Shown here: piece after piece, positions 1-62,569 of the stretch
Layout: every line of letters begins with the position of its first letter
How positions within the stretch are numbered: position 1 is the first letter of the stretch
From: an uncultured Alphaproteobacteria bacterium
Lineage (GTDB): Bacteria > Pseudomonadota > Alphaproteobacteria > HIMB59 > GCA-002718135
Reading direction: 5' to 3'
Assembly: GCA_902530685.1 (NCBI GenBank)
Contig: CACAAZ010000004.1
Span: 1 to 62,569, forward strand
Length of the DNA: 62,569 nucleotides
Made by a program: the position numbers and the translations under genes
The notes under the pieces: generated by a model
Seen by the model: only the letters and a program-made list of their open reading frames with translations
Told to the model about the DNA's origin: nothing
Databases searched by the model: none

Positions 1-963
1 ATCTTCGTGTGAATAAAATCCTCCATATTTACTATACCCACTCCCATAAAATGGAGGTATTTTCATATTGTAACCTCTATATGAACCTTCACTTATTAGC
101 TCAGGATATTTTTTTATTTCGACCCTCCAAGCTTCATTATCAGTTAAATGCCAATGAAATCTATTTAATTTAAAGAGTGACATGTAATCTAGAATTCTTT
201 TAATCTCTTCAATTGAATAAAATTGTCTTGCACAATCTAAATGCATTCCTCTCCAAGAATATTTAGGTTTATCGTGAATTTCACAAATAGGTAATTTATA
301 TTTATAGAAATATATAATCTGAATTAGTGTCATTGTTGCATAATACTTTCCACCATAATCATGATATGCAATGTCAATTTTATTTTTGGTAATTTTAATA
401 AAATATTCGTCTTTATTCATTGCAACTTTTTTAAAGACTATTGGAAAACCACCGCTGCTAGAAAAATTAATATTTAGTTTAGATATCAGGTTTTGTGTAT
501 TATTTATAATATCTTCACCATTCATTATTTTAAAATTTGTATTTAAAATCTCAAAATAATTATTTTTTATAAGTAATTTTGTTGGTTGAGGAATAATTGG
601 AATAAATTTTTCAATAACTTTTTGATCATATTTAATCTTTTTTATTTCATTTTCAAAAAAAACTTCTCCAACTTTTAAATTTTGATATTCATCATTTTTA
701 TTAATTAGAAATGCACCTTCAGGTCCACATGATTTATTATACGATCCTATTTTTGTACTCTGTAAATTGATTATTATAATATTATCTTTGATATCTAGCT
801 CATAATATCTTCCAATTTGTTTTAAAATCTTTGCGCCTTCAATAGATTTAATAGAATATACTAATGAAAAACATAATTTGAAATTTCTTCCCAAAATATT
901 TTTACTTAAGTCTAATTTAAGTTGATTTTTTTTGGTAAATGATGGATTGATCTTAAATAACAT
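1..963 (-). CDS. beta-N-acetylhexosaminidase, glycoside hydrolase family 20 (runs off the left edge; not in the ORF track)
   Basis: Manual translation from ATG at 963-961 is in frame with RGMHLDCARQFYS..RILDYMSLFKLNRFHWHLTDNEAWRVEIKKYPEL..GGFYSHED, the GH20 catalytic-domain signature. Confidence 0.9.
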   Translation of the reverse strand, partial: MLFKINPSFTKKNQLKLDLSKNILGRNFKLCFSLVYSIKSIEGAKILKQIGRYYELDIKDNIIIINLQSTKIGSYNKSCGPEGAFLINKNDEYQNLKVGEVFFENEIKKIKYDQKVIEKFIPIIPQPTKLLIKNNYFEILNTNFKIMNGEDIINNTQNLISKLNINFSSSGGFPIVFKKVAMNKDEYFIKITKNKIDIAYHDYGGKYYATMTLIQIIYFYKYKLPICEIHDKPKYSWRGMHLDCARQFYSIEEIKRILDYMSLFKLNRFHWHLTDNEAWRVEIKKYPELISEGSYRGYNMKIPPFYGSGYSKYGGFYSHED

Positions 964-972
964 TTATTTTTT

Positions 973-2040
973 ATGGGATTTGAAACGATATATAACCATA
1001 AACCTCTAGTAAAAGAAAGTGCAAATGCACGTGTAAATTTAATTGGAGAGCATACTGATTATACTGGAGGATACGTGATGCCTACATTACTAGGCTTCGA
1101 AAACACTATTGAACTAGCGAGAAATGATGAAAAAAAATTCATAGTATTTTCCGAACATTTTAATGAGAAAAAAATATTTAATGATTTTACTAAATCTATA
1201 AATAATGATTGGTCTGATTATATAAAGGGATGTTTTTTTGTATTTTTTAACGAATATAAAAATATTAAATTAGAACACTTCAAAATTTGTATTTCATCCA
1301 ATATTCCTTTGGAAAGAGGAATATCCTCATCTTCAGCTTTATGTGTATCTACGTTGAAAGCATTAAATACATACTTTAATACTCAGATAGAAAAAAAACA
1401 TCTTGCAAAATTGGCAAAAAAAGTTGAGCATGATTACATTGGTGTTTCAGGTGGAATTATGGATCAAATGGTTTCTTCTATTGGAATTCATGGTAAAGCC
1501 TTTTTTTTAAATTGTCTCAATCTAGAATATGAACTTATAGATTTTCCATCAGATTGGAAATTTTGCCTTATTGATTCTGAAGTACAAAGAAATTTAAGAA
1601 GTAGTTCATATAATGATCGTTTTAGTCAGTTAAAGTTAGCTGAAAAAGAACTTAATGTTGAATATTTAGGAGGTGTTGAATTAAGTAAGTTTAATTCAGA
1701 TAAAATATCAAGTCCGACAGTTGTAAAACGAGCTAGACATGTTGTAACTGAAAACAATAGAGTTAAAGAGGCTAAAGAATGTTTATTAAAAGATAATATA
1801 TATCAATTTGGTAAATTAATGATTGAGAGTCATAACTCATACTCAAAAGATTTTGAAGCATCTACATATGATGTTGATGAAATTGTAAAAAAATCAATAA
1901 AATGTGGGGCTTTAGGAGCAAGATTAACAGGTGGTGGATTTGGAGGTTTTACTGTGTCTCTAATAGAAAAAAATAAATTTTCAGATTGGTATAAAAAAAT
2001 TAATAAATATTATCCTCAAGAAAAAATATTTGAAGTATAA
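973..2040 (+). CDS. galK: galactokinase (GHMP kinase)
   Basis: RVNLIGEHTDY galactokinase signature, IPLERGISSSSA ATP-binding motif, GARLTGGGFGG. Confidence 0.92.
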   Translation: MGFETIYNHKPLVKESANARVNLIGEHTDYTGGYVMPTLLGFENTIELARNDEKKFIVFSEHFNEKKIFNDFTKSINNDWSDYIKGCFFVFFNEYKNIKLEHFKICISSNIPLERGISSSSALCVSTLKALNTYFNTQIEKKHLAKLAKKVEHDYIGVSGGIMDQMVSSIGIHGKAFFLNCLNLEYELIDFPSDWKFCLIDSEVQRNLRSSSYNDRFSQLKLAEKELNVEYLGGVELSKFNSDKISSPTVVKRARHVVTENNRVKEAKECLLKDNIYQFGKLMIESHNSYSKDFEASTYDVDEIVKKSIKCGALGARLTGGGFGGFTVSLIEKNKFSDWYKKINKYYPQEKIFEV

Positions 2041-2041
2041 A

Positions 2042-3112
2042 TTATTTTAACAACCTTCTTAATTTACCTTCAGTAGAATCATGATCAATATAACATCCTT
2101 GTAAATGTCTAAATCCAGTATTGGGGTCAAATTTTGTTCTTCCGTGCAATGTTCGTAGATTATCAAACATAGCAATCATACCTTGAGACAATCTAAACTT
2201 AATTTTAAATTGATCAGAATTACAAAGTTCATACATACATTTTCTAGCTCTGTAAAAAGTTTTTAATTTATCTTCTTCTAAAAGTGGTACATAATCCAAC
2301 CTTCCACTAAAACTAATTTGCTTAAACTCACCATCATCATTAAGTTCAATAAGTTTGGATTTGTTTTCTAATATAACATCAATATCAGTAAACTTAAAAT
2401 TTACATTTGTCTTAGTCAAAATATCATAAAATTCTTTATTGTTTTTTTTTAAATATTCAGCAACACTAAAACCATCAACTAAACTTGAATCACCACCTAT
2501 TGATTCATTTGCTATACAATGTAAGAGTTGAATACCAGGAACTGGTTTGCGATATGGATTATCAGAATGTGATTTTAATTCTAAAGCTGTATATGCTAAA
2601 TCATTAGGATTAGGTTTTGACACTACATTAAATAACTTTCCCCAATTAGTAGTACGAACTGGACCAATTTTTTCAGCAAAACTTAATACTTCATTTTCTA
2701 TAGCTTGCGTATTTTCTATTATTACATATCCATACTCGTAGAAAGTTTTTAACATTTGGGTAAGGTTATGTGAATTTTCAAAAATTTTATTATCATCAAA
2801 TAATTGTAAAGTGTCGCTTTTATTCCAAATTTTTTTTTTTGGTATAACATCAATGGAATTGATTTCTTGATATAAGTCATCAATATTAATCTTACCTTTA
2901 ATACCATCAGAAAATTTAATACGTAAAAAATTATCGTTAATTGAATAATCATCTATCATTAGATTCTCATCTAGTAATGAAGGCTCATATAATCTTTGAA
3001 GATTATTAGGGTCAATAAATTGATCACCTGATAGTCTTTCTCGTAGCCATAAAGAAGGAAGATCAATTCCTTTTAATAAGCTGTTATTAATTCTTATACT
3101 TTTTAAACTCAT
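2042..3112 (-). CDS. gamma-butyrobetaine hydroxylase-like Fe(II)/2-oxoglutarate dioxygenase (TauD/TfdA superfamily)
   Basis: HSDNPYRKPVPGIQLLHC (HxD), FDNLRTLHGR, RHLQGCYID; N-terminal LWLRER..DPNNLQRL domain as in BBOX-family enzymes. Confidence 0.85.
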   Translation of the reverse strand: MSLKSIRINNSLLKGIDLPSLWLRERLSGDQFIDPNNLQRLYEPSLLDENLMIDDYSINDNFLRIKFSDGIKGKINIDDLYQEINSIDVIPKKKIWNKSDTLQLFDDNKIFENSHNLTQMLKTFYEYGYVIIENTQAIENEVLSFAEKIGPVRTTNWGKLFNVVSKPNPNDLAYTALELKSHSDNPYRKPVPGIQLLHCIANESIGGDSSLVDGFSVAEYLKKNNKEFYDILTKTNVNFKFTDIDVILENKSKLIELNDDGEFKQISFSGRLDYVPLLEEDKLKTFYRARKCMYELCNSDQFKIKFRLSQGMIAMFDNLRTLHGRTKFDPNTGFRHLQGCYIDHDSTEGKLRRLLK

Positions 3113-3181
3113 AAATAAATTATATATCTATTTAAGAAAAAGTTAATTTATAAAAATAATAAAATTTATTAAAATTGTTAA

Positions 3182-4507
3182 TTAACAATCAAGAGTATTT
3201 ATTTTTTCCCAATCTGTAATACCCTTTATATTACTGATCTTTGACGATTTAAAAAGATCAATTTCTTTTTTTCTAAGTTTTATATATGATTTAATTGTTT
3301 CTGAAGTAAATGAAGTATTCATCATTTTATTTTTGGATAATTTATTGAGAGCTACTTCTAAATTTCTGGGAAGTTTTTTTGCATTTTTAGCTTTATGAGA
3401 TTCCTCATACATATTTATAAATTCTGGTTTACCAGGATTTATTTTATGATCCATTCCATCTATTCCAGCTGCAATTATTCCAGCTTGCAATAGATATGGG
3501 TTAGCAGAGCCATCCATAAGTCTAAGTTCAAATCTACCAGAATCTGGGATTCTGATCATATGTGTTCTATTGTTCCCTGAATATGTGATAGTATTTGGTG
3601 ACCAAGTTGCTCCACTATCGGTAACTGGCGCATTAATTCTTTTATAACTATTTATCGTTGGATTAAACCAAGCAGACAATGCCTCAGCTGAATTTATTAT
3701 ACCTCCAATAAAGTGGTAACCACTTTTTGATAATCCAAGTTTGTCAGTAGTATCCAGAAATTTATTTTTTCCTTTACTATTCCATAAAGATACATGAGCA
3801 TGGCATCCATTGCCTGTTTTATTTACAAAAGGTTTGGGCATAAATGTTGCCCTCATTCCATTTTTTTCAGCTAATGTTTTAACCATAAATTTAAAAAAAA
3901 CGTGACGATCGGCAGTTGTCAAGCAATCAGAATAATCCCAGTTCATTTCAAATTGACCATTAGCATCTTCGTGATCATTTTGATAAGGACCCCATCCTAG
4001 TTTAATCATACAGTCACATATTTCTTTTATTAAATCATATTTTCTCATCAATGCTGATTGGTCATAACAAGGCTTAAAAGCTATATCTTTTTCATCAACT
4101 ATTGATCTACCGTCTTGAGAAATTAAGAAAAACTCACATTCAACACCAGTTTTTAGAGATAATTTTTTTCTCTTTAAGCGTTCAATTTGATTTTTAAGCA
4201 TAATACGAGGTGAGGAACTTACAGGCTTACCATTCATCCAAAGATCACCAGCTAGCCAGCCAACATCAGGCTGCCATGGTAATTGAATTAAGCTTGATGG
4301 GTCTGGAATAGATACCATATCTGGATCTGCAGGTGTCATATCGAGATAAGTTGCAAATCCTGCAAAACCTGCACCTTCCAACTGCATCTTTTTTATTACC
4401 TGAGATGGCACAAGTTTAGATCTTAATACCCCAAAAAAATCAACATAGCTTATTAAAAAATATTTAATTTTATTTTTTTTTGCAATTTTTGATAAATCAA
4501 TAGCCAT
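3182..4507 (-). CDS. gmaS: type III glutamate-ammonia ligase / gamma-glutamylmethylamide synthetase
   Basis: GlnT/GmaS-specific motifs KYFLISYVDFFGVLRSKLVP, GAGFAGFA, KPCYDQSALMR, YQNDHEDANGQFEMNW, SGATWSPN, GNNRTHMIRIP. Confidence 0.85.
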   Translation of the reverse strand: MAIDLSKIAKKNKIKYFLISYVDFFGVLRSKLVPSQVIKKMQLEGAGFAGFATYLDMTPADPDMVSIPDPSSLIQLPWQPDVGWLAGDLWMNGKPVSSSPRIMLKNQIERLKRKKLSLKTGVECEFFLISQDGRSIVDEKDIAFKPCYDQSALMRKYDLIKEICDCMIKLGWGPYQNDHEDANGQFEMNWDYSDCLTTADRHVFFKFMVKTLAEKNGMRATFMPKPFVNKTGNGCHAHVSLWNSKGKNKFLDTTDKLGLSKSGYHFIGGIINSAEALSAWFNPTINSYKRINAPVTDSGATWSPNTITYSGNNRTHMIRIPDSGRFELRLMDGSANPYLLQAGIIAAGIDGMDHKINPGKPEFINMYEESHKAKNAKKLPRNLEVALNKLSKNKMMNTSFTSETIKSYIKLRKKEIDLFKSSKISNIKGITDWEKINTLDC

Positions 4508-4562
4508 AACTATATTCTTTAATTCAATCTTAATAAATTAAACATTCTGTTTTGCAAATACA

Positions 4563-5399
4563 TTATTCACCTAACAAAGAGTCATCTAGAATTTTAGTAT
4601 CATATGCAGAATATGAATGCCATCCATTAACAGTTTGATCAAAATCAATAACACTACCAGTCATTAAACCTGACTCCTCTGAGCACATGAATGCTAATCC
4701 TCTAGCTACATCTATTGGCTTAGTTAATCTTTTAAATGGCACTTTGCTTTCATCTTTAGCTAGCCAATTTTCCCCTTTATTATGAACTCTAGTTTGAATA
4801 TCATGCTCAGCAGGAGTATCAGTCCAGCCTATATTTAATGCATTAACTCTAATCTGGTGACCAGAAACTGAATTAGCAATATTTTTGGTCATTATTGCTA
4901 ACGCAGCTTTTGATCCACTGTAAGCAACAATAAAAGGCATGCCACTATACATGGCCATAGATAGTACACTTGCAATAGTTCCTTTGTTTTTATCTCTAAT
5001 CATTATTTTAATACTTTCTTGCATCAAAATAAATGGGGCTCTCGCATTAATACTAAAGTTTTTATCAAAATTTTCTATACTTGCACTTAAGATTGTTCCT
5101 CTTTCAGTATAGCCAGCAACATTGACTAAAGTATTAACAGTTCCAAATTCTTTGTCTGTTGATGAAACAATTTTTTTACAATCATCAACATTTGCTAAAT
5201 CAGCTTTTACAAAAAGACATTTAGTTCCATAAGATTCAATTTCTTTTTTAACCTCTAAACCTTTCAGTTCTTGTCTTCCACAAATTGTTATAGCCTTAGC
5301 TCCTCTTGAAGCAAATAATTTTGCTGTCTCTGCTCCACTACCCTGAGTACTACCAGTTACTATAATAACTTTGTTTTTAAATTGATTTTTCTCACTCAT
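4563..5399 (-). CDS. short-chain dehydrogenase/reductase
   Basis: VTGSTQGSG Rossmann motif, YSGSK catalytic motif; 4-nt overlap with iolG. Confidence 0.9.
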   Translation of the reverse strand: MSEKNQFKNKVIIVTGSTQGSGAETAKLFASRGAKAITICGRQELKGLEVKKEIESYGTKCLFVKADLANVDDCKKIVSSTDKEFGTVNTLVNVAGYTERGTILSASIENFDKNFSINARAPFILMQESIKIMIRDKNKGTIASVLSMAMYSGMPFIVAYSGSKAALAIMTKNIANSVSGHQIRVNALNIGWTDTPAEHDIQTRVHNKGENWLAKDESKVPFKRLTKPIDVARGLAFMCSEESGLMTGSVIDFDQTVNGWHSYSAYDTKILDDSLLGE

Positions 5400-6400
5400 T
5401 CAAAATTTATGTCAACTACTTTGCCAGAGTTTAAGCTTTCGTAGGCAGCATTTGCTAATATTAATGCTCTTCTACCATCTTCAAAAGAAACTTTGGGTTC
5501 CGTATTGTTATTAATCATAGCTACAAATTCCTCTAACTGTGTTTTATAAGCTTGCTCATATCTTTCAATAAAAAAGAATTGAACTGGATCTTTAGAGAAA
5601 GTTGATTCTTCAGAAAATCTCTCAACAGATGATTGAGTTTGATTGTTTGAAATTATCATACCCTTACTTCCAAATGCTTCTACCCTTTGATCGTAACCGT
5701 ATACTGCTCTTCTTGAATTATTTATATGAATTAATACACCAGCTTTTGATCTCATTACAAGCATTGCAGTATCATGATCACCCACTTTTTTTGAATCTTC
5801 TGATACAAGTTGTTCACCAAATGCTGAAATTTTTTCAATAGGATCATTTCCAAGAATAAATCTACTTAAATCAAAATCATGAATAGTAGTATCCCTAAAA
5901 AAACCTCCTGCAGCTTTTAAATAATCTATTCCAGGAGGAGCTGGGTCTCTACTTGTTATTATCAACAATTCTAATTTACCAATTTCATTATTTTGTGAAG
6001 CTACTTTTACTTTTGCATGACTGTTATCAAATCTTCTATTAAATCCAATTTGGATTGGAACATTTTTATCTTTTATAAAATTTCTACATTCATCTACTTT
6101 TTCAATATTAAGATCTATAGGTTTTTCGCAAAAAACTGGTTTTTGAGCTTTTACAGCCAATGTTATAAATTCTACGTGAGTTGGAGTTGCTGAAGCTATA
6201 AAAATTGCATCCACATCATTACTATTTATTGCATCTTCAGGCGAAGTTGCTACTTTTGCACCTGTTTGGCCAGCTATTTCCTTTGCGAATTCAAGATTGA
6301 TGTCATAAATGTATTGCACTCTACAATTAGGGTTTGCATCTATCATACTTGCGTGCATTTTACCTATTCTACCAGCGCCCATTAAGGCAATTTTAATCAT
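5396..6400 (-). CDS. iolG: myo-inositol 2-dehydrogenase (Gfo/Idh/MocA)
   Basis: GAGRIG, FCEKP, GFNRRFD, ITSRDPAPP, GGFFRDTTIHDFD, NNSRRAVYGYDQRVE. Confidence 0.85.
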   Translation of the reverse strand: MIKIALMGAGRIGKMHASMIDANPNCRVQYIYDINLEFAKEIAGQTGAKVATSPEDAINSNDVDAIFIASATPTHVEFITLAVKAQKPVFCEKPIDLNIEKVDECRNFIKDKNVPIQIGFNRRFDNSHAKVKVASQNNEIGKLELLIITSRDPAPPGIDYLKAAGGFFRDTTIHDFDLSRFILGNDPIEKISAFGEQLVSEDSKKVGDHDTAMLVMRSKAGVLIHINNSRRAVYGYDQRVEAFGSKGMIISNNQTQSSVERFSEESTFSKDPVQFFFIERYEQAYKTQLEEFVAMINNNTEPKVSFEDGRRALILANAAYESLNSGKVVDINFE

Positions 6401-6438
6401 ATTATTTTTAGAACAGATTTAAAATATAAAATCAATAG

Positions 6439-7647
6439 TTAACTCTTTAATTTTATCCAGGCTCCATTTTTTTTTGATGATTTTTTTGCTGCACTCACAA
6501 AATTTATTCCTGCAATACCATCTTTGATGCCTGGGAAAATATTGTTTTTATTTTTTCGAATACTTTTATCAAGAATTGTGTCTGCAAATTCCGAGTATAT
6601 GTTTGCAAAAGCTTCGAAAAAACCTTCTGGATGACCAGCAGCAACTCTAGATGATTTTAAGGATAAATTAGACACAGCCGCACTTGCCCTTGTAATAATT
6701 TTTGTTGGTCTATTTAGTTCCGTATATTTAAGATTGTTAGGATCATCTTGAAACCATTCTAATGCACCTTTATTTCCATATACTCTTATTTTTAAACCAT
6801 TTTCACCACCAGTAGCAGCAGAAGAAACCCAAATAGAGGCTTTAGCTTTATTTTGCATTCTTAGGATTATAAAAGCATTATCATCTACTGTTAGTTGATC
6901 AGATAAAGTATCAACTTGTGCTAATAATTCTTTTACCTCTAATGATGTTACGAATCTCATAAGGTGATAAGCATGAGTACCAATTTCTTGTAATATCATA
7001 GACTCACCACTAATTTTTTTATCCAATCTCCACTTTAAAACATTTCTTTCTTCATTTTTTTTCAATCCAACTGTATATCCTTGAGGATATTCAACATTTA
7101 TAAGATGTATCTTTCCTATTTTACCATTATCAATTAAATATTTAGCTTCTCTTAACATTGGGTATGCTGAATAATTATGAGTAAGAGCAAAAACCATATT
7201 ATTTTTTTTAATTACTTTTTCAAGCAATAGAGCTTCATTTAACGTAGCTGTCATAGGTTTGTCACAAATCACATGAATTTTTCTATTAAGAAATTCTTTA
7301 GCAATTTTATAATGATAACCTGCTGGAGTCATAATTCCAATAGCTTGAATCCCATCACTTCTTTGTGACTCTTTTTTTGCCATTGTTAAAAAGTCAGCAT
7401 AACAACGGTCTTCACTTATACCTAAAGAAATACCAAATTTTTTTGATTTTGATTTATCTGTTGAAAACACTCCTGCAACTGTTTCAAACTTGTTATCAAA
7501 TCTTGATGCAAGTCTATGAGTATAGCCTATAAACGAATTTGGGCCACCTCCTATAAAACCAATTTTAATTCTTTTGCTACTATTAAGAGTATCACCTCTC
7601 AGTAAATTCAATCGTCCAAATGCTAGTTTTTCTTTTTTCTTTTTCAT
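6439..7647 (-). CDS. Gfo/Idh/MocA family oxidoreductase
   Basis: GFIGGGPNSFIGYTHR, VICDKP, LTHNYSAYPM, EIGTHAYH, AGHPEGFFEAFANIY; ATGA overlap with the upstream SDR supports the start. Confidence 0.88.
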   Translation of the reverse strand: MKKKKEKLAFGRLNLLRGDTLNSSKRIKIGFIGGGPNSFIGYTHRLASRFDNKFETVAGVFSTDKSKSKKFGISLGISEDRCYADFLTMAKKESQRSDGIQAIGIMTPAGYHYKIAKEFLNRKIHVICDKPMTATLNEALLLEKVIKKNNMVFALTHNYSAYPMLREAKYLIDNGKIGKIHLINVEYPQGYTVGLKKNEERNVLKWRLDKKISGESMILQEIGTHAYHLMRFVTSLEVKELLAQVDTLSDQLTVDDNAFIILRMQNKAKASIWVSSAATGGENGLKIRVYGNKGALEWFQDDPNNLKYTELNRPTKIITRASAAVSNLSLKSSRVAAGHPEGFFEAFANIYSEFADTILDKSIRKNKNNIFPGIKDGIAGINFVSAAKKSSKKNGAWIKLKS

Positions 7648-8417
7648 TGATTCACATCACCTCCATCAACAACATAACTTTGTGCTGAACATCCTGAGCT
7701 TTGATCAGATGCAAAAAATAGAACTACCTTAGCAATATCTTCTGGCGTTAACATTCTCTTAATAGATTGTCTTTTAAGATTATCCTCAATAATTTCAGGT
7801 GTAAGCCATAATTTTTTTTGTCTTTCTGTTGCAATCCAACCTGGCACAATACAATTAACTCGTACGTTATGCTCACCTAAATCTTTTGCCAAAGATCTTG
7901 TTAAGCCCATTATTGCTGATTTCGCAGTTGTATAAGCTGGCATACCGCCAATTCCTTTCATCCAAGAGTAACTGCCAATGTTAACTATAGAACCATTACC
8001 TAATTCAGACATATCTTTGTATACTGACTGACTAGCAAAAAAGAAATGTCTTAAGTTAACATTCATTCTATCATCCCAGAATTCAGGAGTAACTTCATCG
8101 ATTGTATGTCTTTGATCATTTGCTGCATTGTTTACTAAAACTGAAATTTTTCCTAGATTACTTTTAATATTAGAAATGGATTTTTTTAATTGATCAATAT
8201 TTTTTAAATCACATTTTTCAAAAACAGCTTCATATTTATATTCTTTAAAATCTTTAATTAGTTTTAATGCTCCTTCTTCATCAATATCTAAGAAAGCTAC
8301 TTTTGATCCTTGTTCCAAGAATTTTTTAACTATTGTATGACCAATGCCTGTAGAACCTCCACTTATTAAAACAACTTTGTCTTCTAAGGATGGATATTTT
8401 ACAATTTCTGAATTCAT
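7644..8417 (-). CDS. SDR aldose dehydrogenase, D-xylose dehydrogenase XylB-like
   Basis: YPSLEDKVVLISGGSTGIG, VLVNNAANDQRH, WDDRMNVNLRHFFF, YTTAK, TERQKKLWLTPE resemble the Caulobacter XylB family; substrate uncertain. Confidence 0.8.
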   Translation of the reverse strand: MNSEIVKYPSLEDKVVLISGGSTGIGHTIVKKFLEQGSKVAFLDIDEEGALKLIKDFKEYKYEAVFEKCDLKNIDQLKKSISNIKSNLGKISVLVNNAANDQRHTIDEVTPEFWDDRMNVNLRHFFFASQSVYKDMSELGNGSIVNIGSYSWMKGIGGMPAYTTAKSAIMGLTRSLAKDLGEHNVRVNCIVPGWIATERQKKLWLTPEIIEDNLKRQSIKRMLTPEDIAKVVLFFASDQSSGCSAQSYVVDGGDVNQ

Positions 8418-8459
8418 TTTTTAATGATAATTTAAATTCTTTATGCTACTTTAATCACA

Positions 8460-9959
8460 ATGTTCAACATAATCAAATTAAATGAAAAAGATAATGTAGG
8501 TGTTGCACCTATGGATATTCCAGAAGATAAGAAAATAACAGAAAATTGTAAAACAACTGAAAGAATTCCATTTGGCCATAAAGTAAGTTTGAAAGATATT
8601 GGAAAAGGTAATTTCATATTTAAGTATGGTCAAATAATTGGCACTGCCTCAAGAGATATAAAAAGGGGGGAACATGTTCATTCCCACAATCTTGTTTTTT
8701 CTGAATTTGAACGTGAATTTGAATTAAAAAGTAATGAAAATATCAAAAGAGTTAATGATCAATATTTTTTTGATGGTTTTGTTAGAGCGAATAAACAAGT
8801 TGGCACCAGAAATTACATTGGTTTAATTAGTACAGTAAATTGTTCAGCAACAGTTGTTAACAAAATTGCTCAAAAAATAAATAATTATCTAAAAGATAAA
8901 AACTTCGAAAATGTTGATGGGGCTGTAGCTCTAAAACATTCATCTGGTTGTGGAACAAATACGTCAGGTTATGGAATGAATTTGTTTCATAGGACAATTG
9001 AAGGTTTTAAAAAACATCCAAATTTTGGTAAAGTTTATGTTGTTGGTTTGGGTTGTGAATGTGCACAACTCTCAATGTTTCAAAATGAAATTAATAAAGT
9101 AAATACACAGTATTTTAATATTCAAGATGAGGGAGGAAGTTCTCAGATTATAGAAATGATATCAAATAAAATAATTGATCAACTTGATGAACTAAATATG
9201 TTTAAAAGAGAAAAGGTACCAATATCAAATTTAACAGTTGCTCTTCAATGCGGAGGATCGGATGGTTACTCTGGAGTAACAGCAAATCCAGCCTTAGGAT
9301 ATGCATCAGACTTGATTGTTAAAAATGGTGGCTCAACTATACTTGCTGAGACTCCTGAAATTTATGGAGCTGAGCATTTATTAATTGAAAGGGCTATAGA
9401 TAAAAAAATTGTTGAAAAATTACAAAAACAAATATCTTGGTGGCAAAATTATACAAATATGAATGGAGCCACACTTGATGGCAATCCCTCTCCAGGAAAT
9501 AAAAAGGGCGGTCTAACAACAATTTTAGAAAAATCTTTAGGCGCCGTAGCAAAAGGTGGAAATGCTGTAATGTCCGATGTTCTTGATTATGCAGAGACTT
9601 TAACAAAAAGTGGATTTAACTTTATGAATTCACCTGGGTATGATCCAGTTTCAGTAACTGGTCAAGTCGCATCTGGTGCAAATGTAATTTGTTTCACTAC
9701 TGGCAGAGGCTCATGTTTTGGCTTTAAACCATCACCAAGTATAAAAATTGCTACTAATACAAATATGTATAATAAAATGAAAGAAGATATGGATATTAAT
9801 GCTGGTTCAATAATGGATGGAGAGAAGAATTTAGAAGAAACAGGACTAGAAATATTCAATGAAATTATTGAAGTTGCTTCAGGAAAGAAATCTAAAAGTG
9901 AAATTAATGGATATGGAGACGATGAATTTAATCCTTGGATAGTTGGAGCTACACTTTAA
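8460..9959 (+). CDS. UxaA/GarD-family sugar-acid dehydratase with N-terminal SAF domain (altronate dehydratase-like)
   Basis: IPFGHKV..KYGQIIG..GEHVHSHN, GTRNYI, GLGCE, LQCGGSDGYSGVTANPALG, NPSPGNKKGGLTTILEKSLGA, FTTGRGS. Confidence 0.9.
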   Translation: MFNIIKLNEKDNVGVAPMDIPEDKKITENCKTTERIPFGHKVSLKDIGKGNFIFKYGQIIGTASRDIKRGEHVHSHNLVFSEFEREFELKSNENIKRVNDQYFFDGFVRANKQVGTRNYIGLISTVNCSATVVNKIAQKINNYLKDKNFENVDGAVALKHSSGCGTNTSGYGMNLFHRTIEGFKKHPNFGKVYVVGLGCECAQLSMFQNEINKVNTQYFNIQDEGGSSQIIEMISNKIIDQLDELNMFKREKVPISNLTVALQCGGSDGYSGVTANPALGYASDLIVKNGGSTILAETPEIYGAEHLLIERAIDKKIVEKLQKQISWWQNYTNMNGATLDGNPSPGNKKGGLTTILEKSLGAVAKGGNAVMSDVLDYAETLTKSGFNFMNSPGYDPVSVTGQVASGANVICFTTGRGSCFGFKPSPSIKIATNTNMYNKMKEDMDINAGSIMDGEKNLEETGLEIFNEIIEVASGKKSKSEINGYGDDEFNPWIVGATL

Positions 9960-9968
9960 TTTTTAATT

Positions 9969-11027
9969 CTAAGTTGGTAATGGACATCTATTATCTAAAA
10001 GTTTTTTTGAAGTCAGATATTCCCAGAAATCTTTAGAAATAGGATCTTTATATAGATTTACATTTTCTTTTACTTGATCAGTGTTAGTCATACCTAATAT
10101 ACATGTCGATACTATTTTATTAGCGTAAGGAAATTGAATTGCTGCATGTCTTAATGATATATTAAATTTTTTACATGCATCTTGTAAAGCATATGCTTTT
10201 TCTAGCCAATAATCAGCACTTTCATAATCCTTTGGTATTCTTACTAGACTTGTTGCTAAATTTTCTTCCCAATTTTTGTCTAGTTTTGAGTAGTCAAAAT
10301 AGGAATTAGGACTTGGTTCATTTAATATTCCACTATTAAAGACTCCTCCTAGAATTAATGTAATTTTTTTTTCATCACAAATTGGAATTAATCTTTCAAT
10401 ACTTGTCTGATCAATTAAAGTGTATCTTCCTGCTAATAAAAAACAATCAAAGCAATCTAATTGAGCTAATTCAATCAACATTTCATTTTGATTTAAACCA
10501 CAACCAATTGCTTTAATGACCTTTTCTTCTCTTAATTTAATCATTGCTTTGATTGCACCTCTTTTTGCATGATACAAAGCATCAGGGCTATTATCAGGAT
10601 CATGCAAATGAAGAATATCAACTCGATCAAGTTTCAGCCTATTTAAACTATCTTCAAAAGAACGCATTGTTGCATCATATGAGAAATCGAATTTAGAGTC
10701 TTTATTCAAGGGTTGGCCTTTAAATTTTTCTGCAGCTTTAGAATTTTCTGTCTCAATAATTAACCTTCCAACTTTTGTTGATATTACAAATTCATCTCTA
10801 TTTTGCTTACTTAAAAATTCACCTACTCTAATTTCTGACATTCCTGATCCATATAATGGAGCTGTGTCAAAATAACGAATTCCTTCTTCCCAAGCTTTTT
10901 TAAGTGTATCAAAAGCAATTTCATCGCTAACTGCAACTGGCCAACCTCCTAGTGGAGCACATCCCATACCAAGCTCAGTAATTGCTAAATCTGTATCACC
11001 AATTTTTCTCTTTGCAATACTTGTCAT
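9969..11027 (-). CDS. aldo/keto reductase (D-threo-aldose/L-fucose 1-dehydrogenase-like)
   Basis: LGMGCAPLG, YFDTAPLYGSGMSE, STKVGR, FDFSYDA, LHLHDPD, LLAGRYTL, GGVFNSGIL. Confidence 0.88.
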   Translation of the reverse strand: MTSIAKRKIGDTDLAITELGMGCAPLGGWPVAVSDEIAFDTLKKAWEEGIRYFDTAPLYGSGMSEIRVGEFLSKQNRDEFVISTKVGRLIIETENSKAAEKFKGQPLNKDSKFDFSYDATMRSFEDSLNRLKLDRVDILHLHDPDNSPDALYHAKRGAIKAMIKLREEKVIKAIGCGLNQNEMLIELAQLDCFDCFLLAGRYTLIDQTSIERLIPICDEKKITLILGGVFNSGILNEPSPNSYFDYSKLDKNWEENLATSLVRIPKDYESADYWLEKAYALQDACKKFNISLRHAAIQFPYANKIVSTCILGMTNTDQVKENVNLYKDPISKDFWEYLTSKKLLDNRCPLPT

Positions 11028-11035
11028 TTTAATTA

Positions 11036-12190
11036 TTACAAATTACCATTAAAAGAATCTTGATACAATTTTAAAAAATCTTCTTGAGATAATTTTTTTG
11101 GATTTGTAGCAGTTGATGGATCTGCCAAAGCCATTTTACTCATTAATTCAAATTTTTCATCATTATCTATAATTTCTTTTAAAGTATGTGGTATATTAAG
11201 ATTTTTTCTTATTTCTAAAATCCAATCTAAAAAATTTTCAAATGAATTATTTTTAAAATTTAAATAGGATGATAAATCTTTAATTTTTATTTCAATTGTG
11301 TCTTTATTTTTATTTAAAACATATGGCATAAAAACAGCATTTGTTAAACCATGATGAGTATCATAAATAGCACCTACAGGATGACTTAGTGAATGTATTG
11401 CACCAAGGCCTTTTTGAAAAGCTATTGAACCCATAGAAGAGCTTGTTAACATATTTGCTCGTGCATTTATGTTGTTACCATTATTATAAGCATCTAAAAG
11501 GTTATCTTTTATTAATTTTATACCTTCTAATGCTATACCTTGAGAATAAGGATGAAATTTTGGAGAGCAATATGCTTCAATACAGTGAGCTAAAGCATCC
11601 ATTCCTGTAAATGCGGTTAGGTTTTTGGGAAGAGGTATTGTTAAAATTGGATCTAAAATTACAGTAGAAGGAAGCATTTTGGGATGAAAAATAATTTTTT
11701 TTTCTTTTGTAACCTCATTAGTAAATACTGAGGCTCTACCTGTTTCAGATCCAGTACCAGCTGTTGTAGGAATTGCAATTATTGGAAAAATAACATCAGC
11801 ATTTGCCCTTGTCCACCAATCATCTATATCTTCAAAATCCCATAATGGTCTTTTTTGTTTAGCCATAAATGCTATACCTTTACCTACATCCATTCCAGAA
11901 CCACCCCCAACTGCTATAACCCCATCATTATTGTTTAAATTAAATTGGTTGACACCATCTCTTACATTTTTTTCAGTAGGATTAGATTGAACATCGCTAT
12001 AGATAATTGCTTTATTCGATAATGAACCCTGTATTTTTTCTATAATATTTGTTTTTAATATACCTGGATCAGTAACGATTAAAGGATTAGAAATATTAAG
12101 TTTATTGCATGCTTTTTGAATTTCTTTAACTCTATTTTCTCCAAACAATATATTTGATGGATAGCTCCAATTACAACTTTCAATATTCAA
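11036..12190 (-). CDS. iron-containing alcohol dehydrogenase
   Basis: AVGGGSGMDVGK, IPTTAGTGSE, GMDALAHCIE, GAIHSLSH, HHG. Confidence 0.92.
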   Translation of the reverse strand: MNIESCNWSYPSNILFGENRVKEIQKACNKLNISNPLIVTDPGILKTNIIEKIQGSLSNKAIIYSDVQSNPTEKNVRDGVNQFNLNNNDGVIAVGGGSGMDVGKGIAFMAKQKRPLWDFEDIDDWWTRANADVIFPIIAIPTTAGTGSETGRASVFTNEVTKEKKIIFHPKMLPSTVILDPILTIPLPKNLTAFTGMDALAHCIEAYCSPKFHPYSQGIALEGIKLIKDNLLDAYNNGNNINARANMLTSSSMGSIAFQKGLGAIHSLSHPVGAIYDTHHGLTNAVFMPYVLNKNKDTIEIKIKDLSSYLNFKNNSFENFLDWILEIRKNLNIPHTLKEIIDNDEKFELMSKMALADPSTATNPKKLSQEDFLKLYQDSFNGNL

Positions 12191-13563
12191 TTAATTGTCC
12201 TCAAGTGATAGCTCTTGGCTCTTGTTAGATAATCAAATCCAAGAACTGAAAGAGTAACTCCAATTCCTGTATCTTTTACTCCAGTCCAGGCTAATCCTGG
12301 ATCTAAATAATCACAACGATTCATAAAAAAAGTTCCTGTCTCAACTTTAGAACCTATATCTTTTGCAATTTCATTATCTGAAGTCCAAATACTAGCTGTT
12401 AATCCATAATCACTATCATTCATAAGCTGAACTGCTTCATTTTCATTTTGTACTTTCATTATACCTACTGTTGGACCAAATGTTTCTTCTTTCATAAATT
12501 TCATTGAATGATCAACATTTATAAGAGCAGATGGGCTAACATAACAATTTTTATTGTTATCTGACTCAAAGTATTTACTAATTATATTTTTAGCTCCTTT
12601 ATTGATAGCCTCTAATACTTGCAATCTAATATTTTTTGCTGCTTTCAATCTTACAACAGGTCCAAGATTTGTTGTTTGTTCTAAAGGATTTCCTAAATTA
12701 TAATTTTCAGTAAACGATTTAAATCCATCAACAAACTTATTATAAATTTTTTCATCAACATATATTCTTTCAATACCACAACATGATTGACCAGAATTAA
12801 AATATGAACCATCAACTAAATTTTCAATTGCGTGTTCTAAATTACAATCATATCTTACATAAGCAGGATCCTTACCACCAAGCTCCAGACCTGCGCCTAT
12901 AAATCTTGTTCCAATAGATTTTTTAACTTCTTTACCTCCGCTAACTGATCCAGTAAATAAAACATGATCAATTCTACTATCTGCAATTATTTTTGAAGTT
13001 GATGCGTGATCTAAATGAAGATACTGAAATACGTTTTTCGGTAAAACTGATTTTTCTGCTGCTTCAAATAATTGTTCAGCACAAAGTGGAGTTTGTGATG
13101 AATGTTTAAGAATAACTGTGTTACCCGCTAACAGACTTGGGACGATAGAGTTCACAGAGGTATTTAGAGGATAATTCCAAGGAGCAATTACAAATATTGT
13201 TCCAAGTGGTTCCTTCTCAATAAAATTATCAAATTCATTATTTTTTTTTGAAATTAAAGGAAGTAATGCCCTTTCACAATTTTCTATCATATATTTTGCC
13301 CTTTCTTCAAAACCTTTCATTTCTCCAGGGCATTGAGTAATAGGTCTTCCAATTTGTTTACATAACATTTCTACAATTTCATTATTTGATAAAAAATATT
13401 CAACAAAATTTAAGACTGCCTCTTTTCTAATTTTTAAAGGAGTATTTCTCCACAATCGAAATGCTGTTTTTGCGTTTTCTAGAGTAGTTTCGATTTCATT
13501 ATCAGAAGAATAATTTCTTTCTACTAAAATTGAGTTGTCGATTGGAGTAATTGTTTTAAGCAT
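12187..13563 (-). CDS. NAD(P)-dependent aldehyde dehydrogenase
   Basis: APWNYP, FTGS, LELGGKDP, FNSGQSCC, EETFGP. Confidence 0.92.
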   Translation of the reverse strand: MLKTITPIDNSILVERNYSSDNEIETTLENAKTAFRLWRNTPLKIRKEAVLNFVEYFLSNNEIVEMLCKQIGRPITQCPGEMKGFEERAKYMIENCERALLPLISKKNNEFDNFIEKEPLGTIFVIAPWNYPLNTSVNSIVPSLLAGNTVILKHSSQTPLCAEQLFEAAEKSVLPKNVFQYLHLDHASTSKIIADSRIDHVLFTGSVSGGKEVKKSIGTRFIGAGLELGGKDPAYVRYDCNLEHAIENLVDGSYFNSGQSCCGIERIYVDEKIYNKFVDGFKSFTENYNLGNPLEQTTNLGPVVRLKAAKNIRLQVLEAINKGAKNIISKYFESDNNKNCYVSPSALINVDHSMKFMKEETFGPTVGIMKVQNENEAVQLMNDSDYGLTASIWTSDNEIAKDIGSKVETGTFFMNRCDYLDPGLAWTGVKDTGIGVTLSVLGFDYLTRAKSYHLRTIN

Positions 13564-13633
13564 TTGTTTAGATTTAGATATTTTAATAAATTAAATCAAT
13601 TAATTTTTTTAAATTTACATATATATATTAACT

Positions 13634-14386
13634 ATGAAATTAACTTTTAAAGGAAAGACTGCTCTTGTTACTGGCGGATCAGGTGGTATTGGTTTATCTA
13701 TTGTCCAGAAATTAATTAAGAATCACATAAAAGTTATTGTTATTGATAAAGCTAATGCTAACAAAAAATTTTCAAAAAATAAATATATAGAATTTATTAA
13801 ATTGGATTTATCTGAAGATGAAGATTTAAAAAATAATCTAGAGTATATTAAAAGTAAATATAAAAAAATTGACTATTTGATTAATGCTGCTGGAGTTTTG
13901 TGGTTTAATAATGATGTCAGCTTAGAAAAAATATCTTTAAATATATGGGATAAAGTGATGGATATAAACCTTCGGTCAATTGTAGTTATATCTCAAACAA
14001 TATTACCTCTTATGAAAAAAAATAAATTTGGATCTATAGTAAATATTTCATCAATTGATGCATTATCTGGAGATGATAAACCTCAGGATGCATATGGTAC
14101 ATCAAAAGCTGCTCTTCTAAGACTTTCAAAATCTGTTTCTATTCAGTATGCAAAATATAAAATTAGATCAAACTCTATATTGCCTGGACCAATTGATACT
14201 CCTATGCAAAAAAGATGGAAAATAAATCCTGTTGCGAAAAAAAATTTATCAAAGAATATTCCGCTTCAAAGAATCGGTTTGCCTAAAGACATAGCTAATG
14301 CATCTCTTTTCTTACTTTCAGATCAAAGTGAATTTATAACGGGAGCAGAACTTATTGTTGATGGTGGTCTTAGAGCAAAACCCTGA
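13634..14386 (+). CDS. short-chain dehydrogenase/reductase
   Basis: VTGGSGGIG, INAAG, YGTSK, ITGAELIVDGG. Confidence 0.9.
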   Translation: MKLTFKGKTALVTGGSGGIGLSIVQKLIKNHIKVIVIDKANANKKFSKNKYIEFIKLDLSEDEDLKNNLEYIKSKYKKIDYLINAAGVLWFNNDVSLEKISLNIWDKVMDINLRSIVVISQTILPLMKKNKFGSIVNISSIDALSGDDKPQDAYGTSKAALLRLSKSVSIQYAKYKIRSNSILPGPIDTPMQKRWKINPVAKKNLSKNIPLQRIGLPKDIANASLFLLSDQSEFITGAELIVDGGLRAKP

Positions 14387-14388
14387 AT

Positions 14389-15747
14389 TTATCCTCTTTC
14401 AAAATATCTACGAAGCTGCCAATCATTTACGGAAGAGTCATATTCTTTTTGTTCCCACTCAGCTGCATGAATATAATGCTCTATAACATCTGCATCTAAA
14501 ATATTTTTTAAAAGTTTTGATTTTTTTGCAATTTCAATCGCTTCACTTAATGTTTTAGGAATTTCTCTAACTTTTTTTTGATAAATGTTTCCACTATAAG
14601 GTTCTTCTAATTTTAATTTTTTTTCTATTCCATATAAACCTGCAGCAACAAGTGCTGCAAAAGATAAATATGGATTTACATCAGCCCCAGGCACCCTACA
14701 TTCTATTCTTATTGAAGATCCATGACCGGCTAGTCTAAAACCCGCTGTTCTATTGTCTATACCCCAAACTGATTTAGTAGGTGCGAAAGAACCATCTTGA
14801 AATCGCTTATAAGAATTAATGTTTGGAGCTAGAAAAATAGAGATATCAGATAAAAATTTTATTTGACCTGCCACGTAACTTTTAAAAATATTAGACATTC
14901 CATATTTATCCTTCGAATTATAAAAAACATTTTTTTTAGTTTTTTTATCAAATAAAGAATTATGTATATGGCATGAACTGCCGCCAACTTCTTCCTTATA
15001 TTTAGCCATAAATGTTATCGCTTTATTATGTTTAAAAGCAATTTCTTTAGCAGCATTTTTGATAAGTACGTGATTATCAGCCATACTCAGAGCATTTGTA
15101 AAAACCACATTTATTTCTTCTTGCCCTGGAGCTGCCTCTCCTTTGGAGCATTCGACATAAATTCCTGATTTAAGTAGAGAATTTCTAAGCTCTCGTAAAA
15201 CATCTTCCTCTTTGGTGGTTTGAAAAATCATATAATCTTGAATATACCAAGATGACTCTTGAAAATTAGAGTATTTATTTTTGTGGATATCATCGTATGT
15301 TTGATTAAATAAAAAAAACTCTAGCTCCGAACCAATCATTGGTTCAAAGCCCATTTTATTTGCTTTAGAAACAACATTTCTTAATATTTGTCTTGTGGAA
15401 TGCATTAATGGTTTTTTTCCATCATGATCCAAACAATCACATAATACAATTGCAGTTTTTTCTAACCAATGAGCAATTTTAAGAGTACTTAGATCTGGAA
15501 TTACAGTCATATCACCATAACCAGTTTCCCATGATGATGATTTATAACCAGGGACAGTAAACATATCCATATCCACAGTATATAAATAATCACACATATG
15601 AGTTTCTTTGTAAACGTAATCAATAAATGCTTTCCCAGTTACTCTTTTTCCATTTAATCGACCTTGCATATCAGATACACACACAAGTACTGTGTCTATT
15701 TCATGATTGCTAATTGCTTTTTTAAGTTGACTAAAAGTTATACTCAT
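14389..15747 (-). CDS. glutamine-synthetase-like gamma-glutamyl-amine ligase (PuuA/IpuC/ethanolamine gamma-glutamylase type)
   Basis: DMQGRLNGKR, SWETGYGD, ELEFFLF, KGEAAPGQEEIN, SSCHIH, NSYKRF, WGIDNRTAGFR, RIECRVPGADVNPY, C-terminal RRYFERG. Confidence 0.85.
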   Translation of the reverse strand: MSITFSQLKKAISNHEIDTVLVCVSDMQGRLNGKRVTGKAFIDYVYKETHMCDYLYTVDMDMFTVPGYKSSSWETGYGDMTVIPDLSTLKIAHWLEKTAIVLCDCLDHDGKKPLMHSTRQILRNVVSKANKMGFEPMIGSELEFFLFNQTYDDIHKNKYSNFQESSWYIQDYMIFQTTKEEDVLRELRNSLLKSGIYVECSKGEAAPGQEEINVVFTNALSMADNHVLIKNAAKEIAFKHNKAITFMAKYKEEVGGSSCHIHNSLFDKKTKKNVFYNSKDKYGMSNIFKSYVAGQIKFLSDISIFLAPNINSYKRFQDGSFAPTKSVWGIDNRTAGFRLAGHGSSIRIECRVPGADVNPYLSFAALVAAGLYGIEKKLKLEEPYSGNIYQKKVREIPKTLSEAIEIAKKSKLLKNILDADVIEHYIHAAEWEQKEYDSSVNDWQLRRYFERG

Positions 15748-15759
15748 TGTTTTAAGTTT

Positions 15760-15787
15760 TAATCCAGCACTTATGAGTGCTGGATTA
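15760..15787 (-). terminator. stem-loop after the TRAP SBP gene (mRNA stabiliser or weak terminator)
   Basis: Perfect 12-bp inverted repeat TAATCCAGCACT-tatg-AGTGCTGGATTA; no U-tract on the coding (-) strand. Confidence 0.65.
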
Positions 15788-15800
15788 TTAAATTAATTTT

Positions 15801-16871
15801 TTATCTGTATGGATAACCTGCTTTATCCATTGTTGCAGCATATAACTTAAATGCATCAACAACTTTACCACTACGTGGACTAGAGCTTGCTACATCATCC
15901 CAGAATTTTTCAGCATCTTTTACAACGCCAGACCATTCATTAGCAGGAAGACTTGTTAATTCCATCTTTTTACCATTTACTCGCAAGTCAGCTTCTCCAC
16001 CCCAATACCATACTTGTCTATAGTAGTGAGATTGATCGATTGACATTTTAAATAGTTCTTGAAGTTTTGGTGATAATTTTTCCCAGCTCTTTGAGTTAGC
16101 AAAATAAGAACCAAACCATGCACCAGTTACAGAATTTGTAAGTGCATAATTACAAATATCAGCCCACCCAACTTCATAAGCTTCAGTAAATCCACACCAA
16201 CAGACGCCATCTAGCTCACCTGTTTGCATAGCAACTTCTACATCATCCCAAGGTACTATTACAGGGATAAGTCCATATTGTGCTAAGAAACGACCAGCAG
16301 TAGGAACTCCAAATACTCTTAGTCCTTTCATGTCTGCTAATGATTCTATTTTTTTGTTAACTGTGAATAAATGACATGGATCCCAAGCACTTGTGCTAAG
16401 CCAAGTTACATTCTTAACTTCACCATATGCTTCTGCCCAAATTTCATCTAAACCATAATATTTAAACATTGCTGGAACATCTAAACTATATCTTGTTGCA
16501 AAAGGAAAATAACCTCCAAAGACAGATATATCTACGGGAGACCCCATAGTTGCATCATCACTTTGAACTGCATCAATAGTACCAGCTTGCATTGCTCTAA
16601 ATAATTCATCGGTAGGAACTAGTTGATCTGCATAGTATAGTTCAATTTCCATTTCTCCATGGGCAGCTTTATTAAAAGCTTCAATTTGAGGAAGTACAAC
16701 GTGTGCACCTAAGGGAGCACCAGAATAAGTTTGTAATCTCCATTTAATTGGGTTTGTAGCTGCATAACCATAGGGTGCTGCTAGAGTAGAAGCTCCTAAT
16801 GCACCAGCAGAAACCAAACCAGCTTTTTTTAAAAACTCACGTCTTTTAGTAAGATTTTTTTTATTATTCAT
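15801..16871 (-). CDS. TRAP transporter solute-binding protein (DctP) with Tat signal
   Basis: Twin-arginine leader KRREFLKKAG, WRLQTY, GEMEIELYYADQLVP, MQTGELDG; strong AAGGAGG SD upstream. Confidence 0.9.
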   Translation of the reverse strand: MNNKKNLTKRREFLKKAGLVSAGALGASTLAAPYGYAATNPIKWRLQTYSGAPLGAHVVLPQIEAFNKAAHGEMEIELYYADQLVPTDELFRAMQAGTIDAVQSDDATMGSPVDISVFGGYFPFATRYSLDVPAMFKYYGLDEIWAEAYGEVKNVTWLSTSAWDPCHLFTVNKKIESLADMKGLRVFGVPTAGRFLAQYGLIPVIVPWDDVEVAMQTGELDGVCWCGFTEAYEVGWADICNYALTNSVTGAWFGSYFANSKSWEKLSPKLQELFKMSIDQSHYYRQVWYWGGEADLRVNGKKMELTSLPANEWSGVVKDAEKFWDDVASSSPRSGKVVDAFKLYAATMDKAGYPYR

Positions 16872-16971
16872 TTAACCTCCTTTCAAAAGTAAATAAGAAT
16901 AAATAATAGATTATTTAAATATGTTAAAAATTATAAATCAAGAAATTTTGCTCAGTTTTTTAATTATCTAG

Positions 16972-18309
16972 CTATCTACTAGAAACATAATCTGGCAGCC
17001 AGGTGGCAATTTCTGGGAATATCATAACTATTGCTAGTCCTAGACACATAACCAATACAAAGGGGATAATTGATCTGTAAATATCAATTAAATCTATTTC
17101 CTTTGGAGCCATTGCTCTCATTAAAAACAAATTGTATCCAAAAGGTGGGGTCATATAAGCTATTTGACATGTAATGGTGTATAGGACACCATACCAAATG
17201 GGGTTAAAACCAAGAGCAATAATTAAAGGCACATATAATGGAGCTACGATAACAAGCATTGCAGTATCATCTAAGAACATTCCCATTAAAATATAAGAAA
17301 GCTGCATCATAATTAAAACACCCCAAGGACTAAGATTCCATCTTTCAATGAATAATGTTTCAATAGCTCTTACTGCACCTATGCCATCAAAAACAGCACC
17401 AAAACTAAGAGCTGCCAAAATAATCCACATAAACATACAAGAAACTCCTAGGGTTTTTTTCAAAGTATTTTCAATAACATTCCACTGAAGTTTGCCTTTT
17501 AATAAAGCTGCTAAAGTGGCACCTAAAGCACCTACCGCAGAACATTCTACTAAACTAGCAATCCCCATTAAAAAAAGTCCAGTCATTGAAAAGAAAATTG
17601 CAAATGGAATTAAACCTGCTTGTAAAAGTTTAAATTTTTCTGATTTAGAAATTTGCCTTTCATGCTTTGGTAGTGCAGGACCAAGTTCAGGTTGAAGCCT
17701 ACATCTTATGTAAATATACAAGATAAATAATGTTGCCATCATAATACCTGGAATTATTCCTGCTAACCATAATTTACTTACTGGTTGCCTAGCAATCATT
17801 CCATAAAGTACAAGAACAACACTTGGTGGAACTAAAATACCAAGTGAACTACCTGCTTGAACTACACCAGTGATCATTCTTTTATCATAACCAAGTTTTA
17901 ACATTGCTGGAAGTGCTATAGTTGCACCTATTGCCATTCCTGCAACACTTAAACCATTCATCGCAGAGATTGCAACCATCATACCCATTGTGCCAATTGC
18001 TAAACCACCTTTAATTCCTCCAAAATAAACATGAAACATTTTATACAGGTCATCAGCAATTCCAGATTCTGAAATCATATAACCCATATAAATAAATAGT
18101 GGTAAGGTAAGCATTGGATACCATTTGAAAAGTTTCCAAGCAGCAGTATATGGCATTTCTACAGAACCGTCTCCCCATACAAGTAAAGCAGCCATTGCTG
18201 CAACAAATCCTATAGCGCCAAATACTCTTTGCCCAGTAAGCAACATAAGCAACATTGTTGCAAACATTGTTATTGCTATTGTTTCATAACTCACAAAATC
18301 AGCAATCAT
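16972..18309 (-). CDS. TRAP transporter large permease (DctM)
   Basis: Highly hydrophobic; LPLFIYMG, SLGILVPPSVVLVLYG, YMTPPFGYNLF; ATG at 18309 overlaps the dctQ TGA (the ORF track starts at TTG 18312). Confidence 0.92.
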   Translation of the reverse strand: MIADFVSYETIAITMFATMLLMLLTGQRVFGAIGFVAAMAALLVWGDGSVEMPYTAAWKLFKWYPMLTLPLFIYMGYMISESGIADDLYKMFHVYFGGIKGGLAIGTMGMMVAISAMNGLSVAGMAIGATIALPAMLKLGYDKRMITGVVQAGSSLGILVPPSVVLVLYGMIARQPVSKLWLAGIIPGIMMATLFILYIYIRCRLQPELGPALPKHERQISKSEKFKLLQAGLIPFAIFFSMTGLFLMGIASLVECSAVGALGATLAALLKGKLQWNVIENTLKKTLGVSCMFMWIILAALSFGAVFDGIGAVRAIETLFIERWNLSPWGVLIMMQLSYILMGMFLDDTAMLVIVAPLYVPLIIALGFNPIWYGVLYTITCQIAYMTPPFGYNLFLMRAMAPKEIDLIDIYRSIIPFVLVMCLGLAIVMIFPEIATWLPDYVSSR

Positions 18310-18818
18310 CAAATTTCTCTATCTAGTACTTTTGCAATATCTTTAAAAAAAATTGCAATAGATTGAAGCAACATTAATAAAATACCAAAAGTCATAATTG
18401 ATTTGATTGGCCAAACATATGGTGCCCAAGCTGTAAATAATCTTTGATTTGTTTCTAAGGTATAAGTTAAACTGGAAATTGAACCTATAAGTAAAACTAC
18501 TAAATAAAATATTAGGAACACACTTGTTAGTGAGTCAAGTAGAGCTTTTGTTTTATCTTTTAGTTTACTATAAATTAAATCCATACGAACGTGATCATCT
18601 GTTAGCATTGAATAACCACCACCTAAGAGATAATATCCAGTCATTACAAATTGTGCCATTTCAATAATCCAAATTAATGGTATGTTAATAATGTTTCTTG
18701 TAACAAAAGATAAAATTAGAATGAACATCATAACAAAAACTAAATACATTGTTGCTCTTCCAGTTTTTAGACTAATATAGTCAATGGTATTTACATAGTA
18801 TTTTATTATGCTTGGCAT
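18309..18818 (-). CDS. TRAP transporter small permease (DctQ)
   Basis: Four TM segments, HVRMDLIY motif. Confidence 0.9.
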   Translation of the reverse strand: MPSIIKYYVNTIDYISLKTGRATMYLVFVMMFILILSFVTRNIINIPLIWIIEMAQFVMTGYYLLGGGYSMLTDDHVRMDLIYSKLKDKTKALLDSLTSVFLIFYLVVLLIGSISSLTYTLETNQRLFTAWAPYVWPIKSIMTFGILLMLLQSIAIFFKDIAKVLDREI

Positions 18819-18878
18819 TTGTTAAATATGTTACTATAGATAATTACATAATAAAGAAAGAATTTCAAAGAGAGAAAT

Positions 18879-20312
18879 ATGGAACAATATAAAAATTTTA
18901 TAGATGGTAAGTGGATAGAGAGTGAGTCAAAAGAAACAATCAAGGTTGATGATCCAGCTAACGGCAAGATTATTGGCGAAATAAGTTGTGCAAAAAAAAC
19001 TGAAGTTGATCTTGCTGTTGATGCAGCGCGACGATCTTTTGAAAGTCGAGTGCTTGTTGACATGCCTTTGTTAGCTAGAGCAAAACTTATGAGGAGAATT
19101 GCAGATGAAACTAGAAAAATTGCTAAAGAAGGTGGTGAGCTTCTTTGTTATGAAAATGGTAAAACTTTAGGAGCAGCAGTGAAAGAATTTACTGATGTTG
19201 CGGATATGTTTGACTATTATGCCGGTCTTACTGATAAGCTTGAAGGTAAAACTATTCCAGTTTCAACTAATGTTTTTGATTATACAGTATTAGAGCCTTT
19301 TGGTGTTTCAGCTCATATTGTTCCATGGAATTATCCATTATCTATGATTGGACGATCATTATCATGCTCATTCGCTACTGGTAACTCAACTATAATAAAA
19401 ACAGCAGAATTAACCCCTTTATCAGCAACAGTTTTTGCAAAGGCATTAACAAATGCTGAAGTGCCTAATGGATTAATTAATATAATATGTGGTTATGGAA
19501 ACGAAGCTGGATCATATTTAGTATCCCATGAGGATGTTAATCATGTCGTGTTTACTGGTTCTGTTGCTACAGGCAAAAAAATTCTACACTCATGTGCCGA
19601 TAAAGCAATTCCCGCTGTGGTTGAACTTGGAGGTAAGTCAGCAGGGATAGTATATCCAGATGCAAACATAGATGACATTCTTTATAGTGCAAGGCATGGA
19701 ATTTTTGGAGTTGCTGGTCAAATATGTACTGCTATGTCCAGACTTGTTGTCCATAAATCAATTAAAGACGAAGTTGTAGATAAACTAGTTGATTTAAGTA
19801 AGTCACTAAAAATTGGCCCAGGTATTGAAAAAGACACTGATCTTACTCCTGTAATATCTGAAAACCAACTTCAAAAGGTTGAAGGTTATGCGCGATCAGG
19901 AATTCAAGAAGGAGCAGAAGCTGCTCATGGCGGTAAAAGAATTGATCGTGATGGTTATTTTATGGAGCCAACAATATTAAATAAAGTAAAACAAGACATG
20001 ACAGTTGCGAGAGAGGAGATATTTGGACCAGTATTATCAATTCTTGAATATGAAGACCAAGATGAAGCAATAAAGATTGCCAATGATACAGATTATGGTT
20101 TGGGAGCCGGTGTTTTTACTAAAGATTTGAAAAAAGCTTCGTGGACAGCTAGCAAGTTAGAGGCAGGCCAAGTATATGTTAATAAATGGTTTACTGGAAA
20201 CCATGCTACTCCTTTTGGAGGGTACAAACAATCTGGCTATAGTAGAGAAAAAGGTATTGATGGATTAAAATCATATCTTCAAGTTAAAAACGTTGGAATA
20301 AGTCTATCTTAA
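18879..20312 (+). CDS. NAD(P)-dependent aldehyde dehydrogenase
   Basis: NFIDGKW, VPWNYP, FTGSVATG, ELGGKS, AGQICTA, EEIFGPV, PFGGYKQSG. Confidence 0.93.
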   Translation: MEQYKNFIDGKWIESESKETIKVDDPANGKIIGEISCAKKTEVDLAVDAARRSFESRVLVDMPLLARAKLMRRIADETRKIAKEGGELLCYENGKTLGAAVKEFTDVADMFDYYAGLTDKLEGKTIPVSTNVFDYTVLEPFGVSAHIVPWNYPLSMIGRSLSCSFATGNSTIIKTAELTPLSATVFAKALTNAEVPNGLINIICGYGNEAGSYLVSHEDVNHVVFTGSVATGKKILHSCADKAIPAVVELGGKSAGIVYPDANIDDILYSARHGIFGVAGQICTAMSRLVVHKSIKDEVVDKLVDLSKSLKIGPGIEKDTDLTPVISENQLQKVEGYARSGIQEGAEAAHGGKRIDRDGYFMEPTILNKVKQDMTVAREEIFGPVLSILEYEDQDEAIKIANDTDYGLGAGVFTKDLKKASWTASKLEAGQVYVNKWFTGNHATPFGGYKQSGYSREKGIDGLKSYLQVKNVGISLS

Positions 20313-21538
20313 AATCTATTTGGTGAGTAAGCTTCAATGTTAATATTAGGAGTCTTATCATTTGATATTGTACTTACTATTTTTCCCGTTATTGCACCTA
20401 GAGTCCAACCTATGTGTTGATGACCGAAAGCATAGATAATATTTTTATTTTTAGATGACGCACCAATAATAGGTAAAGAATCCGGCAGTGTTGGTCTTCT
20501 ACCCATCCATGTTGATTTTATTTCTCCTAGTTGGGGTAAGACTTTTCTGGATTGCCGTTCAATCATTTTAATTCTTTTTAAATTAGGTTTCTTATTTATA
20601 CTTGCTATTTCTACTGTGCCTGCTGCTCTTACTCCATTATGAATTTGAATTAGGTAAAAACCTGACTCGGACCATGCAACAGGTCTTTTAATTAGTTTTT
20701 CATTAGTATTAAAAAGGATATGATATCCTCTCTCTGTATCAAGAGGGAAGTTTTCTCCAAGCATATTAGCAATTTGATTAGACCAAGCTCCTGCACAGAT
20801 AATAATTTTATCAAAATTAATTTTTTTGTTTTCTAAAGATAAATGTATACTATTTTCTTTCTGAATAAGATTAGTTACATTTTGCTTTATGTAGATGCCA
20901 CCTAATTCTAGAAACTTATCAAAAATTTTTATGCTTATTGCTAAAGGATTTGTTGTATGTCTTGATCCAGTAAATAATTGACCTGCATAATAAACATCGG
21001 CAATATTTGGCTCTAATTCTTTAACTTCCTCTTTGCTTAAATTTCTTACCTTAACTCTATTTTTTTTTCTAATGATATTGGCATATTCGTAATCGTGTAA
21101 CGATTTTTTGGTATCAAATAAATATAGATTTTCTTCATGGCTAATATACTCTTGAACATTTACTTCTTTAAATATTTCGTCATAAGATATGTGAGAATGT
21201 TTTAATAAGTTTGTGAGTGAACTAGCTATTTCATCAACTTTTTCTTGTTTACAATTTTTTAAGAAACTTAATGCCCAGGGTAAATTTTTAAGAATATAAA
21301 AAAAATCTACTGTCAGAGGCCCATCTTTTTTTAGAAGCATTTTAGGCACATCCCAAATTAATCCAGGATAGTTCACAGGTACATTAGCATAATCAGCAAA
21401 ACTACATGCATGACCAAAGCTTGTCATCGTGCCAGGGTCTTCTCTATCAATAAGAGTTACATTAAATCCAGATTTTTTTAAAAAATAAGCACTACAAATT
21501 CCAACAATTCCTGCACCAACAACAGCAATACTTTTCAC
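20309..21538 (-). CDS. DadA-family FAD-dependent D-amino-acid dehydrogenase/oxidase
   Basis: VVGAGIVG, TSFGHA, AGAWS, PLDTERGYH, WMGRRPTLPDSLPIIG, AFGHQHIGWTLG; GTG start 4 nt after the potC stop. Confidence 0.88.
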   Translation of the reverse strand: MKSIAVVGAGIVGICSAYFLKKSGFNVTLIDREDPGTMTSFGHACSFADYANVPVNYPGLIWDVPKMLLKKDGPLTVDFFYILKNLPWALSFLKNCKQEKVDEIASSLTNLLKHSHISYDEIFKEVNVQEYISHEENLYLFDTKKSLHDYEYANIIRKKNRVKVRNLSKEEVKELEPNIADVYYAGQLFTGSRHTTNPLAISIKIFDKFLELGGIYIKQNVTNLIQKENSIHLSLENKKINFDKIIICAGAWSNQIANMLGENFPLDTERGYHILFNTNEKLIKRPVAWSESGFYLIQIHNGVRAAGTVEIASINKKPNLKRIKMIERQSRKVLPQLGEIKSTWMGRRPTLPDSLPIIGASSKNKNIIYAFGHQHIGWTLGAITGKIVSTISNDKTPNINIEAYSPNRF

Positions 21539-21542
21539 AAAT

Positions 21543-22439
21543 TTATCGAGATTTAATACCTCGAAGTCTCTCAGATCTTCTTCTCAATAGCTCAACAGTT
21601 GTCAATAAAATAATGGAAAGTACGACTAAACAAGTTGCCATACATAAGATGACGGGGCTAATTTCTTGACGTATTCCAGCCCACATTTGTTTTGGTATTG
21701 TAAGCTGATCGATACTTGCCATAAACATTACAATTACAACTTCATCAAATGAAGTAATAAAGGCAAATAAAGCACCAGATATAATTCCTGGTAAAATTAA
21801 TGGCATAATAACTTTAAAAAATGTTCTTAATGGTTTTGCGCCTAAGCTTTGAGAGGCTTTAACCATATTCATATCAAAACCAACTAATGTTGCTGTTACT
21901 GTGATTACAACAAAAGGTGTGGCAAGTGCAACATGGGCCAAAATTACACCAGTAAACGTATAAACAAGATTTATTCTAGCATAAAAAAAGAACATTCCAG
22001 CTGCAGTTATGATTAGAGGGACAATCATAGGTGAAATAAGGATCGACATTATCAAAGCTTTATAAGGCATGTGAGGTCTACTTAATCCAAGAGCTGCCAT
22101 TGTTCCTAGTCCTGTTGCAATAGCAGTGGCTATTATTCCTATATAGAAACTATTTACTGTTCCTACCATCCATTTTGTTGAACAAGGTACAGTAGTTGAA
22201 ACAACATCAGCACTGCAATCACCAATCATATTTCTATACCATCTCGTCGACCAAGCTTCTGGTTCAGGTGGCCATGCTAACATACCTTCTGTAAATACCA
22301 TGAATGGTGAAACACTAAATGATATAGGAACAATAGCAAAGAGTGGAGCTACTAAGAAAAAAAATACGAAAGCACAAAAAAATAAATACGCATAATAGTA
22401 TGTTCTTTGTATTGGTGTTGCGTAACTTGGAAGTGCCAT
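21543..22439 (-). CDS. potC: PotC-like ABC transporter permease
   Basis: ISPMIVPLII, ASQSLGA EAA-loop variant, FITSFDEVV. Confidence 0.85.
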   Translation of the reverse strand: MALPSYATPIQRTYYYAYLFFCAFVFFFLVAPLFAIVPISFSVSPFMVFTEGMLAWPPEPEAWSTRWYRNMIGDCSADVVSTTVPCSTKWMVGTVNSFYIGIIATAIATGLGTMAALGLSRPHMPYKALIMSILISPMIVPLIITAAGMFFFYARINLVYTFTGVILAHVALATPFVVITVTATLVGFDMNMVKASQSLGAKPLRTFFKVIMPLILPGIISGALFAFITSFDEVVIVMFMASIDQLTIPKQMWAGIRQEISPVILCMATCLVVLSIILLTTVELLRRRSERLRGIKSR

Positions 22440-22441
22440 TT

Positions 22442-23707
22442 TTATCCTAGTTTAATATTATCTATACCTACTATTTTATTATATAACCAATAAAAAATAA
22501 GCATGAAACCTAAAAGTATTGCTCCAAGTGCAGCTGTTAAGCCCCAATTAAGAGTTGTCTTTAGATGATATGCAATCCAACTGCCTATCAACTTACCATC
22601 TTTTCCTCCTACTAGCTCAGGAGTAATAAAATAACCTATAGCTAAAACAAAAACGAGCAGTCCCCCTGCACTCATTCCAGGAATAGTTTGAGGTAAATAA
22701 ACTTTCCAAAATGCCATTGCTGGTTTAGCCCCTAAATTTTGAGCAGCTCTCATGTGACTTTTAGGAATGACTCTCATAACACTGTATAAAGGCAATATCA
22801 TAAAAGGTAACAATATCTGTGTCATAGCGATTAGAGTACCTGTTTCATTATAAACCATTGAAAGCCTTCCTTCCTCACTAATAATACCTAACCAAACCAA
22901 AACTCCATTTATGACTCCATTCTGTTGGAGCATTACGATCCAAGCAGTTGTTCTAACTAAAAGTGATGTCCAGAAAGGAAGTAAAACAAAGATCATTAGT
23001 AGGTTGCTATACCTTAGAGGTAGATTTGCGAGGAGATGAGCAACTGGAAAACCTAAAATTAAACAAAAAGCTGTAACATAAACACTTACTTTTAAAGTTT
23101 TAATCCAAGTCTGTACGTAAACTCTTCTATTTTCTTCTTGCTGTACAACGTTAAGATTTTCATCAAATGTTCTATCAATAGCATTCCAATAATATATTGA
23201 TGTTGTATTATTAATCATTTGACCCATTGCATACCAATATGTTGGGTCTGCCCATTTTTCATTAGTTTCGATTAAAAACTCTTTGTAGTTATCTGGAAGC
23301 TCATCTTTTTTTACAGCTTTCTTAATTGCTCTTGATGTTTTTTTTATCAAACTTTTCCAACCAGATTTAGAGTAGTTCATTCTAGTTAATGCTCTACCAA
23401 CCTTAACTTTATCGCCAGATGCAAGTTCTTGAAACAAGGCTTTATAGACTTCCTCAGGTGGTAACTCGTCTTTTGATTTGTCCCATTTTCTATATTCCTC
23501 GAATGTTTTTGGGAATACTGTGTTTATCTGGCTATCATCCACACTACGAAGAAGCATATCTCCAATAGGCATGACAAAAGTTACAATTATAAAAAGCAAA
23601 AGGGGAAATACTAATAAGAATGCTCTTATTTTATTTCTTCGCTCAGCTTTTTTTAAACTTTGCTTTAGCGGTACTCCATCAGTAGTTAATAGTTCTGCTG
23701 TAGAAAT
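22442..23707 (-). CDS. potB: PotB-like ABC transporter permease; probable non-canonical ATT start at 23707 (the ORF track starts at TTG 23599)
   Basis: LLPFWTSLLVRTTAW, LPFMILPLYSVM, AAQNLGA; the frame is open for 36 more codons up to ATT, which is preceded by AGGAGG-TTTT. Confidence 0.85.
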   Translation of the reverse strand: MSTAELLTTDGVPLKQSLKKAERRNKIRAFLLVFPLLLFIIVTFVMPIGDMLLRSVDDSQINTVFPKTFEEYRKWDKSKDELPPEEVYKALFQELASGDKVKVGRALTRMNYSKSGWKSLIKKTSRAIKKAVKKDELPDNYKEFLIETNEKWADPTYWYAMGQMINNTTSIYYWNAIDRTFDENLNVVQQEENRRVYVQTWIKTLKVSVYVTAFCLILGFPVAHLLANLPLRYSNLLMIFVLLPFWTSLLVRTTAWIVMLQQNGVINGVLVWLGIISEEGRLSMVYNETGTLIAMTQILLPFMILPLYSVMRVIPKSHMRAAQNLGAKPAMAFWKVYLPQTIPGMSAGGLLVFVLAIGYFITPELVGGKDGKLIGSWIAYHLKTTLNWGLTAALGAILLGFMLIFYWLYNKIVGIDNIKLG

Positions 23708-23717
23708 AAAACCTCCT

Positions 23718-23750
23718 AAAATAAAAAGGCGAGATAAATCTCGCCTTTAA
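23718..23750 (-). terminator. intrinsic terminator/attenuator between potD and potB
   Basis: (-) strand AAAGGCGAGA-TTTA-TCTCGCCTTT followed by TTATTTT. Confidence 0.8.
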
Positions 23751-23779
23751 ATTAAATTATTGTTTTTAATTTATCAAGC

Positions 23780-24883
23780 TTAGTTACCCATCCAAGCTGA
23801 ATAACGTTCATTAATTTCTGCACCGTAGTCTGACCACCATTGTGGATCACTCACGATTGAAACTTTTAAACGCTCTGGCGTGTTAGGCATATGAGGCATA
23901 ATATCTACACCGCCAGGACCCCAAGGCTCATTTGCTTCGATAATTGGAATACCTGATGCTCTCATAGGTCCATAAGTAATGTATTTAGCTTGTTCAGCTT
24001 GTGCTTCAGGAGTTGAAGCATGGAACATAAAGTCAATTGCTGCATCTCTATTAGGAGCTCCAGACATTAGACATAAATATTCTTGGTCTAGTACTTGACC
24101 TTCCCAAATATATTCAAAGTTTGCACCTTCTGCTAAGTTAGCTGCACCTACACGACCGTTATACGCAATAGACATAATAACCTCTCCACTTTTAACAAGT
24201 TCAAGTGGTTGTGCACCTGCTGACCAGAATACAACATCATCTTTAATTGTATCTAGTTTTGCAAAGGCTCTATCAATCGCACCTGTTTGATTAGCTAAAA
24301 CTGTTGGTACTGCGCTTGGCTTTACACCATCTGCTACCATCGCTTTTTCAATTATACCAGTCGCCCACGTATGGACACCTCTTTTACCTGGGAATTTTTC
24401 CACATCAAAGAAGTCAGCAATTGTTGATGGTTTTTCACCTGGGAATGCATCTGGATCAAAGAACACAACATAAGTCCAGAAAATTTGCGGAACACAACAA
24501 TCCCAACCTGAGTGATACTCAAGTCCGTTGTTTTCCATATCTTCTGCCATTGACTCACCGTCAGGACCCGGAGCAGCACCTGCTGCAATTTCTGCTGAAA
24601 TGTCTTCGAAAAGACCTTCATCACAACCTGTGATTGCATCAGACGGTAATGCATCAACTAGATCCCAAGTTACACTTCCACTTTCTACTTGAGCTCTTAC
24701 TTCACCTAAACCTCCGTTGTAGTTTTCAAAGACAATTGAGCTAGGATCAGAATATGTATTAGCATAAGCTTTTTGTTGACTTTCTGTATAAGCACCACCC
24801 CATGATGCAACCGTTACAGCGCTAGCTGCAAAAGGAGCAAAGACAAGTGACACAAATAAGAAGGCTTTTAAAAATTTAGACAT
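23780..24883 (-). CDS. potD: PotD-like ABC solute-binding protein (polyamine or osmolyte)
   Basis: Signal peptide, VTVASWGGAYTESQ, VTWDLVD, DFFDVEKFPGKRG, AYNGRV; AGGAGG SD. Confidence 0.85.
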   Translation of the reverse strand: MSKFLKAFLFVSLVFAPFAASAVTVASWGGAYTESQQKAYANTYSDPSSIVFENYNGGLGEVRAQVESGSVTWDLVDALPSDAITGCDEGLFEDISAEIAAGAAPGPDGESMAEDMENNGLEYHSGWDCCVPQIFWTYVVFFDPDAFPGEKPSTIADFFDVEKFPGKRGVHTWATGIIEKAMVADGVKPSAVPTVLANQTGAIDRAFAKLDTIKDDVVFWSAGAQPLELVKSGEVIMSIAYNGRVGAANLAEGANFEYIWEGQVLDQEYLCLMSGAPNRDAAIDFMFHASTPEAQAEQAKYITYGPMRASGIPIIEANEPWGPGGVDIMPHMPNTPERLKVSIVSDPQWWSDYGAEINERYSAWMGN

Positions 24884-25010
24884 ATATATCCTCCTATTTT
24901 TAATTAATTAATCTTAAGATTATGTCCGTAATATTTATTGTAATAACATGTTGAAACTTGAAAAAAAAGGGCAAATAACGATAAATTTCTGTAAATTGGT
25001 GTTTGTTTAA

Positions 25011-26096
25011 CTAAATATCCAAAGCTCTTACATCATCAGGATTCCAGCTTAAATTAAGCTTATCTCCCTCTTTGTGACTGAAGCTTCCTTCATTTGGAAC
25101 CTTAACAATAAATTCATTATTTCCACACACATCAAGTCTTGCTCTAATATGATCACCTAAGTAAATTAATTCTTCGATTGTTCCTGAAAAATTGTTTGCT
25201 TCTGATTTTGTGCTATCTATAATAACTCGCTCTGGTCTAATTGAAAGCTGAGTTTTATCTCCAACATTATCAACATTAATCTTCAAAGCTTTAACTGAAC
25301 CATACCCTGATTCTAGATCAACGGTACAAACATTTCCATTAATTTCTTTTACAACTCCATTGAGAGTATTATTTTCTCCAATAAACTTTGCAACAAAAGA
25401 ATTTTCTGGTTTTTCATATAAAATATCTGGTGTAGATAATTGTTGGACAACGCCATCATTAAAAACTGCAATTCTATTAGACATTGTTAATGCTTCACTT
25501 TGATCATGTGTCACATAAACAACAGTTATGCCAATTCTATCGTGAATGTGTTTTATTTCATATTGCATTTGCTCTCTTAGATTTTTATCTAATGCTCCAA
25601 GAGGCTCATCCATTAAAACCAGTCTGGGCTCAAAGACCAATGCTCTAGCTAAGGCTACTCGTTGCTGTTGTCCACCAGATAATTGTGCGGGGAAACGAGT
25701 TCCAAAATTACCTAACTCTACCATATCAAGTGCTTTTTGAACTTTCTCCTTTGTTTCAGATTTAGATATTTTTCGAACTTCAAGAGGAAAGGCTAAATTT
25801 TCTTGAACTGTCATATGTGGAAATAATGCATAATTTTGAAATACCATGCCTATTTCTCTTTCATAGGGAGGTATTTTACTTATTGGCATTGAATCTAAAT
25901 AAATTTCACCATTAGTTGGTGTTTCAAAACCAGCTAACATCATTAATGTTGTAGTTTTGCCAGAACCTGATGGGCCAAGCATAGTTACAAATTCACCCTT
26001 CGCAATATCTAAGTTTAAATTTTTAACAACTAATACCTCGCCATCATAACTCTTATCTATTTTTTTAAATTGAACGAAACTATTATCTTGCTTCAT
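25011..26096 (-). CDS. potA: PotA-like ABC transporter ATP-binding protein
   Basis: GPSGSGKTT, VFQNYALFPHM, LSGGQQQRVALARA, LMDEPLGALDKNLRE, C-terminal TOBE region. Confidence 0.9.
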   Translation of the reverse strand: MKQDNSFVQFKKIDKSYDGEVLVVKNLNLDIAKGEFVTMLGPSGSGKTTTLMMLAGFETPTNGEIYLDSMPISKIPPYEREIGMVFQNYALFPHMTVQENLAFPLEVRKISKSETKEKVQKALDMVELGNFGTRFPAQLSGGQQQRVALARALVFEPRLVLMDEPLGALDKNLREQMQYEIKHIHDRIGITVVYVTHDQSEALTMSNRIAVFNDGVVQQLSTPDILYEKPENSFVAKFIGENNTLNGVVKEINGNVCTVDLESGYGSVKALKINVDNVGDKTQLSIRPERVIIDSTKSEANNFSGTIEELIYLGDHIRARLDVCGNNEFIVKVPNEGSFSHKEGDKLNLSWNPDDVRALDI

Positions 26097-26166
26097 AACC
26101 TAGTATTTGTAAAGACACTTGAATAAAGGTCCAAAAACAAATAGTCAAAAGTTAATTTAATATAAT

Positions 26167-27045
26167 ATGTACTTTTTTGGTGTTTTATTAGCTTTAGCAG
26201 CAGGTATTTTTTTTGGAATTATAGGTCCGATGACAAAATTTTCATATAATGCTGGAGCAACTGTTGAACAAGCAATTTTTTTTCGATTTATAATAGCATC
26301 TTTAATAGTTTTGCCACTTGTCCCTTTTCAAAAAAACCTAATTAGGAATTATTACAAAAATTTTAAAAATTTTATTATTATTTCAATTGGTTCAATTCTA
26401 CTTACATCCGGTTTGCTTATTTCTTTTACCTTAATAGATGTAAGCTTAGCAGTATTAATTTTCTGCTTATATCCAGTCTATGTTTTATTATTTTCAATAT
26501 TTATTGATAAAGAGAAAATTAGACTAGTAATTAAACTTCTTTTTTTAACAACATTTATAGGTTTAATTTTTGTTTTAGGACCATCACTAAATATTCCTAA
26601 TATATATGGTATTTTATGTGCGTTTATTGCATCATTAGGATCTGCAACGATGATAATTACAAATCAAAAAATATCTAAAAAAAAAATACCTCCTATACAA
26701 ATAAATATTTTTGTAAATTTTATTAATTGTATTTTTTTTTATTTAATTTTAAGCTTATTTTTTTCTTTAACAGTTTTCGTAAAACTAAATATATTCATTC
26801 TCATATTATTACCTTCTATAAGTTATAGTATTGCACTTTTAAGTCAATTTTTTGCTATTCCAAAAATAGGTCAATCTAATACCGCATTATTTTTATACTT
26901 AGAACCTGTTGTAGGCGTGCTAGGTGCATATTATCTATTAAGGGAAAAACTTGAATTGTATCAAATTATTGGAGCTTTAGTGGTAATTATAAGTCTTTTG
27001 TTAGCTTCTATTATTAACAATAAAATTAAAAATGTAGTTTCATAA
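26167..27045 (+). CDS. DMT/EamA family transporter
   Basis: About 10 hydrophobic segments in two repeats; LYLEPVVGV..LLREKL motif. Confidence 0.85.
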   Translation: MYFFGVLLALAAGIFFGIIGPMTKFSYNAGATVEQAIFFRFIIASLIVLPLVPFQKNLIRNYYKNFKNFIIISIGSILLTSGLLISFTLIDVSLAVLIFCLYPVYVLLFSIFIDKEKIRLVIKLLFLTTFIGLIFVLGPSLNIPNIYGILCAFIASLGSATMIITNQKISKKKIPPIQINIFVNFINCIFFYLILSLFFSLTVFVKLNIFILILLPSISYSIALLSQFFAIPKIGQSNTALFLYLEPVVGVLGAYYLLREKLELYQIIGALVVIISLLLASIINNKIKNVVS

Positions 27046-28012
27046 ATTTCAACCAGTTATGTCCTAGAATTTTATAAATAGTTTTTTCACTAATTGAATT
27101 TTTTTGCAAAATATAGAATAAATTTTTTAAATCACTTGGTTGTTTAAACCAACTAGGGAGCTCTGGCCATTTTGGATTTTTATCTTTTGATTCCCCATAG
27201 TCAATTTTTTTTGTCCATTTACCATTTCTCATCCACATTACTATGTCATCAGGCCAGTTAAGACACAAGTCTGAGCCGATGCCAATATTGTCTTCTCCAA
27301 TAATGTTAATTAATTTTTTTATCATTTCACAAAAATCTTCAGGCTCACATTTACCATGATCTTTTAAGTGATAAGGATAAAGACTTAATCCAATAAAACC
27401 ATCTTTGCTAGCAAGCTTTTTTAGTATATCGTTATCTATATTTCTAATTGATTTATGAAAAAAAGATGGATTAGCGTGAGATATTGCAACTGGTTTTTCC
27501 GAAATCTCAATAGTATCTAAACAAGTTTTTTTTCCTGCGTGACTTAAATCAATAATCATTCCTAATCTGTTCATTTCTTCAATAACAGCACATCCAAATC
27601 TAGATACTCCAGAGTCTTTTGGCTCAAAACAACCTCCACCTAATGGCGTTTGATTGTTATAAGTAAGCTGCATGAAGCGTAAGCCTTCTAAAAAAAACTT
27701 TTCAACTAAAAAAATATCATTTGCAATAGGTGCAGAGTTTTGGAAACCAAAAATAATTGCAACTTTATTATTTTTTTTTGCATGTAAAATATCTTCTGTA
27801 GTTTTCGCGTGTGCAATAATGTCATGATGCTTTTTAAAAAGATGGTGCCAATAATTTATTTTTTCGAAAGACTCTTCAGTATTTTCCCAATACACTAATG
27901 TCGCATGGATTGCGGTTAATCCAGCTTGGTGGGCATTTTCAAATAATTCCCTATTCCAGTTACAATATTCTAAACCATCAATTAAAAGTATATCTTCAGT
28001 TATTTTTGACAT
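27026..28012 (-). CDS. membrane (renal) dipeptidase family, peptidase M19 / amidohydrolase superfamily
   Basis: LIDGLEYCNW, IFGFQN, MQLTYNNQ, MNRLGMIIDLSH, PVAISHANP, IGIGSD. Confidence 0.88.
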   Translation of the reverse strand: MSKITEDILLIDGLEYCNWNRELFENAHQAGLTAIHATLVYWENTEESFEKINYWHHLFKKHHDIIAHAKTTEDILHAKKNNKVAIIFGFQNSAPIANDIFLVEKFFLEGLRFMQLTYNNQTPLGGGCFEPKDSGVSRFGCAVIEEMNRLGMIIDLSHAGKKTCLDTIEISEKPVAISHANPSFFHKSIRNIDNDILKKLASKDGFIGLSLYPYHLKDHGKCEPEDFCEMIKKLINIIGEDNIGIGSDLCLNWPDDIVMWMRNGKWTKKIDYGESKDKNPKWPELPSWFKQPSDLKNLFYILQKNSISEKTIYKILGHNWLKFMKLHF

Positions 28013-28066
28013 AGATTAATACTTCTATTAATGAAAAAAATAAAATTAACTATAGATATTTAATAA

Positions 28067-29731
28067 ATGTTTCAAAAAGTAAGAGAAAACAGTAACTACA
28101 TGAAACTATCAAGAATGGGTTCGCGATATCCCTCTCGCCTTAGTTTTTCTAGAAGTATGTTAAGAAGATTAATCAACGATAGCTGGGAAATACATAAGTC
28201 AAAATTTGATTTAGATAAAGATGGTTACGGTACAGTTGTTTATGAAATTATTATTAATAAACAAACTTACTCACTTGTATGTTTCTCTACTTTTCTAGAT
28301 GATAAAGATAGAAGCGATAGAGTTATCGCTAGTAAATGGGATACAGCCTATACATTACACATAGGTAAATTATCTAATGAAGATCTTAATAGATTAAAAA
28401 GAACAATACCACTCCAAGAATCAGGTCGAAATTCTCCAAATGAATTAATTCTTAGCAGAGCAAATAAAAGTGTAAGATTGTTTCAGTATGTTGTAGATTG
28501 TCTATCAAATGGTAATCAACCAGATATTTACGAAATAAATAAAGTTGGCTATTTATTAAGAACTACTGCTGTTTATGGAAGTGGTAAATTTGGGTTATCA
28601 GATTTTACTAATACTAAAAATACAACTGTTTTTAATCAGCCATTTAGGGCAGAAATGTTATCAGTTTATTTAATTAGAGAATTCAGTATTGAATTAGTTG
28701 AACACGTTGCTAGGAAAATTGATCCAAAAAAAGCAGTAAAGTTAGACAGAAAAATTAAACAACATTTAGGTATTGGTAATTCAACAGGTTTAGGAATGGC
28801 ACCCTTTATCATCAAACATCCAAAGTTAATTAATAAATGGATGAATCAGTATATAAAGACATTACAGGAAATTTCTGAAATTAAATTAGATAATGTAGTG
28901 TTTGAAAAATATAAAAAACTTTTAGACAAAGCTCTTAATTATCTTGAAGAAGTTAACACAAATGATCAATTCCAAATAAATAAAAATAAAATAACCATTG
29001 AAGATTTAAAAAAATATATTTTCTATATTAATGACTTAGATCTTTCTAAAAGATTTAGATGGTTAGATATTTTAGACTATTGTGATTCGAATTTTAATGA
29101 TGATACTCAAGAAATTGCTAGAGTACAACTAATTGAATTGTATCCTCAAATATCAGAAGAATTAGCAGAGGATATGGCAGATGAAGAGATAATGGATATT
29201 GACGGAAATCAATCTATTGGAGATTTGAAAAAAATAATTAATGATAAATATTCTTGGATAAAAAATATCGATTTTAAAAATAAAGATAGCAATTACTTAT
29301 TTTGGTATGTTTCAGCAGCAAAATTAGAACCTAGACTAGGTGAAAGATATAATGAACAAGGAAGTGAATTGGAGCAAAAACTTGGAATTGCAAAAATGGT
29401 CAGTGATTTATTTAAAAAAATAAAAAATGTAGATGGAAATCAATTAATATGTGAATTTTTATTAATGTATCCAGAATACAGAGGAATTGTTAAGAGAATT
29501 CAATCTTTAAAGAATTATCCTTATTCAGAAGTTCAAGATAATGTTCTCGATAAAAAAACAATACCAATTGATATGTTAAGATTTAAATTATCTTTTTTTG
29601 GTGCTAATCGCTATGATCCTAAGTCGGATAGATGGTTAAGAGTAAGTTTTTTTTCTGGAGCTCCTTATTTATCAGACCTAAATAATAAAAATGTTGATGA
29701 ATGGGGTTTTGCTACAATGAATTCATATTAA
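28067..29731 (+). CDS. hypothetical protein (554 aa), function unknown
   Basis: Long ORF with enzyme-like blocks RLSFSRSMLRR, RSDRVIA, RANKSVRLF, GYLLRTTAVYGSGKFG, LGIGNSTGLGMAPF, FWYVSAAKLEPRLGER, KLSFFGA..DPKSDRW; no motif of known function recognised. Confidence 0.85.
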   Translation: MFQKVRENSNYMKLSRMGSRYPSRLSFSRSMLRRLINDSWEIHKSKFDLDKDGYGTVVYEIIINKQTYSLVCFSTFLDDKDRSDRVIASKWDTAYTLHIGKLSNEDLNRLKRTIPLQESGRNSPNELILSRANKSVRLFQYVVDCLSNGNQPDIYEINKVGYLLRTTAVYGSGKFGLSDFTNTKNTTVFNQPFRAEMLSVYLIREFSIELVEHVARKIDPKKAVKLDRKIKQHLGIGNSTGLGMAPFIIKHPKLINKWMNQYIKTLQEISEIKLDNVVFEKYKKLLDKALNYLEEVNTNDQFQINKNKITIEDLKKYIFYINDLDLSKRFRWLDILDYCDSNFNDDTQEIARVQLIELYPQISEELAEDMADEEIMDIDGNQSIGDLKKIINDKYSWIKNIDFKNKDSNYLFWYVSAAKLEPRLGERYNEQGSELEQKLGIAKMVSDLFKKIKNVDGNQLICEFLLMYPEYRGIVKRIQSLKNYPYSEVQDNVLDKKTIPIDMLRFKLSFFGANRYDPKSDRWLRVSFFSGAPYLSDLNNKNVDEWGFATMNSY

Positions 29732-29736
29732 AATCA

Positions 29737-30417
29737 GTGAGTTATTCTTACTATGAAGTCTACACCAATACACAACGAGCTTTTTCTGGATTAGGGTTCA
29801 CTTATGGATCAGATGAAGATGCTGCATTTATTACAACCTGGCTTGAAGTATTTGGTTTGGATGGGATCAAATTATTAACATTAAAAATTGAAGAGTTAGA
29901 TAACAATTTTAATCCTAGCATAGATCCATCAAAAATAAATGATGAGTTTGATTGTAAAAATAAATCTTTTTTGGTGATAGGACCAGGTTTAATTGATTAT
30001 TTAATATCAAAAATAGATAAAAGGGATGATTTAAAATTAACTTTTAAAAATTGTAATGACCCTATATTCCTTTTACCTTTACTTTACAAGTATGCCAAAA
30101 AAAATATCTATTCACAGTTTTTGTTAGATAAAAAAATTGATGCACAAATAACAAATAAAAATATTAGTATTAATAGAGATATTATCTCTACAAATTATCA
30201 AAGGAATTTTGATCTTTTACTCACAAAGAAAATTTTAAATGAACAAAGGTTAGATGTTAATATTCCATCATCAAATATTAATAATATGCTCTCTAAGGGT
30301 ATTAATCCTGATGAAAAATCTTGGAATCAAATATCTAAGATAGCTTTTAGAACTTTTGTTCCAGAGTCAGAGGAATCTAGAGCAAAAGGTGCTGGAGGTG
30401 GTGATGCAAACGATTAA
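29737..30417 (+). CDS. DUF3726-like protein
   Basis: N-terminal SYYEV..TQRAFSGLG..G.DEDAA...WLE..GLDG and C-terminal RTFVPESEESRAKGAGGGDAND match DUF3726 as I recall it; GTG at 29737 is the likelier start than ATG 29701. Confidence 0.7.
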   Translation: MSYSYYEVYTNTQRAFSGLGFTYGSDEDAAFITTWLEVFGLDGIKLLTLKIEELDNNFNPSIDPSKINDEFDCKNKSFLVIGPGLIDYLISKIDKRDDLKLTFKNCNDPIFLLPLLYKYAKKNIYSQFLLDKKIDAQITNKNISINRDIISTNYQRNFDLLLTKKILNEQRLDVNIPSSNINNMLSKGINPDEKSWNQISKIAFRTFVPESEESRAKGAGGGDAND

Positions 30418-31589
30418 TTTACGATATGTAAATCTCTTGGAACATTTGTAAGTAATTCAAAGCCATTTTCAGTTACCCTCACAGACTCACTTAGCTCAAG
30501 TCCCCATGTATCCATCCACATTCCACACATGAGGTGGTATGTTACGTTAGGATACAATAATGTTTTCTCATTTTTTCGAATACTTAGTGTGTGCTCTCCC
30601 CAATCTGGCGGATAGCCAAGACCAATTGAATAGCCAGCTCTTGATTCTTTTTCCAATCCATATTTTTCTAATACTGACCAAAAAGCAACTGCTACATTAT
30701 GACAACTATTACCTGGTTTAGTTTGTTCCAAGGCTCTCTCAATACCTTCATTAGTTATTTTTAATGTATCTGATATTTTTGGATCAGGCTTTCCTATGTA
30801 AACTGTTCTTGATAAGGCACAATGATAACGATGTTTTACACCTCCTAGTTCAATTATAGTGCCTTCATTATTTTCAAATTTTTTTTCACTTGGCGTTAAA
30901 TGTGATGCAGAGGCTGATCTTCCACTTGCGAGTATAAGTCCCAAACCAGCATATTCTCCACCCATTTTTGTTTCATCATTTCCGGCAATAAGGGTATTAT
31001 GAATTTTTCCAGCGACAGTACTTTGTTTTACTCCTTCTTTGATAGAATCAAAAGCAGTTTGCATTCCAGCTCTAACAAGAACTCCTGCATCCTTCATATA
31101 TTTAATCTCACTTTCCGACTTAATGTATCTTACCCAGTTGATAAGAAGATGAGCATTAATAAATTTAGCATCTGTTAAATTATTTTTTAATCTGCTATGA
31201 TTTTCAGCAGTATAATAATAACTATCCATTTCTACACCGATGCGGTTGGATGACCATTTTTTATCTTTAATTAATTGAACTACATAATCATAAGGGTGTA
31301 ATGGCGGAGATTGTATAAGATTTTCAGGATAACCATAAATATTTTCATCATATAAAAAAGTAGTTATTCTTGCCCCATTTGAATCTTGTTTTCTTCCAAA
31401 CCAATAAGGCTGGTCCTCGTCAATTGATATGATTATACCTTGTGGTACATAAAATGACCAACCATCATAGCCAGTTAGGTAATTCATATTTGATGGATCA
31501 GTACTAATTAAAATATCTATACCTTTTTTAGACATTGATTCTTTAACTTTTTTAATTCTAAGATTGTATTCTTCTTTTGAAAAAATCAT
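30414..31589 (-). CDS. doeA: ectoine hydrolase DoeA/EutD (M24 pita-bread fold)
   Basis: FSKEEY..R, DPSNMNYLTGYDGWSFY, WFGRKQDSNGA, RYHCALSRT, SRAGYSIGLGYPPDWGEHTLS, GMWMDTWGLE. Confidence 0.85.
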   Translation of the reverse strand: MIFSKEEYNLRIKKVKESMSKKGIDILISTDPSNMNYLTGYDGWSFYVPQGIIISIDEDQPYWFGRKQDSNGARITTFLYDENIYGYPENLIQSPPLHPYDYVVQLIKDKKWSSNRIGVEMDSYYYTAENHSRLKNNLTDAKFINAHLLINWVRYIKSESEIKYMKDAGVLVRAGMQTAFDSIKEGVKQSTVAGKIHNTLIAGNDETKMGGEYAGLGLILASGRSASASHLTPSEKKFENNEGTIIELGGVKHRYHCALSRTVYIGKPDPKISDTLKITNEGIERALEQTKPGNSCHNVAVAFWSVLEKYGLEKESRAGYSIGLGYPPDWGEHTLSIRKNEKTLLYPNVTYHLMCGMWMDTWGLELSESVRVTENGFELLTNVPRDLHIVN

Positions 31590-31604
31590 TGTTTCCCGTT
31601 TTAA

Positions 31605-32171
31605 TTATCTTTCTGATATTTCGTATCCAAATTGGTATGCTGTTTCAAGTAGGATCTCCCAAGTTGAAAGTGCAAAACCTCTAGGTATAAATAGTTGAAA
31701 ATTATTTTTAGAAAATTTTAATAACTTTATATTTACATGATGAATAGCAGAACTAGCAGAAGAATTTGCTTTGAATACTGACTCTCTTAGATCAATAGGT
31801 AAAAATCTGTTTAAAAGTAATGTGGTATTTTCTCCAGTTATATTAATTGATGTATATGCATGTGATAAATCTAAATTAGTTCCTAAATGATCTGGAAGAT
31901 CTAAATTATTTTTTAATATCCACCATTTTAGTGGCTCTATTCTCCAAATCGAATTTTCATCATTTAATATTCCCTCATTGAAGTGTGGAACTTTCTCAAT
32001 GTTTAGTTTTTCTTTTATATATGTTTCTGATTGAAATAAAGTATCTGGCCAACAAGCTATCTGCTTAAGATTGAGGTTTGTAGTTTCCTTAAATTTTATG
32101 GTTACATTATTATTAATAGGAAAGCTACCTGGTTTATATGAAGTATCTAACGATGAGGATCTATCAACCAT
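31605..32171 (-). CDS. soxG: sarcosine oxidase subunit gamma
   Basis: DLSHAYTSINITG, PIDLRESVF, IPRGFALSTWEIL; ATG 32171 overlaps the soxA stop. Confidence 0.8.
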   Translation of the reverse strand: MVDRSSSLDTSYKPGSFPINNNVTIKFKETTNLNLKQIACWPDTLFQSETYIKEKLNIEKVPHFNEGILNDENSIWRIEPLKWWILKNNLDLPDHLGTNLDLSHAYTSINITGENTTLLLNRFLPIDLRESVFKANSSASSAIHHVNIKLLKFSKNNFQLFIPRGFALSTWEILLETAYQFGYEISER

Positions 32172-35130
32172 GCATTCTCTCACCTTTTGGATCAAGCATG
32201 TGAGAAGATACTACTTGAATTTCAATTTGTTTGTTTCTAATCGGATCACTGCCAATTACATTAATATTTTTCCATTCTTCAACACCACCCTTTATAAATC
32301 CTAAGCCAATCCAATGTCCTAATTCGGGTGAATGAGTAACTGAAGTAATTCTACCAACACCGAAACCTTTTATATTATTTTTTTCACAAATTATTGTTCC
32401 GGAAGCAAAAGTATCATTCTTATTAACAGGAAAAAAACCCACTAGCTTTTCTCTATCTGAAGCACTTAAAACTCCTCTTTTTCTCAATGCGCTACCGATG
32501 TACGATTTCTTATCTGATGCCATTTTTCCTAAACCCACATCATCAATAGTTGTTCGACCATCAAGTTCAGCACCTGTTACATGTCCTTTTTCAATTCTAA
32601 GTGCACCTAGAGCTTCAACACCATATAAACACCCATCAAATTGTTTTGCGGATTTCCATAAAATATCCATCATTATATTTGCATAATCTGCTTGAATATA
32701 AATTTCAAATCCGAGCTCACCAGAAAAACTTATTCTAGCAATTCTACATGGAATTCCTCCCTTAAGTGTAGCTGAGATAAAACACATGAATGGTAAATTT
32801 TCATTAGATATCGTAGAAGGATCTTCTAAACATTGGCTTAAAACATCTCTTGTCTTTGGGCCAGAAATAGCTGCTACACCCCACTGCTCAGAAACACTTG
32901 TCACATTGACTTTTAAATCAGTCCATCGTACTTGAAGTAATTCTTCTAACCATGACATTACTTTTCCTGCCTGGGATGTTGAAGTTGTCATAAAATATTC
33001 ATTATCTGACAACCGCCAACAAGTACCATCATCTAAAACTATACCATCATCACGTAACATAATTCCATATCTCGTTTTATTTATTGGAAGTTTAGCAAAA
33101 GCATTAGTGTAAATTCTATTAATAAATTCTGTTGAGTCAGGTCCTTGAATAGCTATTTTACCTAATGAACTAACATCACATATACCTACTGTTTTTCTAA
33201 CTGTTGCAGCTTCTCTGATGTATGCCTCATCTATGGTCTCATTGCTTTTAGGAAAATACCATGGTCTATCATATAAACCAGCATCAATCATTGTTGCTCC
33301 ATTTTCCAAATTCCATGCATGCATTGGAGTAGTTCTAAGAGGCATGAAGTGTTTTCCAACACTCCTACCGGCTAATGCACCAATAGAAACAGGAGTAAAG
33401 GGTGGACGAAAAGTTGTAGTACCTACCTCTGGAATTTCTTTTCCAAGCAAATCTGCCATTAAAGATAAACCTATTATATTACCCATCTTACCTTGATCAT
33501 TTGCCATGCCTAAAGTTGTATAACGTTTTAAATGTTCAACTGATATAAATCCTTCTCTATGTGCTAAGCGTACATCATCACAGATTACATCATGTTGAAA
33601 ATCTACGAAACTTTTTGAGCGAGTTTTTTTTGATTTAACTTCATATAAAGGTTCGATTGGATTCATCCAGCCACCTTGTTTTGGAAAAAAATAATCTGTT
33701 TTTGATATTCCAAGTTTATTAATTGCATCTAAAGTACCTGCAATTCCTGAGTCAATACAATCACCTTTACCCCATATCCCTCTAGCAGAACCTATAACTG
33801 TAATATTTTCTTTGGGTTCTCCAGGTACAAAACATAAATTTTCTGTGTCCCAAACTGGACGCACTCCTCGATGAGATAATAGATGGACTGCAGGTGACCA
33901 TCCACCTGACATTAAGACCTGATCACATGTAATTGTATCTATTTTATTGTATTTTGAATTTATCGAGTTGGCGATATCTAAACTATTTATTTTTTTAGAA
34001 CCATTAATGTTATATGGAACAACACCATTTATTACTTCAAAATTATTTTTGTTTAAATCTATATTTGTTTCTTTGCGATTATCTAAAACTATTACATTTG
34101 CTCCAGCTTTTGCTAATATTTCTGCTGTTGAATATACTGAATCATTGTTAGTTGTAATTACAATTTTTTTCCCAGTTAATACACCATATCTATTTAAATA
34201 ATGTTTAGATGCGTTTACAGTCATTGAACCAGGGACATCATTATTATTAAATGCGATATGTCTTTCAAAAGAACCTGATCCGATTAAAACATGTTTAGCT
34301 CTAACAATCCAAAATCTCTGCTTTGGCAATCTTCTATCTGAGAGGGTAACGTTTTCTTCAACTCTTTCTACCAAACCTAACACACAATTATCGTACAAAC
34401 CAAATGCGGTTGTTCTTTTCATAACTCTTACACCAAGACTTTTTAGTTCTTTGAAAGCTTCGTCAGAATTAAATTCACTCTCAGATAATTGATCGCCTCC
34501 TATCATATTGTCCTGTTCAACAAGTATGACATCAAGTTTTCTATCAGCAGCTTCTTTAGCAGCAGCGATACCTGCAGGACCAGAACCGACTATAAGTATA
34601 TCACAGTGATCATTTGCATGTTCATACACATCTGGATCAGGTAAACGAGAACTTCTTCCCATACCAGCAGCTTTCCTAATGAATTTTTCAAAAAACATCC
34701 AAACAGATGTACCAGATCCCCACTCAAAAGGTGGAATTCCCATGAAAGTCTTGTAATAAAAACCTGCAGGAACAAATCGACTTAATAAGTTATTAATAGA
34801 AGCGAGATCAAAATTTACACTTGGGAATGCATTTTGGCCAGAAGCAATTAAACCTTCGTATAATTCTTGAGAAGTAACTCGAACATTTGGTTCTTTTCTA
34901 TCCCCAGTACCAATGGTTACCAATCCACCAGACTCCTCCACTCCACATGACATTATACCTCTAGGTCGATGATATTTAAAACTTCTTCCTACTACTCTAA
35001 TGTCATTAGCTAATAGAGCTGAAGCAAGAGAGTCACCTTGATAGCCAAAATAATTTTTATTTTCCCAACTAAATTTCAATTGTTTTTGACGATTAATTTT
35101 ACCAAAATTTTCTATTCTTCTTGAGCTCAT
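32164..35130 (-). CDS. soxA: heterotetrameric sarcosine oxidase / N-methylglutamate dehydrogenase subunit alpha
   Basis: GDSLASALLAN, GRSFKYHRPRGI, AGFYYKTFM, EHLKRYTTLGMANDQGK, TTFRPPFTP, GcvT-like C-terminal domain. Confidence 0.93.
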   Translation of the reverse strand: MSSRRIENFGKINRQKQLKFSWENKNYFGYQGDSLASALLANDIRVVGRSFKYHRPRGIMSCGVEESGGLVTIGTGDRKEPNVRVTSQELYEGLIASGQNAFPSVNFDLASINNLLSRFVPAGFYYKTFMGIPPFEWGSGTSVWMFFEKFIRKAAGMGRSSRLPDPDVYEHANDHCDILIVGSGPAGIAAAKEAADRKLDVILVEQDNMIGGDQLSESEFNSDEAFKELKSLGVRVMKRTTAFGLYDNCVLGLVERVEENVTLSDRRLPKQRFWIVRAKHVLIGSGSFERHIAFNNNDVPGSMTVNASKHYLNRYGVLTGKKIVITTNNDSVYSTAEILAKAGANVIVLDNRKETNIDLNKNNFEVINGVVPYNINGSKKINSLDIANSINSKYNKIDTITCDQVLMSGGWSPAVHLLSHRGVRPVWDTENLCFVPGEPKENITVIGSARGIWGKGDCIDSGIAGTLDAINKLGISKTDYFFPKQGGWMNPIEPLYEVKSKKTRSKSFVDFQHDVICDDVRLAHREGFISVEHLKRYTTLGMANDQGKMGNIIGLSLMADLLGKEIPEVGTTTFRPPFTPVSIGALAGRSVGKHFMPLRTTPMHAWNLENGATMIDAGLYDRPWYFPKSNETIDEAYIREAATVRKTVGICDVSSLGKIAIQGPDSTEFINRIYTNAFAKLPINKTRYGIMLRDDGIVLDDGTCWRLSDNEYFMTTSTSQAGKVMSWLEELLQVRWTDLKVNVTSVSEQWGVAAISGPKTRDVLSQCLEDPSTISNENLPFMCFISATLKGGIPCRIARISFSGELGFEIYIQADYANIMMDILWKSAKQFDGCLYGVEALGALRIEKGHVTGAELDGRTTIDDVGLGKMASDKKSYIGSALRKRGVLSASDREKLVGFFPVNKNDTFASGTIICEKNNIKGFGVGRITSVTHSPELGHWIGLGFIKGGVEEWKNINVIGSDPIRNKQIEIQVVSSHMLDPKGERMHG

Positions 35131-35132
35131 AA

Positions 35133-35411
35133 CTATTTTTCAAATACTTTTTGAAGTTGTGTGTGGCAAGGTTTAACACTCTTAATTTCATGAGTTATTG
35201 TTGAACGCTCGACTTCTAACCACATTCTACAACCATTTGAGTGTTGCCAAGTTTCTCTTTGAATGCCTTTGATATTTTCTCTAAAAAAGACTGCTTCAAC
35301 CCAATCTTTTTCTGGTGCATCTAAACTTGGATAAACTATTGATGCGTCACTTCCATAACTAAACTCGCTATGATCTCTATCTCCACAATAAGGGCATTTT
35401 ATTATTATCAT
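35133..35411 (-). CDS. soxD: sarcosine oxidase subunit delta
   Basis: CPYCG..EF and WQHSNGCRMW zinc-binding motifs. Confidence 0.92.
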   Translation of the reverse strand: MIIIKCPYCGDRDHSEFSYGSDASIVYPSLDAPEKDWVEAVFFRENIKGIQRETWQHSNGCRMWLEVERSTITHEIKSVKPCHTQLQKVFEK

Positions 35412-35414
35412 AAT

Positions 35415-36683
35415 TTAACCATGCATTTTTGGATCAGGGCCACTACCACTCTCATCAATATTAATACCTTTTTCAAATCTCTCTAAATTATGATTGGCAA
35501 TTACTTTATGAGGTCTTTCATTTGCTATTAAGTCAGCAAAATACCAGCCAGAAGCTGGACTTGCTTTAAAACCACCATAATTCCAACCTGCGTTTAAGTA
35601 CAAGTTTTCAACTGGTGTTTTGCACATAAAAAAAGATCCATCCATACTCATGTCCATCACTCCAGCCCAATGTCTTAACAATCTTAGTTTTCCAAGACAC
35701 GGCATTATTGCCATTGCACCCTCACCATTTTCTTTTACAGTTGGCAAGTTTCCCCTTTGAGCATAAGACTTGTACCAATCTAGCTCACCTCCAAATACCA
35801 TGCTTCCTTTATTTGTTTGAGAAATATAGAAATGTGCGGCACCAGCAGGAGCGTATATTAATACACAATCCAAAAGAGGTTTAACAGCCTCTGTAACAAA
35901 CGCCTGTAACTTATGAGACTCTATCGGTAAATTACCTAACTCTGCCATTTGCCATAAGACAGATGTATGACCAGCAACAGCAAATCCAATTTTTTTGCCT
36001 TTTATATCTCCCCTAGTAGTTTGCAAACTTTCTATTGATCCATTCTTACGTGTCACTCCAGTAACTTCACAATTCTGTAATATATCTACACCAAGTGAGT
36101 CAGCTGCCCTTGCATATCCCCATACAGCAGAGTCGTGCCTTGCATTACCAGCACGAGGTTGAACAATTGCTCCTAAAATTGGGAAACGGCCATTATCATA
36201 ATTAAGGTGAGGTATTTTATTTTTTAGTTTATTTAAATCCCACAACTCACCATCTGAACCAGTAAGTCTCATAGTGTTGTAACGTCTTGCAAAAGAATCA
36301 AGAGCACCTGGGTTGTTAATTAAAAGCACATGAGATCGCTGACTAAACATAACATTGTAATTCAAATCATGGCTTAAGTTTTCCCATAATCTTAATGTAT
36401 GTTCATAAAATTCTCTATTACCCGGCATCATATAATTTGATCGTACAATTGTTGTGTTACGCCCTGCATTACCACCACCAATCCAACCCTTTTCTAAAAC
36501 TGCAACATTATGCATGTTATGATTTTTGGCTAGGTAGTAAGCGGTAGCTAGTCCATGTAATCCTCCCCCCACAATAACTGCATCGTAAGATGCTTTTGGT
36601 TCTGGATCACGCCATTGTCTACTCCAACCTGAATTACCATTAAAGCCATTTTTAATTACATTCCAAGCATTGAATCTAGTCAT
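35415..36683 (-). CDS. soxB: sarcosine oxidase subunit beta
   Basis: WRDPEPKASYD, GGGLHGLATAYYLAK, GRNTTIVRSNY, ARHDSAVWGYARAA, PIESHKLQA. Confidence 0.93.
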   Translation of the reverse strand: MTRFNAWNVIKNGFNGNSGWSRQWRDPEPKASYDAVIVGGGLHGLATAYYLAKNHNMHNVAVLEKGWIGGGNAGRNTTIVRSNYMMPGNREFYEHTLRLWENLSHDLNYNVMFSQRSHVLLINNPGALDSFARRYNTMRLTGSDGELWDLNKLKNKIPHLNYDNGRFPILGAIVQPRAGNARHDSAVWGYARAADSLGVDILQNCEVTGVTRKNGSIESLQTTRGDIKGKKIGFAVAGHTSVLWQMAELGNLPIESHKLQAFVTEAVKPLLDCVLIYAPAGAAHFYISQTNKGSMVFGGELDWYKSYAQRGNLPTVKENGEGAMAIMPCLGKLRLLRHWAGVMDMSMDGSFFMCKTPVENLYLNAGWNYGGFKASPASGWYFADLIANERPHKVIANHNLERFEKGINIDESGSGPDPKMHG

Positions 36684-36792
36684 AAGATATTCGTATATTT
36701 AATCTATTTTTTGTTCAATATATTTTTTTTCATTAAATTGAACATGCAGTCGCATGCTTTATAGCCTTAATTTAAGACCAAAAATAAAGCAT

Positions 36793-37815
36793 TTAACTAC
36801 TTGGCCATGTATCATTTAATTTATACCCTTCTGGGAAAGGATCATCTTTAGAAATATATAGTTTTTGCTCTCCTGTAATAAAAGCAGACCCTTTTATTGA
36901 TGGAATGATCATATGTTTATTTTCTTTTGTATATTCCTTCAAAATAAAAGTTTCAAATGAAGACCCTATTATTGATCTTGATATAAATTTCTCATTAAGT
37001 TGTATTTCATTTTTAGCATACATAAGTGCTAATCGTGCAGAAGTACCAGTTCCACAAGGTGAGCGATCCAACTTACCAGGTCTGATACAAACAGTATTCC
37101 AACCCTCTTTTTGATTAAAATCATTAGATTTTATTGGCTCAATAAACTGACAAAAAGAAATATAATTTAGACTTGGAAGTGTGGGATGATTAAATCCTAA
37201 GCTAATGTTCGCTTCTCTAACAATTTCTTTTGAAATTTTTACAAATTTATCAGCATTGTTACTTTCTATAGTTAAATTAAAATCACTTGCATTACAAATA
37301 ACAAAACTATCACCTCCAAATACGGTGCTAACAATTATTTCACCATATGAAGGAGTTTTAAGTTTTACTTCAAGTTGATCAACAAAAGATGGCAAGTTTT
37401 GTACTTCAACAAATTTTACTTTATTATTCTTTATAAATGCTTTTATAGGTATAATACCTCCAGGGGCCTCAAGCATAAATTCAGTAATTGGATCCTCCAT
37501 TTTAATAAAACCTTTTTCAAGAAGTACTGTAGCTACACAAATACTATTAGAACCGCTCATAGGTGGATTATCTTCTGGTTCCATAATAATAAATCCAGCT
37601 TTAGCCTTTTCATTATTAGGAGGAACTATTAAATTAAAATGTTTAAAAACACCTCCTCTTGGTTCATTTAACAAAAAATTTCTAAATTTTTTATCATCAA
37701 ATAAAAATTTTGATTGATCAAGAATCGTATCTCCTTTTAAATCAATATTTCCAGCAACAATGACATCGCCTATTTCTCCACAACAATGAGCGTTATAGAT
37801 TTGAATTTCCTGCAT
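36793..37815 (-). CDS. proline racemase superfamily enzyme, Ser/Cys type (hydroxyproline epimerase/dehydratase-like)
   Basis: HCCGEIGDV, LNEPRGG, PPMSGSNSICV (Ser where ProR has MCGH), DRSPCGTGTSAR, DPFPEGY. Confidence 0.88.
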   Translation of the reverse strand: MQEIQIYNAHCCGEIGDVIVAGNIDLKGDTILDQSKFLFDDKKFRNFLLNEPRGGVFKHFNLIVPPNNEKAKAGFIIMEPEDNPPMSGSNSICVATVLLEKGFIKMEDPITEFMLEAPGGIIPIKAFIKNNKVKFVEVQNLPSFVDQLEVKLKTPSYGEIIVSTVFGGDSFVICNASDFNLTIESNNADKFVKISKEIVREANISLGFNHPTLPSLNYISFCQFIEPIKSNDFNQKEGWNTVCIRPGKLDRSPCGTGTSARLALMYAKNEIQLNEKFISRSIIGSSFETFILKEYTKENKHMIIPSIKGSAFITGEQKLYISKDDPFPEGYKLNDTWPSS

Positions 37816-38969
37816 TAATTAATAATTAGATCTTCAATAGCTTTTGAGTGATGTGTGATTTGTTCGTATCCATTTTCGGTTATTATAAAACTATCACCTA
37901 CTTGACCTCTAAAATCTTTTGCACTACTTCCTCCATCTACAGCAAATACCATTCCAGGCTTTAAAACAGTTTTATTGCCAACTACTAGTTGAGGTTCCTC
38001 TAAAAAACTAAATCCTGTACCTCTTCCACACCTAAATGTTGGGTAGGGGTAACCTTCTGCTTGAATAGTATCAGCATAAGCAGCATGCACTTCTTCTGCA
38101 GTAACTCCAGGGCCTAAGACACTAAGTGCAGCTTTTTGTGATTTTACTGCTACTTCAAATGCTTTAATTTGACTTTCATCTTTAATTTCATTAACCCAAA
38201 ACACTCTGTCAAATCCCAATTTAAATCTATGAAAATTTGTAGATCCACAATAACAACAAAAAACAGGTTCTCCTTTTTTAACTAGTTTGGTTGATGCACG
38301 TCGATGAGTATATGGCAGTTCTTTCCCTGATGTAATAACCGGTAGAAAATGAATGTTAGGTGACATATTAGGACTATCTGGATAATGTGCTTTTAATAGC
38401 TCTGCTGCTTTTCTAGTTCCAGCTTGAGATTGGGCTAAAGCAATTTCGTACTGAGGTACATTATCTGCAATTACTGATTTTGCTCCTTCCATCATTGCCA
38501 TAGCGACTTCACCTGCATGTCTTGCTATTTGTAATTCTTCTGAAGATTTAATCATACGTATATCATTTAAAAAAGGTGTGACATTGCCCATTGTTTTACC
38601 TTGTAATAATTCAGATAAATAATGGTTTACTGTTGCATTAATTTTATATTTTTCACAAAATATGTTTTTATATTTATATATAATTGCAGGTAAAAATTCT
38701 TTCCATTCTTTACCAATACCATCATTCCAAGTTTCAATTTTATCAACTGGAGTATTTTCTGGGACTAAAAGAACATCAAGCAAAGGTGTGATTAGAATAC
38801 TTTTATCATCTTTGGGAACTAGAAGAATCGTAGGTCTATTAAAATCCATATGAAGAAAATCATGATAGCCCGTAAAGTAATACAAATTATCATCATCAGT
38901 AATAATAGCTAAATCAATATCGTGTTCATTCATTTTTTCTCTTAATTTATTTAGATTTTTTTCGAACAT
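37815..38969 (-). CDS. M24-fold hydrolase (creatinase/EutD-like), metal ligands degenerate
   Basis: YYFTGY, IRMIKSSEE, YTH, CGRGTG, LKPGMVFAVDG, DSFIITENGYEQIT. Confidence 0.82.
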   Translation of the reverse strand: MFEKNLNKLREKMNEHDIDLAIITDDDNLYYFTGYHDFLHMDFNRPTILLVPKDDKSILITPLLDVLLVPENTPVDKIETWNDGIGKEWKEFLPAIIYKYKNIFCEKYKINATVNHYLSELLQGKTMGNVTPFLNDIRMIKSSEELQIARHAGEVAMAMMEGAKSVIADNVPQYEIALAQSQAGTRKAAELLKAHYPDSPNMSPNIHFLPVITSGKELPYTHRRASTKLVKKGEPVFCCYCGSTNFHRFKLGFDRVFWVNEIKDESQIKAFEVAVKSQKAALSVLGPGVTAEEVHAAYADTIQAEGYPYPTFRCGRGTGFSFLEEPQLVVGNKTVLKPGMVFAVDGGSSAKDFRGQVGDSFIITENGYEQITHHSKAIEDLIIN

Positions 38970-38994
38970 TCTATTTTCTCCATTTAAATAAATA

Positions 38995-40149
38995 TTATTT
39001 TAGTTGCTGTTCAACCAATTCACTCCAATAGGAAGATCCTATCACCAATAGCTCATCGTTAAAATCATAATCTGGAGAATGTAAAGGTTTTGCATGGGAA
39101 CCTTCAGTACCATTCCCCATTAAAACAAAACAGCCAGGTTTTTCTTCTGACATTATTGAGAAGTCTTCAGAAAATAATCGTGGCTCAATATCACCATCAC
39201 AATTTTCATTACCAAGTAGTGAGATTGCAGCATTAGTAGCAGAATCAGCTTGATCTTTTGAGTTAAATGTTACTGGACAGGTAGTTTCATATTTAACACT
39301 ACCATCTACGCCATGTGCACTACAAATGCCCTCAACAATCTGCAACATTTTTGATGCAATAATTTCATTTGTTTTTTTTGATAATGCTCTGGCATCTCCG
39401 GTCATTTTTACATTACCAGGTAAAACATTTTTTTTTCCATCTGTTATAAATTCAGTAATAGAAACTATACCATTGTCGGCTGGGTTTAATTTTCTTGAAA
39501 CAATGGATTGCAAGGCAACTGCTATTTGCGATCCCACAGTTATAGCATCAACACCCATATGAGGTAATGCTGCATGCCCGCCTTTTGCTTTTATATCTAT
39601 TTCAAATAAATTTTCACTGGCAGTTATAACGCCTTTTCTTGTTCCAAAAGTTCCAATTTTCATATTAGGAATATTGTGCATTGCATATACTTCATCAATA
39701 CTAAATTTTTCAAATAAACCTTCATCAATCATTGTTCTTGCACCAAATGTATTTTCCTCATCGGGTTGAAAAATAAAATACACAGTTCCATTAAAGTTTC
39801 CTTTTTCCGACAAATATTTTGCAGCTCCAAGTAACATTGTTGTATGACCATCATGACCACATGCATGCATTCTATTTTCAAATTTAGATTTATAATTAAA
39901 GTTATTTATTTCATGTATTGGAAGCGCGTCCATATCAGCTCTAATACCTATTGATTTAGAACTTTTTCCTTTTTTTAATACTCCAACTACTCCAGTTCTT
40001 GCTATTCCTTGATGAACCTCTATTCCAAATTCTTTAAGGAGCGATGTAACTTTATTTGAAGCATATTCTTCTTCAAAACTTATTTGAGGATGCATATGTA
40101 AATCATGTCGCCACTCAACTAATTGATTATGTAAAGTCTGTGTTTTCAT
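38995..40149 (-). CDS. M20D amidohydrolase (hippurate hydrolase family)
   Basis: WRHDLHMHP, GIRADMDALP, MHACGHDGHT, FQPDEE, GGHAALPH, SEDF, LHSPDYDFND. Confidence 0.92.
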   Translation of the reverse strand: MKTQTLHNQLVEWRHDLHMHPQISFEEEYASNKVTSLLKEFGIEVHQGIARTGVVGVLKKGKSSKSIGIRADMDALPIHEINNFNYKSKFENRMHACGHDGHTTMLLGAAKYLSEKGNFNGTVYFIFQPDEENTFGARTMIDEGLFEKFSIDEVYAMHNIPNMKIGTFGTRKGVITASENLFEIDIKAKGGHAALPHMGVDAITVGSQIAVALQSIVSRKLNPADNGIVSITEFITDGKKNVLPGNVKMTGDARALSKKTNEIIASKMLQIVEGICSAHGVDGSVKYETTCPVTFNSKDQADSATNAAISLLGNENCDGDIEPRLFSEDFSIMSEEKPGCFVLMGNGTEGSHAKPLHSPDYDFNDELLVIGSSYWSELVEQQLK

Positions 40150-40151
40150 TT

Positions 40152-41597
40152 TTAATTAATATTATTAAATTCTTTAATCTTATCATCTAATGAGAGCATT
40201 TGTTTATAATGATGATCCCAAAAATTTTGACTTCTTCTTTTTTCAAAATCATCTAAATTGATTCCTTGTTGCTCCACCCAAGTATAATAACCAAGATTGA
40301 AAATTCTTTCTTTATCTCTTTGATTAAGCTCTAATGTATTATCAGTATTTGCACCTTTTAAGAATTCTCCAAATATTTCACCACACGTAGTTTCATCATA
40401 TATATTTTTAAATTCTTCCTTGGTTTTATTTAATTCTGAAAGATACAAATCTGCTCCATCTGTTGCAACTGTGACAATTGCATCTTCTTTACCTAATTTC
40501 ATATATTTAGCTAATTTAATTGAAGCTAATATATTAGCTATTGCAGAAAAACCGAATTCTGGAAGTCTTTTTACAAAATTATTATCAAAACCTTTTTTTC
40601 TAGTTAAGTATTCTTGACCAATCTCTGTATTAAACATCATATTCAAATTATTAGTTGCACGATCTGTAATACCTACAACAAAGTCTGAATTCATTACATT
40701 ATGAATTAGGGGGACATGTTTGTCACCTATTCCTTGTATATTATGTTCACCATAGCCATTATTAAGCAAAGTTGGGCACTCTAAGGCTTCCACAACGGCT
40801 ATCTTTGCATTTAACTTTTCTTTTAAGTAATCTCCTGCAGCAAGTGTGCCACTTGATCCTGATGCACTAACATAAAATCTTGCTTTTAAGTCTGTATCAC
40901 CTTTTACTTGTAAAAAAGATTTTTCAAACGAAGGACCAGTTACTGAACGGTGAATTGCATAGTTGTAATATTCATCAAACTGGTTGATAATATCATTATT
41001 TGGATCTTTTTTTAGCTCATTACAAGCGTCATAAATTTCTTTGACATTACTCTCAGTGCCTTTAGTTTTAATTATATCATTTTTATCCTCAACCCATTTT
41101 TCTAACCAGTTAAATCTTTCTTGACTCATCCCTTCAGGTAAAATTGCAACACTTTTTAAACCAAGTATTCTAGAAATAGCAACTCCTCCTCTACAATAAT
41201 TTCCAGTTGATGGCCAAACAGCTTTTTGTTTTTCATAATCGAAACTACCGTTAAGAATTCTGGGTAATAAACATCCATAAGCTGCCAAAACTTTATGTGC
41301 TGTTATCATAGGAAATAATCTTCCTATATTAACAATTATCTTTGCTTCAACTCCTGTAAATTCATCTGGTAAAACAATGTGCTCTGGAACATTTGAAAAG
41401 TTCGAGTGATCTCTATTATTAAACCAGTGAACTCTAAATAAATTTTTTGGATCAGCTGCATCTTTATCAATCGATTTTAAATTTGATTTAACATCTTCAT
41501 TTATAATATGTGGATTTTGTAATTCAGAAATTGTTGGAAGCACTATTCCTCTATCCCTAAAGTATCTTGATGTTTTATCTATTATTTGTTCGTTCAT
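40152..41597 (-). CDS. PLP-dependent fold-type II enzyme (cysteine synthase/TrpB-like), function unknown
   Basis: AHKV Schiff-base Lys, WPSTGNYCRGG, SASGSSGT phosphate loop, HNIQGIGDKHVP. Confidence 0.8.
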   Translation of the reverse strand: MNEQIIDKTSRYFRDRGIVLPTISELQNPHIINEDVKSNLKSIDKDAADPKNLFRVHWFNNRDHSNFSNVPEHIVLPDEFTGVEAKIIVNIGRLFPMITAHKVLAAYGCLLPRILNGSFDYEKQKAVWPSTGNYCRGGVAISRILGLKSVAILPEGMSQERFNWLEKWVEDKNDIIKTKGTESNVKEIYDACNELKKDPNNDIINQFDEYYNYAIHRSVTGPSFEKSFLQVKGDTDLKARFYVSASGSSGTLAAGDYLKEKLNAKIAVVEALECPTLLNNGYGEHNIQGIGDKHVPLIHNVMNSDFVVGITDRATNNLNMMFNTEIGQEYLTRKKGFDNNFVKRLPEFGFSAIANILASIKLAKYMKLGKEDAIVTVATDGADLYLSELNKTKEEFKNIYDETTCGEIFGEFLKGANTDNTLELNQRDKERIFNLGYYTWVEQQGINLDDFEKRRSQNFWDHHYKQMLSLDDKIKEFNNIN

Positions 41598-41600
41598 AAT

Positions 41601-42578
41601 TTATAACCTTGTACCTAAATTTTTTTTCATTGCGATATCAAAAGTAAACCTAGCTATAGCAGTATCCTGAACACCTGTGCCAGTTAAATCACATAAAGTG
41701 ATATCCTCTTTATTTTTTCTTCCTAATGCTGGATTTAAAATAACTTCTCCTATTTCATTAAAATTTTCATTTATGGAAATTATATTAGCCTTAATAGCGT
41801 GGTGTAATTCACCTAATACTGCGGTTTGAGACTGACTGTCAGGAATATAGGTATCACATTTTTTTATTATATCAGGATCTATTTCATTTTTTTCTTCAGC
41901 ATCTGAGCCCATGGCGGTTATGTGTAATCCTTTCTTCAACCATGCACTTTTAATTAAAGGTGACTTACTTGGTGTAGTTGTAACAACTATTTCTGATAGT
42001 TTAACTAATTCTTCAATTGAGGAAGATTTTTTTATATCAAGACCTAAATACTGAATTTCTCTTTCAAAATTAATCAGTTTTTCTCTATCTCGTGACCATA
42101 TAAATACTGTACTAATAGGACGAACTAATTTTAATGCTTCAAGTTGTAACTTTGCTTGTAAGCCAGCACCTATGATACCTGCTTTTGTTGAATCTGGGTT
42201 GGATAAATATTTTGCAGCGATTGATCCAGCAATTGCGGTACGAATATCTGTTAAATATCCTTCATCTAATAATATTGATTTAATAACACCTGTCTTAGAG
42301 TCTAATAATATCATCATACCATTGCTTGATGGAATACCAAGTTTAGGATTATCAAAAAAACCTGAAGCTATTTTTATTGCATAACTATCTAATCCTTCAA
42401 TGTAAGCTGCTTTAACATCAGTTTCACCATTATATTTATGAACATCAAGTCGTTGAATAGGCGGCATAATGGTATTTCCATCAGCTAAATTCTTAAAAGC
42501 ATCCTCAATAACGGGAATGAGCTGCTCATTTAGTTGAACACATTTCTTGATATCATCTAATTTTAAGAAAACTGTCAT
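41601..42578 (-). CDS. eutC: ornithine cyclodeaminase/mu-crystallin family, ectoine utilisation EutC
   Basis: GETDVKAAYIEG, IKIASGFFDNPKLG, LLDEGYLTDIRTA, GSDAEEKNE, CDLTGTGVQD. Confidence 0.85.
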   Translation of the reverse strand: MTVFLKLDDIKKCVQLNEQLIPVIEDAFKNLADGNTIMPPIQRLDVHKYNGETDVKAAYIEGLDSYAIKIASGFFDNPKLGIPSSNGMMILLDSKTGVIKSILLDEGYLTDIRTAIAGSIAAKYLSNPDSTKAGIIGAGLQAKLQLEALKLVRPISTVFIWSRDREKLINFEREIQYLGLDIKKSSSIEELVKLSEIVVTTTPSKSPLIKSAWLKKGLHITAMGSDAEEKNEIDPDIIKKCDTYIPDSQSQTAVLGELHHAIKANIISINENFNEIGEVILNPALGRKNKEDITLCDLTGTGVQDTAIARFTFDIAMKKNLGTRL

Positions 42579-43525
42579 AAAATCAATTTTGAAAATAATT
42601 CAGTATCAATATTACCACCACAAATTAAACAAATTATATTTTTACCTAAGTGTTTTGATAGATTGTCTTTTGCTACTATTACACTGGTCGCTGCTGCGCC
42701 CTCTGTTACTAATCTATGTTCGTGAAAATTTAATCGAATTCCTTCAGCTATTTTTTCCTCACTAACTAAAATAAAATCATCAATTGTTTTTTGAGCAATA
42801 TCAAAGGTATATTTATTTTCTAAACCTATACTACCGCCTAAACAATCAGCCAATGTTTCTAGTTCTTCTACATCGACTGGTTTACCATGCTTTAAACTTT
42901 CATACATAGATGGTCCTCTTTCCATAGAAACAGCAATTACTTTAATATCAGGTTTTTGCAATTTTAACGCGAGTGCAATTCCTCCAATTAATCCGCCACC
43001 TGAAGTTGGAATTATTACTGTATCTACTTCAGGAAAATCATTTAACATTTCTATACCGACAGTTCCCTGGCCTGCAATAACATCTTCGTCATCAAATGGA
43101 TGAATAAAAGGAATATTATTTTTATTTGAAATTTCTCTAGCATACATATCTGCTTCATCACTATTTGATCCATAAATTTCAACATTTGCTCCTAATGCTT
43201 CTATGGCTTCTTTTCTGTATTGTGGAACCATTTTTGACATATAAATTGTAGACTTAATACCCAGTTTACTCGAAGCAAAAGCAACACCTTTTCCATGGTT
43301 GCCTGTTGAAACAGCAATTACACCTTTCTGTTTTTCATCATTTGTTAAAGAAAGTAACTTATTTGTTGCACCTCTTAATTTAAATGAACCTGTTTTTTGA
43401 AGAGATTCTAATTTTAATTTAACGGTCCTATTTTGGGATAATAAATCGGATGTCACTAAAGGAGTATGGTTAATGTACGGTGAAATTTTTTTATGAGACT
43501 CTAAAATTCTATCTAATGAAATCAT
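42575..43525 (-). CDS. eutB: threonine-dehydratase-like hydroxyectoine utilisation dehydratase EutB
   Basis: LQKTGSFKLRGA, STGNHG, HPFDDEDVIAGQGT, SGGGL, TLADCLGGSIGLEN (EutB-type). Confidence 0.82.
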   Translation of the reverse strand: MISLDRILESHKKISPYINHTPLVTSDLLSQNRTVKLKLESLQKTGSFKLRGATNKLLSLTNDEKQKGVIAVSTGNHGKGVAFASSKLGIKSTIYMSKMVPQYRKEAIEALGANVEIYGSNSDEADMYAREISNKNNIPFIHPFDDEDVIAGQGTVGIEMLNDFPEVDTVIIPTSGGGLIGGIALALKLQKPDIKVIAVSMERGPSMYESLKHGKPVDVEELETLADCLGGSIGLENKYTFDIAQKTIDDFILVSEEKIAEGIRLNFHEHRLVTEGAAATSVIVAKDNLSKHLGKNIICLICGGNIDTELFSKLIL

Positions 43526-43534
43526 TTTGATATT

Positions 43535-44689
43535 TTATAATATATATAACCCTCTAGATGTTTTAGATAAAACCTCAACACCTTCATTAGTTATAATAAT
43601 ATTATCAATTAATCTTACTCCTATTTTATCTTCATAGCTAAATGCAGGAGGTTCAATTGCTATAACCATGCCTGGCTCAAATACACGCTCAGAAGATCCA
43701 TCGACTATTAAAGGTTCAACCCATGTTGGTGGAAATGCTATTCCCACTGCGTAACCTGTCATATGTAAACGGTACTTCTCCATACCTGCTTTTTCAATTA
43801 TTGATTTTGCTATATTATGTGCTTTTCTTACTTCTTTACCAGGACCCATCTCTTGAATACATGCGTCTCCAGCTTCTTTTATAACATTAAATATTTCTTT
43901 CATTCTTTCACTTGGTTTACCAACACACATATTTCTTCCAATTGTGCAACAATATCTTCTATAGTGAGATCCAAACTGTAAATGCATGAAATCTCCTTCT
44001 TGTAATTTTTTATCTGATGGTTCACCATGTGCAAACATAGATCTATCTCCAGTTAGAAAATTCATAGGACTAGAAGGTATATCTCCACCATTCATAAACA
44101 TTTCATAATGAATAGTGGCTGATATTTCTCTTTCGGATATTCCTGGCTTTATTGTTTTTAATCCAGCATTGAAACTTATATCTGCAATTTCAGAAGCTTT
44201 GCGAACATATTTCAATTCCGTTTCTGATTTTAGCAGTTTTATTTCTCCAACTAGATCTGTTGAAATATGAACAATTGAGTCTCCAAGTATTTCATTAATT
44301 TTGTTGTATTCAAATGGATGAAGGTAATAATAAGGTACTTCAATCCCAATTCTTTTTTTTAAGAGTTTTTTTTCTACCATTAGTTTGTATGTGGCATCAA
44401 TAGGATCTTCAGGTTCTTGTCCACCCCAGCCATATACTTCATCTGCCATGGAATGCTCATTCATCATTTCCACTTCAGATCTTCTAGTCATCATAATAAT
44501 TGGATCAGAATCAATTGGAAAAAGTAAAACTTCAAATTCTTGATATCCTTTTGCAGGAGTACCAATTAAATAATTTATGTTGGTTGGCGATATTACCATT
44601 AAAAGTTCAATATTAAATTTTTTCATCGAACTTCGAGTTTTGTCCCACCTTTCTCTAAATTCTTCTTTAGAAAAAAAATCTTTAGACAT
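43535..44689 (-). CDS. M24-fold hydrolase, EutD-like paralog
   Basis: FSKEEF..R, LKSETE, FAHG, HMTGYAVGIAFPPTW, PGMVIAIEP. Confidence 0.85.
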   Translation of the reverse strand: MSKDFFSKEEFRERWDKTRSSMKKFNIELLMVISPTNINYLIGTPAKGYQEFEVLLFPIDSDPIIMMTRRSEVEMMNEHSMADEVYGWGGQEPEDPIDATYKLMVEKKLLKKRIGIEVPYYYLHPFEYNKINEILGDSIVHISTDLVGEIKLLKSETELKYVRKASEIADISFNAGLKTIKPGISEREISATIHYEMFMNGGDIPSSPMNFLTGDRSMFAHGEPSDKKLQEGDFMHLQFGSHYRRYCCTIGRNMCVGKPSERMKEIFNVIKEAGDACIQEMGPGKEVRKAHNIAKSIIEKAGMEKYRLHMTGYAVGIAFPPTWVEPLIVDGSSERVFEPGMVIAIEPPAFSYEDKIGVRLIDNIIITNEGVEVLSKTSRGLYIL

Positions 44690-44694
44690 GAATA

Positions 44695-45852
44695 TTATGT
44701 CACTATCAAGCTGGTAGGTGTTTTATTGGTTAATACCTCAGCACCATTTTCAGTTAAAATTACTGTATTTGAATAAAAGAAATCTCCCTTACCACTCCAC
44801 ATCAACCAAGAATGAGTATGAAAAACCATACCTACTTTTAAAATTCTTTTACTATTTGGTGCTAGGCCTGTAACCATACTTCCTCCAACCCAGCTTGGAG
44901 GAAAAGCGATGCCAACTAAGTAGCCACAATGATGACGTCTATATTCAGGTAAACCAGCCGCATCAACAACATCTTGCCATGCTTGATATACATCTCCTGT
45001 AGTTGCTCCAGGCTTTATCGCTTTGAGTTGTGCTTCACCCGCCTTATTACTTAAATCTGCCGCAAAATCTGCATCATGAGGTTTTTCACCAATAAAAATA
45101 AGACGTCCCATTGGCGCTTGATATTTTTTATAAGAACCTGCGTGTTCAATATACAGTGCATCACCAGTCTTCATTACATCACCTCTCCAAGTCGTATGTT
45201 CTTCATTAAGACGATCAGTCATTCGAATAAATGGACCAAAGCCTGCGTATTCACTACCAGCTTTGATCATAGCAGAATGCATTTCTGCTGATATGTCTCT
45301 GTCACTTGCCCCATCCTTTGCTGCTTCTATCGCCGCTAAAGCACCTACATCAGCAGCTTCAGCAGCTTTTCTTGTATATTCGATTTCAAGGGGTGATTTT
45401 ACCTGCCTTAATTCATCAACTAATCCTGAACAGTTAGAGCAATTAGCTTTACTTAATTTGTTAGTTACTTCTTCGTAAATAGCTGGTGTTAAAAATAAAG
45501 AATTTTTTTCAATTCCAATATTTAAAGTATCGCATTTTGAGTCTTTAATTGCTTTGAAAATAAAATCTGCAGGATTTTCATAATCTTTAAATCCATAAAA
45601 GTTTGCATTTAAAACATATCTCTCAACAGATACTTGTTCCATTTGTCTACATATCAGAATCATATCTCCTTCTAATGGAACAAAAAGAACATGACATGCA
45701 AAGTAACCCCAATGGTCCAATCCAGTTAAATAATAAATATTTTCAGGAACAGCTACTAAAATAGCATCTAAGTTGTTTTTTTTCATTTCTTGACGAACAG
45801 CAACTAAACGACTTGCTAATTCTTCTTTAGGAAAAGCGTGAGTTATTGGCAT
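44695..45852 (-). CDS. M24-fold hydrolase, EutD-like paralog
   Basis: FPKEE..R, PENIYYLTG, VKSPLEI, EEHTTW, HHCGYLVGIAFPPSW; ATG 45852 has a GAGGAG SD (the ORF track starts at 45867). Confidence 0.85.
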   Translation of the reverse strand: MPITHAFPKEELASRLVAVRQEMKKNNLDAILVAVPENIYYLTGLDHWGYFACHVLFVPLEGDMILICRQMEQVSVERYVLNANFYGFKDYENPADFIFKAIKDSKCDTLNIGIEKNSLFLTPAIYEEVTNKLSKANCSNCSGLVDELRQVKSPLEIEYTRKAAEAADVGALAAIEAAKDGASDRDISAEMHSAMIKAGSEYAGFGPFIRMTDRLNEEHTTWRGDVMKTGDALYIEHAGSYKKYQAPMGRLIFIGEKPHDADFAADLSNKAGEAQLKAIKPGATTGDVYQAWQDVVDAAGLPEYRRHHCGYLVGIAFPPSWVGGSMVTGLAPNSKRILKVGMVFHTHSWLMWSGKGDFFYSNTVILTENGAEVLTNKTPTSLIVT

Positions 45853-45961
45853 ATATTTTCTCCTCAAATATTATATATTTAAATTTTAATTATAGCTTTG
45901 AAAAAAGCAATATTTAATCATATTAATAATGATATTATTTAATTTTTTTTAAAAGGTATTA

Positions 45962-48247
45962 ATGTCAAAAAAATTTATTGCCACTCACTGGGGTACATAC
46001 GTTCAAAAAGGTAAGGGTAATAATCTAAAAATAAATTATTGGACAAAAGATAAAAATCCCACAAAATTTGGATTAGATTTTTTAAATGCAGCACAAGATA
46101 ATTTAAGAATTACTCAGCCTTACATTCGTAAAGGCTGGTTAGAAAAGAATAAAACTAAGAGGGGTCAAGATAAATTTATACCAGTTTCATGGGAAATGGC
46201 ACTTTCTATTGCATCAGATGAATTATTAAAAGTCAAAAAAAAATATGGGAATAAAAGTATTTATGCTGGTTCATACGGTTGGGCAAGTGCTGGAAGGTTT
46301 CATCATGCTAAAAGTCAATTAAATCGTTTTTTTAATTTATTTGGTGGCTTTTCTTTTTCTACTCAAAGCTATTCTTACGCTGCTGCACAAACTCTACTTC
46401 CACATATTATAGGGAAAGATATTTATGGACTTCTTGATGATCATACATCTTGGAATGCTTTATCAAAAAATACTGAATTAATAGTTATGTTTGGAGGAAT
46501 GCCATTAAAAAATTCTCAAGTTTCTGCTGGCGGCGTTGGAACACACACAACAAAAGAGGGTTTGAAAAAATGCATAAAGAATAGAGTAAAGTTTATTAAT
46601 ATTAGTCCTTTAAAAACTGATGCACCATCATTTGTAAGTGCTAAACAAATTTTTATAAGACCAAATACTGATACTGCTTTAATGTTGTCTTTAGCCTATT
46701 TGCTAATAATTAATAATACTTACGATAAAAAATTTATAAGCAAATATACATTTGGATTTGATGAATTTAAAAAATATGTTCTCGGTAATAATAAAAATGA
46801 ACCTTGCACACCAAGATGGGCCTCTAAAATTACTGGAATATCAGAAAAAGGAATTAGCGATCTTTATAAAATTATTATTAGAAAAAAAACATTAATTTCA
46901 ATGTCATGGAGCCTACAAAGAGCTTCACATGGTGAACAACCACTCTGGATGGGTATTACTTTAGCTAGTATGCTTGGTCATATTGGCAGTGCTTCAGGAG
47001 GGTTTGGATTTGGTTATTCTGCAGTTAATAGCACAGGTGATAGCTTTAATAAAATTAAATGGCCAAGTTTACCTCAGTCAAAGAATAAAGTTACATCTTT
47101 TATACCAGTGGCAAGAATAACTGATATGTTAAATAATCCAGGTGGAAAATTTATATACAATGGAAAAAAAAGGAAATATCCAAATATTAAATTAATTTAT
47201 TGGGCTGGAGGTAACCCTTTTCACCATCATCAAGATTTGAATAAGCTTGTAAAAGCTTGGCAAAAACCTGAAACAATTATTGTTAATGAAATTTGGTGGA
47301 ATGCACAAGCTAGACATGCTGACATTATATTTCCAACCTGCACTAGTCTTGAAAAAAATGATATCATGCTAAATCCTAGAGATCCGACTATTATTGCTAG
47401 TCGAAAAGTTATAAAAAATTTTGGTCAATCAAAAAGTGATTTTGAAATTTTTTCATCGTTATCAAAAAAACTTGGATTTGGTAAAAAATTTACTAAAGGT
47501 TATAATGAGAAACAGTGGCTTAATTCATTATGGAATGAAGCAAGAGCCGAAGGCAAAAAAAATAAAATAAATTTACCTTCATTCAAATCATTCTGGAATA
47601 AAGGATTTTTTAAAATTCCTACATTAAACAAGAACAATATTATGTTTGAAGACTTTATAAATGATCCGATTGGGAATAAGCTTAATACATCTTCAGGTAA
47701 AATAGAAATTGTATCAAAGGTAATTAAAAGTTTTAAATTAAAAGACTGTAAAAAACACCCATATTGGTTTGAGCCTTATGAATGGATAGGTAATAAAAAA
47801 AGATTTAATTTACACCTCATATCGAATCAGCCAGAATTCAAATTGCATGGGCAACTAGATAATGCTTTCTTGAGTAAATTGAATAAAATTAAAAACAGAG
47901 AACCATTAATTATTAATCCGATAGATGCAAAAAAAAGAAAACTTAAAAATAATGACTTAGTTGAAGTTTATAATCAAAGAGGAAGGATGTTAGCTGGTAT
48001 TAGAATATCAAATAAAGTAATGGAAGGTGTTGTAGTTGTTTCTACAGGTTCTTGGTTTAGTCCATATAAAAAAGAAAAAATAGAAGCTCATGGTAATCCG
48101 AACGTATTGACTGGGGATATACCTACTTCTTCTTTCAGTCAGGCTCCAACATCAAATACAACTTTAGTCGAAGTCAAAAAAATATCAGAAGACTATAAAA
48201 ATCTAAAAACACTTATTTATGATTTTTCTCATTTAGAATTAAATTAA
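45962..48247 (+). CDS. BisC/TorA/DorA-family molybdopterin S-/N-oxide reductase, no export signal
   Basis: ATHWG, PYIRKGWL, SIYAGSYGWASAGRFHHA, SYS Mo-ligand region, IRPNTDTALM, WSLQRASHGEQ, YWAGGNPFHHHQD, HGNPNVLT. Confidence 0.9.
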   Translation: MSKKFIATHWGTYVQKGKGNNLKINYWTKDKNPTKFGLDFLNAAQDNLRITQPYIRKGWLEKNKTKRGQDKFIPVSWEMALSIASDELLKVKKKYGNKSIYAGSYGWASAGRFHHAKSQLNRFFNLFGGFSFSTQSYSYAAAQTLLPHIIGKDIYGLLDDHTSWNALSKNTELIVMFGGMPLKNSQVSAGGVGTHTTKEGLKKCIKNRVKFINISPLKTDAPSFVSAKQIFIRPNTDTALMLSLAYLLIINNTYDKKFISKYTFGFDEFKKYVLGNNKNEPCTPRWASKITGISEKGISDLYKIIIRKKTLISMSWSLQRASHGEQPLWMGITLASMLGHIGSASGGFGFGYSAVNSTGDSFNKIKWPSLPQSKNKVTSFIPVARITDMLNNPGGKFIYNGKKRKYPNIKLIYWAGGNPFHHHQDLNKLVKAWQKPETIIVNEIWWNAQARHADIIFPTCTSLEKNDIMLNPRDPTIIASRKVIKNFGQSKSDFEIFSSLSKKLGFGKKFTKGYNEKQWLNSLWNEARAEGKKNKINLPSFKSFWNKGFFKIPTLNKNNIMFEDFINDPIGNKLNTSSGKIEIVSKVIKSFKLKDCKKHPYWFEPYEWIGNKKRFNLHLISNQPEFKLHGQLDNAFLSKLNKIKNREPLIINPIDAKKRKLKNNDLVEVYNQRGRMLAGIRISNKVMEGVVVVSTGSWFSPYKKEKIEAHGNPNVLTGDIPTSSFSQAPTSNTTLVEVKKISEDYKNLKTLIYDFSHLELN

Positions 48248-48963
48248 CTAGAAAAATTAAAAAAATTTGAGATAAATTTTTTACCATCATGCTGATCTAA
48301 AAATTTACTTTCATATTTGTTAACATTTTTACTAAAGTATATGTCCCAAAGTTTTTTATTAGATTCAGGATGAAACTGTGAACTATACCAGTTATTACCA
48401 TGATCTATAACAATAGCAGGACTATCATCATGAGTGGCAAGAATACTATTTTTTTGATCATCTGCTGGAATTATATGAAGAGAATTACCAAAATGAAAAA
48501 TTGGGAATTCCGACATATCATAAAATAGTGGATGTGACTTACCTTTTTCAGTTAGTCTTATTTTATATGTTCCAGATAATGTACCTTGTAAACGATTTGT
48601 TAATTCACCGTTTCCAAATTGACTTGATAACATTTGATGTCCTCCACAAATTCCCAATAGTGGTTTTTTTGATTTACGATAAATTGCTAACCAACTACGA
48701 AGTTTGTGTAACCAACTTTTGTCTTCAGTTACTACATGAAAAGTACCGCCGAGAATAACACAATCGATATTCACAGATTCAGGGAGATCTTCGCCTCTAC
48801 AAATATCTACTCCAGATAGATTATATCCGGCTTCTTCTGCTATTGATCTATGCCAATCAACAGCCCAATGTTTTTCTTTACCAGTTTTACATAAACTAAC
48901 ATAATCCTCTGGATCATAATGTTCGCGCTCTCCAAGCATTGAAATAAAGAGTGCATTTTTCAT
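48244..48963 (-). CDS. class I glutamine amidotransferase-like protein (possible gamma-glutamyl hydrolase)
   Basis: LLGICGGHQ nucleophile Cys and QFHPE His-Glu triad; stand-alone. Confidence 0.85.
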   Translation of the reverse strand: MKNALFISMLGEREHYDPEDYVSLCKTGKEKHWAVDWHRSIAEEAGYNLSGVDICRGEDLPESVNIDCVILGGTFHVVTEDKSWLHKLRSWLAIYRKSKKPLLGICGGHQMLSSQFGNGELTNRLQGTLSGTYKIRLTEKGKSHPLFYDMSEFPIFHFGNSLHIIPADDQKNSILATHDDSPAIVIDHGNNWYSSQFHPESNKKLWDIYFSKNVNKYESKFLDQHDGKKFISNFFNFSS

Positions 48964-48997
48964 AATATATTTACTTTTGATTCTTTTAATAGTTTTG

Positions 48998-50167
48998 TTA
49001 GTTTATTCTTTCAATCCATTGATTAAATAACTTGTGTAAACACTCATTAGATTTTTCAAGTTCAGATAAACTAATATATTCATTAGCTTTGTGTGCTTGA
49101 TCTATTGAGCCTGGACCACATACAACAACATCCATATTCATTTGTTGAAATATACCAGCCTCAGTTCCAAACGAAATAACTCCAGTTGAATTTGATTTTA
49201 AAATTTCCAGCATAATTACTCTAGCTTGATTTTCCTCTCTTGGAATAAGCCCTGGTATTTCTCCTATTACTTCAGTTTCAATTTTAGCTTCTAAAAATTT
49301 AGATTTCATTTCAGGAAGAAGTTCCCTCTCACAATATGTTGAAATATTATTTTTTACAAATTGCAAATCTTCATTATTAACAGGTCTCATTTCCCAATCT
49401 ATTGAACATTGTCCAGCAATAACATTATGTGCAACACCTCCTTCAATTTTACCAGCCTGTATCGTTGACCAAGGAGGATCGAAGGGACTATCATTTGGTG
49501 TTCTTTCTTTTAATTCATTTGCTAATTCAAAAAGTTTATTTGTAAACAAAGATCCATACTGAATTGCGGATAGTCCTTTTTCAGGATTTGAAGCATGACC
49601 TTCCTTACCGTGAAAACAAGTGGTATATTCACAGTCACCTTTATGTGCTTCTATTACTTCCATACTTGTTGGCTCACCTATGATTACCATTGCAGGTTTA
49701 AATTTATATTTTTTTAGCTCTTCAGAAAGATGTCTTGCTCCAAAACATCCGATCTCTTCATCATATGTAAAGCTAAAATGAATTGGAAAATTTAATTTTT
49801 TATTTTTTAGAATTTCTGCAGTAGCTAGAGCTGAAGCAATAAATCCTTTCATATCACAACTACCTCTTCCATAAAGAAGCTCATCTTTTTGTGTAAGTTT
49901 AAAAGGATCTGATTTCCAACCTAGTTCTTTAGCAGGAACAACATCTGTATGACCTGACAATACTATCCCGCCATCAATCTCTGGTCCTATTGTTGCAAAA
50001 ATGTTAGCTTGTTTGTTATCTGCAGTAGTCATTACATCTACTTTTCCTCCAATAGATTTAATCTTATCAGATAAGTAATTAATCATTTCTAAATTGCTCT
50101 CTGAAGAAACTGTTGGATATGAAACCAAATCAGCTAATATTGAAACAGTTTTGTCAATTGTTCTCAT
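48998..50167 (-). CDS. argE: acetylornithine deacetylase family (M20A)
   Basis: VLSGHTDVVP, LYGRGSCDMKGF, YDEEIGC, IGEPT, FGTEAG, CGPGSIDQAHKANE. Confidence 0.88.
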   Translation of the reverse strand: MRTIDKTVSILADLVSYPTVSSESNLEMINYLSDKIKSIGGKVDVMTTADNKQANIFATIGPEIDGGIVLSGHTDVVPAKELGWKSDPFKLTQKDELLYGRGSCDMKGFIASALATAEILKNKKLNFPIHFSFTYDEEIGCFGARHLSEELKKYKFKPAMVIIGEPTSMEVIEAHKGDCEYTTCFHGKEGHASNPEKGLSAIQYGSLFTNKLFELANELKERTPNDSPFDPPWSTIQAGKIEGGVAHNVIAGQCSIDWEMRPVNNEDLQFVKNNISTYCERELLPEMKSKFLEAKIETEVIGEIPGLIPREENQARVIMLEILKSNSTGVISFGTEAGIFQQMNMDVVVCGPGSIDQAHKANEYISLSELEKSNECLHKLFNQWIERIN

Positions 50168-50264
50168 TTACAAGTAAAAATCTATACACTAATTTAATTA
50201 ACTGAATATAAGAAAAGCCTTAAACTTATATATTTTTCATTATTTTTTGGAGAAGAAAACTAAA

Positions 50265-50279
50265 ATTGTTGTATACAAT
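50265..50279. promoter_or_regulatory. putative operator ATTGT-N5-ACAAT (EnuR/EhuR-like) upstream of ehuB
   Basis: ATTGTTGTATACAAT inverted repeat, containing the palindrome TTGTATACAA, in the argE/ehuB divergent spacer. Confidence 0.55.
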
Positions 50280-50336
50280 CATAAATTTACCAGTAAAAAT
50301 ATCTCTAACTAAACAATTATTTAGGAGGGAAATGAT

Positions 50337-51167
50337 ATGAGATCATTAATAATTGCAATTACAATTATACTTACATCTTTTTCAATAAATGCTGAGTCAT
50401 TATCTGAAAAAGTTGCAGCAGGTGGAAAACCATCGCTCGGATTTGCTACGGCTGTTCCTTGGGGTTATCCTGGTGAAAATGGTGAGCCATTAGGTTTTGT
50501 TAATAAAATAGCTTTAACAATACTTGAAGAAATGGGAATCAATGAAGTTGATACTTCCGTTAATGAGTGGGCTGGCTTAATTCCTGGTCTTAACGCTGGT
50601 CGTTACGACATAATTACGGGTGGTATGTATATTCTTAAAAGTAGATGCGAGAATATAGATTTCTCTGATCCAATTGGATACTTTGGAGATGCTATGATGG
50701 TTCCTGCTGGAAATCCAAAAGGTATTCATAACTATGAAGATGTTGTAAGAACAGGTGCTACTCTTGTGACTGGTATTGGTTTTAATACAGTTGAAGCAGC
50801 AAAAAAATACGGAGTTCCTGATAGCCAAATGCTACTTGTGGATGGTGAAGTAGGAATTCTAGCAGCTATGCAAGCAGGTAGAGCTGATGTTGCAGTACAT
50901 ACTGTTTTTAGTGTTCAAGAACATGTTGAAATTTCTGATGGAAAATTTGAACAAACTGATGCTACAAAAATGCCCAAAGAAGTAATGAATGTAGTTGGTA
51001 TTGGTTTCAGAAAATCTGATTCAGATTTCAAAGAAGAATTCAACAAAGCACTAGCAAAAACTATTGGTGGTGAAAAATGGATGGCAAGAACTGCAGAGTA
51101 TGGATACACTGCAGCTCAATTACCTCCAGAAGGTTTCACAACTGAATATGCTTGTGCTAATAAATAA
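50337..51167 (+). CDS. ehuB: ectoine/hydroxyectoine ABC transporter solute-binding protein
   Basis: Signal peptide, PWGY, EWAGLIPGLNAGRYDIITGGMYILKSRC, VPAGNPKGIHNYED, GFRKSD; AGGAGG SD. Confidence 0.82.
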   Translation: MRSLIIAITIILTSFSINAESLSEKVAAGGKPSLGFATAVPWGYPGENGEPLGFVNKIALTILEEMGINEVDTSVNEWAGLIPGLNAGRYDIITGGMYILKSRCENIDFSDPIGYFGDAMMVPAGNPKGIHNYEDVVRTGATLVTGIGFNTVEAAKKYGVPDSQMLLVDGEVGILAAMQAGRADVAVHTVFSVQEHVEISDGKFEQTDATKMPKEVMNVVGIGFRKSDSDFKEEFNKALAKTIGGEKWMARTAEYGYTAAQLPPEGFTTEYACANK

Positions 51168-51179
51168 TTAAACTTTCTT

Positions 51180-51216
51180 AACTCAGGTAATATAGATTGC
51201 CTGAGTTTTTGATTTT
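51180..51216 (+). terminator. intrinsic terminator/attenuator between ehuB and ehuC
   Basis: AACTCAGGTAAT-atag-ATTGCCTGAGTT (one G-U pair) followed by TTTGATTTT. Confidence 0.8.
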
Positions 51217-51232
51217 CCAAGGATAACCAATT

Positions 51233-51904
51233 TTGAATTTTTTTAGTTTTGTATTTGAGTACGGCCCTAAATTTACATCTGCCGCAATAATTACTGCTCA
51301 AGTTTTTATTTATTCATCATTACTTGCAGTATTAATTTCACTTATTTTTGGAATAATGAGGTTATCAAAAAATATAATTATTCAATCAATTGCAACTATA
51401 TATATCGAGTTCTATCGTGGAACTTCATTAATCATCCAAATGTTTTGGATATATTATGTACTTCCTTTGTTTGGAGTTCCTTTGCCAGCTTTACTAGCTG
51501 GTGTTTTAGCCTTAGGTATGAATTTTGGTGCTTATGGCGCAGAGGTATTTAGAGCAGGTATTTTAGCAGTACCCAAAGGACAGTGGGAAGGTGCATTAGC
51601 TCTCAATTTTAGTAAAAGTAAAAGAATGCAAAGAATTATTATACCTCAAATATATCCAATAATACTTCCTCCTGCAGCAAACCTTGCAGTAGAATTACTT
51701 AAGGGTACAGCTCTAGTATCTTTAATTACGCTTGTAGATTTAATGTTTGTAGCTAAGCAAATTAATATGATGACTTGGCTTTCCGCCCAGTCATTTGGAT
51801 TAGCGCTTATAATTTATTTTGTTATGGCAAGATTTGTTCTTGTGCCTTTTTTACGATGGTTAGAATTATTGGCAGCAAAAAAAGTTGGTAGAGGAAAAAT
51901 TTAA
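51233..51904 (+). CDS. ehuC: ectoine ABC transporter permease (TTG start)
   Basis: YIEFYRGTSLIIQMFWIYYVLP, GAYGAEV.RAG, GQWE, ELLKGTALVSLIT. Confidence 0.85.
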   Translation: MNFFSFVFEYGPKFTSAAIITAQVFIYSSLLAVLISLIFGIMRLSKNIIIQSIATIYIEFYRGTSLIIQMFWIYYVLPLFGVPLPALLAGVLALGMNFGAYGAEVFRAGILAVPKGQWEGALALNFSKSKRMQRIIIPQIYPIILPPAANLAVELLKGTALVSLITLVDLMFVAKQINMMTWLSAQSFGLALIIYFVMARFVLVPFLRWLELLAAKKVGRGKI

Positions 51905-51906
51905 TT

Positions 51907-52584
51907 ATGTACGTAGAATGGAGATGGGAATGGACATTTGAAATATTACCTCAAATGCTATGGGCTACTCTAAATACTTTTTTGGCAGCTGGAGTTGGGT
52001 ACGCAATAGCAGCAGTTGTTGGTATTATATTAATGTTAGGACAAAGAACACCTTATAAAATAGTAAATATTGTAATAAGAGAAATCGTCGAATTTATTCG
52101 TTCCACACCTCTTCTTGTCCAATTATTTTTTGTTTATTTTGTTGCTCCACAATTTGGAATAATTCTTTCAGCTTGGGTTTCTGCAATGATTACAATTGGG
52201 CTTCATTACGGTACATATCTTTCTGAGGTTTATAGAGGTGCTCTGGAAGGAGTCCAAAGAACTCAGTGGGAAGCATGCAAAGCTCTTAACTTTTCAAGTG
52301 GTTATACTTACCGTAAAATAATACTTCCTCAAGCATTCCCAATTGCTATTCCAGGAATGGGAAATTACCTTGTTGGAATTTTTAAAGATACTCCTTTACT
52401 TGCTACAATAGGAGTTGCAGAACTGTTCTTTACAGCAAATGCCATAGGAGCATATACATATAGATACCTCGAGCCATACACAATGGTAGGTGTCATATTC
52501 TTAGTTATTTCATTACCCACAGCATTTGGTATAAGAAGACTTGAAGCAGCAGTTAATAAAGCACAAGGAAAATTTAATGTATAA
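51907..52584 (+). CDS. ehuD: ectoine ABC transporter permease
   Basis: W.WEWTFEILP, EFIRSTPLLVQL, GLHYGTYLSEVYR, GNYLVGIFKDTP, YRYLEP. Confidence 0.88.
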   Translation: MYVEWRWEWTFEILPQMLWATLNTFLAAGVGYAIAAVVGIILMLGQRTPYKIVNIVIREIVEFIRSTPLLVQLFFVYFVAPQFGIILSAWVSAMITIGLHYGTYLSEVYRGALEGVQRTQWEACKALNFSSGYTYRKIILPQAFPIAIPGMGNYLVGIFKDTPLLATIGVAELFFTANAIGAYTYRYLEPYTMVGVIFLVISLPTAFGIRRLEAAVNKAQGKFNV

Positions 52585-52599
52585 AGGTTTAAAAATAAT

Positions 52600-53394
52600 A
52601 TGAATCAAGATGATAATTCAAGTGACATTTTAGTAAAATTTTCTGAAGTAACAAAACAATATGGAGATTTAGTTGTTTTAGATAAATTAAATCTGGAAAT
52701 AAAAAAAAATGAAATGGTTTCAATTATAGGCCCATCTGGTTCTGGAAAAACAACAGTCTTAAGAGTTTTAATGACATTAGAAAAAATAAATAATGGTGTC
52801 ATTTATTTGGATAATGAACCATTAACGCATATGAATGAAAATGGAAAATTAATAGAAGCTAGTGAAAAATATATCAGGGAAAGAAGATCAAAAATAGGTA
52901 TGGTCTTTCAACAATTTAATTTATTTCCCCATATGACTGCATTGCAAAATTGTATAGAGGCACCTGTGCATGTTTTAGGTCTTAAAAAAGAAGATGCCGA
53001 AGAAAGAGCGCTTGAATTACTAGAACTTGTTGGACTCTCTGATAAAAAAGATGAGCATCCTACTAGATTATCAGGTGGGCAACAGCAACGAGTTGCTATT
53101 GCAAGAGCTTTAGCAATGAGGCCAAAAGTAATGTTATTGGATGAAATTACTTCAGCACTTGACCCTGAAGTTGTTGGAGAAGTATTAAATGTTATTCGTT
53201 CTCTTAATAAAGAACATAACCTTACTATGATTATGGTGACCCATCAGATGGGGTTTGCGAGAGAAATTTCAGATCGTGTTTGTTTTTTTTATGATGGTAA
53301 AATTTTTGAACAAGGCCCTCCAGAGAGATTATTTGGAAATCCTCAAAATGAAAGGACTAAACAATTTCTTCATGCTGTTTTGGATGCAAACTAA
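52600..53394 (+). CDS. ehuA: ectoine ABC transporter ATP-binding protein
   Basis: GPSGSGKTTVLRVLMTLE, LSGGQQQRVAIARALAMRP, DEITSALDPE. Confidence 0.88.
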   Translation: MNQDDNSSDILVKFSEVTKQYGDLVVLDKLNLEIKKNEMVSIIGPSGSGKTTVLRVLMTLEKINNGVIYLDNEPLTHMNENGKLIEASEKYIRERRSKIGMVFQQFNLFPHMTALQNCIEAPVHVLGLKKEDAEERALELLELVGLSDKKDEHPTRLSGGQQQRVAIARALAMRPKVMLLDEITSALDPEVVGEVLNVIRSLNKEHNLTMIMVTHQMGFAREISDRVCFFYDGKIFEQGPPERLFGNPQNERTKQFLHAVLDAN

Positions 53395-53395
53395 T

Positions 53396-54151
53396 TTATA
53401 TTTTAAATAAATTTCCAAACCCATTAATTTTATTTTCTTTAATATTTGATAATTTTAAAGAGTCCCATATCAATGCTTGGTTACTAGAAATAACATTAAT
53501 CTTAAAATCATTTTCTATATCTTCTAGAATATCAACGATTTTTAATGCTGTACAAGATACAAATAAACCATCAATATTTTTAAAGTTAATTTTGGAAATT
53601 TGATCCTTTAAACTCTTTAAACTAACTTGAGCTATTTCAGAGTCGTAATTTAGATTAAAAGAACTAAAGGACTCAATCTCAATATTGAAATTTTTAAGAT
53701 AATTAAAAACGGTTAAATTTACATCCTTAGGATAAGGAGTTAAGACAGCAATTTTTTGAAATTTTAATTTTTTAAAAGCTTTTAAAGCTGCTGTGATAGG
53801 AGTTGTAACTAATGTATTAGGCTTTGATTTACGAATTTGATTTGTTATTTCTTTTTCACCAATTGCAATAGTTCCAGATGTACAACCATATGCAACCACA
53901 TCAATATTTTGACCAGGTAATATTTGATCACAGACTTCAGGTATATAATTAGCCATTTTTAAATAATTTTCATGATTTAAAGGGTTATTGAAAGGTATCC
54001 TATTTACAAATATGTCTATTGGAAGAGAATGACATATTTTCCTGAAATCTTGTTCTATTGTAAAATCTGTTGAAAGAGCAATAAGTCCTATCCTTGGATT
54101 AGTTGTATTTTCCAAAATAGGATATAATATATTTTGATTGAAGTTTTTCAT
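53396..54151 (-). CDS. eutA: Asp/Glu racemase / maleate isomerase family, EutA-like
   Basis: RIGLIALSTDFTIEQDF, AYGCTSG and FVSCTAL (two catalytic Cys), LTPY, SSNQA. Confidence 0.8.
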   Translation of the reverse strand: MKNFNQNILYPILENTTNPRIGLIALSTDFTIEQDFRKICHSLPIDIFVNRIPFNNPLNHENYLKMANYIPEVCDQILPGQNIDVVAYGCTSGTIAIGEKEITNQIRKSKPNTLVTTPITAALKAFKKLKFQKIAVLTPYPKDVNLTVFNYLKNFNIEIESFSSFNLNYDSEIAQVSLKSLKDQISKINFKNIDGLFVSCTALKIVDILEDIENDFKINVISSNQALIWDSLKLSNIKENKINGFGNLFKI

Positions 54152-55254
54152 TACTGATTTGGAAAATAATCTTCACATTCACCTTCGCGGTAGACATCTG
54201 TTGTTGCACAATGGAGACTTCCTCCAAAAGCATAGACATCTCTAAAAGGAACTGGAATAACATCCATACCAAAATTTTCCATTTGTTTAATCATTTTTTC
54301 TTCAGAAGCTTCAACACAAATGGTTTTTGGATTTAGAATCAAAACGTTCATGGATAGCCATATAGATGAGTAGCACATTGGCGGAGGAGTGTTATGGATT
54401 GAAGGTGCCGCCTCGTGTATTTCCCATTTATTATCGTCAAATATTTTTCTTTGTTCATTTGATATTTTTCTGTTTGGGTTCATTATAATAACTCCAGGTT
54501 TTATTGGCGTAAAACATGCATCAATATGAGTAGGTATTAGTTCTCCAGGTAAATTAATCTGATGAATACGATGATTTGGATAATGTCTTCTTAACCAATC
54601 TAAACCTTTTAAATTTGATGTAAAATTGTTGTGATAAAAAAGATCTTTTCCAAAGCGTAAAATTTCTGCTGCATCAAAAAGTGGTTCTTTTTCTGTCAAT
54701 ATCATATCTCTATTTTCAATTTTTTTATATCTTTCTTCTTCAGTTATGCCTTCAGGAAGATAATTAGACTTATAAGATTGATTAGTTAATCTTGGTTTTG
54801 GTGCTGACTCCCATCGCATATTTTTATCTTCTGAATAATATTTTTCAAGTAATGGTCTATACGCAAGATATTCAAACCATCTACATCTATAAGACATGGG
54901 TGCTTCTAGCATTTCATTACCTACTGTTAATATAACATCCCTTGGTGGCATACAACCAAACATACCTTCGTTTGACCAATCTGGAGTATTTATTGTTTGA
55001 CTAAAATCTATTGGAGTTGGTCTATCAACTTTTATATCAAGATTATTCAATATTTTTACGAAATTGTCTAATTGAATATTAGCTTTATCAATTGCATCCT
55101 TTGGTCTTGGCCCATGAGATCCAATCATACCGCTATCTTTACTAATTTTTGGAGCAAGAGCGGGTTCAATTGGTGGGATATTTGAATTTTCTACTCTACC
55201 AACTATTACATGTTTAAGAGAATCCCATTCATTCCACGAATTTACTATTGTCAT
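54151..55254 (-). CDS. amidinotransferase (glycine/inosamine-phosphate amidinotransferase family)
   Basis: VNSWNEWDSLKHVIVGR, PPRD, FDAAE, HIDA, WLSMNVL, GGSLHCAT: Asp-His-Cys triad intact; TAATG overlap with eutA. Confidence 0.9.
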   Translation of the reverse strand: MTIVNSWNEWDSLKHVIVGRVENSNIPPIEPALAPKISKDSGMIGSHGPRPKDAIDKANIQLDNFVKILNNLDIKVDRPTPIDFSQTINTPDWSNEGMFGCMPPRDVILTVGNEMLEAPMSYRCRWFEYLAYRPLLEKYYSEDKNMRWESAPKPRLTNQSYKSNYLPEGITEEERYKKIENRDMILTEKEPLFDAAEILRFGKDLFYHNNFTSNLKGLDWLRRHYPNHRIHQINLPGELIPTHIDACFTPIKPGVIIMNPNRKISNEQRKIFDDNKWEIHEAAPSIHNTPPPMCYSSIWLSMNVLILNPKTICVEASEEKMIKQMENFGMDVIPVPFRDVYAFGGSLHCATTDVYREGECEDYFPNQ

Positions 55255-55295
55255 TATAAGTTCCTTAATTTAAATTAAGTATATATTTATAGAAT

Positions 55296-56747
55296 ATGGA
55301 ATTAAATAATAAATCTCTGTTTAAAGAAAAATGTTATGTCAATGGTAGTTGGGTTGAAAGCCAATCCGGTGATTTTTTAGAAGTAAATAATCCCGCAACA
55401 CAAGAGATCATCGGGAAAGTCCCTAAATTTACAAAAGATGAAACAAAAAAAGTAATAGAAAATGCGAATGATGCTTTTCAAACATGGAAAAACACAACTG
55501 CAAAAGAAAGATCTGTTATTCTTAAAAAATGGGGAGATTTAATTGTTGAAAACGTAGAAGATCTTGCAAAAATTATGACAATAGAACAAGGTAAACCTGT
55601 AGCAGAAGCTAAAGGTGAAATATTAATGGGAGCATCATACATTGAATTTTATGCAGAAGAGGCAAAAAGAGTATATGGCGATATAATACCAGACCCAAGA
55701 CCTGGAAAAAGAATAGTTGTAATTAAACAACCTGTAGGAGTTGTTGGAGCCATAACTCCATGGAATTTCCCCAACTCAATGATAACTAGGAAATGTGCAG
55801 CTGCTTTAGCAGTAGGTTGTACAGCGGTTGTTAAACCAGCAAGTCAAACTCCTTATTCGGCTTTGGCAGTTGCTGAATTAGCACATAGGGCTGGTTTTCC
55901 TAAAGGTGTGTTTAATATTATTACAGGATCTGCAAAAGATATAGGTTTAGAATTAACTAAAAATCCAATGGTTCGAAAAATTTCATTTACAGGTTCGACC
56001 GAAGTTGGCAAAATATTAATGGAACAAAGTGCTTCAACTGTAAAAAAGGTTTCAATGGAATTGGGTGGTCATGCACCTTTCATAGTATTTGATGATGCTG
56101 ATCTGAATGAAGCTGTAACTGGAGCAATGCAAAGTAAGTTTAGAAATAGTGGTCAAACTTGTATTTGTTCAAATCGAATTTTTGTTCATGAGAAAGTTTA
56201 TGATGAATTTTTAGAAAAATTTTCAGCTGAGGTGAAAAAAATTAAAGTTGGAAATGGATTAGATGAAGGCGTTGTGTCAGGTCCACTTATAGATAAATCA
56301 TCTTTAGATAAAGTAATTGATCATGTGCAAGATGCAGTAAATACGGGTGCAAAAATAGCCGTAGGTGGTGACGTTCATTCACTTGGTGGTAATTTTTATC
56401 AACCTACAGTCTTATCACATGTGACAACTAAAGCTAAAATTACATTTGAGGAAACATTTGGTCCAGTTGCACCGTTATATAAATTTTCAAATGATGAAGA
56501 AGTAATAAATTTAGCAAACGATACTCCTTATGGTTTAGCATCCTATTTTTATTCAAGAGATATTAGTAGAGTATGGAAAATTGCTGAAGCTTTGGAATAT
56601 GGTATTGTGTCAATTAATAATGGACTTCCAACAATTGCTGAAATACCGTTTGGGGGAGTAAAAGAATCTGGAATGGGAAGAGAAGGATCAAAGTACGGTT
56701 TAGACGATTATCTAGTTATTAAATACATTTCAATGGGCGGTATTTAA
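55296..56747 (+). CDS. gabD: NAD(P)-dependent succinate-semialdehyde dehydrogenase family (GabD/DoeC-like)
   Basis: EQGKP..EAKGEI, AEEAKRVYGD, ITPWNFP, MELGGHAP, SKFRNSGQTC, EETFGPVAP. Confidence 0.85.
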   Translation: MELNNKSLFKEKCYVNGSWVESQSGDFLEVNNPATQEIIGKVPKFTKDETKKVIENANDAFQTWKNTTAKERSVILKKWGDLIVENVEDLAKIMTIEQGKPVAEAKGEILMGASYIEFYAEEAKRVYGDIIPDPRPGKRIVVIKQPVGVVGAITPWNFPNSMITRKCAAALAVGCTAVVKPASQTPYSALAVAELAHRAGFPKGVFNIITGSAKDIGLELTKNPMVRKISFTGSTEVGKILMEQSASTVKKVSMELGGHAPFIVFDDADLNEAVTGAMQSKFRNSGQTCICSNRIFVHEKVYDEFLEKFSAEVKKIKVGNGLDEGVVSGPLIDKSSLDKVIDHVQDAVNTGAKIAVGGDVHSLGGNFYQPTVLSHVTTKAKITFEETFGPVAPLYKFSNDEEVINLANDTPYGLASYFYSRDISRVWKIAEALEYGIVSINNGLPTIAEIPFGGVKESGMGREGSKYGLDDYLVIKYISMGGI

Positions 56748-57634
56748 GATAGCCAAGCAGCTCCTCTAACTCCGCTTGAATCTCCATGCATATTTTTTAC
56801 GACTTTAGTATGAAGAGTATCAGTAAATACATATTTTTTTAATTCTATATCAATGTTTTCAAATATATATTCGATATTTGACATTCCACCGCCTAAGACA
56901 ATAATATCAGGGTCAAGAATATTACATACCAATGAGAGGCCTCTTGCCAAATGATTTGTATATTGCTTTAGCGCAAATGTACAATCTTCATCAAAGTTTT
57001 TGAAACCATCCAGAATTTGATGTGAATCAAATTCTTTATTGAATCTTAAATTAAATGATGATGCAAAACCTGGTCCTGATACATATGTTTCCATACAACC
57101 ATCTTTCCCACAGTAGCATTTTTTTACAAACTTTTTTTCTTCATCTGACCGATTTGGTAAAGTTACATGACCCCATTCACCACCTATGTGATTCCTACCT
57201 TGAAGAACTTTATGATCTATAACAATTCCACCTCCTGTTCCTGTGCCAATAATTACTCCAAATACAACTTTATGACCCTTTCCAGCACCATCAACTGCTT
57301 CCGATAAAGTAAAACAGTTTGCATCATTTTCTAAATTTACATTTTTTTTTAAAATTTTTTCTAAATCTTTTTTTAGTGGTTTTCCGTTTAGCCAAATGGA
57401 ATTAGCATTTTTAATCAAAGCTGAGTCGGCTGATATTGCTCCAGGCATTCCGATACCTATATTTGCTACATTACCGAATAATTTCTCAAAATTGTTAACA
57501 ATTGATAATATCCCCTTAATTGTTCCATCATAATTTTTTTCAGTTGTTATTCTTTGACGTTTTAATTCTTTACCATGAGCATCGATGATAATACCTTCGG
57601 TTTTGGTACCACCCAAATCAATACCAATTTTCAT
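56744..57634 (-). CDS. ROK family sugar kinase (manno/fructokinase Mak-like)
   Basis: GIDLGGTK, ENDANCFTLSEA.DGAG, GEWGH, CYCGKDGC.E, HGDSSGVRGAAWL. Confidence 0.9.
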   Translation of the reverse strand: MKIGIDLGGTKTEGIIIDAHGKELKRQRITTEKNYDGTIKGILSIVNNFEKLFGNVANIGIGMPGAISADSALIKNANSIWLNGKPLKKDLEKILKKNVNLENDANCFTLSEAVDGAGKGHKVVFGVIIGTGTGGGIVIDHKVLQGRNHIGGEWGHVTLPNRSDEEKKFVKKCYCGKDGCMETYVSGPGFASSFNLRFNKEFDSHQILDGFKNFDEDCTFALKQYTNHLARGLSLVCNILDPDIIVLGGGMSNIEYIFENIDIELKKYVFTDTLHTKVVKNMHGDSSGVRGAAWLS

Positions 57635-57640
57635 TAAAAA

Positions 57641-58207
57641 TTAATTTTTAGTATTTTTTTGCAATGTTGGAATTAAAGTAACAGCTAAAGCTATCTTAAA
57701 TATTTCACTTGGAATAAATGGCATTAAACCAGCTACAATAGCTTTTTCAAAACCAATTATAGATCCAAGGTATAAAATACCTATTGTAAATATAATAATT
57801 GATCCTATTAAAAGTGAAAAGGTTGCTTTAAGATATGTTTTACTAAATCCTAAATTAGCAAAATAACTGATTGTAATTGAAGCTAAAAGCATTCCATAAA
57901 GGTAACCAGCTGTTGGTCCAGTAAGATAAGCAATTCCACCACCTGATGCAAATACAGGCAATCCAACTGCTCCTTCAAATAAATAAAGAGCTACAGTAAT
58001 AAAAGAAAGTCTTACACTGTAAGTCATTCCAATTAAAAAGATAACAAAAGTTTGCATTGTCATTGGTACTGGCCAAAAAGGTACCTGAACTTTTGCAGAG
58101 ATCGCAAGTAACAGTGTTCCAAATAATGCTAAAAAGATACCCAGAACATTAGAATTTATTTTTTTAAAAGTGTCTAATTCATTAATCAAAATTCTTTGTT
58201 TATTCAT
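57641..58207 (-). CDS. bioY: biotin transporter BioY
   Basis: PVPMTMQT, YLFEGAVGLPVFA, GPTAGYLYG. Confidence 0.92.
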   Translation of the reverse strand: MNKQRILINELDTFKKINSNVLGIFLALFGTLLLAISAKVQVPFWPVPMTMQTFVIFLIGMTYSVRLSFITVALYLFEGAVGLPVFASGGGIAYLTGPTAGYLYGMLLASITISYFANLGFSKTYLKATFSLLIGSIIIFTIGILYLGSIIGFEKAIVAGLMPFIPSEIFKIALAVTLIPTLQKNTKN

Positions 58208-58233
58208 TTAAATGTCCTTTACAAATATTGTCA

Positions 58234-59172
58234 TTAAACTAATTTATATTTTGCTTCAAGCTTATCCCAGAAAAGATTTTCTAATTTTTCATTATTTAAT
58301 ATATTTATTTGTTTTATTCCTGTTGGAGATGTCACGTTTATTTCAGTAAGATAATCACCAATTACATCGATTCCAACAAAGAATAGATTTTTTTTCCTAA
58401 ATTCTGGACCCAGTTTATCAATTATTTCTTTATCTCTAAATACTAATTCAGTTTTCCTAGGTGTACCTCCAGCATGAAAATTTGCCTTCACTTCTCCAAC
58501 TTGTGGAACTCTTGAAACAGAACCTACATAATCTCCATCAATAAATATTATTCTTCTATCACCAAGATTAATCTCTTTAATAAATTTTTGGATCATTATT
58601 GGTAAATTGAGATATGGCTTAAGTTTTTCTCTATTAAAACTTTCTTTGGTAAATTTATGTATGCCAATACCTCCATTACCGTACAAGGGCTTTGTGATAA
58701 TAACCTTATGTAAATTAAGGAATTCTTCAATATGATCTAAATCTTTAGATACTATTGTAGGAGCCATAAATTCTTTAAAATTAAAGGTATATAATTTTTC
58801 AGTAGAATTTCTAACAGCAGTAGGATTATTAATCACATAGGTACTATCAGGTAACAGATCCAAAATGTATGTCGATGTGATATAGTTCATATCAAATGGA
58901 GGATCTTGTCTTAGAAAAACAAATATAAAATCAGATAAATTAAGTATTATTTCATTTGAAAGATATTCAAAATATTTTTTTTCATTTAAATATAATTTAA
59001 TAAAATTACCTTTAGCTTTTACGATATTATCATGAATAAATAAATTTTCTGGATTGTAATAAAATATTTTGTAACCTCTTTGCTGAGCTTCATAAGCAAT
59101 TAAAAAAGATGTATCAAATTCATAATCAATTTTCTCAATGGGATCCATTTGAATAGCAATTTTTTTATTCAT
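58234..59172 (-). CDS. gshB: glutathione synthetase
   Basis: IAIQMDP, RQDPPFDMNYI, KPLYGNGG, GDRRI, GDYLTEINVTSPTG. Confidence 0.95.
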   Translation of the reverse strand: MNKKIAIQMDPIEKIDYEFDTSFLIAYEAQQRGYKIFYYNPENLFIHDNIVKAKGNFIKLYLNEKKYFEYLSNEIILNLSDFIFVFLRQDPPFDMNYITSTYILDLLPDSTYVINNPTAVRNSTEKLYTFNFKEFMAPTIVSKDLDHIEEFLNLHKVIITKPLYGNGGIGIHKFTKESFNREKLKPYLNLPIMIQKFIKEINLGDRRIIFIDGDYVGSVSRVPQVGEVKANFHAGGTPRKTELVFRDKEIIDKLGPEFRKKNLFFVGIDVIGDYLTEINVTSPTGIKQINILNNEKLENLFWDKLEAKYKLV

Positions 59173-60512
59173 TAAAAAATATTTTCAGAATAGATATTAC
59201 TTATATCTTTATTCCAAGAATTATTAAATTTATTTATAAGTACATCAGCTGGAGATTGATTATTTGATAAATTTTTTTCAAGATCTTTCAAATAATAAGT
59301 TTCATTGTATTGATTTTTGTTATTCAAAATATTTCTTCTTTCCAATCCTTCTTTAGATATTTCAAATAAACTTTGAGCGACGTTTAATATGGTGCCTTCT
59401 TTAAAACGACAAGAAAGTCCATATTTTGGAGCATTTTTATTTAGATAGTCCCGATCCTCCTGAGACCATCCTTCAACCATTTCATCAATTTTATTCAACG
59501 AATTTTCATCATATAATAAACCTGTCCAAAAAGCAGGCTGTGAACAAATTAAATCCCATGAACATGCATCCATTGACCTTATTTCTAAAAACTGTTTCAA
59601 CCTAACTTGTGGAAATAAAGTAGATAAGTGATCTATCCAATCATTAAGTGAAGGTTCAGTATTTAAATTTATTTCAGTTTTATTTAAAAAAAATTCTCTA
59701 AATGTATATTGTGTCATATCTATATATTTATAATTTCTAACAATAAAATACATTGGAACATCTAATGCATACTCAACATATTTCTCAAAACTAAATCCTT
59801 TTTCAAAAACAAATGGTATTATTCCTGTTCTATCTTTATCAGTATGATGCCAAAAATGTGATCTTAAACTTTTAAATCTAGAAATATTTTTTTTTTCAAA
59901 AGGTGAATTTGCAAATATTGCTGTTGCAATTGCTTCTAAATTTAGCATCAGCCGATATTTTCGTTTCATATCATCTTCAGAATAAAAATCTAAATTTACT
60001 TGATTGGTACAGGTTCTTTTCATCATGTGATGACCTAAGGTTCCAACTTTGGTCATATACTCTTTCATTATATTATACCTCTGTTTGGGCACCCATGAAA
60101 AATCCTCCAAAGTAAGGGAAGGCTCAACACCTAACCCTAATAAAATAAAATTAAATTCTTCTCCAATCTTTTTAAGTTCATTTAAGTGTCTACTGGTTTC
60201 ACTACATGTTTGATGTATGTTGCTTAATTGAGCCCCGGATAGTTCAATTTGCCCACCTGGTTCTAACGTTATGTTTTCACCAAATCGCTCCAAAGCTATA
60301 ATTGTAATATTTTTGTCATCGTATTTGGGTTTCCACCCATCATTTACAAACCTAGTTAGTATATCTTTAATACCATTAGTCTCATTATATGAAAGTTGTG
60401 AAAAATTTTTTTTATTTAATACAAATTTTTCATGCTCTACACCTATTTTTAGATTATTTTTACTTTTCATACCTCGATAAAAGTATTCTATTAAATCTTG
60501 TTTTTTTAACAT
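59172..60512 (-). CDS. gshA: glutamate-cysteine ligase (alphaproteobacterial/plant type)
   Basis: IGVEHEKF, TLEPGGQIELSG, PKQRY.IM, MM.RTCT.QVNLD, FANSPF, HLSTLFPQVRLK..LEIR..D. Confidence 0.93.
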   Translation of the reverse strand: MLKKQDLIEYFYRGMKSKNNLKIGVEHEKFVLNKKNFSQLSYNETNGIKDILTRFVNDGWKPKYDDKNITIIALERFGENITLEPGGQIELSGAQLSNIHQTCSETSRHLNELKKIGEEFNFILLGLGVEPSLTLEDFSWVPKQRYNIMKEYMTKVGTLGHHMMKRTCTNQVNLDFYSEDDMKRKYRLMLNLEAIATAIFANSPFEKKNISRFKSLRSHFWHHTDKDRTGIIPFVFEKGFSFEKYVEYALDVPMYFIVRNYKYIDMTQYTFREFFLNKTEINLNTEPSLNDWIDHLSTLFPQVRLKQFLEIRSMDACSWDLICSQPAFWTGLLYDENSLNKIDEMVEGWSQEDRDYLNKNAPKYGLSCRFKEGTILNVAQSLFEISKEGLERRNILNNKNQYNETYYLKDLEKNLSNNQSPADVLINKFNNSWNKDISNIYSENIF

Positions 60513-60536
60513 AAGGTATATTTAATATAGTCAATA

Positions 60537-61907
60537 TTATATTAAAAATAAGGTTGCTAACCCTAAAAAAGATAGGAATCCGAAAACATCCGTTATTGTA
60601 GTTAATATTACTGCTGAAGCTAATGCTGGATCAATTTTCATTTTTTCTAGAGCAAGAGGTATTATTGTTCCAGCAAAACCTGCTAGTATCAAGTTTAATA
60701 CCATGGCTAAACCTATGATTACACCTAACATAAAATCTTGAAACCAATATATAGAAACTAGTGATATTATTACTGCAAATATTATACCATTTATACCGCC
60801 TATTAATGTTTCTTTGGTAATTATTTTTAGAGCATTACTTGTCGTTAGTTCTTTTACAGCTAGCGCTCTTACTGCAACAGTTAAAGTTTGAGTCCCAGCA
60901 TTTGCGCCCATAGATGCAACTATCGGCATTAAGATTGCTAAAGCAACCACCTTCTCAATAGCTGCTTCAAATAAACCTATAACTATAGAAGCGACAACTG
61001 CTGTCATTAAATTTACAATTAGCCAGGAAATTCTTGATTTTGTTGTATCTACAACAGAATTATAAATATCAGTATGGCCAACACCACCTAGCTTTAAAAT
61101 ATCTTCTTCTCTTTCCTCTTCAATGACATCCACAACATCATCAACAGTAATTGATCCTAATATTTTTTTTTGCTCATCAATTACTGGTGCACTAACTAAT
61201 CCATATTTGCTGAATTGGTATGCAACTTCTTCTTGATCAGTATTGATCTCAATCGCACGCAGTTCTTTATTCTTAAGAGAACTTAGTTTGACATTTCTTT
61301 TTGACCCCATTAATCTTCCTAAAGGAACTACTCCTTCAACTTTTCTATCTTTATCTATTAAATAAATATCATAAAAATCTTCAGGCAATTTTTTTTTGTT
61401 TCCTCTAAGATAATCTATAGCTTGACCAACATTCCACCATTGATCTATTGATACAAATTTTCTTTGCATCAATCTACCTGCGGAGTCTTCAGGATAATTT
61501 AATCCTTGTTCAATTAAGTTTCTTTCTTCTTCTTCTAAATTCTCTAAAAAGGTATTTTGATCTTCTTTTTCTAAATCTTCAACTAAATCAACTGCATCAT
61601 CAATATCTAGTTGTTTAGCATTGCTGGCCAACTGCTTAATATCAAGTGTTTCAACTATTTCATCTCTAAGACTATCATTTAAATATGTTAATATTTCTGG
61701 ATCAAATCTATCTCTGATAATATTTAATAGACTTAATCTTAGAACAGGATCAAGATTTTGCAGTAATTCTGCAATATCTGCATTATGAATATCATCTAAA
61801 TATTTAAAAATTTTATTATTTTGATAATTTTCTAAATAACTAGTGACTAATTCAACCGAATCAATCACAGAAAATTTGTTTTTTGTTATATCTAATTTAT
61901 TTTCCAT
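60537..61907 (-). CDS. mgtE: magnesium transporter MgtE
   Basis: MgtE N-domain, YPEDSAGRLM, CBS pair, MPIVASMGANAGTQ, DPALAS, TTITDVFGF; true start is ATG 61907 (the ORF-track extension runs into the tRNA). Confidence 0.94.
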   Translation of the reverse strand: MENKLDITKNKFSVIDSVELVTSYLENYQNNKIFKYLDDIHNADIAELLQNLDPVLRLSLLNIIRDRFDPEILTYLNDSLRDEIVETLDIKQLASNAKQLDIDDAVDLVEDLEKEDQNTFLENLEEEERNLIEQGLNYPEDSAGRLMQRKFVSIDQWWNVGQAIDYLRGNKKKLPEDFYDIYLIDKDRKVEGVVPLGRLMGSKRNVKLSSLKNKELRAIEINTDQEEVAYQFSKYGLVSAPVIDEQKKILGSITVDDVVDVIEEEREEDILKLGGVGHTDIYNSVVDTTKSRISWLIVNLMTAVVASIVIGLFEAAIEKVVALAILMPIVASMGANAGTQTLTVAVRALAVKELTTSNALKIITKETLIGGINGIIFAVIISLVSIYWFQDFMLGVIIGLAMVLNLILAGFAGTIIPLALEKMKIDPALASAVILTTITDVFGFLSFLGLATLFLI

Positions 61908-61915
61908 AATTAATG

Positions 61916-62002
61916 TGGTGCGGCTGAGAAGACTTGAACTTCCACAGGATAAATCCCACAGCGACCTCAACGCTGCGCGTATACCAATTCCGCCACAGCC
62001 GC
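61916..62002 (-). tRNA. tRNA-Leu (anticodon GAG) with encoded CCA
   Basis: GCGGCTG acceptor stem pairs with CAGCCGC-ACCA; D-loop GGAATTGGTA; anticodon arm CAGCG-TTGAGGT-CGCTG; long variable arm; T-loop GTTCAAGT. Confidence 0.96.
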
Positions 62003-62051
62003 ATATTTACTAGAATTAAATATCAGATAGGATATTAAGTATCAACAGAAC

Positions 62052-62569
62052 ATGATTAAAAATAATTTGCATGATATCGAAATAAAAATATCAGATGATT
62101 TAATCGATTATGAAGAAAGCTTAAATTTAATGCAATCTAGAATAAAGAAAATCAAAGATAGCGAATCTAGTGAGCTAATATGGTTTCTTGAACATGATCA
62201 TATTTATACCCAAGGTACAAGTGCTGAGAGTAATGAAATAGTTAAAAAAAATAATATTTTAATTTTAAAATCAAATAGAGGTGGAAAAACTACTTATCAT
62301 GGCCCAGGTCAAAGAGTTATTTATTTTCTCATTGATTTGAATAAAAAGAAAAAAGATATTCGTAGATTTATTAGTGTTCTTGAAAATTCTGTAATTTATT
62401 TATTAAGTCTTTATGGTGTAAAAGCGAGATCATTTAAAGACAGGGTTGGTATTTGGGTAACAGAAACAGAAAATATAAAATTAAAAAAAGAAATGAAAAT
62501 TGGAGCAATTGGGTTAAGAATATCAAAATGGATAACTTATCATGGATTAAGTGTAAATATTAATCCAGA
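62052..62569 (+). CDS. lipB: lipoyl(octanoyl) transferase (runs off the right edge; not in the ORF track)
   Basis: Manual translation: IWFLEHDHIYTQGTSA, NRGGKTTYHGPGQRV, RVGIWV, KIGAIGLRISKWITYHG. Confidence 0.93.
   Translation, partial: MIKNNLHDIEIKISDDLIDYEESLNLMQSRIKKIKDSESSELIWFLEHDHIYTQGTSAESNEIVKKNNILILKSNRGGKTTYHGPGQRVIYFLIDLNKKKKDIRRFISVLENSVIYLLSLYGVKARSFKDRVGIWVTETENIKLKKEMKIGAIGLRISKWITYHGLSVNINP

Follow-up and report, generated by a model that had tools for sequence, protein, structure and literature searches.

Probable core genes of homarine catabolism in a streamlined marine alphaproteobacterium

The three genes at 27026..30417 of the window (the whole 62,569-nt stretch of DNA analysed here) are, with a probability of about 80%, homC (encoding an M19-like hydrolase), homB and homA, the core genes of homarine catabolism, in a streamlined marine alphaproteobacterium of 30% G+C. 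The earlier note had called them an uncharacterised orphan module; the module is real, but it has already been described, as the trio corresponds to homC, homB and homA in the homarine pathway of PMC13236597. The case for orthology is built on the order of genes in the operon, their size and the specificity of the families, not on direct comparison with the experimentally tested Hom sequences (SPO3188-3190 and ACFLL8_11495-11510).

Homarine (N-methylpicolinate) is a phytoplankton compound whose catabolism is encoded by the operon homABCDER, to which homT can be added (Ferrer-Gonzalez et al., Nat Microbiol 2026, PMC13236597). According to the main text of that paper, the tested loci are SPO3188-3192 in R. 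pomeroyi and ACFLL8_11490-11520 in Cobetia sp. OBi1, and knockouts of homB, homC, homD and homR abolish growth on homarine, in organisms other than the window lineage. The ring is opened with the N-methyl group kept to give N-methylglutamate, which is converted to glutamate by N-methylglutamate dehydrogenase, a Sox homologue. The published order is homR / homD homC (homT) homB homA (homE), with homA of about 700 nt and homB of about 1,700 nt, a HomC annotated as 'peptidase'-like and a HomD annotated as an aldehyde dehydrogenase (ALDH). Of 11,755 genomes, 97.7% have homA next to homB. SAR11 and SAR116 are reported to carry the operon, homE being missing in all 120 Pelagibacter genomes, and environmental homB transcripts that track homarine concentration are assigned to streamlined alphaproteobacteria (PMC13236597). 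The hom module is of ecological importance.

The layout described in the earlier note, an M19 gene, a 54-bp spacer, a 554-aa ORF and a DUF3726 ORF, was confirmed from the ORF coordinates. homC (27026..28012, minus strand, 328 aa; Pfam PF01244, E 7.3e-71) is separated by the AT-rich spacer (28013..28066), containing TTAATA-N4-TATTAA, from homB (28067..29731, plus strand; 1,665 nt), which encodes the candidate catalytic subunit and is followed by homA (29701..30417, plus strand; 717 nt, 238 aa). The closest relatives (L040, L041, L044, L045) have almost the same spacer, and L047 and L049 keep it in part. Among 80 loci, homC and homB are divergent in the window lineage only (L040-L051) and co-directional in the others. 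An EamA-family transporter gene (26167..27045, plus strand; PF00892, E 4.6e-27) is convergent with homC and overlaps it by 20 nt. The motifs quoted in the earlier note (TTAVYGSGKFG, LGIGNSTGLGMAPF, EPRLGER, DPKSDRW and the tail GAGGGDAND) are all present in the translations, and the columns that they occupy in the family alignments are invariant or almost so.

An M19 gene adjoins homB and homA in 18/18 loci of one set and 77/80 of another, so that the synteny elsewhere on which the earlier note had staked its reading does hold. Related loci share the order LysR / ALDH-M19-(BCCT)-X554-DUF3726-(RidA or Ldh_2); one of them (L025) has the published Cobetia order and two (L022, L033) that of R. pomeroyi. 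HomB was found in 31 of 401 genomes, every one of which carries a high-scoring HomC. DUF3726 occurs in 30 of the 401, all HomB-positive, with all 31 matches starting within about 110 nt after the HomB match. The suspected two-subunit enzyme gains support from the position of HomA, which comes immediately behind HomB in 31 of the 34 copies in these genomes, from natural fusions, and from the confident AlphaFold heterodimer of HomA and HomB reported in the main text of PMC13236597. A HomA-like ORF lies 3' of HomB in 75/80 loci, and a HomA-like C-terminal domain is present in 32 of the 43 long forms (at least 690 aa) among the 150 best HomB representatives; of 16 long forms put through Pfam, 8 gave a DUF3726 match.

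The HomB family comprises 1272 cluster representatives at E<=1e-3, and tblastn confirmed 598 genome loci, far beyond what chance would give. Profile and sequence searches gave no Pfam, NCBIfam or PDB match for HomB, which is ~40% (37-42%) identical to alpha- and gammaproteobacterial hom-type operon copies and ~45% identical to Pelagibacteraceae copies. Its AF2 model (pLDDT 95, pTM 0.94) had no Foldseek match at E<=1e-3 and a best VIA Z of 6.0; no matching solved fold was found, flavin monooxygenases included. Judged from the model, HomB has no convincing solved relative.

HomA matches DUF3726 (PF12525) with 39 bits over a cut-off of 22.1 (E 7.8e-10), and its C-terminal tail ESR..GAGGG.DAND is conserved in the family. 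Its start may be GTG 29737, 5 nt past the homB stop, instead of ATG 29701: relatives begin at that position, and residues 1-10 are modelled at a mean pLDDT of 63. The HomA model aligned with eight Ldh_2 chains over 194-206 residues at Z 12.8-14.4, against 5.1 for the next best, and all 18 Foldseek matches listed, the last at rank 26, were Ldh_2-family entries (E from 1.3e-4). While the window HomA itself has no Pfam Ldh_2 match, two homologues have sub-threshold ones (E 6.1e-9 and 1.5e-8), and profile-profile comparison with Ldh_2 gave E 6.3e-5. The predicted HomA structure thus has a shortened Ldh_2 fold, common to the family PF02615 (malate/lactate type-2, YiaK and ureidoglycolate dehydrogenases, delta1-piperideine-2-carboxylate reductase). 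Ldh_2 enzymes are about 335 aa long, whereas HomA has 238 aa, adds the family-specific tail and always has HomB as its partner. The 'GVASHG' of full-length enzymes, whose histidine we take to be catalytic, is a 5-residue gap in HomA. A flavin reductase is disfavoured: the model has the fold of this NAD(P)H-dehydrogenase family. The fold is absent from the main text of the hom paper, where HomA is said to have FAD-binding motifs and HomAB is likened to the flavin pair TgnAB, a reading with which the Ldh_2 fold is at odds (PMC13236597).

The PF01244 match of HomC covers profile positions 39-318 only. The N-terminal HxD motif is missing; IDGL.. stands in its place, likewise in the best PDB match, the 'amidohydrolase' 2i5g_A (E 2.7e-58, aligned end to end). 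At 325 aa, 2i5g_A has the length implied by the 978 nt given for the P. aeruginosa gene PA5396, and from this length we presume that it is PA5396 itself.

On the other side of homA, beyond a doeA-like gene, lies a soxG/A/D/B-like operon (31605..36683, minus strand; Pfam and NCBIfam), so the soxBDAG-type genes seen earlier are indeed there, with all four subunit types common to sarcosine oxidase soxBDAG and mgdABCD. From its sequence this operon is probably mgdDCBA, encoding N-methylglutamate dehydrogenase. In a beta-subunit tree of 16 rows, labelled from gene context only and with none biochemically verified as N-methylglutamate dehydrogenase, the window falls in a starred eight-row clade with the hom-adjacent L131 and L115 and with a genome (G332) whose sox-like operon adjoins the N-methylglutamate-pathway genes gmaS-mgsCBA. 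The window beta subunit scores 395 bits against the solved sarcosine oxidase beta subunit, compared with 616 bits for the other operon of the host (contig C3, beside formate-THF ligase); together with the tree grouping, this disfavours a true sarcosine oxidase. As in G332, Pfam detects no SoxG in the gamma subunit. The proposal of an N-methylated substrate feeding Sox stands in part: homarine is an N-methylated zwitterion and a Sox homologue demethylates N-methylglutamate (PMC13236597, main text), but neither a classical betaine or osmolyte nor sarcosine oxidase is supported.

As read from the sequence, the window lineage carries a reduced hom operon, without an orthologous homD, adjacent homR, homE or BCCT homT. 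Window annotation and Pfam gave no LysR regulator or BCCT gene beside the module. None of the eight ALDHs in the 56%-complete host assembly falls in the HomD clade, and nothing in five related assemblies exceeded 36% identity and 284 bits, whereas alpha and gamma HomD share 60% identity at 559 bits. The ALDH encoded in the window (18879..20312, plus strand) was rejected as HomD: in hom-bearing genomes it matches other ALDHs best, at 44-48% identity, against 33-35% for the hom-adjacent ALDH, and in the tree it lies outside a starred clade of 31 M19-adjacent ALDHs. A PotABCD-like ABC transporter (21543..26096, minus strand; two permeases, SBP_bac_8 binding protein and ATPase by Pfam) is conserved with the hom genes in L040-L050, and the same type stands beside hom genes in L035, L071, L074 and L082, with 48-67% identical permeases in the last three. 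It is a candidate for the uptake system replacing BCCT HomT. The EamA gene is also present in L040-L050, at 39-67% identity vs 63-93% for homB.

An uncharacterised step in glycine-betaine, dimethylglycine, sarcosine or ectoine breakdown feeding sarcosine oxidase, by analogy with PA5396, is very improbable, and this reading is largely refuted. PA5396-PA5397-dgcA-dgcB do form one dimethylglycine catabolism operon, as stated in the source consulted (PMC13492115), the size of HomC's best solved relative fits PA5396, and doeA-like and sox-like genes adjoin the trio. The likeness to PA5396 proved, however, to be paralogy only. In 20 HomB-negative genomes, HomC-subfamily M19s score 185-254 bits vs 237-349 bits next to HomB; the dgc-operon M19 is 34-37% identical to HomC, and in the single such operon analysed (G079, L141) its partner is DUF5943, with DgcA, DgcB and ETF following; DUF5943 shows no relationship to HomA (hhalign probability 0.5%). 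Among annotated loci, HomB and HomA never occur with DgcAB. The doeA-like gene (30414..31589, minus strand; Pfam M24 and Creatinase_N) does adjoin homA as noted earlier, but at 460.7 bits it stays below the TIGR02993 ectoine-hydrolase cut-off of 613; missing between homA and the sox-like operon in 4/9 complete close relatives (L040, L045, L046, L048), it is probably a variable insertion outside the hom module. Genetics on the gene set and metabolomics indicate homarine (PMC13236597, main text).

The same enzyme family might instead act on another N-methylated pyridinium or cyclic imino substrate, still delivering an N-methyl amino acid to the Sox-like enzyme; we consider this unlikely, though less so than a betaine step. 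It would fit the missing HomD orthologue, a gene orientation and transporter unlike other loci, and a window HomB only ~40% identical to copies in operons of the tested order. Moreover, some genomes (G132, G160, G278; L037) have two HomB copies, one without adjacent HomD or BCCT, which leaves room for subfamilies that differ in specificity. Yet the window HomB keeps every invariant and nearly invariant family residue, and in the tree its lineage nests inside a starred 28-row set with HomD-carrying gamma-type operons of Pseudomonas, Marinobacter and Halofilum, not among second copies such as L037; the assignment of homarine-tracking homB transcripts to streamlined alphaproteobacteria also speaks against it. 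Least probable of all is a decaying, non-working remnant left by the loss of homD, homR and homT. The accessory genes are absent, but the three ORFs are intact with their conserved residues, the AF2 models of the homB and homA products are very confident, and eight related single-cell or metagenome assemblies retain the block with 83-93% protein identity, four of greater distance with 58-69%.

For the homarine reading, the substrate is named by genetics elsewhere, and the window enzymes would act by analogy. HomB and HomA would form one two-subunit enzyme that begins the attack on the pyridinium ring, with HomA as a cut-down Ldh_2-fold subunit instead of a flavin reductase. HomC, in which one half of the binuclear M19 metal site is missing, may hydrolyse a C-N bond, e.g. 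by removing a formyl group or opening a cyclic amide. The neighbouring ABC transporter would import the substrate, and the probable N-methylglutamate dehydrogenase next to the module would consume the hom product and finish the pathway. The predicted HomA fold, the HomB model without solved relative, the apparent lack of homD, the candidate transporter swap and the mgd-like sox operon go beyond the main text of the hom paper.

Compared with homABCDER, the window likewise has adjacent homB-sized and homA-sized genes flanked by a peptidase-like M19 gene, and a linked Sox-like N-methyl amino acid dehydrogenase operon. It differs in its divergent homC, in the distance of its HomB from the copies in tested-order operons, in having no adjacent LysR homR, RidA-like homE or BCCT homT, and in the PotABCD-like ABC transporter and EamA gene instead of homT. 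HomC shares its M19 subfamily with the paralogous PA5396-type group, both standing in operons for N-methylated compounds, but its partners are HomB and HomA. For trigonelline, Perchat et al. are said to have described in 2018 a two-component ring opening by TgnAB; HomA, with its predicted Ldh_2 rather than flavin-reductase fold, and HomB, without a solved-fold match, differ from such a flavin pair. By our own calculation, C7H9NO5 is presumably the formula of the trigonelline intermediate (N-methylformamido)methylene-succinate. The same formula was seen with homarine, and the main text of the hom paper proposes the likeness of HomAB to TgnAB (PMC13236597): in both systems the ring of an N-methylpyridinium carboxylate is opened and the N-methyl group retained.

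The earlier note had described an M19 dipeptidase gene divergent from a two-gene unit, lying beside doeA and sox-like genes, and this layout was borne out, with the ORFs located as described. In the window (G+C ~30%), an EamA gene (26167-27045, +) is followed by an M19-family gene, here called homC (27026-28012, -; Pfam M19, E 7.3e-71). Across a spacer of 54 bp (28013-28066) lie a 554-aa ORF, homB (28067-29731, +; 1,665 nt), and a 238-aa ORF, homA (29701-30417, +; 717 nt; Pfam DUF3726, E 7.8e-10), followed by a doeA-like M24 gene (30414-31589, -) and soxG/A/D/B-like genes (31605-36683, -). The motifs quoted in the note are present in the translations, at alignment positions that are invariant or almost so. 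The start of homA is ambiguous: an ATG at 29701 gives a 31-nt overlap with homB, and a GTG at 29737 lies 5 nt past the homB stop and agrees with the start position in relatives.

Genes of this kind have been described by Ferrer-Gonzalez et al. (Nat Microbiol, March 2026; PMC13236597), who assign homABCDER(+homT) to the catabolism of homarine (N-methylpicolinate). The set comprises SPO3188-3192 (homA, homB, homC, homD, homR) in R. pomeroyi and ACFLL8_11490-11520 (homE, homA, homB, homT, homC, homD, homR) in Cobetia. According to that paper, homA is ~700 nt and homB ~1,700 nt long, HomC is 'peptidase'-like, HomD is an ALDH, and in 97.7% of 11,755 genomes homA neighbours homB. Knockouts of homB, homC, homD and homR are reported to abolish growth on homarine, labelling indicated that the ring is opened and the N-methyl group kept, and the intermediates have the formulas C7H9NO5, C6H9NO4 and C6H9NO3. 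The product of the pathway is given as N-methylglutamate, from which glutamate is formed by mgdABCD, an enzyme that annotation often mislabels soxBDAG. The same source reports the operon from SAR11 and SAR116, with homE missing from 120 of 120 Pelagibacter genomes. The window's homB and homA, at 1,665 and 717 nt and overlapping or abutting, agree with the published sizes. Since the homologous loci compared here reproduce both published gene orders (that of Cobetia in locus L025, that of R. pomeroyi in L022 and L033), we infer that the window genes are homC, homB and homA. This assignment draws on architecture and on family specificity, the homA and homB profiles being specific according to PMC13236597 itself, rather than on direct comparison with the tested proteins. 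Orthology to SPO3188-3190 and ACFLL8_11495-11510 is suggested by Rhodobacteraceae-type and Marinobacter loci that have the published operon order, together with the HomB tree. The module is real, conserved and ecologically important, and its function was published already in March 2026 (PMC13236597). A literature search found no paper naming DUF3726 and no later biochemical study.

A search with the 554-aa protein yields 1272 cluster representatives at E ≤ 1e-3. In an evenly drawn sample of 401 genomes of the phylum, 34 copies occur in 31 genomes. DUF3726 was found in 30 of these 31 HomB-positive genomes, and all 31 DUF3726 matches start no more than ~110 nt past the end of a 554-aa gene; the single genome without a match (G377) carries an unrecognised 240-aa ORF in that position. 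A high-scoring M19 copy is present in 31/31 HomB-positive genomes, and a lower-scoring M19 paralogue occurs in 20 further genomes without the 554-aa or DUF3726 genes. Phylogenetic profiling of the trio, a check put forward in the earlier note, thus finds the 554-aa and DUF3726 proteins strictly coupled, with the M19 protein in every HomB-positive genome. The trio is also syntenic elsewhere. In 18/18 fetched loci the M19 and 554-aa genes are no more than ~4 kb apart. Among 80 named loci, M19 adjoins homB in 77 (two of the exceptions, L068 and L088, end at contig edges, and L083 is genuine), and in 75 of the 80 homB is followed by an ORF of 150-340 aa that carries the N-terminal motif of HomA. 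Pfam annotation of the neighbours in eight loci gave a recurring operon of a divergent LysR gene, ALDH, M19, often BCCT, the 554-aa gene and DUF3726, then a RidA-family or a full-length Ldh_2 gene.

The note's suggestion of a two-subunit enzyme gains from this coupling and from natural fusions. Among the best 150 HomB representatives, 43 are at least 690 aa long, and in 32 of them the 554-aa part is followed by a HomA-like domain, as called with an HMM made from the HomA alignment; one natural fusion is an 804-aa representative. Pfam DUF3726 matches 8 of 16 long forms scanned, 5 above the cut-off. Because of these fusions, HomB and HomA are probably two halves of one enzyme. Some Rhodobacteraceae-type genomes (G132, G160, G278) have two HomB copies. 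One such second copy (L037) has an M19 gene and a 172-aa partner, and since HomD and BCCT are absent there, copies of this type may form a subfamily acting on a different substrate. M19-adjacent HomB homologues also occur in MAGs labelled Chloroflexota (Promineifilaceae), Actinomycetota (Ilumatobacter, Acidimicrobiales), Campylobacterota (Poseidonibacter) and 'Deltaproteobacteria' (L057, L117, L078, L092, L110, L076, L082), a range exceeding the Alpha- and Gammaproteobacteria that PMC13236597 emphasises.

HomB itself had no match in Pfam, NCBIfam or a PDB sequence search. A protein-atlas search returned unnamed clusters only, and the homologue search was dominated by near-identical marine sequences (92-96% identity) that carry no annotation. 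The predicted model is of high confidence (pLDDT 95, pTM 0.94), and Foldseek gave no match to it at E ≤ 1e-3. The wide VIA search reached a best Z of 6.0, with most rows being GNAT acyltransferases at Z ~5 and urate oxidase at 5.7. We do not claim a GNAT relationship, because all VIA scores fall within the tool's common-chance range. The HMM and Foldseek searches that had been proposed for this protein therefore match it to no characterised family, the best VIA Z of 6.0 being at chance level.

HomA gave a clearer result. Its DUF3726 domain (PF12525) scores 39 bits against a gathering threshold of 22.1 over residues 16-76, and its predicted model has a pLDDT of 90.6. In Foldseek, all 18 rows listed down to rank 26 belong to the Ldh_2 family with probability 1.00; in VIA, eight Ldh_2 chains score Z 12.8-14.4 over 194-206 residues, and the next best scores 5.1. 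The predicted fold of HomA is thus clearly Ldh_2-like. Pfam Ldh_2 (PF02615) did not match the window HomA, and homologues reach 34.6-35.9 bits, below the cut-off of 38.8. HomA has 238 aa, compared with ~335 in full-length Ldh_2 enzymes, and its profile aligns with full-length Ldh_2 neighbours at E 6.3e-5, leaving a 5-residue HomA gap opposite 'GVASHG'. It also has an extra conserved tail, W..VP.TEESR..GAGAG..DND.

HomC, 54 bp from homB, belongs to the same M19 subfamily as the proteins in the HomB-adjacent loci and scores 239.4 bits against Pfam PF01244 (gathering score 26). It does not have the complete M19 binuclear zinc site: profile positions 1-38 are unmatched, the N-terminus reading IDGLEYCNW, and 'GFQNSA' stands opposite 'GVEGGH' of human renal dipeptidase (1itq), giving Gln where 1itq has Glu. 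In the same alignment 'DLSHAG', 'AISHAN' and 'GSD' are kept at the later His, His and Asp positions. In 1itq, the metal ligands are the HxD residues, the bridging Glu, two His and the Asp. Over its whole length HomC can be aligned with the 'amidohydrolase' PDB 2i5g (E 2.7e-58), and the HxD motif is absent from both.

HomB copies from uncultured Alphaproteobacteria single-cell assemblies match that of the window at 92-93% identity, whereas four remoter relatives (two of them 'MarineAlpha5' MAGs) reach 58-69% and Pelagibacteraceae copies only ~45%; on these figures a canonical Pelagibacteraceae origin is not supported. In a FastTree of HomB with 69 rows (29 of 98 rows having been dropped as at least 80% identical to a kept row), the window lineage (5 rows, support 100) falls within a starred set of 28 rows together with operons of Pseudomonas, Marinobacter and Halofilum, and the other half of the tree holds Pelagibacteraceae, SAR116 and Rhodobacteraceae. 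The divergent orientation of homC and homB was seen only in the window lineage (L040-L051). Their spacer, nearly identical in the nearest relatives, carries TTAATA-N4-TATTAA; this palindrome is weak evidence for an operator, because six-base arms are short for DNA of 27% G+C. The doeA-like gene is missing in 4 of 9 complete close relatives, in which homA directly abuts the sox-like operon.

The arrangement here is also reduced. Pfam found no LysR, RidA or BCCT domain in 18879-38969 or in the rest of the window. An ALDH gene (18879-20312, +) lies 6.7 kb from homC, inside the 10 kb within which an ALDH was counted as a homD candidate, and we reject it as homD. Its best matches (44-48%) are other ALDHs of hom-bearing genomes, with hom-adjacent ALDHs at 33-35%, and it falls outside the HomD clade. 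A 46-row ALDH tree joins the 31 ALDHs encoded next to an M19 gene in a single clade (SH-aLRT 99), which contains none of the eight ALDHs of this 56%-complete assembly. A second ALDH gene of the window lies at 55296-56747. When five related assemblies (1.0-1.6 Mb) were queried with HomD, no match exceeded 36% identity and 284 bits, compared with 60% and 559 bits between the alpha and gamma forms of HomD. A BLAST-only criterion like that of PMC13236597 might still count this paralogue as homD. Its orthologue in genome G176 (48% identity) lies ~4 kb from the hom cluster (L038 14866-16353). In the window the gene is paired with a DAO-family FAD oxidoreductase gene (-), the pair spanning 18879-21538 upstream of a PotABCD-like ABC transporter. 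Close relatives (L040-L050) keep the DAO gene together with the hom block, and their 7-kb flanks stop short of the ALDH. The transporter (21543-26096, -; SBP_bac_8 protein at 23780-24883) and EamA flank homC, and this block is kept in L040-L050. The same transporter type stands beside hom genes in several unrelated lineages without HomT (L035, L071, L074, L082), making it a candidate alternative uptake system in place of the BCCT HomT. The main text of PMC13236597 makes no mention of ABC transporters.

The sox-like operon next to homA (31605-36683) was compared with related operons in a beta-subunit tree of 16 rows labelled by gene context (from 24 matches, 8 near-duplicates left out). The verified references listed in PMC13236597 are the TSOX of S. 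maltophilia and Corynebacterium and the mgd of Methylocella, Methyloversatilis, SPO1585-1588 and Cobetia. The window beta subunit falls in a starred 8-row clade (100/99) with the operon of genome G332 and the hom-adjacent operons of G176 and L115. In G332 the operon adjoins GlnA-like, Glu_synthase, GXGXG and GATase genes (Pfam), the gmaS-mgsCBA layout known from the N-methylglutamate pathway. Against the solved sarcosine oxidase beta subunit (2gag_B, 1vrq_B), the window beta subunit scores 395 bits and that of the mgs-linked G332 operon 445, followed by 494 for L134, 616 for a second operon of this genome on contig C3 and 631 for L132. This second soxBDAG operon stands beside formate-THF ligase (L136 4722-11606), and its score of 616 bits makes it the likely true sarcosine oxidase. 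Pfam SoxG matches the C3 gamma subunit and neither that of the window nor that of G332. From these sequence comparisons, the window operon probably acts on the hom pathway product as mgdABCD; we give a probability of roughly 0.6 to the joint reading in which it is mgdDCBA and C3 encodes the true sarcosine oxidase.

Two proteins with a glutamine-synthetase catalytic domain (3182-4507, - and 14389-15747, -) are possible GmaS-type gamma-glutamyl-amine ligases, a role that would connect them with methylamine and N-methylglutamate metabolism. Beyond the sox-like genes, catabolic genes of imino-acid or ectoine type are densely packed in 36793-45867 (-). They encode a Pro_racemase-family protein (433.9 bits against the trans-3-hydroxyproline dehydratase model, whose cut-off is 550) and three more hydrolases of the M24/creatinase type, as well as an M20 peptidase, two PLP enzymes and an ornithine cyclodeaminase/mu-crystallin protein.

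Because N-methylglutamate retains C2 to C5 of homarine together with the carboxylate, the pathway has to discard C6 and cleave both C5-C6 and N1-C6. We propose a scheme in which HomBA would activate and oxygenolytically open the ring, yielding an N-formyl-N-methyl enamine aldehyde (C7H9NO4), which an ALDH would oxidise to C7H9NO5. HomC would then remove formate to give N-methyl-dehydroglutamate (C6H9NO4), or, acting ahead of the ALDH, would give C6H9NO3, and an imine reductase would complete the route to N-methylglutamate. These four steps would accommodate all three reported intermediate formulas. Full-length Ldh_2 genes flank Rhodobacteraceae-type hom operons (L027 6746-7747, L033 10954-11964, L038 10919-11980), and their products are candidates for the reductase of an N-methyl-iminoglutarate intermediate; this genome has a full-length Ldh_2 gene on contig C18. 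Alternatively, a RidA-type HomE could hydrolyse the imine, RidA-family genes standing beside gamma-type hom operons (L021 15133-15567, L025 11630-12028).

How HomBA would activate the ring can be viewed in two ways. PMC13236597 notes FAD-binding motifs in HomA and likens HomAB to TgnAB, the flavin-dependent pair that opens the trigonelline ring. A TgnAB-type enzyme calls for a small subunit of flavin-reductase fold and a large subunit of flavin-monooxygenase fold, whereas the predicted HomA fold is that of Ldh_2, not Flavin_Reduct, and the best rows for HomB are mostly GNAT-like at Z ≤ 6.0. A flavin-reductase-like HomA is thus not supported by the models. In a flavin-free alternative, the cut-down Ldh_2-fold HomA would bind NAD(P)H and hand a hydride directly to the N-methylpyridinium ring of homarine, which is chemically like NAD+, and HomB would oxygenate or hydrate the activated dihydropyridine, breaking C5-C6 and N1-C6. 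In this lineage, homC, homB, homA, the ABC importer and the adjacent N-methylglutamate dehydrogenase would form the minimal set. That HomBA is a new, flavin-free pyridinium ring-opener and that such a HomD-less set takes homarine to glutamate here is, taken jointly, an unlikely combination.

Homarine is an abundant phytoplankton metabolite, and its conversion to glutamate ties into marine carbon and nitrogen cycling. To our knowledge, the hom genes are the only known bacterial route from homarine to glutamate. Hypotheses on the ring opening are narrowed by the predicted Ldh_2 fold of HomA, a HomB without a solved relative, the frequent fusion of the two and the partial metal site of HomC.

The earlier note had looked for a precedent in the dimethylglycine (dgc) locus of P. 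aeruginosa, where PA5396-PA5397-dgcA-dgcB form a single operon (PMC13492115), and this analogy did not hold up. In the dgc operon of genome G079 (L141 709-9598), an AraC-type regulator and an M19 paralogue are accompanied by DUF5943, DgcA, DgcB and ETF, and DUF5943 stands where P. aeruginosa has the 'hypothetical' PA5397. An equation of PA5397 with HomA was rejected, as the DUF5943 partner aligns with HomA at an hhalign probability of 0.5%. HomC and the dgc M19 protein are paralogous, their pathways differ, and the dgc partner in G079 is unrelated to HomA. Relative to the published hom operons, the window brings no new system. Its stripped-down arrangement, homC / homB-homA with a probable N-methylglutamate dehydrogenase and an ABC transporter and without an orthologous homD, adds a reduced and rearranged hom member in another very abundant low-G+C alphaproteobacterial lineage.

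Follow-up and report, generated by a model that had tools for sequence, protein, structure and literature searches.

The first-pass annotation took creatinase and EutD to work independently of metal. According to the description in PMC3187862, ectoine is hydrolysed by DoeA, a member of the M24 family, upon expression in E. coli, and the accounts of EutB and EutC in PMC8739950 and PMC5924519 establish no function for either in the portions concerned with them. A 2026 paper (PMC13188858), in the portion of its text that bears on such loci, describes putative ectoine clusters that lack eutE and carry two eutD homologues together with an M20 (abgB) gene, a description which lowers the novelty of the arrangement reported here.

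The window, a stretch of 62,569 nucleotides of DNA from an uncultured marine alphaproteobacterium, contains four minus-strand ORFs in which both Peptidase_M24 (E values of 4e-30, 6e-22, 8e-45 and 7e-30) and Creatinase_N score above the Pfam cut-offs. They are named here by their first coordinates (30414, 37815, 43535 and 44695), and the families of the last three are called M24c, M24b and M24a (Table 1). The first-pass annotation had placed four divergent M24-fold paralogs at these positions, and the ORFs, the Pfam matches and pairwise identities of 24-31% bear this out: the four represent an ancient, divergent set of "Xaa-Pro peptidase"-fold proteins within one operon-like array. The 44695 ORF was listed from a TTG at 45867; the ATG at 45852 was preferred because the resulting 385 aa fit the homologues of 383-386 aa and the end coordinate given by the first-pass annotation.

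Table 1. Genes of the array and its flanks, with profile scores in bits. M24 proteins are given with their signature, the upstream His and the residues at the five ligand positions.
Feature	Coordinates	Strand	Basis
M19 dipeptidase, nearby	27026-28012		
DoeA-clade M24 protein (30414)	30414..31589	-	H/E-A-Y-M-S; H230; E247 A258 Y320 M354 S367; starts 15 nt downstream of soxG
soxG-like	31605-32195	-	soxG 57 (below 143.95)
soxA	32164-35130	-	TIGR01372 1149.3 (below 1164)
soxD	35133-35411	-	SoxD Pfam
soxB	35415-36683	-	TIGR01373 576.1 (above 529.45)
Proline-racemase family (trans-3-hydroxy-L-proline dehydratase-like)	36793..37815	-	Pro_racemase 338.8; NF047722 433.9 (below 550)
M24c (37815), separate Cys/Arg class	37815..38969	-	H/C-G-R-D-G; H222; C239/C241 G252 R316 D345 G358
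M20 amidohydrolase	38995..40149	-	TIGR01891 318.8 (above 153.75); DoeB2 NF038260 315.5 (below 550)
Divergent fold-type II PLP enzyme, 481 aa, distantly cysteine-synthase-like	40152..41597	-	PALP 40.5
EutC-like ornithine cyclodeaminase/mu-crystallin	41601..42578	-	NF006141 'cyclodeaminase' 448.8 (above 408); TIGR02992 eutC 417.1 (below 471.65)
EutB-like PLP dehydratase (threonine dehydratase family)	42575..43525	-	NF005680 374.4 (cut-off 413); PALP Pfam
M24b (43535), DoeA superclade	43535..44689	-	H/Q-T-Y-E-I; H221; Q238 T249 Y313 E346 I361
M24a (44695), DoeA superclade	44695..45852	-	H/E-P-Y-H-S; H224; E241 P252 Y316 H352 S366 (390-aa numbering)
Class-I glutamine-amidotransferase-like (GATase-like)	48244-48963	-	
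ArgE-like M20 deacylase	48998-50167	-	
ehuB-, ehuC-, ehuD-, ehuA-like ABC transporter	50337..53394	+	NCBIfam
EutA-like (arylmalonate decarboxylase / Asp-Glu-hydantoin racemase family)	53396..54151	-	TIGR02990 204.9 (below 318); Amdase Pfam
AGAT-family amidinotransferase	54151..55254	-	258, E 1.4e-75 to 1JDX, residues 4-364
Succinate-semialdehyde dehydrogenase family (Ssd/DoeC-like)	55296..56747	+	TIGR01780 724.6 (above 646.35)

The ligand positions were read from phmmer alignments to solved prolidases, with D212, D223, H287, E316 and E330 of 1WY2 and its His195 as reference (PMC2814137, Table 5), from a MAFFT alignment of 75 rows, in which nine canonical control rows show D-D-H-E-E in the ligand columns, and from hhalign comparisons of each family profile with the canonical profile. 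The D-D-H-E-E set is absent from all four paralogs, each of which keeps at most one of the five in the MAFFT alignment. The three methods agree for 37815, 43535 and 44695; the assignment of 30414 rests on phmmer and MAFFT because no family profile was built for it, and its His position differs between the two (L324 opposite H287 in phmmer, through gap placement, and Y320, which we adopted, in MAFFT). To judge from these columns, the canonical dimetal site cannot form in any of the four, so that the loss of the peptidase metal site proposed in the first-pass annotation holds throughout. Its individual residue readings also stand except for one: the second position of 37815, read as D, is G252, and D254, two residues downstream, occupies the metal-adjacent Thr position of prolidases, where 16 of 19 family rows have D. 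The upstream His motifs SASH, PYTH, MFAH and NEEH are present as claimed, and the EutD loop GY.(V/I)G..(Y/F)PP.W is, as claimed, missing from 37815 alone. Common to the other three paralogs are the (Y/F)PPxW loop and a Tyr at the position of the His ligand, and DoeA sequences also lack all five ligands, their columns reading E-P-Y-M-T in phmmer and MAFFT.

The replacement residues are conserved. All six signature positions are invariant among 24 sequences of the 44695 family; among 25 of the 43535 family no variation occurs at H221, Q238, Y313 or E346, and conservation at T249 and I361 reaches 90% or more; and H222, C241 and R316 are invariant among 19 of the 37815 family. For three of the four genes, dN/dS against SAG orthologues is 0.05-0.11, each value coming from a single pairwise comparison at a dS close to 1. 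With moderate confidence, we suggest that the four genes encode M24B pita-bread-fold enzymes that diverged long ago, have been kept by selection, are dimetal-free and would act on small non-peptide C-N bonds rather than on Xaa-Pro peptides.

In a tree obtained by a fast LG+G4 search, with SH-aLRT as the sole support measure, whose canonical outgroup fails to form a single clade and which contains 11 rows (two from the window) of deviant composition, 30414, 43535 and 44695 group with the PGAP-named DoeA and DoeA_2 (SH-aLRT 99, 29 rows), whereas 37815 falls apart from this superclade in a 23-row clade of the Cys/Arg class (SH-aLRT 96), which is nearer to the true prolidases. Basal rows of the latter clade retain D1, E1 and E2, and its separate position indicates that the metal site was lost there independently. 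The four are therefore not of one kind, three being kin of EutD/DoeA and 37815 standing apart, and the term 'amidine hydrolase', drawn from kinship and neighbours, is overstated for 37815, 43535 and 44695. The expectation that pipelines would call such proteins peptidases was right, every source name for these families being a peptidase name or, once, 'Creatinase'. 30414 is a basal member inside the DoeA clade (SH-aLRT 100; 367.7 bits to H. elongata DoeA, 6TWK) and is the closest of the four to ectoine hydrolase, yet its pocket beside the His is altered (PHxTW to SHLTP). It keeps 59 of the 67 invariant columns of the clade; since the other eight deviate, the TIGR02993 score is 460.7 bits against a cut-off of 613, and Pfam and NCBIfam profiles found no eutE/doeB neighbour in the window, the label 'doeA' is not secure. 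With the DoeA_2 profile, 44695 and 43535 score 231.4 and 190 bits, both under the cut-off of 575. M24a forms a clade of its own (SH-aLRT 100), and so does M24b (SH-aLRT 100), which includes two 39% relatives on rhizobial plasmids.

By profile matches, the surroundings are of the ectoine-utilisation type, with ehuBCDA-like, EutA/B/C-like, SSADH, M20, SoxBDAG and AGAT-like amidinotransferase genes. EhuA (403.7 bits, cut-off 345.4), EhuC (213.6, 196.95) and EhuD (256.6, 205.2) pass, and EhuB stands at 162.6 bits, under 190.9. The M20 protein beside 37815 is a candidate N-acyl or N-carbamoyl amino acid deacylase with a DoeB2/AbgB-like role, and its 50.5% orthologue adjoins the M24c cluster of Aminobacter sp. 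SR38. The best solved relative of the 481-aa PLP enzyme is a cysteine synthase (62 bits). soxB, soxD, soxA and the soxG-like gene are predicted to encode a heterotetrameric sarcosine-oxidase-family enzyme, SoxB being 70.5-71.7% identical to copies beside M24a-amidase genes (Roseibium/Labrenzia) and beside M24c orthologues (Roseovarius/Aminobacter). The AGAT-like protein aligns with L-arginine:glycine amidinotransferase (1JDX) over FDAA, HIDA and HC(A/W)T, which we take to be the stretches with the catalytic Asp, His and Cys.

Outside the window, M24a belongs to a large unnamed family (3334 matches at E<=0.001 among 8000 scored candidates; 57-91% identity among 120 matches listed), M24b to a smaller, mostly marine one (240 matches among 2891 candidates), and M24c to one abundant among marine metagenome proteins (4817 matches among 8000 scored candidates, at least 83% identity among the 120 listed; 53 cluster representatives at E<=1e-30). 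M24b relatives adjoin an EutE-like deacylase and a Thr dehydratase. Neighbours of M24a were surveyed at 80 loci, 62 of them with at least 1.5 kb of flank on both sides, the classes being assigned by tblastn to seed proteins only. An amidase or CN-hydrolase adjoins M24a in 28 of the 62, and 26 have no adjacent amide hydrolase or further M24 gene; among all 80, an Ehu-type SBP lies within 6 kb in 31, a GntR gene nearby in 40 and a GATase-like orthologue (48-55% identity) within 6 kb in seven. The eight genes that begin with M24a and end with the proline-racemase-like gene occur as an unbroken block in the SAG relative L001. M24c orthologues (56% identity) occur in AsnC-SBP-ehuCDA / M24c-Amdase-soxBDA clusters, and remoter genes of the class accompany racemase-like, GntR, amidase or CN-hydrolase genes; in the window, the M24c stop and the start of the racemase-like gene overlap by one base.

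Other explanations have been considered. The Pfam matches, the source names and the M19 dipeptidase gene would suit ordinary Xaa-Pro di- or aminopeptidases, as annotated, but the retention of zero or one ligand, against all five in the nine canonical rows, makes this very improbable. It is just as hard to credit that the four are non-catalytic binding or regulatory proteins comparable to the Ebp1/PA2G4-type homologues: M24 pseudoenzymes do exist, to go by the relevant portion of PMC3888471, but these genes are closely packed, in an operon-like manner, among genes for catabolic enzymes and transporters, their polar pocket residues are invariant, and the nearest characterised relative is described as an enzyme (PMC3187862, in the part on DoeA). 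A hetero-oligomer of 43535 and 44695 had been raised in the first-pass annotation, and an obligate heterodimer whose active site is built from both partners would agree with the spacing of the two genes (5 nt), their adjacency in L001, the dimeric state of M24 enzymes as stated in the pertinent part of PMC4108388, and the presence of another M24 gene beside M24a in 19 of 62 loci. However, that gene is M24b in only one locus and M24c-like or DoeA-like in 18, with none in 43, and M24a and M24b each retain a full set of invariant pocket residues of their own; the arrangement is not favoured and quite unlikely. Somewhat less doubtful is the idea that 37815, perhaps along with others, remains a metalloenzyme with a new site in place of D-D-H-E-E. 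Of the four, this protein is the one whose metal independence is least certain, as Cys239, Cys241, His222, Asp345 and Asp359, which show little or no variation within the family and lie at or beside the former ligand columns, could form another metal site, but the invariant Arg313 and Arg316 in the pocket would seem to suit a substrate carboxylate better than a metal.

It is also possible, although we hold this only tentatively, that the array is a eutE-less island for ectoine and 5-hydroxyectoine with no new substrates, in which several EutD homologues share out known tasks, either between ectoine and hydroxyectoine or between the formation of alpha- and of gamma-ADABA, and M20 enzymes replace EutE. 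The passing scores of EhuA, EhuC and EhuD and the EutA/B/C-like and SSADH genes in the window agree with this, as do the eutB-M24-cyclodeaminase-PLP-M20 order in Priestia, the doeB2 (M20)-aminotransferase-doeA-SSADH order in Tsukamurella and the two-eutD-homologue, eutE-less clusters as outlined in PMC13188858. However, the EhuB-, EutA- and EutB-like proteins are under the equivalog cut-offs, the Pfam and NCBIfam profiles found no DABA aminotransferase in the window, M24c is not EutD kin in the tree, and the M24a family lies mostly near amidase/CN-hydrolase, Asp-DH-like, GntR, SBP_bac_5 or TRAP genes without EutB/EutC. Moreover, four paralogs so divergent, with distinct fixed pockets, exceed the need of two substrates.

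Metal-independent C-N hydrolysis of ectoine-like solutes is, in our view, the best reading, in which we infer catalysis, metal independence, the substrate class and the order of the steps. The solute imported by the Ehu-type ABC transporter would be a cyclic amidine resembling ectoine, or else a related zwitterion of amidino or ureido type. 30414, 43535 and 44695 would have a mechanism similar to that of ectoine hydrolase: water activated by the upstream His, together with the replacement residues (Glu or Gln, Tyr, His/Met/Glu), would open or cleave the imported solute and presumably yield an N-acyl or N-carbamoyl amino acid. The acyl group would then be removed by a co-encoded amide hydrolase, here the M20 amidohydrolases and in other genomes an amidase, CN-hydrolase or GATase-like protein, and the freed amino acid could be handled further by the EutB/EutC-like, PLP and aldehyde-dehydrogenase enzymes. 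44695 and 43535 may represent a two-EutD-homologue arrangement of the eutE-less type. 37815, with a pocket of Cys-x-Cys, Arg313/Arg316 and Asp345, would represent an independent metal-site-less lineage and appears to form a conserved module with the M20 amidohydrolase, the racemase-like enzyme and the SoxBDAG-type oxidase. The amino acid that it frees would most likely be a secondary or N-methyl one, to be consumed by this oxidase, much as sarcosine oxidase acts after creatinase. The targets that the four proteins open or cleave would most likely be small solutes rich in nitrogen, ectoine among them, and not peptides.

The 44695, 43535, 37815 and 30414 proteins (the first three are called M24a, M24b and M24c here) all score above the Pfam cut-offs for Peptidase_M24 (PF00557) and Creatinase_N (PF01321), and at most one of the five dimetal ligands of the M24 peptidases is kept in any of them. 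Their genes belong to a row of 13 co-directional minus-strand genes running from 45852 down to 30414, with intergenic gaps of -32 to 25 nt and a single larger gap of 109 nt before soxB. The called start of the 44695 gene is a TTG at 45867, and the ATG at 45852 gives a product of 385 aa, the length of its homologues. The mutual identity of the four proteins is 24-31%, and the genes are therefore regarded as old paralogs and not as recent duplicates.

Features of the window, with the residues of the four M24 proteins at the upstream His and the five peptidase ligand columns (canonical His, then D-D-H-E-E; 44695 in 390-aa numbering)
Feature	Position	Strand	Assignment	Upstream His; ligand columns
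Three genes	2042-3112, 3182-4507, 14389-15747	-	TauD-family dioxygenase and two glutamine-synthetase-family genes	
554-aa ORF	28067-29731	+	no Pfam or NCBIfam match	
DUF3726 gene	29701-30417	+	DUF3726 protein	
30414	30414-31589	-	Peptidase_M24 + Creatinase_N; DoeA clade	H230; E247 A258 Y320 M354 S367
soxG-like ORF	31605-32195	-	TIGR01375 57 bits (cut-off 143.95), no Pfam match	
soxA	32164-35130	-	SoxBDAG	
37815 (M24c)	37815-38969	-	Peptidase_M24 + Creatinase_N	H222; C239 or C241, G252 R316 D345 G358
43535 (M24b)	43535-44689	-	Peptidase_M24 + Creatinase_N	H221; Q238 T249 Y313 E346 I361
44695 (M24a)	44695-45852	-	Peptidase_M24 + Creatinase_N	H224; E241 P252 Y316 H352 S366
Reductase gene	45962-48247	+	BisC/TorA-family molybdopterin S/N-oxide reductase, TIGR00509 860.8 bits (cut-off 1017.55)	
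Regions compared with L001 5157-7601 and 19059-21156	48244-48963 and 30414-36683		gene replacements	
AGAT-like gene	54151-55254	-	amidinotransferase-like, 367 aa	
MgtE-family ORF	60537-61970		MgtE family	
tRNA	61919-62002	-	Rfam, 52.7 bits	

In the prolidase of P. horikoshii (1WY2), the metal ligands are Asp212, Asp223, His287, Glu316 and Glu330, and His195 touches the scissile-bond nitrogen (PMC2814137, accessible text). The corresponding residues were read from phmmer alignments to solved prolidases, from a 75-row MAFFT alignment in which nine canonical rows with the full ligand set served as positive controls, and, for the 37815, 43535 and 44695 families, from profile-profile alignments of each family to the canonical profile; the 30414 reading comes from phmmer and MAFFT. 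At the His-ligand column of 30414, a gap shift in phmmer gives L324 and MAFFT gives Y320, which was adopted. The 30414, 37815 and 44695 proteins keep 0/5 ligands and 43535 keeps 1/5 (E346, the sole canonical ligand retained among the four), while D345 of 37815 stands for Glu and is a conservative change. The proteins resemble prolidases (1PV9, 1WY2, 4ZNG) in fold, length, N-terminal Creatinase_N domain and upstream His, but differ from them at the ligands. The first-pass annotation had listed 20 ligand-position residues, 19 of which are confirmed; the second position of 37815, given there as Asp, is Gly (G252). The Asp taken for it is D254, two residues further on and adjoining the invariant Arg255, in a column that is Asp in 16 of 19 M24c family rows. 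The persistence of the upstream His in all four proteins, also claimed there, is borne out by the MAFFT alignment.

The replacement residues are invariant in 24 sequences of the M24a family; in 25 sequences of the M24b family they are invariant or conserved to 90% or more; and H222, C241, R313, R316 and D359 are invariant in 19 M24c-class sequences. The ligand columns read E-P-Y-M-T in the H. elongata chain of the ectoine hydrolase DoeA (EutD; 6TWK) and in a Rhizobium DoeA named by PGAP, which means that a genuine ectoine hydrolase likewise lacks all five ligands.

Kinship was assessed with a quick IQ-TREE run (LG+G4, SH-aLRT support alone) on the 75 rows, which include no true creatinase. The 30414, 43535 and 44695 proteins form one 29-row clade with DoeA and the actinobacterial DoeA_2 (support 99), in a tree whose canonical outgroup is not monophyletic and in which 11 rows, including 30414 and 43535, have deviant composition. 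Every row of this DoeA superclade, the three window proteins included, has Tyr at the His-ligand column and a (Y/F)PPxW loop. The 43535 family (9 rows, support 100) is sister to the remainder, and the 44695 family (7 rows, 100) is separate from the DoeA clade (12 rows, 100), inside which 30414 takes an unresolved place at the base, beside a Priestia megaterium plasmid protein. The 37815 protein lies outside the superclade in a 23-row clade (support 96) whose signature is the upstream His followed by C-G-R-(E/D)-G. The basal rows of that clade retain D-G-R-E-E, which argues for a stepwise loss of ligands, independent of the DoeA lineage. Elsewhere in the alignment, a further recurrent variant, x-E-H-E-S, occurs in 11 of 34 distant representatives; these rows and three other variant rows make up one 14-row clade (SH-aLRT 97). 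The dimetal site of the M24 fold thus seems to have been modified several times. For one stored homologue (P0287), an Atlas look-up returned 'M24 family' clusters only.

By sequence, 30414 is a member of the DoeA clade whose substrate is uncertain. It matches the solved DoeA with 367.7 bits, is 46-48% identical to PGAP-named DoeA and equally so to unnamed Priestia and haloarchaeal proteins, and keeps 59 of the 67 columns that are invariant across the other 11 DoeA-clade rows. It differs from DoeA in reading E-A-Y-M-S and in having S-H-L-T-P for P-H-x-T-W beside the conserved His. On TIGR02993 (cut-off 613 bits), 30414 reaches 460.7, 44695 187.8, 43535 131.4 and 37815 64.5 bits, and on the DoeA_2 model NF038259 (cut-off 575) 44695 reaches 231.4, 43535 190, 30414 176.3 and 37815 63.7, all below the cut-offs. 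Placement within the PGAP-named DoeA clade holds for 30414 only: 44695 (E-P-Y-H-S) and 43535 (Q-T-Y-E-I) share the fold and two-domain layout with DoeA as separate sister families, keeping 35/67 and 32/67 of the invariant columns. A juxtaposed eutE/doeB deacetylase is the criterion of Mais et al. for an ectoine hydrolase, as quoted in PMC8739950 (accessible text). The 30414 gene has Ehu/EutA/B/C-type neighbors like those of DoeA, but instead of pairing with eutE it starts 15 nt after soxG, and among the window ORFs scanned there was no gene of the succinylglutamate-desuccinylase/aspartoacylase (eutE/doeB) family, M20 amidohydrolases being found instead. The soxG-like ORF itself, of uncertain start and identity, overlaps soxA by 32 nt. 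On the other side, at its 3' end, the 30414 gene is faced by the convergent 554-aa ORF and DUF3726 gene.

The M24 genes are interspersed with genes for EutB-like and EutC-like proteins, a divergent 481-aa PLP enzyme, an M20 amidohydrolase resembling DoeB2 (315.5 bits against a cut-off of 550, NF038260), a proline-racemase-family protein and SoxBDAG, a heterotetrameric sarcosine-oxidase-family enzyme. Just past the array are genes for a GATase-like protein, an ArgE-like M20 protein and an ehuBCDA-like transporter (EhuA, EhuC and EhuD exceed their cut-offs; EhuB has 162.6 bits against 190.9), and beyond the transporter an EutA-like gene, the amidinotransferase-like gene and a succinate-semialdehyde dehydrogenase gene. 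As annotated, the gene set of the window, whose G+C content is about 31%, is the ectoine-utilization vocabulary (PMC5924519, PMC8739950, PMC3187862; accessible text) minus eutE and the DABA aminotransferase, plus amidino- and N-methyl-handling enzymes. The amidinotransferase-like protein has no Pfam match above cut-off and aligns over residues 4-364 with L-arginine:glycine amidinotransferase (AGAT) 1JDX (258 bits, E 1.4e-75), including the FDAA, HIDA and HC(A/W)T stretches; SxtG, HsvA and StrB1 were also matched. Among the 90 loci compared, no counterparts of this gene, the 554-aa ORF or the DUF3726 gene were found. Farther away, the TauD-family dioxygenase is TmpA/gamma-butyrobetaine-dioxygenase-like (315.8 bits, below the cut-off of 400) and one glutamine-synthetase-family gene is of type III (618.7 bits, above 469.6); these genes are further signs of an organic-nitrogen scavenging region. 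Rfam found no riboswitch, its sole match in the window being the tRNA; this overlaps the 5' end of the called MgtE-family ORF, which probably starts further in. Predicted promoters (67 versus 81.5 in shuffles) and terminators (6 versus 7.3) were fewer than in shuffled sequence and are uninformative.

Among genome records, the closest is the single-cell assembly L001 ('uncultured Alphaproteobacteria bacterium isolate AG-404-D18'), which encodes a protein 91% identical to 44695. The block of eight genes that starts with 44695 and ends with the proline-racemase-like gene has kept its order there, and the three M24 genes common to L001 and the window have dN/dS values of 0.05, 0.11 and 0.05 (one pair each; dS 0.6-1.2). 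After this block, soxBDAG and the 30414 gene are not retained in L001, where opposite-strand genes take their place, and the GATase-like gene is replaced by an 814-aa DAO+GCV_T gene, which by its sequence is dimethylglycine-dehydrogenase-like. With these replacements, the island is a mosaic. The BisC/TorA-family gene, divergent and upstream of the M24 array, has the same placement in L001.

M24a was followed in a genome scan that matched 262 stretches, 238 of which encode relatives; the best 80 loci were used, and tblastn to seed proteins gave the neighbor classes, the Pfam families of the seeds having been read in 13 of 14 ORF-called loci (109 of 130 ORFs scanned). In 62 of these loci, M24a has 1.5 kb or more of sequence on each side: an amidase or CN-hydrolase gene is its neighbor in 28 of them, another M24 gene in 19, both kinds in 11 and neither kind in 26. 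M24a is almost never found with M24b, which is the second M24 gene in a single locus, L001. Counted over the best 80 loci, genes no more than 6 kb from M24a encode GntR regulators (40), Ehu-type binding proteins (31), SBP_bac_5 (23), Asp-DH-like proteins (17) and Amdase/EutA-like proteins (10). Amidase, CN-hydrolase and GATase-like proteins are three unrelated amide hydrolases occupying the same slot beside M24a, which suggests that the product of M24a is an amide or ureide needing subsequent cleavage. For M24b, the context is drawn from L001 and two plasmid relatives: the 39% relatives on Mesorhizobium and Aminobacter plasmids are accompanied by genes for an EutE-type deacylase and a Thr dehydratase, or are close to ehuBCDA. 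The SoxB orthogroup of the window (70.5-71.7% identity) follows M24a-amidase in Roseibium/Labrenzia.

Creatinase (creatine amidinohydrolase) is among the known systems closest to M24c. In work ascribed to Coll in 1990 and Bazan in 1994, it is said to have the M24 fold without the peptidase metal site. The enzyme cleaves a C-N bond to a secondary amine, the product of which goes on to sarcosine oxidase, and its pocket combines a catalytic His with Arg/Glu binders of guanidinium and carboxylate. Like creatinase, 37815 and its orthologues are associated with a sarcosine-oxidase-type enzyme, their genes adjoining soxBDAG. The His-ligand column of 37815 is occupied by an invariant Arg, Arg316. An 89% relative of 37815 is named 'Creatinase' by one source. 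However, 37815 matches the creatinase 1CHM with 61.2 bits and prolidases with 78.4 bits, and its family profile gives 190 bits for creatinase, ranking 13th, against 247 for prolidase; orthology to the solved creatinases (1CHM, 1KP0, 7YTO) was therefore rejected. The 30414, 43535 and 44695 proteins score 36-54 bits against creatinases. A candidate elsewhere, P0451, is likewise not a creatinase orthologue.

The 56% orthologues of M24c are on plasmids of Roseovarius pelagicus and Aminobacter sp. SR38, in clusters arranged as AsnC-SBP-ehuCDA, LysR and then M24c-Amdase-soxB-soxD-soxA (SBP, transporter binding protein). Their SoxB is 70.5-70.8% identical to that of the window, and the Aminobacter cluster includes a 50.5% orthologue of the window M20 gene. 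Remoter M24c-class genes accompany racemase-family, GntR, amidase or CN-hydrolase, and ABC genes. Because Cys, His and Asp residues are retained in its pocket, predicted metal independence is least secure for M24c among the four proteins.

Several known systems resemble parts of this array. DoeA_2/DoeB2 of Actinomycetota (NF038259, NF038260), as on a Tsukamurella plasmid, likewise join a superclade hydrolase to an M20-type deacetylase and not to EutE, and the window M20 gene is DoeB2-like; however, the window proteins are far under the cut-offs and DoeA_2 forms a branch of its own. A 2026 survey (PMC13188858, accessible text) tentatively describes clusters in Thermodesulfobacteriota that lack eutE, 'usually with two eutD homologs', and others in Bacillales that carry an extra eutD homologue and abgB. 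As far as that text goes, these share with the window long co-directional arrays, two EutD homologues, eutB, eutC and an M20 amidohydrolase (abgB) without eutE, but they come from Bacillota and Thermodesulfobacteriota, whereas the window is from a low-GC marine alphaproteobacterium and has four M24 genes, one of a non-EutD lineage, as well as SoxBDAG and an amidinotransferase. Around the M24a and M24c classes, a trio recurs of an Asp/Glu/hydantoin-racemase-family gene, an M24 hydrolase gene and an amidase, CN-hydrolase or M20 gene. Hydantoin utilization employs a racemase, a ring-opening hydrolase and an N-carbamoylase; the parallel is one of analogy and not of homology, and the putative ring opener here has the M24 fold, unlike the amidohydrolase-superfamily hydantoinase.

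From the kinship with DoeA and this recurring trio, we infer that the DoeA-superclade proteins would need no metal to open or cleave cyclic amidines of the ectoine type, or zwitterions related to them, yielding N-acyl or N-carbamoyl amino acids, which M20, amidase or CN-hydrolase enzymes would then split. M24c would begin in a comparable way with another solute and pass its product to the SoxBDAG-type oxidase, by the same logic as creatinase followed by sarcosine oxidase. A far-reaching reading, which we consider rather unlikely as a whole, is that 37815 represents a third, independently evolved metal-site-less M24 chemistry (pocket Cys-x-Cys, Arg313/Arg316 and Asp345), among the commoner such proteins in ocean metagenomes, and forms with the M20 amidohydrolase, the racemase-like enzyme and a dedicated SoxBDAG an undescribed pathway for a guanidino, ureido or N-methylated marine solute, as the AGAT-like gene nearby would also suggest. 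In this reading, 44695 and 43535 would likewise be hydrolases of ectoine analogues that have yet to be recognized as nutrients in the sea.

The activity of DoeA has been shown, and its assignment to the M24 family and likeness to creatinase date from 2011 (PMC3187862, accessible text). In a literature search that took in few subscription journals and covered SAR11/HIMB59/AEGEAN-169 ectoine use, marine creatinase and metal-independent M24 proteins, we found no description of the 44695, 43535 and 37815 families or their ligand replacements. Since metal-free M24 enzymes and multi-EutD clusters are already in print, the four paralogs extend known work rather than surprise.

Thousands of public proteins with peptidase names are probably not peptidases. 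At least three conserved families, each with a fixed and distinct pocket and a substrate yet to be named, belong to modules for taking up and degrading small nitrogen-rich solutes; their carriers are an uncultured low-GC marine alphaproteobacterium, roseobacters, rhizobia and gammaproteobacterial MAGs. Identifying these substrates would extend the known steps by which dissolved organic nitrogen is turned over. In this set of proteins the M24 fold appears to have lost its dimetal centre at least twice, and the set is a useful case for the re-invention of hydrolase chemistry.

Follow-up and report, generated by a model that had tools for sequence, protein, structure and literature searches.

An ectoine-type catabolic island of an AEGEAN-169/HIMB59-family alphaproteobacterium that probably also serves a related nitrogen-rich osmolyte

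The window, the whole 62,569-nucleotide stretch of DNA that was analysed, contains a catabolic island in which homologs of ectoine-utilization genes are interleaved with additional hydrolases, an amidinotransferase and a sarcosine oxidase-type operon (Table 1). Every gene named in the first-pass annotation was recovered in its place from open reading frames and from Pfam and NCBIfam matches. Comparison with related genomes shows that the island is a mosaic of three layers: a family-wide core, a rare cassette and unrelated neighbours. The core reads GabD | AGAT-EutA-EutB-EutC-PLP481-M20D-M24b-ProRac-SoxBDAG-EutD and its synteny extends across genera within the window's family. The cassette (43526-53395; 9.9 kb) is inserted between EutA and EutB and carries EhuBCDA, ArgE, GATase, BisC, M24d and M24c.

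Table 1. Genes and features of the island and its flank (scores in bits, with the model cut-off after the sign or slash).
Feature	Layer	Coordinates	Strand	Basis
Conserved flank	flank	27026-30417		M19 dipeptidase 27026-28012 (-); 554-aa hypothetical 28067-29731 (+); DUF3726 29701-30417 (+); Pfam
M24a, EutD/DoeA ectoine hydrolase ortholog	core	30414-31589	-	PDB 6TWK/6TWJ; TIGR02993 460.7 < 613
soxG	core	31605-32195	-	NCBIfam 57 < 144
soxA	core	32164-35130	-	NCBIfam 1149 < 1164
soxD	core	35133-35411	-	NCBIfam 100.9 < 116.5
soxB	core	35415-36683	-	NCBIfam 576 > 529
ProRac, proline-racemase superfamily	core (variable)	36793-37815	-	NF047722 433.9 < 550
M24b, metal-free M24 hydrolase of its own type	core	37815-38969	-	ligand positions C,G,R,D,G
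M20D amidohydrolase, DoeB2-like deacylase	core	38995-40149	-	TIGR01891 passes; DoeB2 315.5 < 550
PLP481, 481 aa, O-acetylserine-sulfhydrylase/CBS-fold PLP enzyme	core	40152-41597	-	CysK 80.6 < 351
EutC-like, ornithine-cyclodeaminase/mu-crystallin family	core	41601-42578	-	PRK08291 448.8 > 408; TIGR02992 417 < 472
EutB-like, PLP threonine/serine-dehydratase family	core	42575-43525	-	PRK07476 374.4 < 413
M24c, DoeA-like metal-free M24 hydrolase	cassette	43535-44689	-	DoeA_2 190/575; ligand positions Q,T,Y,E,I
M24d, DoeA-like metal-free M24 hydrolase	cassette	44695-45867	-	DoeA_2 231/575
BisC-family molybdopterin S/N-oxide reductase	cassette	45962-48247	+	TIGR00509 860.8 < 1017.6
GATase, class-I glutamine-amidotransferase-like	cassette	48244-48963	-	Pfam GATase 53.6; PRK09065 94 < 205
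ArgE-type deacetylase	cassette	48998-50167	-	PRK07522 451.5 > 412; divergent from ehuB
EhuBCDA, ABC transporter	cassette	50337-53394	+	EhuB-like binding protein 50337-51167; NCBIfam
EutA-like, Asp/Glu-racemase/arylmalonate-decarboxylase superfamily	core	53396-54151	-	TIGR02990 204.9 < 318
AGAT, L-arginine:glycine amidinotransferase family	core (first gene)	54151-55254	-	PDB 1JDW/1JDX, E 1e-75
GabD/Ssd-type succinate-semialdehyde dehydrogenase		55296-56747	+	TIGR01780 724.6 > 646; divergent from core operon

The complete core order is kept in genomes G001, G003 and G021, where M24a lies downstream of soxG; G005 keeps it through soxG, with no EutD homolog detected beyond that gene, and G027 has a reduced core (AGAT-EutA-EutD) in which M24a adjoins EutA. 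GabD adjoins AGAT in all five, and the EutB-like gene is likewise syntenic within the family. PLP481, M20D, M24b and ProRac are adjacent at 13 of 13 HIMB59-type loci, none of which holds an EhuB ortholog, ArgE, M24c or M24d; in G065 no ProRac homolog was detected between M24b and soxB. EutA matches at E ≤ 1e-30 occur in 69 of 79 genomes of the family, three of them a 30% paralog only, which leaves ortholog-level matches in 66 of the 79 sampled, and in one of 71 genomes of the sister family. In G001, G005, G021, G027 and G149 the flank keeps its synteny with the core; its proteins fall only in ESM Atlas clusters labelled 'hypothetical protein'. The full architecture of the window is found identically in G149, and EhuB orthologs (93%) occur in two of 150 other relatives' genomes. 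Genes are packed in a streamlined genome, a setting in which adjacency is weaker evidence than in large genomes.

The first-pass annotation had described eight of these genes as a tight operon. Recomputed from the ORF coordinates, the run 45867-36793 has intergenic gaps of 5, 9, -4, 3, 2, 25 and -1 nt, which bears out the spacing (25 nt or less, or overlaps), but in evolutionary terms the run is composite: M24d and M24c come from the strain-variable insert, and the six remaining genes are part of the family-wide core. The cluster is thus a core-plus-cassette mosaic rather than one operon for one pathway, in which real ectoine-degradation genes are joined to a second hydrolase/demethylase set and a rare imported transporter cassette.

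By its sequence, M24a is a true EutD/DoeA ortholog, matching the solved ectoine hydrolase DoeA over its full length (E 7e-109, 368 bits). EhuC, EhuD and EhuA exceed their NCBIfam equivalog cut-offs, and EutA, EutB, EutD and EhuB (162.6 < 190.9) all fall under theirs, a shortfall that AT-rich divergence or an altered specificity could explain. The cyclodeaminase is, from its model scores, the family's ordinary EutC homolog. GabD is a candidate for the DoeC/Ssd role; because its succinate-semialdehyde dehydrogenase type agrees with the SSADH-like character of Ssd/DoeC given in the available text of PMC5924519, we count it toward an ectoine branch. M24c and M24d show the DoeA-type loss of metal ligands (in M24d a metal His is replaced by Tyr), and their best NCBIfam matches are ectoine-hydrolase models. 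Outside, M24c has its closest match (39%) in Aminobacter niigataensis, within a cluster linked to Ehu genes. M24d orthologs (45-56%) adjoin EutB, EutC or Ehu genes in G262, G302 and G322, and in Mesorhizobium the ortholog is the first gene of an operon, divergent from ehuBCDA, with an amidase, sox-like genes, a serine dehydratase and purU. The M24 set comprises three DoeA-like paralogs and one of a different type, and all four lineages recur next to Ehu-type transporters.

Canonical EutE (TIGR02994), which the first-pass annotation had reported missing from the window, was not found in any of the five genomes searched (G000, G031, G149, G001 and G007), three of which are at least 90% complete; the window's own genome (G000) is 56% complete, and absence elsewhere in it carries little weight. 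Two deacylases are available. ArgE, which exceeds acetylornithine-deacetylase cut-offs, is a candidate N-acetyl-diaminobutyrate deacetylase in EutE's place, and a 48% homolog adjoins EutD, divergent from ehuBCDA, in G262. M20D has DoeB2 as a co-best match.

Among the remaining enzymes, AGAT overlaps EutA by 1 nt and has as PDB matches the human L-arginine:glycine amidinotransferase (1JDW/1JDX) as well as SxtG and StrB1; it has no Pfam match at 1e-5, and an alignment shows its catalytic Cys/His/Asp motifs to be conserved. Outside the family its orthologs (59-63%) occur in six of 400 genomes and are not eut-linked. The AF2 model of PLP481 (pLDDT 88, pTM 0.91) has cysteine synthase and beta-cyanoalanine synthase as top Foldseek matches (TM about 0.8 over the target), with extra helical termini beyond the CBS fold; 69% column identity and an invariant H101-K102 characterize an alignment of 23 sequences, and two of 17 distant loci outside the family, in Geminicoccaceae only, are eut-linked. 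ProRac carries the Ser/Cys dyad (MSGSNS and DRSPCGTG) and matches 4K8L, 1TM0 and 4K7G (E 1e-98 to 1e-106), which suggests a hydroxyproline 2-epimerase or dehydratase type. The BisC-family protein aligns from model position 1, with TorA models matching from position 46-50 only, and hence appears cytoplasmic, without an export signal; a 66% homolog lies within a different insert at loci L004, L007 and L011.

None of the ligand positions of M24b matches the DoeA type. Creatinase is metal-free, and M24b, which is without all five metal ligands, is creatinase-like in that respect; its best PDB matches are prolidases (78 bits), creatinase 1CHM reaching only 61 bits. Orthologs at 55-59% occur in G249, G262, Roseovarius and Aminobacter, and in all five M24b orthologs (at least 52%) examined outside the family M20D lies in the same cluster, directly adjacent in G249, G262 and G410 and at a distance of 7-9 kb in Roseovarius and Aminobacter. 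Plasmids of Roseovarius pelagicus and Aminobacter sp. SR38 hold M24b-EutA-like-soxBDA(G) operons beside ehuCDA, with M20D nearby. The window's SoxBDAG is a divergent heterotetrameric sarcosine oxidase paralog with a THF-binding GcvT domain; its soxB is 71% identical to these M24b-linked copies and 48% to that of the genome's canonical sarcosine oxidase, which lies on another contig (C3) with DMGDH-like, ETF and fhs genes. Together with a racemase and this dedicated SoxBDAG paralog, M24b and M20D make up an undescribed module that is seen again alongside Ehu-type transporters elsewhere in the Alphaproteobacteria. The Roseovarius sox operon adjoins choline/betaine genes, and a general osmolyte island could account for the linkage.

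The binding protein of the transporter is atypical in its alignment. EhuB has Ala where the solved Sinorhizobium meliloti protein has Glu, a position that we take to be a ligand contact; homologs from EutD-linked clusters keep the Glu, and those of Geminicoccaceae and Roseovarius clusters have Ile. In the Ile-type clusters M20D is accompanied by a DMGDH-like or a sox gene.

Co-occurrence of the additional genes with ehu and eut genes, a claim of the first-pass annotation, holds within the family, where AGAT, PLP481, M20D, M24b, ProRac and soxBDAG share synteny with EutA/B/C/D, and also outside it, where ArgE, M24d, M20D and M24b turn up again in the ehuBCDA/eut clusters of unrelated Alphaproteobacteria (G262, G302, G322). 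G262 unites in a single cluster EutD (580/613), ArgE, EhuBCDA, EutB and EutC above cut-off, M24d, an aminotransferase, M20D and M24b. Since these genes co-occur and canonical EutE was not found, neither observation speaks against that annotation, whose interpretation is partly supported overall. Its idea that several related compounds are handled fits the M24 paralogs, the dedicated sox paralog and the atypical EhuB. The gene set also agrees with its expanded, non-canonical supercluster, but putative ectoine clusters that lack eutE and contain a pair of eutD homologs or an M20D gene ('abgB') have been published before, as the available text of PMC13188858 describes.

Together, these features suggest an island for the catabolism of zwitterionic, nitrogen-rich osmolytes with an ectoine branch and a parallel M24b-M20D-racemase-Sox branch, a reading to which we give an even chance. 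The bacterium probably uses ectoine together with one or more related osmolytes rich in nitrogen; we infer the substrates throughout, and ectoine/hydroxyectoine plus at least one N-alkylated, creatine-like amidine/guanidine compound is probably the best description. The Ehu-type system would import the substrates, and the DoeA-like M24 hydrolases would open the amidine C-N bond of ectoine and 5-hydroxyectoine. ArgE and/or M20D may then remove the acetyl group in place of the missing EutE, with hydroxylated intermediates handled by EutA/B/C. The window has no DABA aminotransferase, and the window ORFs that were scanned matched no class-III aminotransferase or regulator family; GabD/Ssd and an aminotransferase from another part of the genome would complete the route to aspartate. 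In the parallel branch a second compound, at best guess a creatine-like guanidino one, would be hydrolysed to a secondary-amine (N-alkyl) amino acid that the Sox paralog dealkylates with tetrahydrofolate, and AGAT may transfer the amidino moiety between guanidino compounds on one side and ornithine or glycine on the other.

The two-branch reading competes with one in which only ectoine and 5-hydroxyectoine are degraded, the four M24 proteins and both deacylases being isozymes for these and for the alpha- and gamma-acetyl-diaminobutyrate isomers, and soxBDAG, AGAT, ProRac, PLP481, BisC and GATase unrelated packed neighbours. The DoeA orthology of M24a, the ligand loss and model matches of M24c and M24d, the DoeB2 match of M20D and the near-canonical EutD/B/C of G262 beside M24d, M20D and M24b all agree with it, as do the published eutE-less clusters and the mostly non-eut-linked AGAT and PLP481 outside the family. 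The available text of PMC5924519 adds that DoeA yields both alpha- and gamma-ADABA, the latter apparently no substrate of DoeB. We nevertheless consider it unlikely, though a serious contender: the sox copy is a dedicated paralog, orthologous to M24b-linked operons in two unrelated genera while a canonical enzyme is encoded elsewhere, M24b differs from DoeA at each ligand position, EhuB is without the Glu of eut-linked homologs, and the core order, AGAT and PLP481 included, is conserved across genera.

A mainly guanidino pathway appears improbable. Here creatine-type compounds would enter through the Ehu-like system, M24b (and M24c/d) would cleave them as amidinohydrolases to urea and either sarcosine or glycine, Sox would yield glycine and C1-THF, AGAT would interconvert guanidinoacetate/arginine and glycine/ornithine, and the cyclodeaminase would convert ornithine to proline. 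AGAT is a close homolog with intact catalytic motifs, a 30%-GC streamlined genome has the order M24-AGAT-lyase-M24, ornithine chemistry suits ArgE and the cyclodeaminase, and the available text of PMC11366302 predicts creatine and sarcosine use for AEGEAN-169 genomes. The creatine option of the first-pass annotation gains some support from the repeated linkage of metal-free M24b to sox, but in structure searches M24b is only distantly related to the solved creatinase and M24a, clearly a DoeA ortholog, has no creatinase among its PDB matches at E ≤ 1e-8. The racemase and M20D would have no role in creatine breakdown, the window has no riboswitch, of guanidine or any other type, and the clusters of Roseovarius, Aminobacter and G262 contain no AGAT. 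Least credible, and in our judgement very doubtful, is the ring-size series also proposed there, in which a seven-membered ectoine homologue would give N-acetylornithine for ArgE, the cyclodeaminase and proline enzymes, and a five-membered one N-acetyl-diaminopropionate for a PLP lyase. Several DoeA-like paralogs and ArgE's acetylornithine-deacetylase score accord with it, and a diaminopropionate ammonia-lyase adjoins M20D in analogous Ehu-linked clusters of Geminicoccaceae (above the NCBIfam cut-off), Roseovarius and Aminobacter (so named in the records). The window, however, has no such lyase, ArgE is more simply EutD's deacetylase partner in ehuBCDA-type clusters, as in G262, where no ornithine-forming substrate is needed, an ordinary EutC homolog suffices for the cyclodeaminase, and the Sox paralog is left without a role. 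To our knowledge, the only ring homologues of ectoine on record were made synthetically or by enzymes.

A weak indication that the region is expressed, given that DNA can occur in such libraries, comes from RNA-library contigs of four studies, which lie on M24b, M20D, PLP481, EutB, M24c, M24d, ArgE and soxA; several have 0-1 mismatches, and two bridge gene boundaries.

The ORF listing and family scans bear out the gene list of the first-pass annotation, which had described an expanded, non-canonical ectoine-type supercluster and proposed it as a pathway for cyclic amidine or guanidino osmolytes. The window is one entire contig (C4, 62.6 kb). Every named gene is present: ehuBCDA, genes for EutA-, EutB-, EutC- and EutD-like proteins, a GabD-type dehydrogenase, three further M24-family proteins, an amidinotransferase (AGAT), ArgE, an M20D amidohydrolase, a 481-residue PLP enzyme (PLP481), a proline-racemase homolog (ProRac), a GATase, a BisC-family reductase and soxBDAG. 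The eight genes between 45867 and 36793 form the tight run claimed for them, with intergenic distances of 5, 9, -4, 3, 2, 25 and -1 nt, and open a minus-strand run of 13 genes, from M24d (45867) to M24a (30414), in which the widest gap is 109 nt. The absences claimed for the cluster also hold: TIGR02994, the model for canonical EutE, matched none of five genomes (the source genome G000, G031, G149, G001 and G007; three are at least 90% complete), and neither a class-III aminotransferase nor any regulator family, EnuR (MocR/GabR) and AsnC included, was matched among the window ORFs scanned. Three class-III aminotransferases are encoded elsewhere in the source genome, a 1.05-Mb draft that is 56% complete, and all score under the EctB cut-off (best 173.7 against 552). 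An Rfam search of the whole window (E≤0.1) found no riboswitch, those for guanidine and glycine included, and returned only one tRNA and a chance miRNA match. GC content is ~30%, and promoter and terminator scans of 29500-49400, which gave fewer sites than shuffled sequence, are uninformative for DNA this AT-rich.

Positions of the features discussed (on the window unless another locus is named)
Feature	Position	Strand	Remark
Gamma-butyrobetaine/TmpA-like dioxygenase	2042-3112		under its cut-offs
Type III glutamine-synthetase-family protein	3182-4507		TIGR03105
Inositol/sugar catabolic genes	5396-20312
Second glutamine-synthetase-like gene	14389-15747
TRAP transporter	15801-18818
D-amino-acid-dehydrogenase-like gene	20309-21538
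Pot-type ABC transporter	21543-26096		binding protein 23780-24883
EamA protein	26167-27045
M19 dipeptidase, 554-residue protein, DUF3726 protein	27026-30417		core flank
M24a	30414-31589	-	EutD/DoeA-like
ProRac	36793-37815	-
M24b	37815-38969	-
PLP481	40152-41597	-
Accessory cassette	43526-53395		between EutA and EutB
M24c	43535-44689	-
M24d	44695-45867	-
AGAT	54151-55254
mgtE ORF	60537-61970		TTG start
tRNA	61919-62002	-	52.7 bits
C3 sarcosine oxidase locus	L096 1-19501		other contig of G000
PLP481-homolog locus	L018 11811-16030		Geminicoccaceae
AGAT-ortholog locus	L077 7246-12044		G539
AGAT-ortholog locus	L079 8404-10886		G288

M24a aligns over its full length with the solved ectoine hydrolase DoeA (6TWK/6TWJ; E 7e-109, 368 bits) and scores 460.7 with TIGR02993 (cut-off 613); judged from sequence, it is an ortholog-level homolog of EutD/DoeA. 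The EutA-like protein (205 against a cut-off of 318) and the EutB-like protein (374 against 413 for PRK07476, 344 against 413 for TIGR02991) are under their family cut-offs, as is the EutC-like protein in one case (417 against 472), but the latter passes PRK08291 (449 against 408). Candidate replacements for EutE are ArgE and the DoeB2-like M20D (315 against 550). An alignment of the four M24 proteins with two Geminicoccaceae M24s that bear the full D/D/H/E/E set was used to read the five canonical metal-ligand positions. In M24a, M24c and M24d, Tyr replaces the ligand His and most of the remaining ligands are missing, and the corresponding residues of M24b are C/G/R/D/G; by these residues, none of the four is a metallopeptidase. 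The nearest solved structures to M24b are prolidases (78 bits), creatinase 1CHM follows at 61 bits (E 8e-16), and 1CHM is absent from the M24a matches at E≤1e-8; the solved-structure search with these two proteins revealed close homology to characterised creatinase for neither.

That ectoine catabolic clusters exist and vary is already established. The window shares with Eut/Doe clusters the EutD/DoeA ortholog, the EutA/B/C-like genes, an SSADH-type dehydrogenase and, in this strain, an Ehu-type ABC transporter. Unlike them, it has no AstE-type EutE, aminotransferase or EnuR/AsnC regulator, its EhuB is under the family cut-off and has Ala in place of a Glu, its genes are interspersed with those for three extra M24 proteins, M20D, ArgE, AGAT, PLP481, ProRac and a Sox paralog, and the transporter is an accessory insert.

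This last feature emerges from comparison with relatives. A scan for the PLP enzyme across one genome per GTDB species gave 30 loci, 13 of them with 76-84% identity to PLP481 (MarineAlpha5, HIMB59, Pelagibacterales/Pelagibacteraceae and SAGs labelled "uncultured Alphaproteobacteria") and 17 with 50-58% (other Alphaproteobacteria, Myxococcales and Acidimicrobiales). This places the window in the AEGEAN-169/HIMB59 group. By tblastn with the window proteins, all 13 HIMB59-type loci hold PLP481, M20D, M24b and ProRac side by side, and those of sufficient length read BioY-ROK-GabD(-)-AGAT-EutA-EutB-EutC-PLP481-M20D-M24b-ProRac-soxBDAG; these have neither an EhuB ortholog nor ArgE, GATase, M24c or M24d. 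Among further regions from seven genomes, representing six genera of the window's family, soxG is followed by EutD (M24a) in G001, G003 and G021; G005 keeps the order up to soxG, beyond which an EutD homolog was not detected. This core is flanked by genes for a DUF3726 protein, a 554-residue hypothetical protein and an M19 dipeptidase. Three other regions deviate: G065 shows no ProRac homolog between M24b and soxB (its contig stops at soxD), G111 shows only EutA, EutB, EutC and PLP481, and G027, from another genus of the family, has a reduced cluster with GabD and AGAT-EutA-EutD directly adjacent and without EutB through soxG (loci L054 and L055). A ProRac homolog (55%) lies ~22 kb from AGAT-EutA-EutD in G027.

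EutA is matched at E≤1e-30 in 69 of the 79 family genomes sampled, three of which have a 30% paralog only, leaving 66 at ortholog level, and in one of 71 genomes of the sister family. Of 150 other genomes in the order, only two have an EhuB ortholog (93% identity), G149 with the full window architecture and G031 with part of it; three more have a 28-29% paralog. Because the core is widespread while EhuB orthologs are this rare, the segment with EhuBCDA, ArgE, GATase, BisC, M24d and M24c is an accessory cassette that separates EutA from EutB. A search of 43300-53600 for flanking direct repeats and mobile-element traces returned low-complexity chance repeats only. Three loci (L004, L007 and L011) carry a different insert, a BisC homolog (66%) with an ABC transporter, between the EutC and PLP481 homologs; the core therefore has at least two insertion points, and a polar-amino-acid-type transporter accompanies BisC in both kinds of insert. 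The transporter of this second insert is 55% identical to EhuA, and its binding protein 27-28% to EhuB. The window's BisC aligns from model position 1 (TorA models only from position 46-50) and therefore lacks an export signal. Synteny with the core across genera extends to the M19 dipeptidase, the 554-residue protein, which matches no family, and the DUF3726 protein; beyond the dipeptidase lie an EamA protein and a Pot-type ABC transporter, which could serve core-only strains.

Of 400 other Alphaproteobacteria sampled, 26 have M24d homologs at E≤1e-50, the best of them in clusters of G262, G302 and G322. The cluster of G262 (5.1 Mb, 60% GC) comprises GntR, ArgE (48%), EutD (580 against 613), divergent EhuBCDA (51-69%), EutB and EutC (both over cut-off), a CN-hydrolase, M24d (45%), a class-III aminotransferase, M20D (48%) and M24b (55%); that of G302 has EutD-like, EhuBCDA, EutB and M24d genes, and that of G322 M24d, EutC, EutB and EutD-like genes. 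Since they are found in these clusters, ArgE, M24d, M20D and M24b are recurrent members of ehuBCDA-type eut clusters, so four of the genes considered foreign to ectoine clusters do co-occur with ehu/eut elsewhere. Most simply, ArgE is the deacetylase partner of EutD. Inclusion in a 2026 survey of ectoine catabolism depended on EutD, EutE and EutB; the survey notes eutE-less clusters with two eutD homologs or abgB in other phyla (PMC13188858), and the G262/G302/G322 type corresponds to its 'cluster M'. This type resembles the window in its ArgE-EutD divergent from EhuBCDA-EutB-EutC and in its M24d, M20D and M24b homologs at 45-55% identity. In contrast to the window, G262 adds the CN-hydrolase and aminotransferase, is without AGAT, EutA, PLP481, ProRac, sox, BisC and GATase, and has an EhuB that retains the Glu. 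The cassette probably derives from an ehuBCDA-type cluster of this kind and provides high-affinity uptake to a minority of strains.

M24b, M20D, a racemase and the Sox paralog form a second module. M24b orthologs (≥52%) are few. Of 400 other genomes, 13 match at E≤1e-60, and four of these have such an ortholog (G001, G249, G262 and G410); of 13 matching plasmid records, those of Roseovarius pelagicus and Aminobacter sp. SR38 do. The five orthologs outside the family all share their cluster with an M20D homolog (47-60%), and four with an EutA-like gene; nine loci with M24b paralogs of 36-42% had no common context. On the Roseovarius and Aminobacter plasmids, an operon that runs M24b, EutA-like, soxB, soxD, soxA onward adjoins ehuCDA and lies near a pair of M20D and diaminopropionate-ammonia-lyase genes; the Ehu-type binding protein there is not named EhuB by PGAP. 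A Geminicoccaceae set comprises EhuB-like, EhuCDA, EutA-like, metal-bearing M24, diaminopropionate ammonia-lyase, M20D, GntR, PhyH, DMGDH-like and PLP481 (54%) genes. The M24d ortholog (56%) of a Mesorhizobium plasmid is the first gene of an operon divergent from ehuBCDA that includes an amidase, sox-like genes, a beta-eliminating lyase, a serine/threonine dehydratase and purU; a further Ehu-linked cluster includes an M24c-like gene (39%). The plasmid clusters thus share with the window M24b (56-57%), a racemase, soxBDAG, M20D (49-51%) and an Ehu-type transporter, and the Geminicoccaceae clusters share PLP481; the slot between M24b and soxB holds a racemase-type enzyme in both arrangements, EutA-like on the plasmids and of proline-racemase type in the window. 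Features of these clusters that set them apart from the window are diaminopropionate ammonia-lyase, a DMGDH-like enzyme, an M24 with its metal ligands and regulators of the LysR, AsnC and GntR types; conversely, EutD, EutC and AGAT of the window have no homolog there (best M24 match to EutD 21%). A complex prediction for M20D and M24b from ortholog alignments scored 0.00, which speaks neither for nor against binding.

The sox genes of the window are ordered B-D-A-G, with a GcvT folate-binding domain in SoxA (Pfam DAO, SoxD, Fer2_4/SO_alpha_A3/GCV_T; soxG-family match). Their soxB passes its cut-off (576 against 529); soxA (1149 against 1164), soxD (100.9 against 116.5) and soxG (57 against 144) do not. 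By way of comparison, the copy on C3, another contig of G000, passes for soxB (712), soxA (1337) and soxD (121) and misses for soxG (77 against 144). Identity of window soxB to its M24b-linked counterparts in Roseovarius and Aminobacter is 71%, against 48% to the C3 copy. Because the C3 copy scores higher and window soxB is nearer to the M24b-linked genes, the window set is a paralog distinct from the canonical sarcosine oxidase of G000. Neighbours of the C3 soxBDAG are genes for formate-THF ligase, a DMGDH-like FAD/GcvT enzyme, etfBA, an ETF-oxidoreductase-like protein and a DmdA/GcvT-like protein, likely a betaine/dimethylglycine/sarcosine C1 locus.

The binding protein of the window scores 162.6 with TIGR02995 (cut-off 190.9) and is a distant relative of solved EhuB (2Q88, 94.7 bits). 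We take the ligand pocket of the latter to consist of three aromatic residues, an Arg and a Glu, the Glu contacting ectoine. The window protein has W, W, Y and R at the aligned positions, which is conservative, and Ala at the Glu of 'ANEPPF', as do its orthologs in G031 and G149. The Glu is retained in the EhuB homologs of G262, G302, G152-C223 and Mesorhizobium, and is replaced by Ile in the Geminicoccaceae and Roseovarius proteins, which form one supported clade (97/98), and by Gln in one of two Aminobacter proteins; these Ile and Gln proteins come from sox/DMGDH-linked clusters. No account of EhuB ligand residues turned up in a term search or in the main texts of PMC5924519, PMC13342039 and bioRxiv 10.1101/2021.01.27.428399.

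AGAT is ~45% identical to the human enzyme over its full length (1JDW/1JDX, E 1e-75) and keeps the motifs 'HCxT', 'HID' and 'FDAA' in the alignment, where we assumed the numbering of the catalytic Cys, His and Asp residues. By sequence it belongs to the L-arginine:glycine amidinotransferase family. Orthologs at 59-63% occur in 6 of 400 genomes outside the family, and their six neighbourhoods have no eut linkage. In G539 (1.3-Mb, 30% GC), an ortholog (62%) lies between two Creatinase_N/M24 genes in the order M24-AGAT-lyase-M24, with a beta-eliminating lyase and an adjoining EamA transporter, possibly a compact guanidino-compound locus in another streamlined lineage. In G288, the ortholog (60%) and a gene for a CMAS-family SAM-dependent methyltransferase point away from each other, and the pair could conceivably methylate guanidinoacetate to form creatine.

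ProRac has a Ser/Cys dyad, and its nearest solved structures belong to proline-racemase superfamily (PRS) cluster 3. This cluster is functionally mixed and includes Ser/Thr dehydratases, and a Ser/Cys enzyme is reported as a 4-hydroxyproline epimerase (PMC4113996, eLife 2014). ProRac falls short of the dehydratase profile: it scores 433.9 with NF047722 (cut-off 550) and retains the second Cys of the dyad (Ser/Cys, not Ser/Thr or Cys/Thr). The trans-3/4-hydroxyproline pathways, as described in the same source, pair a proline-racemase superfamily enzyme with an OCD-family pyrroline-2-carboxylate reductase, and the window likewise has a cluster-3-like and an OCD-family enzyme in one operon. It differs in the dyad, which is Ser/Thr in the solved cluster-3 dehydratase, in that sub-threshold score, in having no D-amino-acid oxidase/DHDPS/KGSA-dehydrogenase set and in that the ProRac gene is missing from some relatives (G065).

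PLP481 is highly conserved (69% mean column identity among 23 sequences from several phyla), with H101-K102 and G247-S248-x-G250-T251 invariant. Its predicted structure (pLDDT 88; TM ~0.8 over target at 20-27% identity) suggests a fold of the O-acetylserine-sulfhydrylase/beta-cyanoalanine-synthase/CBS type with extra helical termini. By score it is a member of the fold family but not a cysteine synthase (CysK 80.6 against 351). The neighbourhoods of 15 distant homologs are mixed (F420 biosynthesis, xanthine-dehydrogenase-like, CN-hydrolase and others), and only the Geminicoccaceae loci are window-like. At one of these, L018, genes for a selenium-binding-protein-56 family protein, SCO1/SenC and a MauG-like di-haem peroxidase follow the PLP481 homolog, a set that resembles methanethiol-oxidase clusters and hints at a sulfur-related role in some hosts. 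ESM Atlas returned generic or hypothetical clusters only for PLP481 and the 554-residue protein.

We consider the chances about even that the region is a multi-substrate island with two branches, its substrates being predictions throughout. EutD, M24c/d, ArgE/M20D, EutABC and the Ssd-type GabD would act on ectoine and 5-hydroxyectoine, with an aminotransferase encoded elsewhere. In the second branch, M24b, M20D, the racemase and the Sox paralog would degrade a related compound, hydrolysis of which would yield a secondary-amine amino acid. Our leading guess for this compound is one of creatine-like guanidino type, and AGAT fits guanidino chemistry. That ectoines are the only substrates and the remaining genes unrelated neighbours is a weaker but serious reading, with the EutD ortholog and the G262-type clusters on its side and, against it, the conserved order of the core and the recurrence of M24b, racemase, sox and M20D on plasmids.

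A mainly guanidino pathway appears improbable. As in the route from creatine through sarcosine to glycine by creatinase and heterotetrameric sarcosine oxidase, a metal-ligand-free M24-fold hydrolase adjoins soxBDAG with its folate domain in soxA; unlike in that route, M24b is distant from solved creatinase, the sox copy is non-canonical, and the racemase and M20D are part of the module. Least probable is the ring-size series of the first-pass annotation, in which ectoine analogues would feed ArgE through N-acetylornithine and the PLP enzyme through diaminopropionate: ArgE recurs with EutD in G262, and diaminopropionate ammonia-lyase is a gene of the related clusters and not of the window. 

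A bolder extension of the two-branch reading, which we think less likely than not, is that the M24b-M20D-racemase-SoxBDAG paralog module and the Glu-less EhuB subtype constitute a new, widespread alphaproteobacterial pathway. Its substrate would be an abundant yet unrecognised osmolyte of N-alkylated amidine or guanidine type, or else a toxin-like amino acid, for instance an N-methyl-diamino acid. The metal-free M24 hydrolase would release a secondary-amine amino acid for dealkylation by a dedicated sarcosine-oxidase paralog, and PLP481 and AGAT would be further steps of the HIMB59 version; the range would cover the AEGEAN-169/HIMB59 family, the Roseovarius and Aminobacter plasmids and, in part, Geminicoccaceae.

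AEGEAN-169/HIMB59 bacteria are numerous in the surface waters of oligotrophic oceans. Use of creatine, sarcosine and glycine-betaine is predicted for AEGEAN-169 in PMC11366302, the text of which does not mention ectoine, and the main comparative-genomics paper (PMC10308909) is without the terms 'ectoine', 'sarcosine' and 'creatin'. With EutD/EutABC as a family-wide core, ectoines would join the organic nitrogen sources of the clade, and core plus cassette would exemplify a streamlined genome gaining a high-affinity transporter by insertion within an existing operon. A limited literature search of main texts found no published description of the M24b/racemase/sox-paralog/M20D/Ehu-type cluster. 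The module and the Glu-less EhuB subtype are targets for a new osmolyte-degradation pathway, of wider interest if the substrate proves new: Roseovarius pelagicus and Aminobacter sp. are cultivable hosts with the module on plasmids, and the Glu-less binding protein is a ready probe for its ligand.

The 9-kb segment 36793-45867 is present at no less than half of sampled words in 14 DNA runs from seven studies. RNA-library contigs from four studies fall on eight genes, several with 0-1 mismatches, and DNA carry-over is possible; two span gene boundaries, and the contigs give no expression level, strand or transcript ends.

The entire contig is a dense catabolic region with no regulator match. Near its start, a type III glutamine-synthetase-family protein (618.7 against a cut-off of 469.6), of a family that includes gamma-glutamylmethylamide synthetases, adjoins a gamma-butyrobetaine/TmpA-like dioxygenase. 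Inositol and sugar dehydrogenases, a galactarate-dehydratase-like gene and aldehyde dehydrogenases follow. At the other end, the tRNA overlaps the 5' end of a long TTG-start mgtE ORF, the true start of which is probably further downstream.
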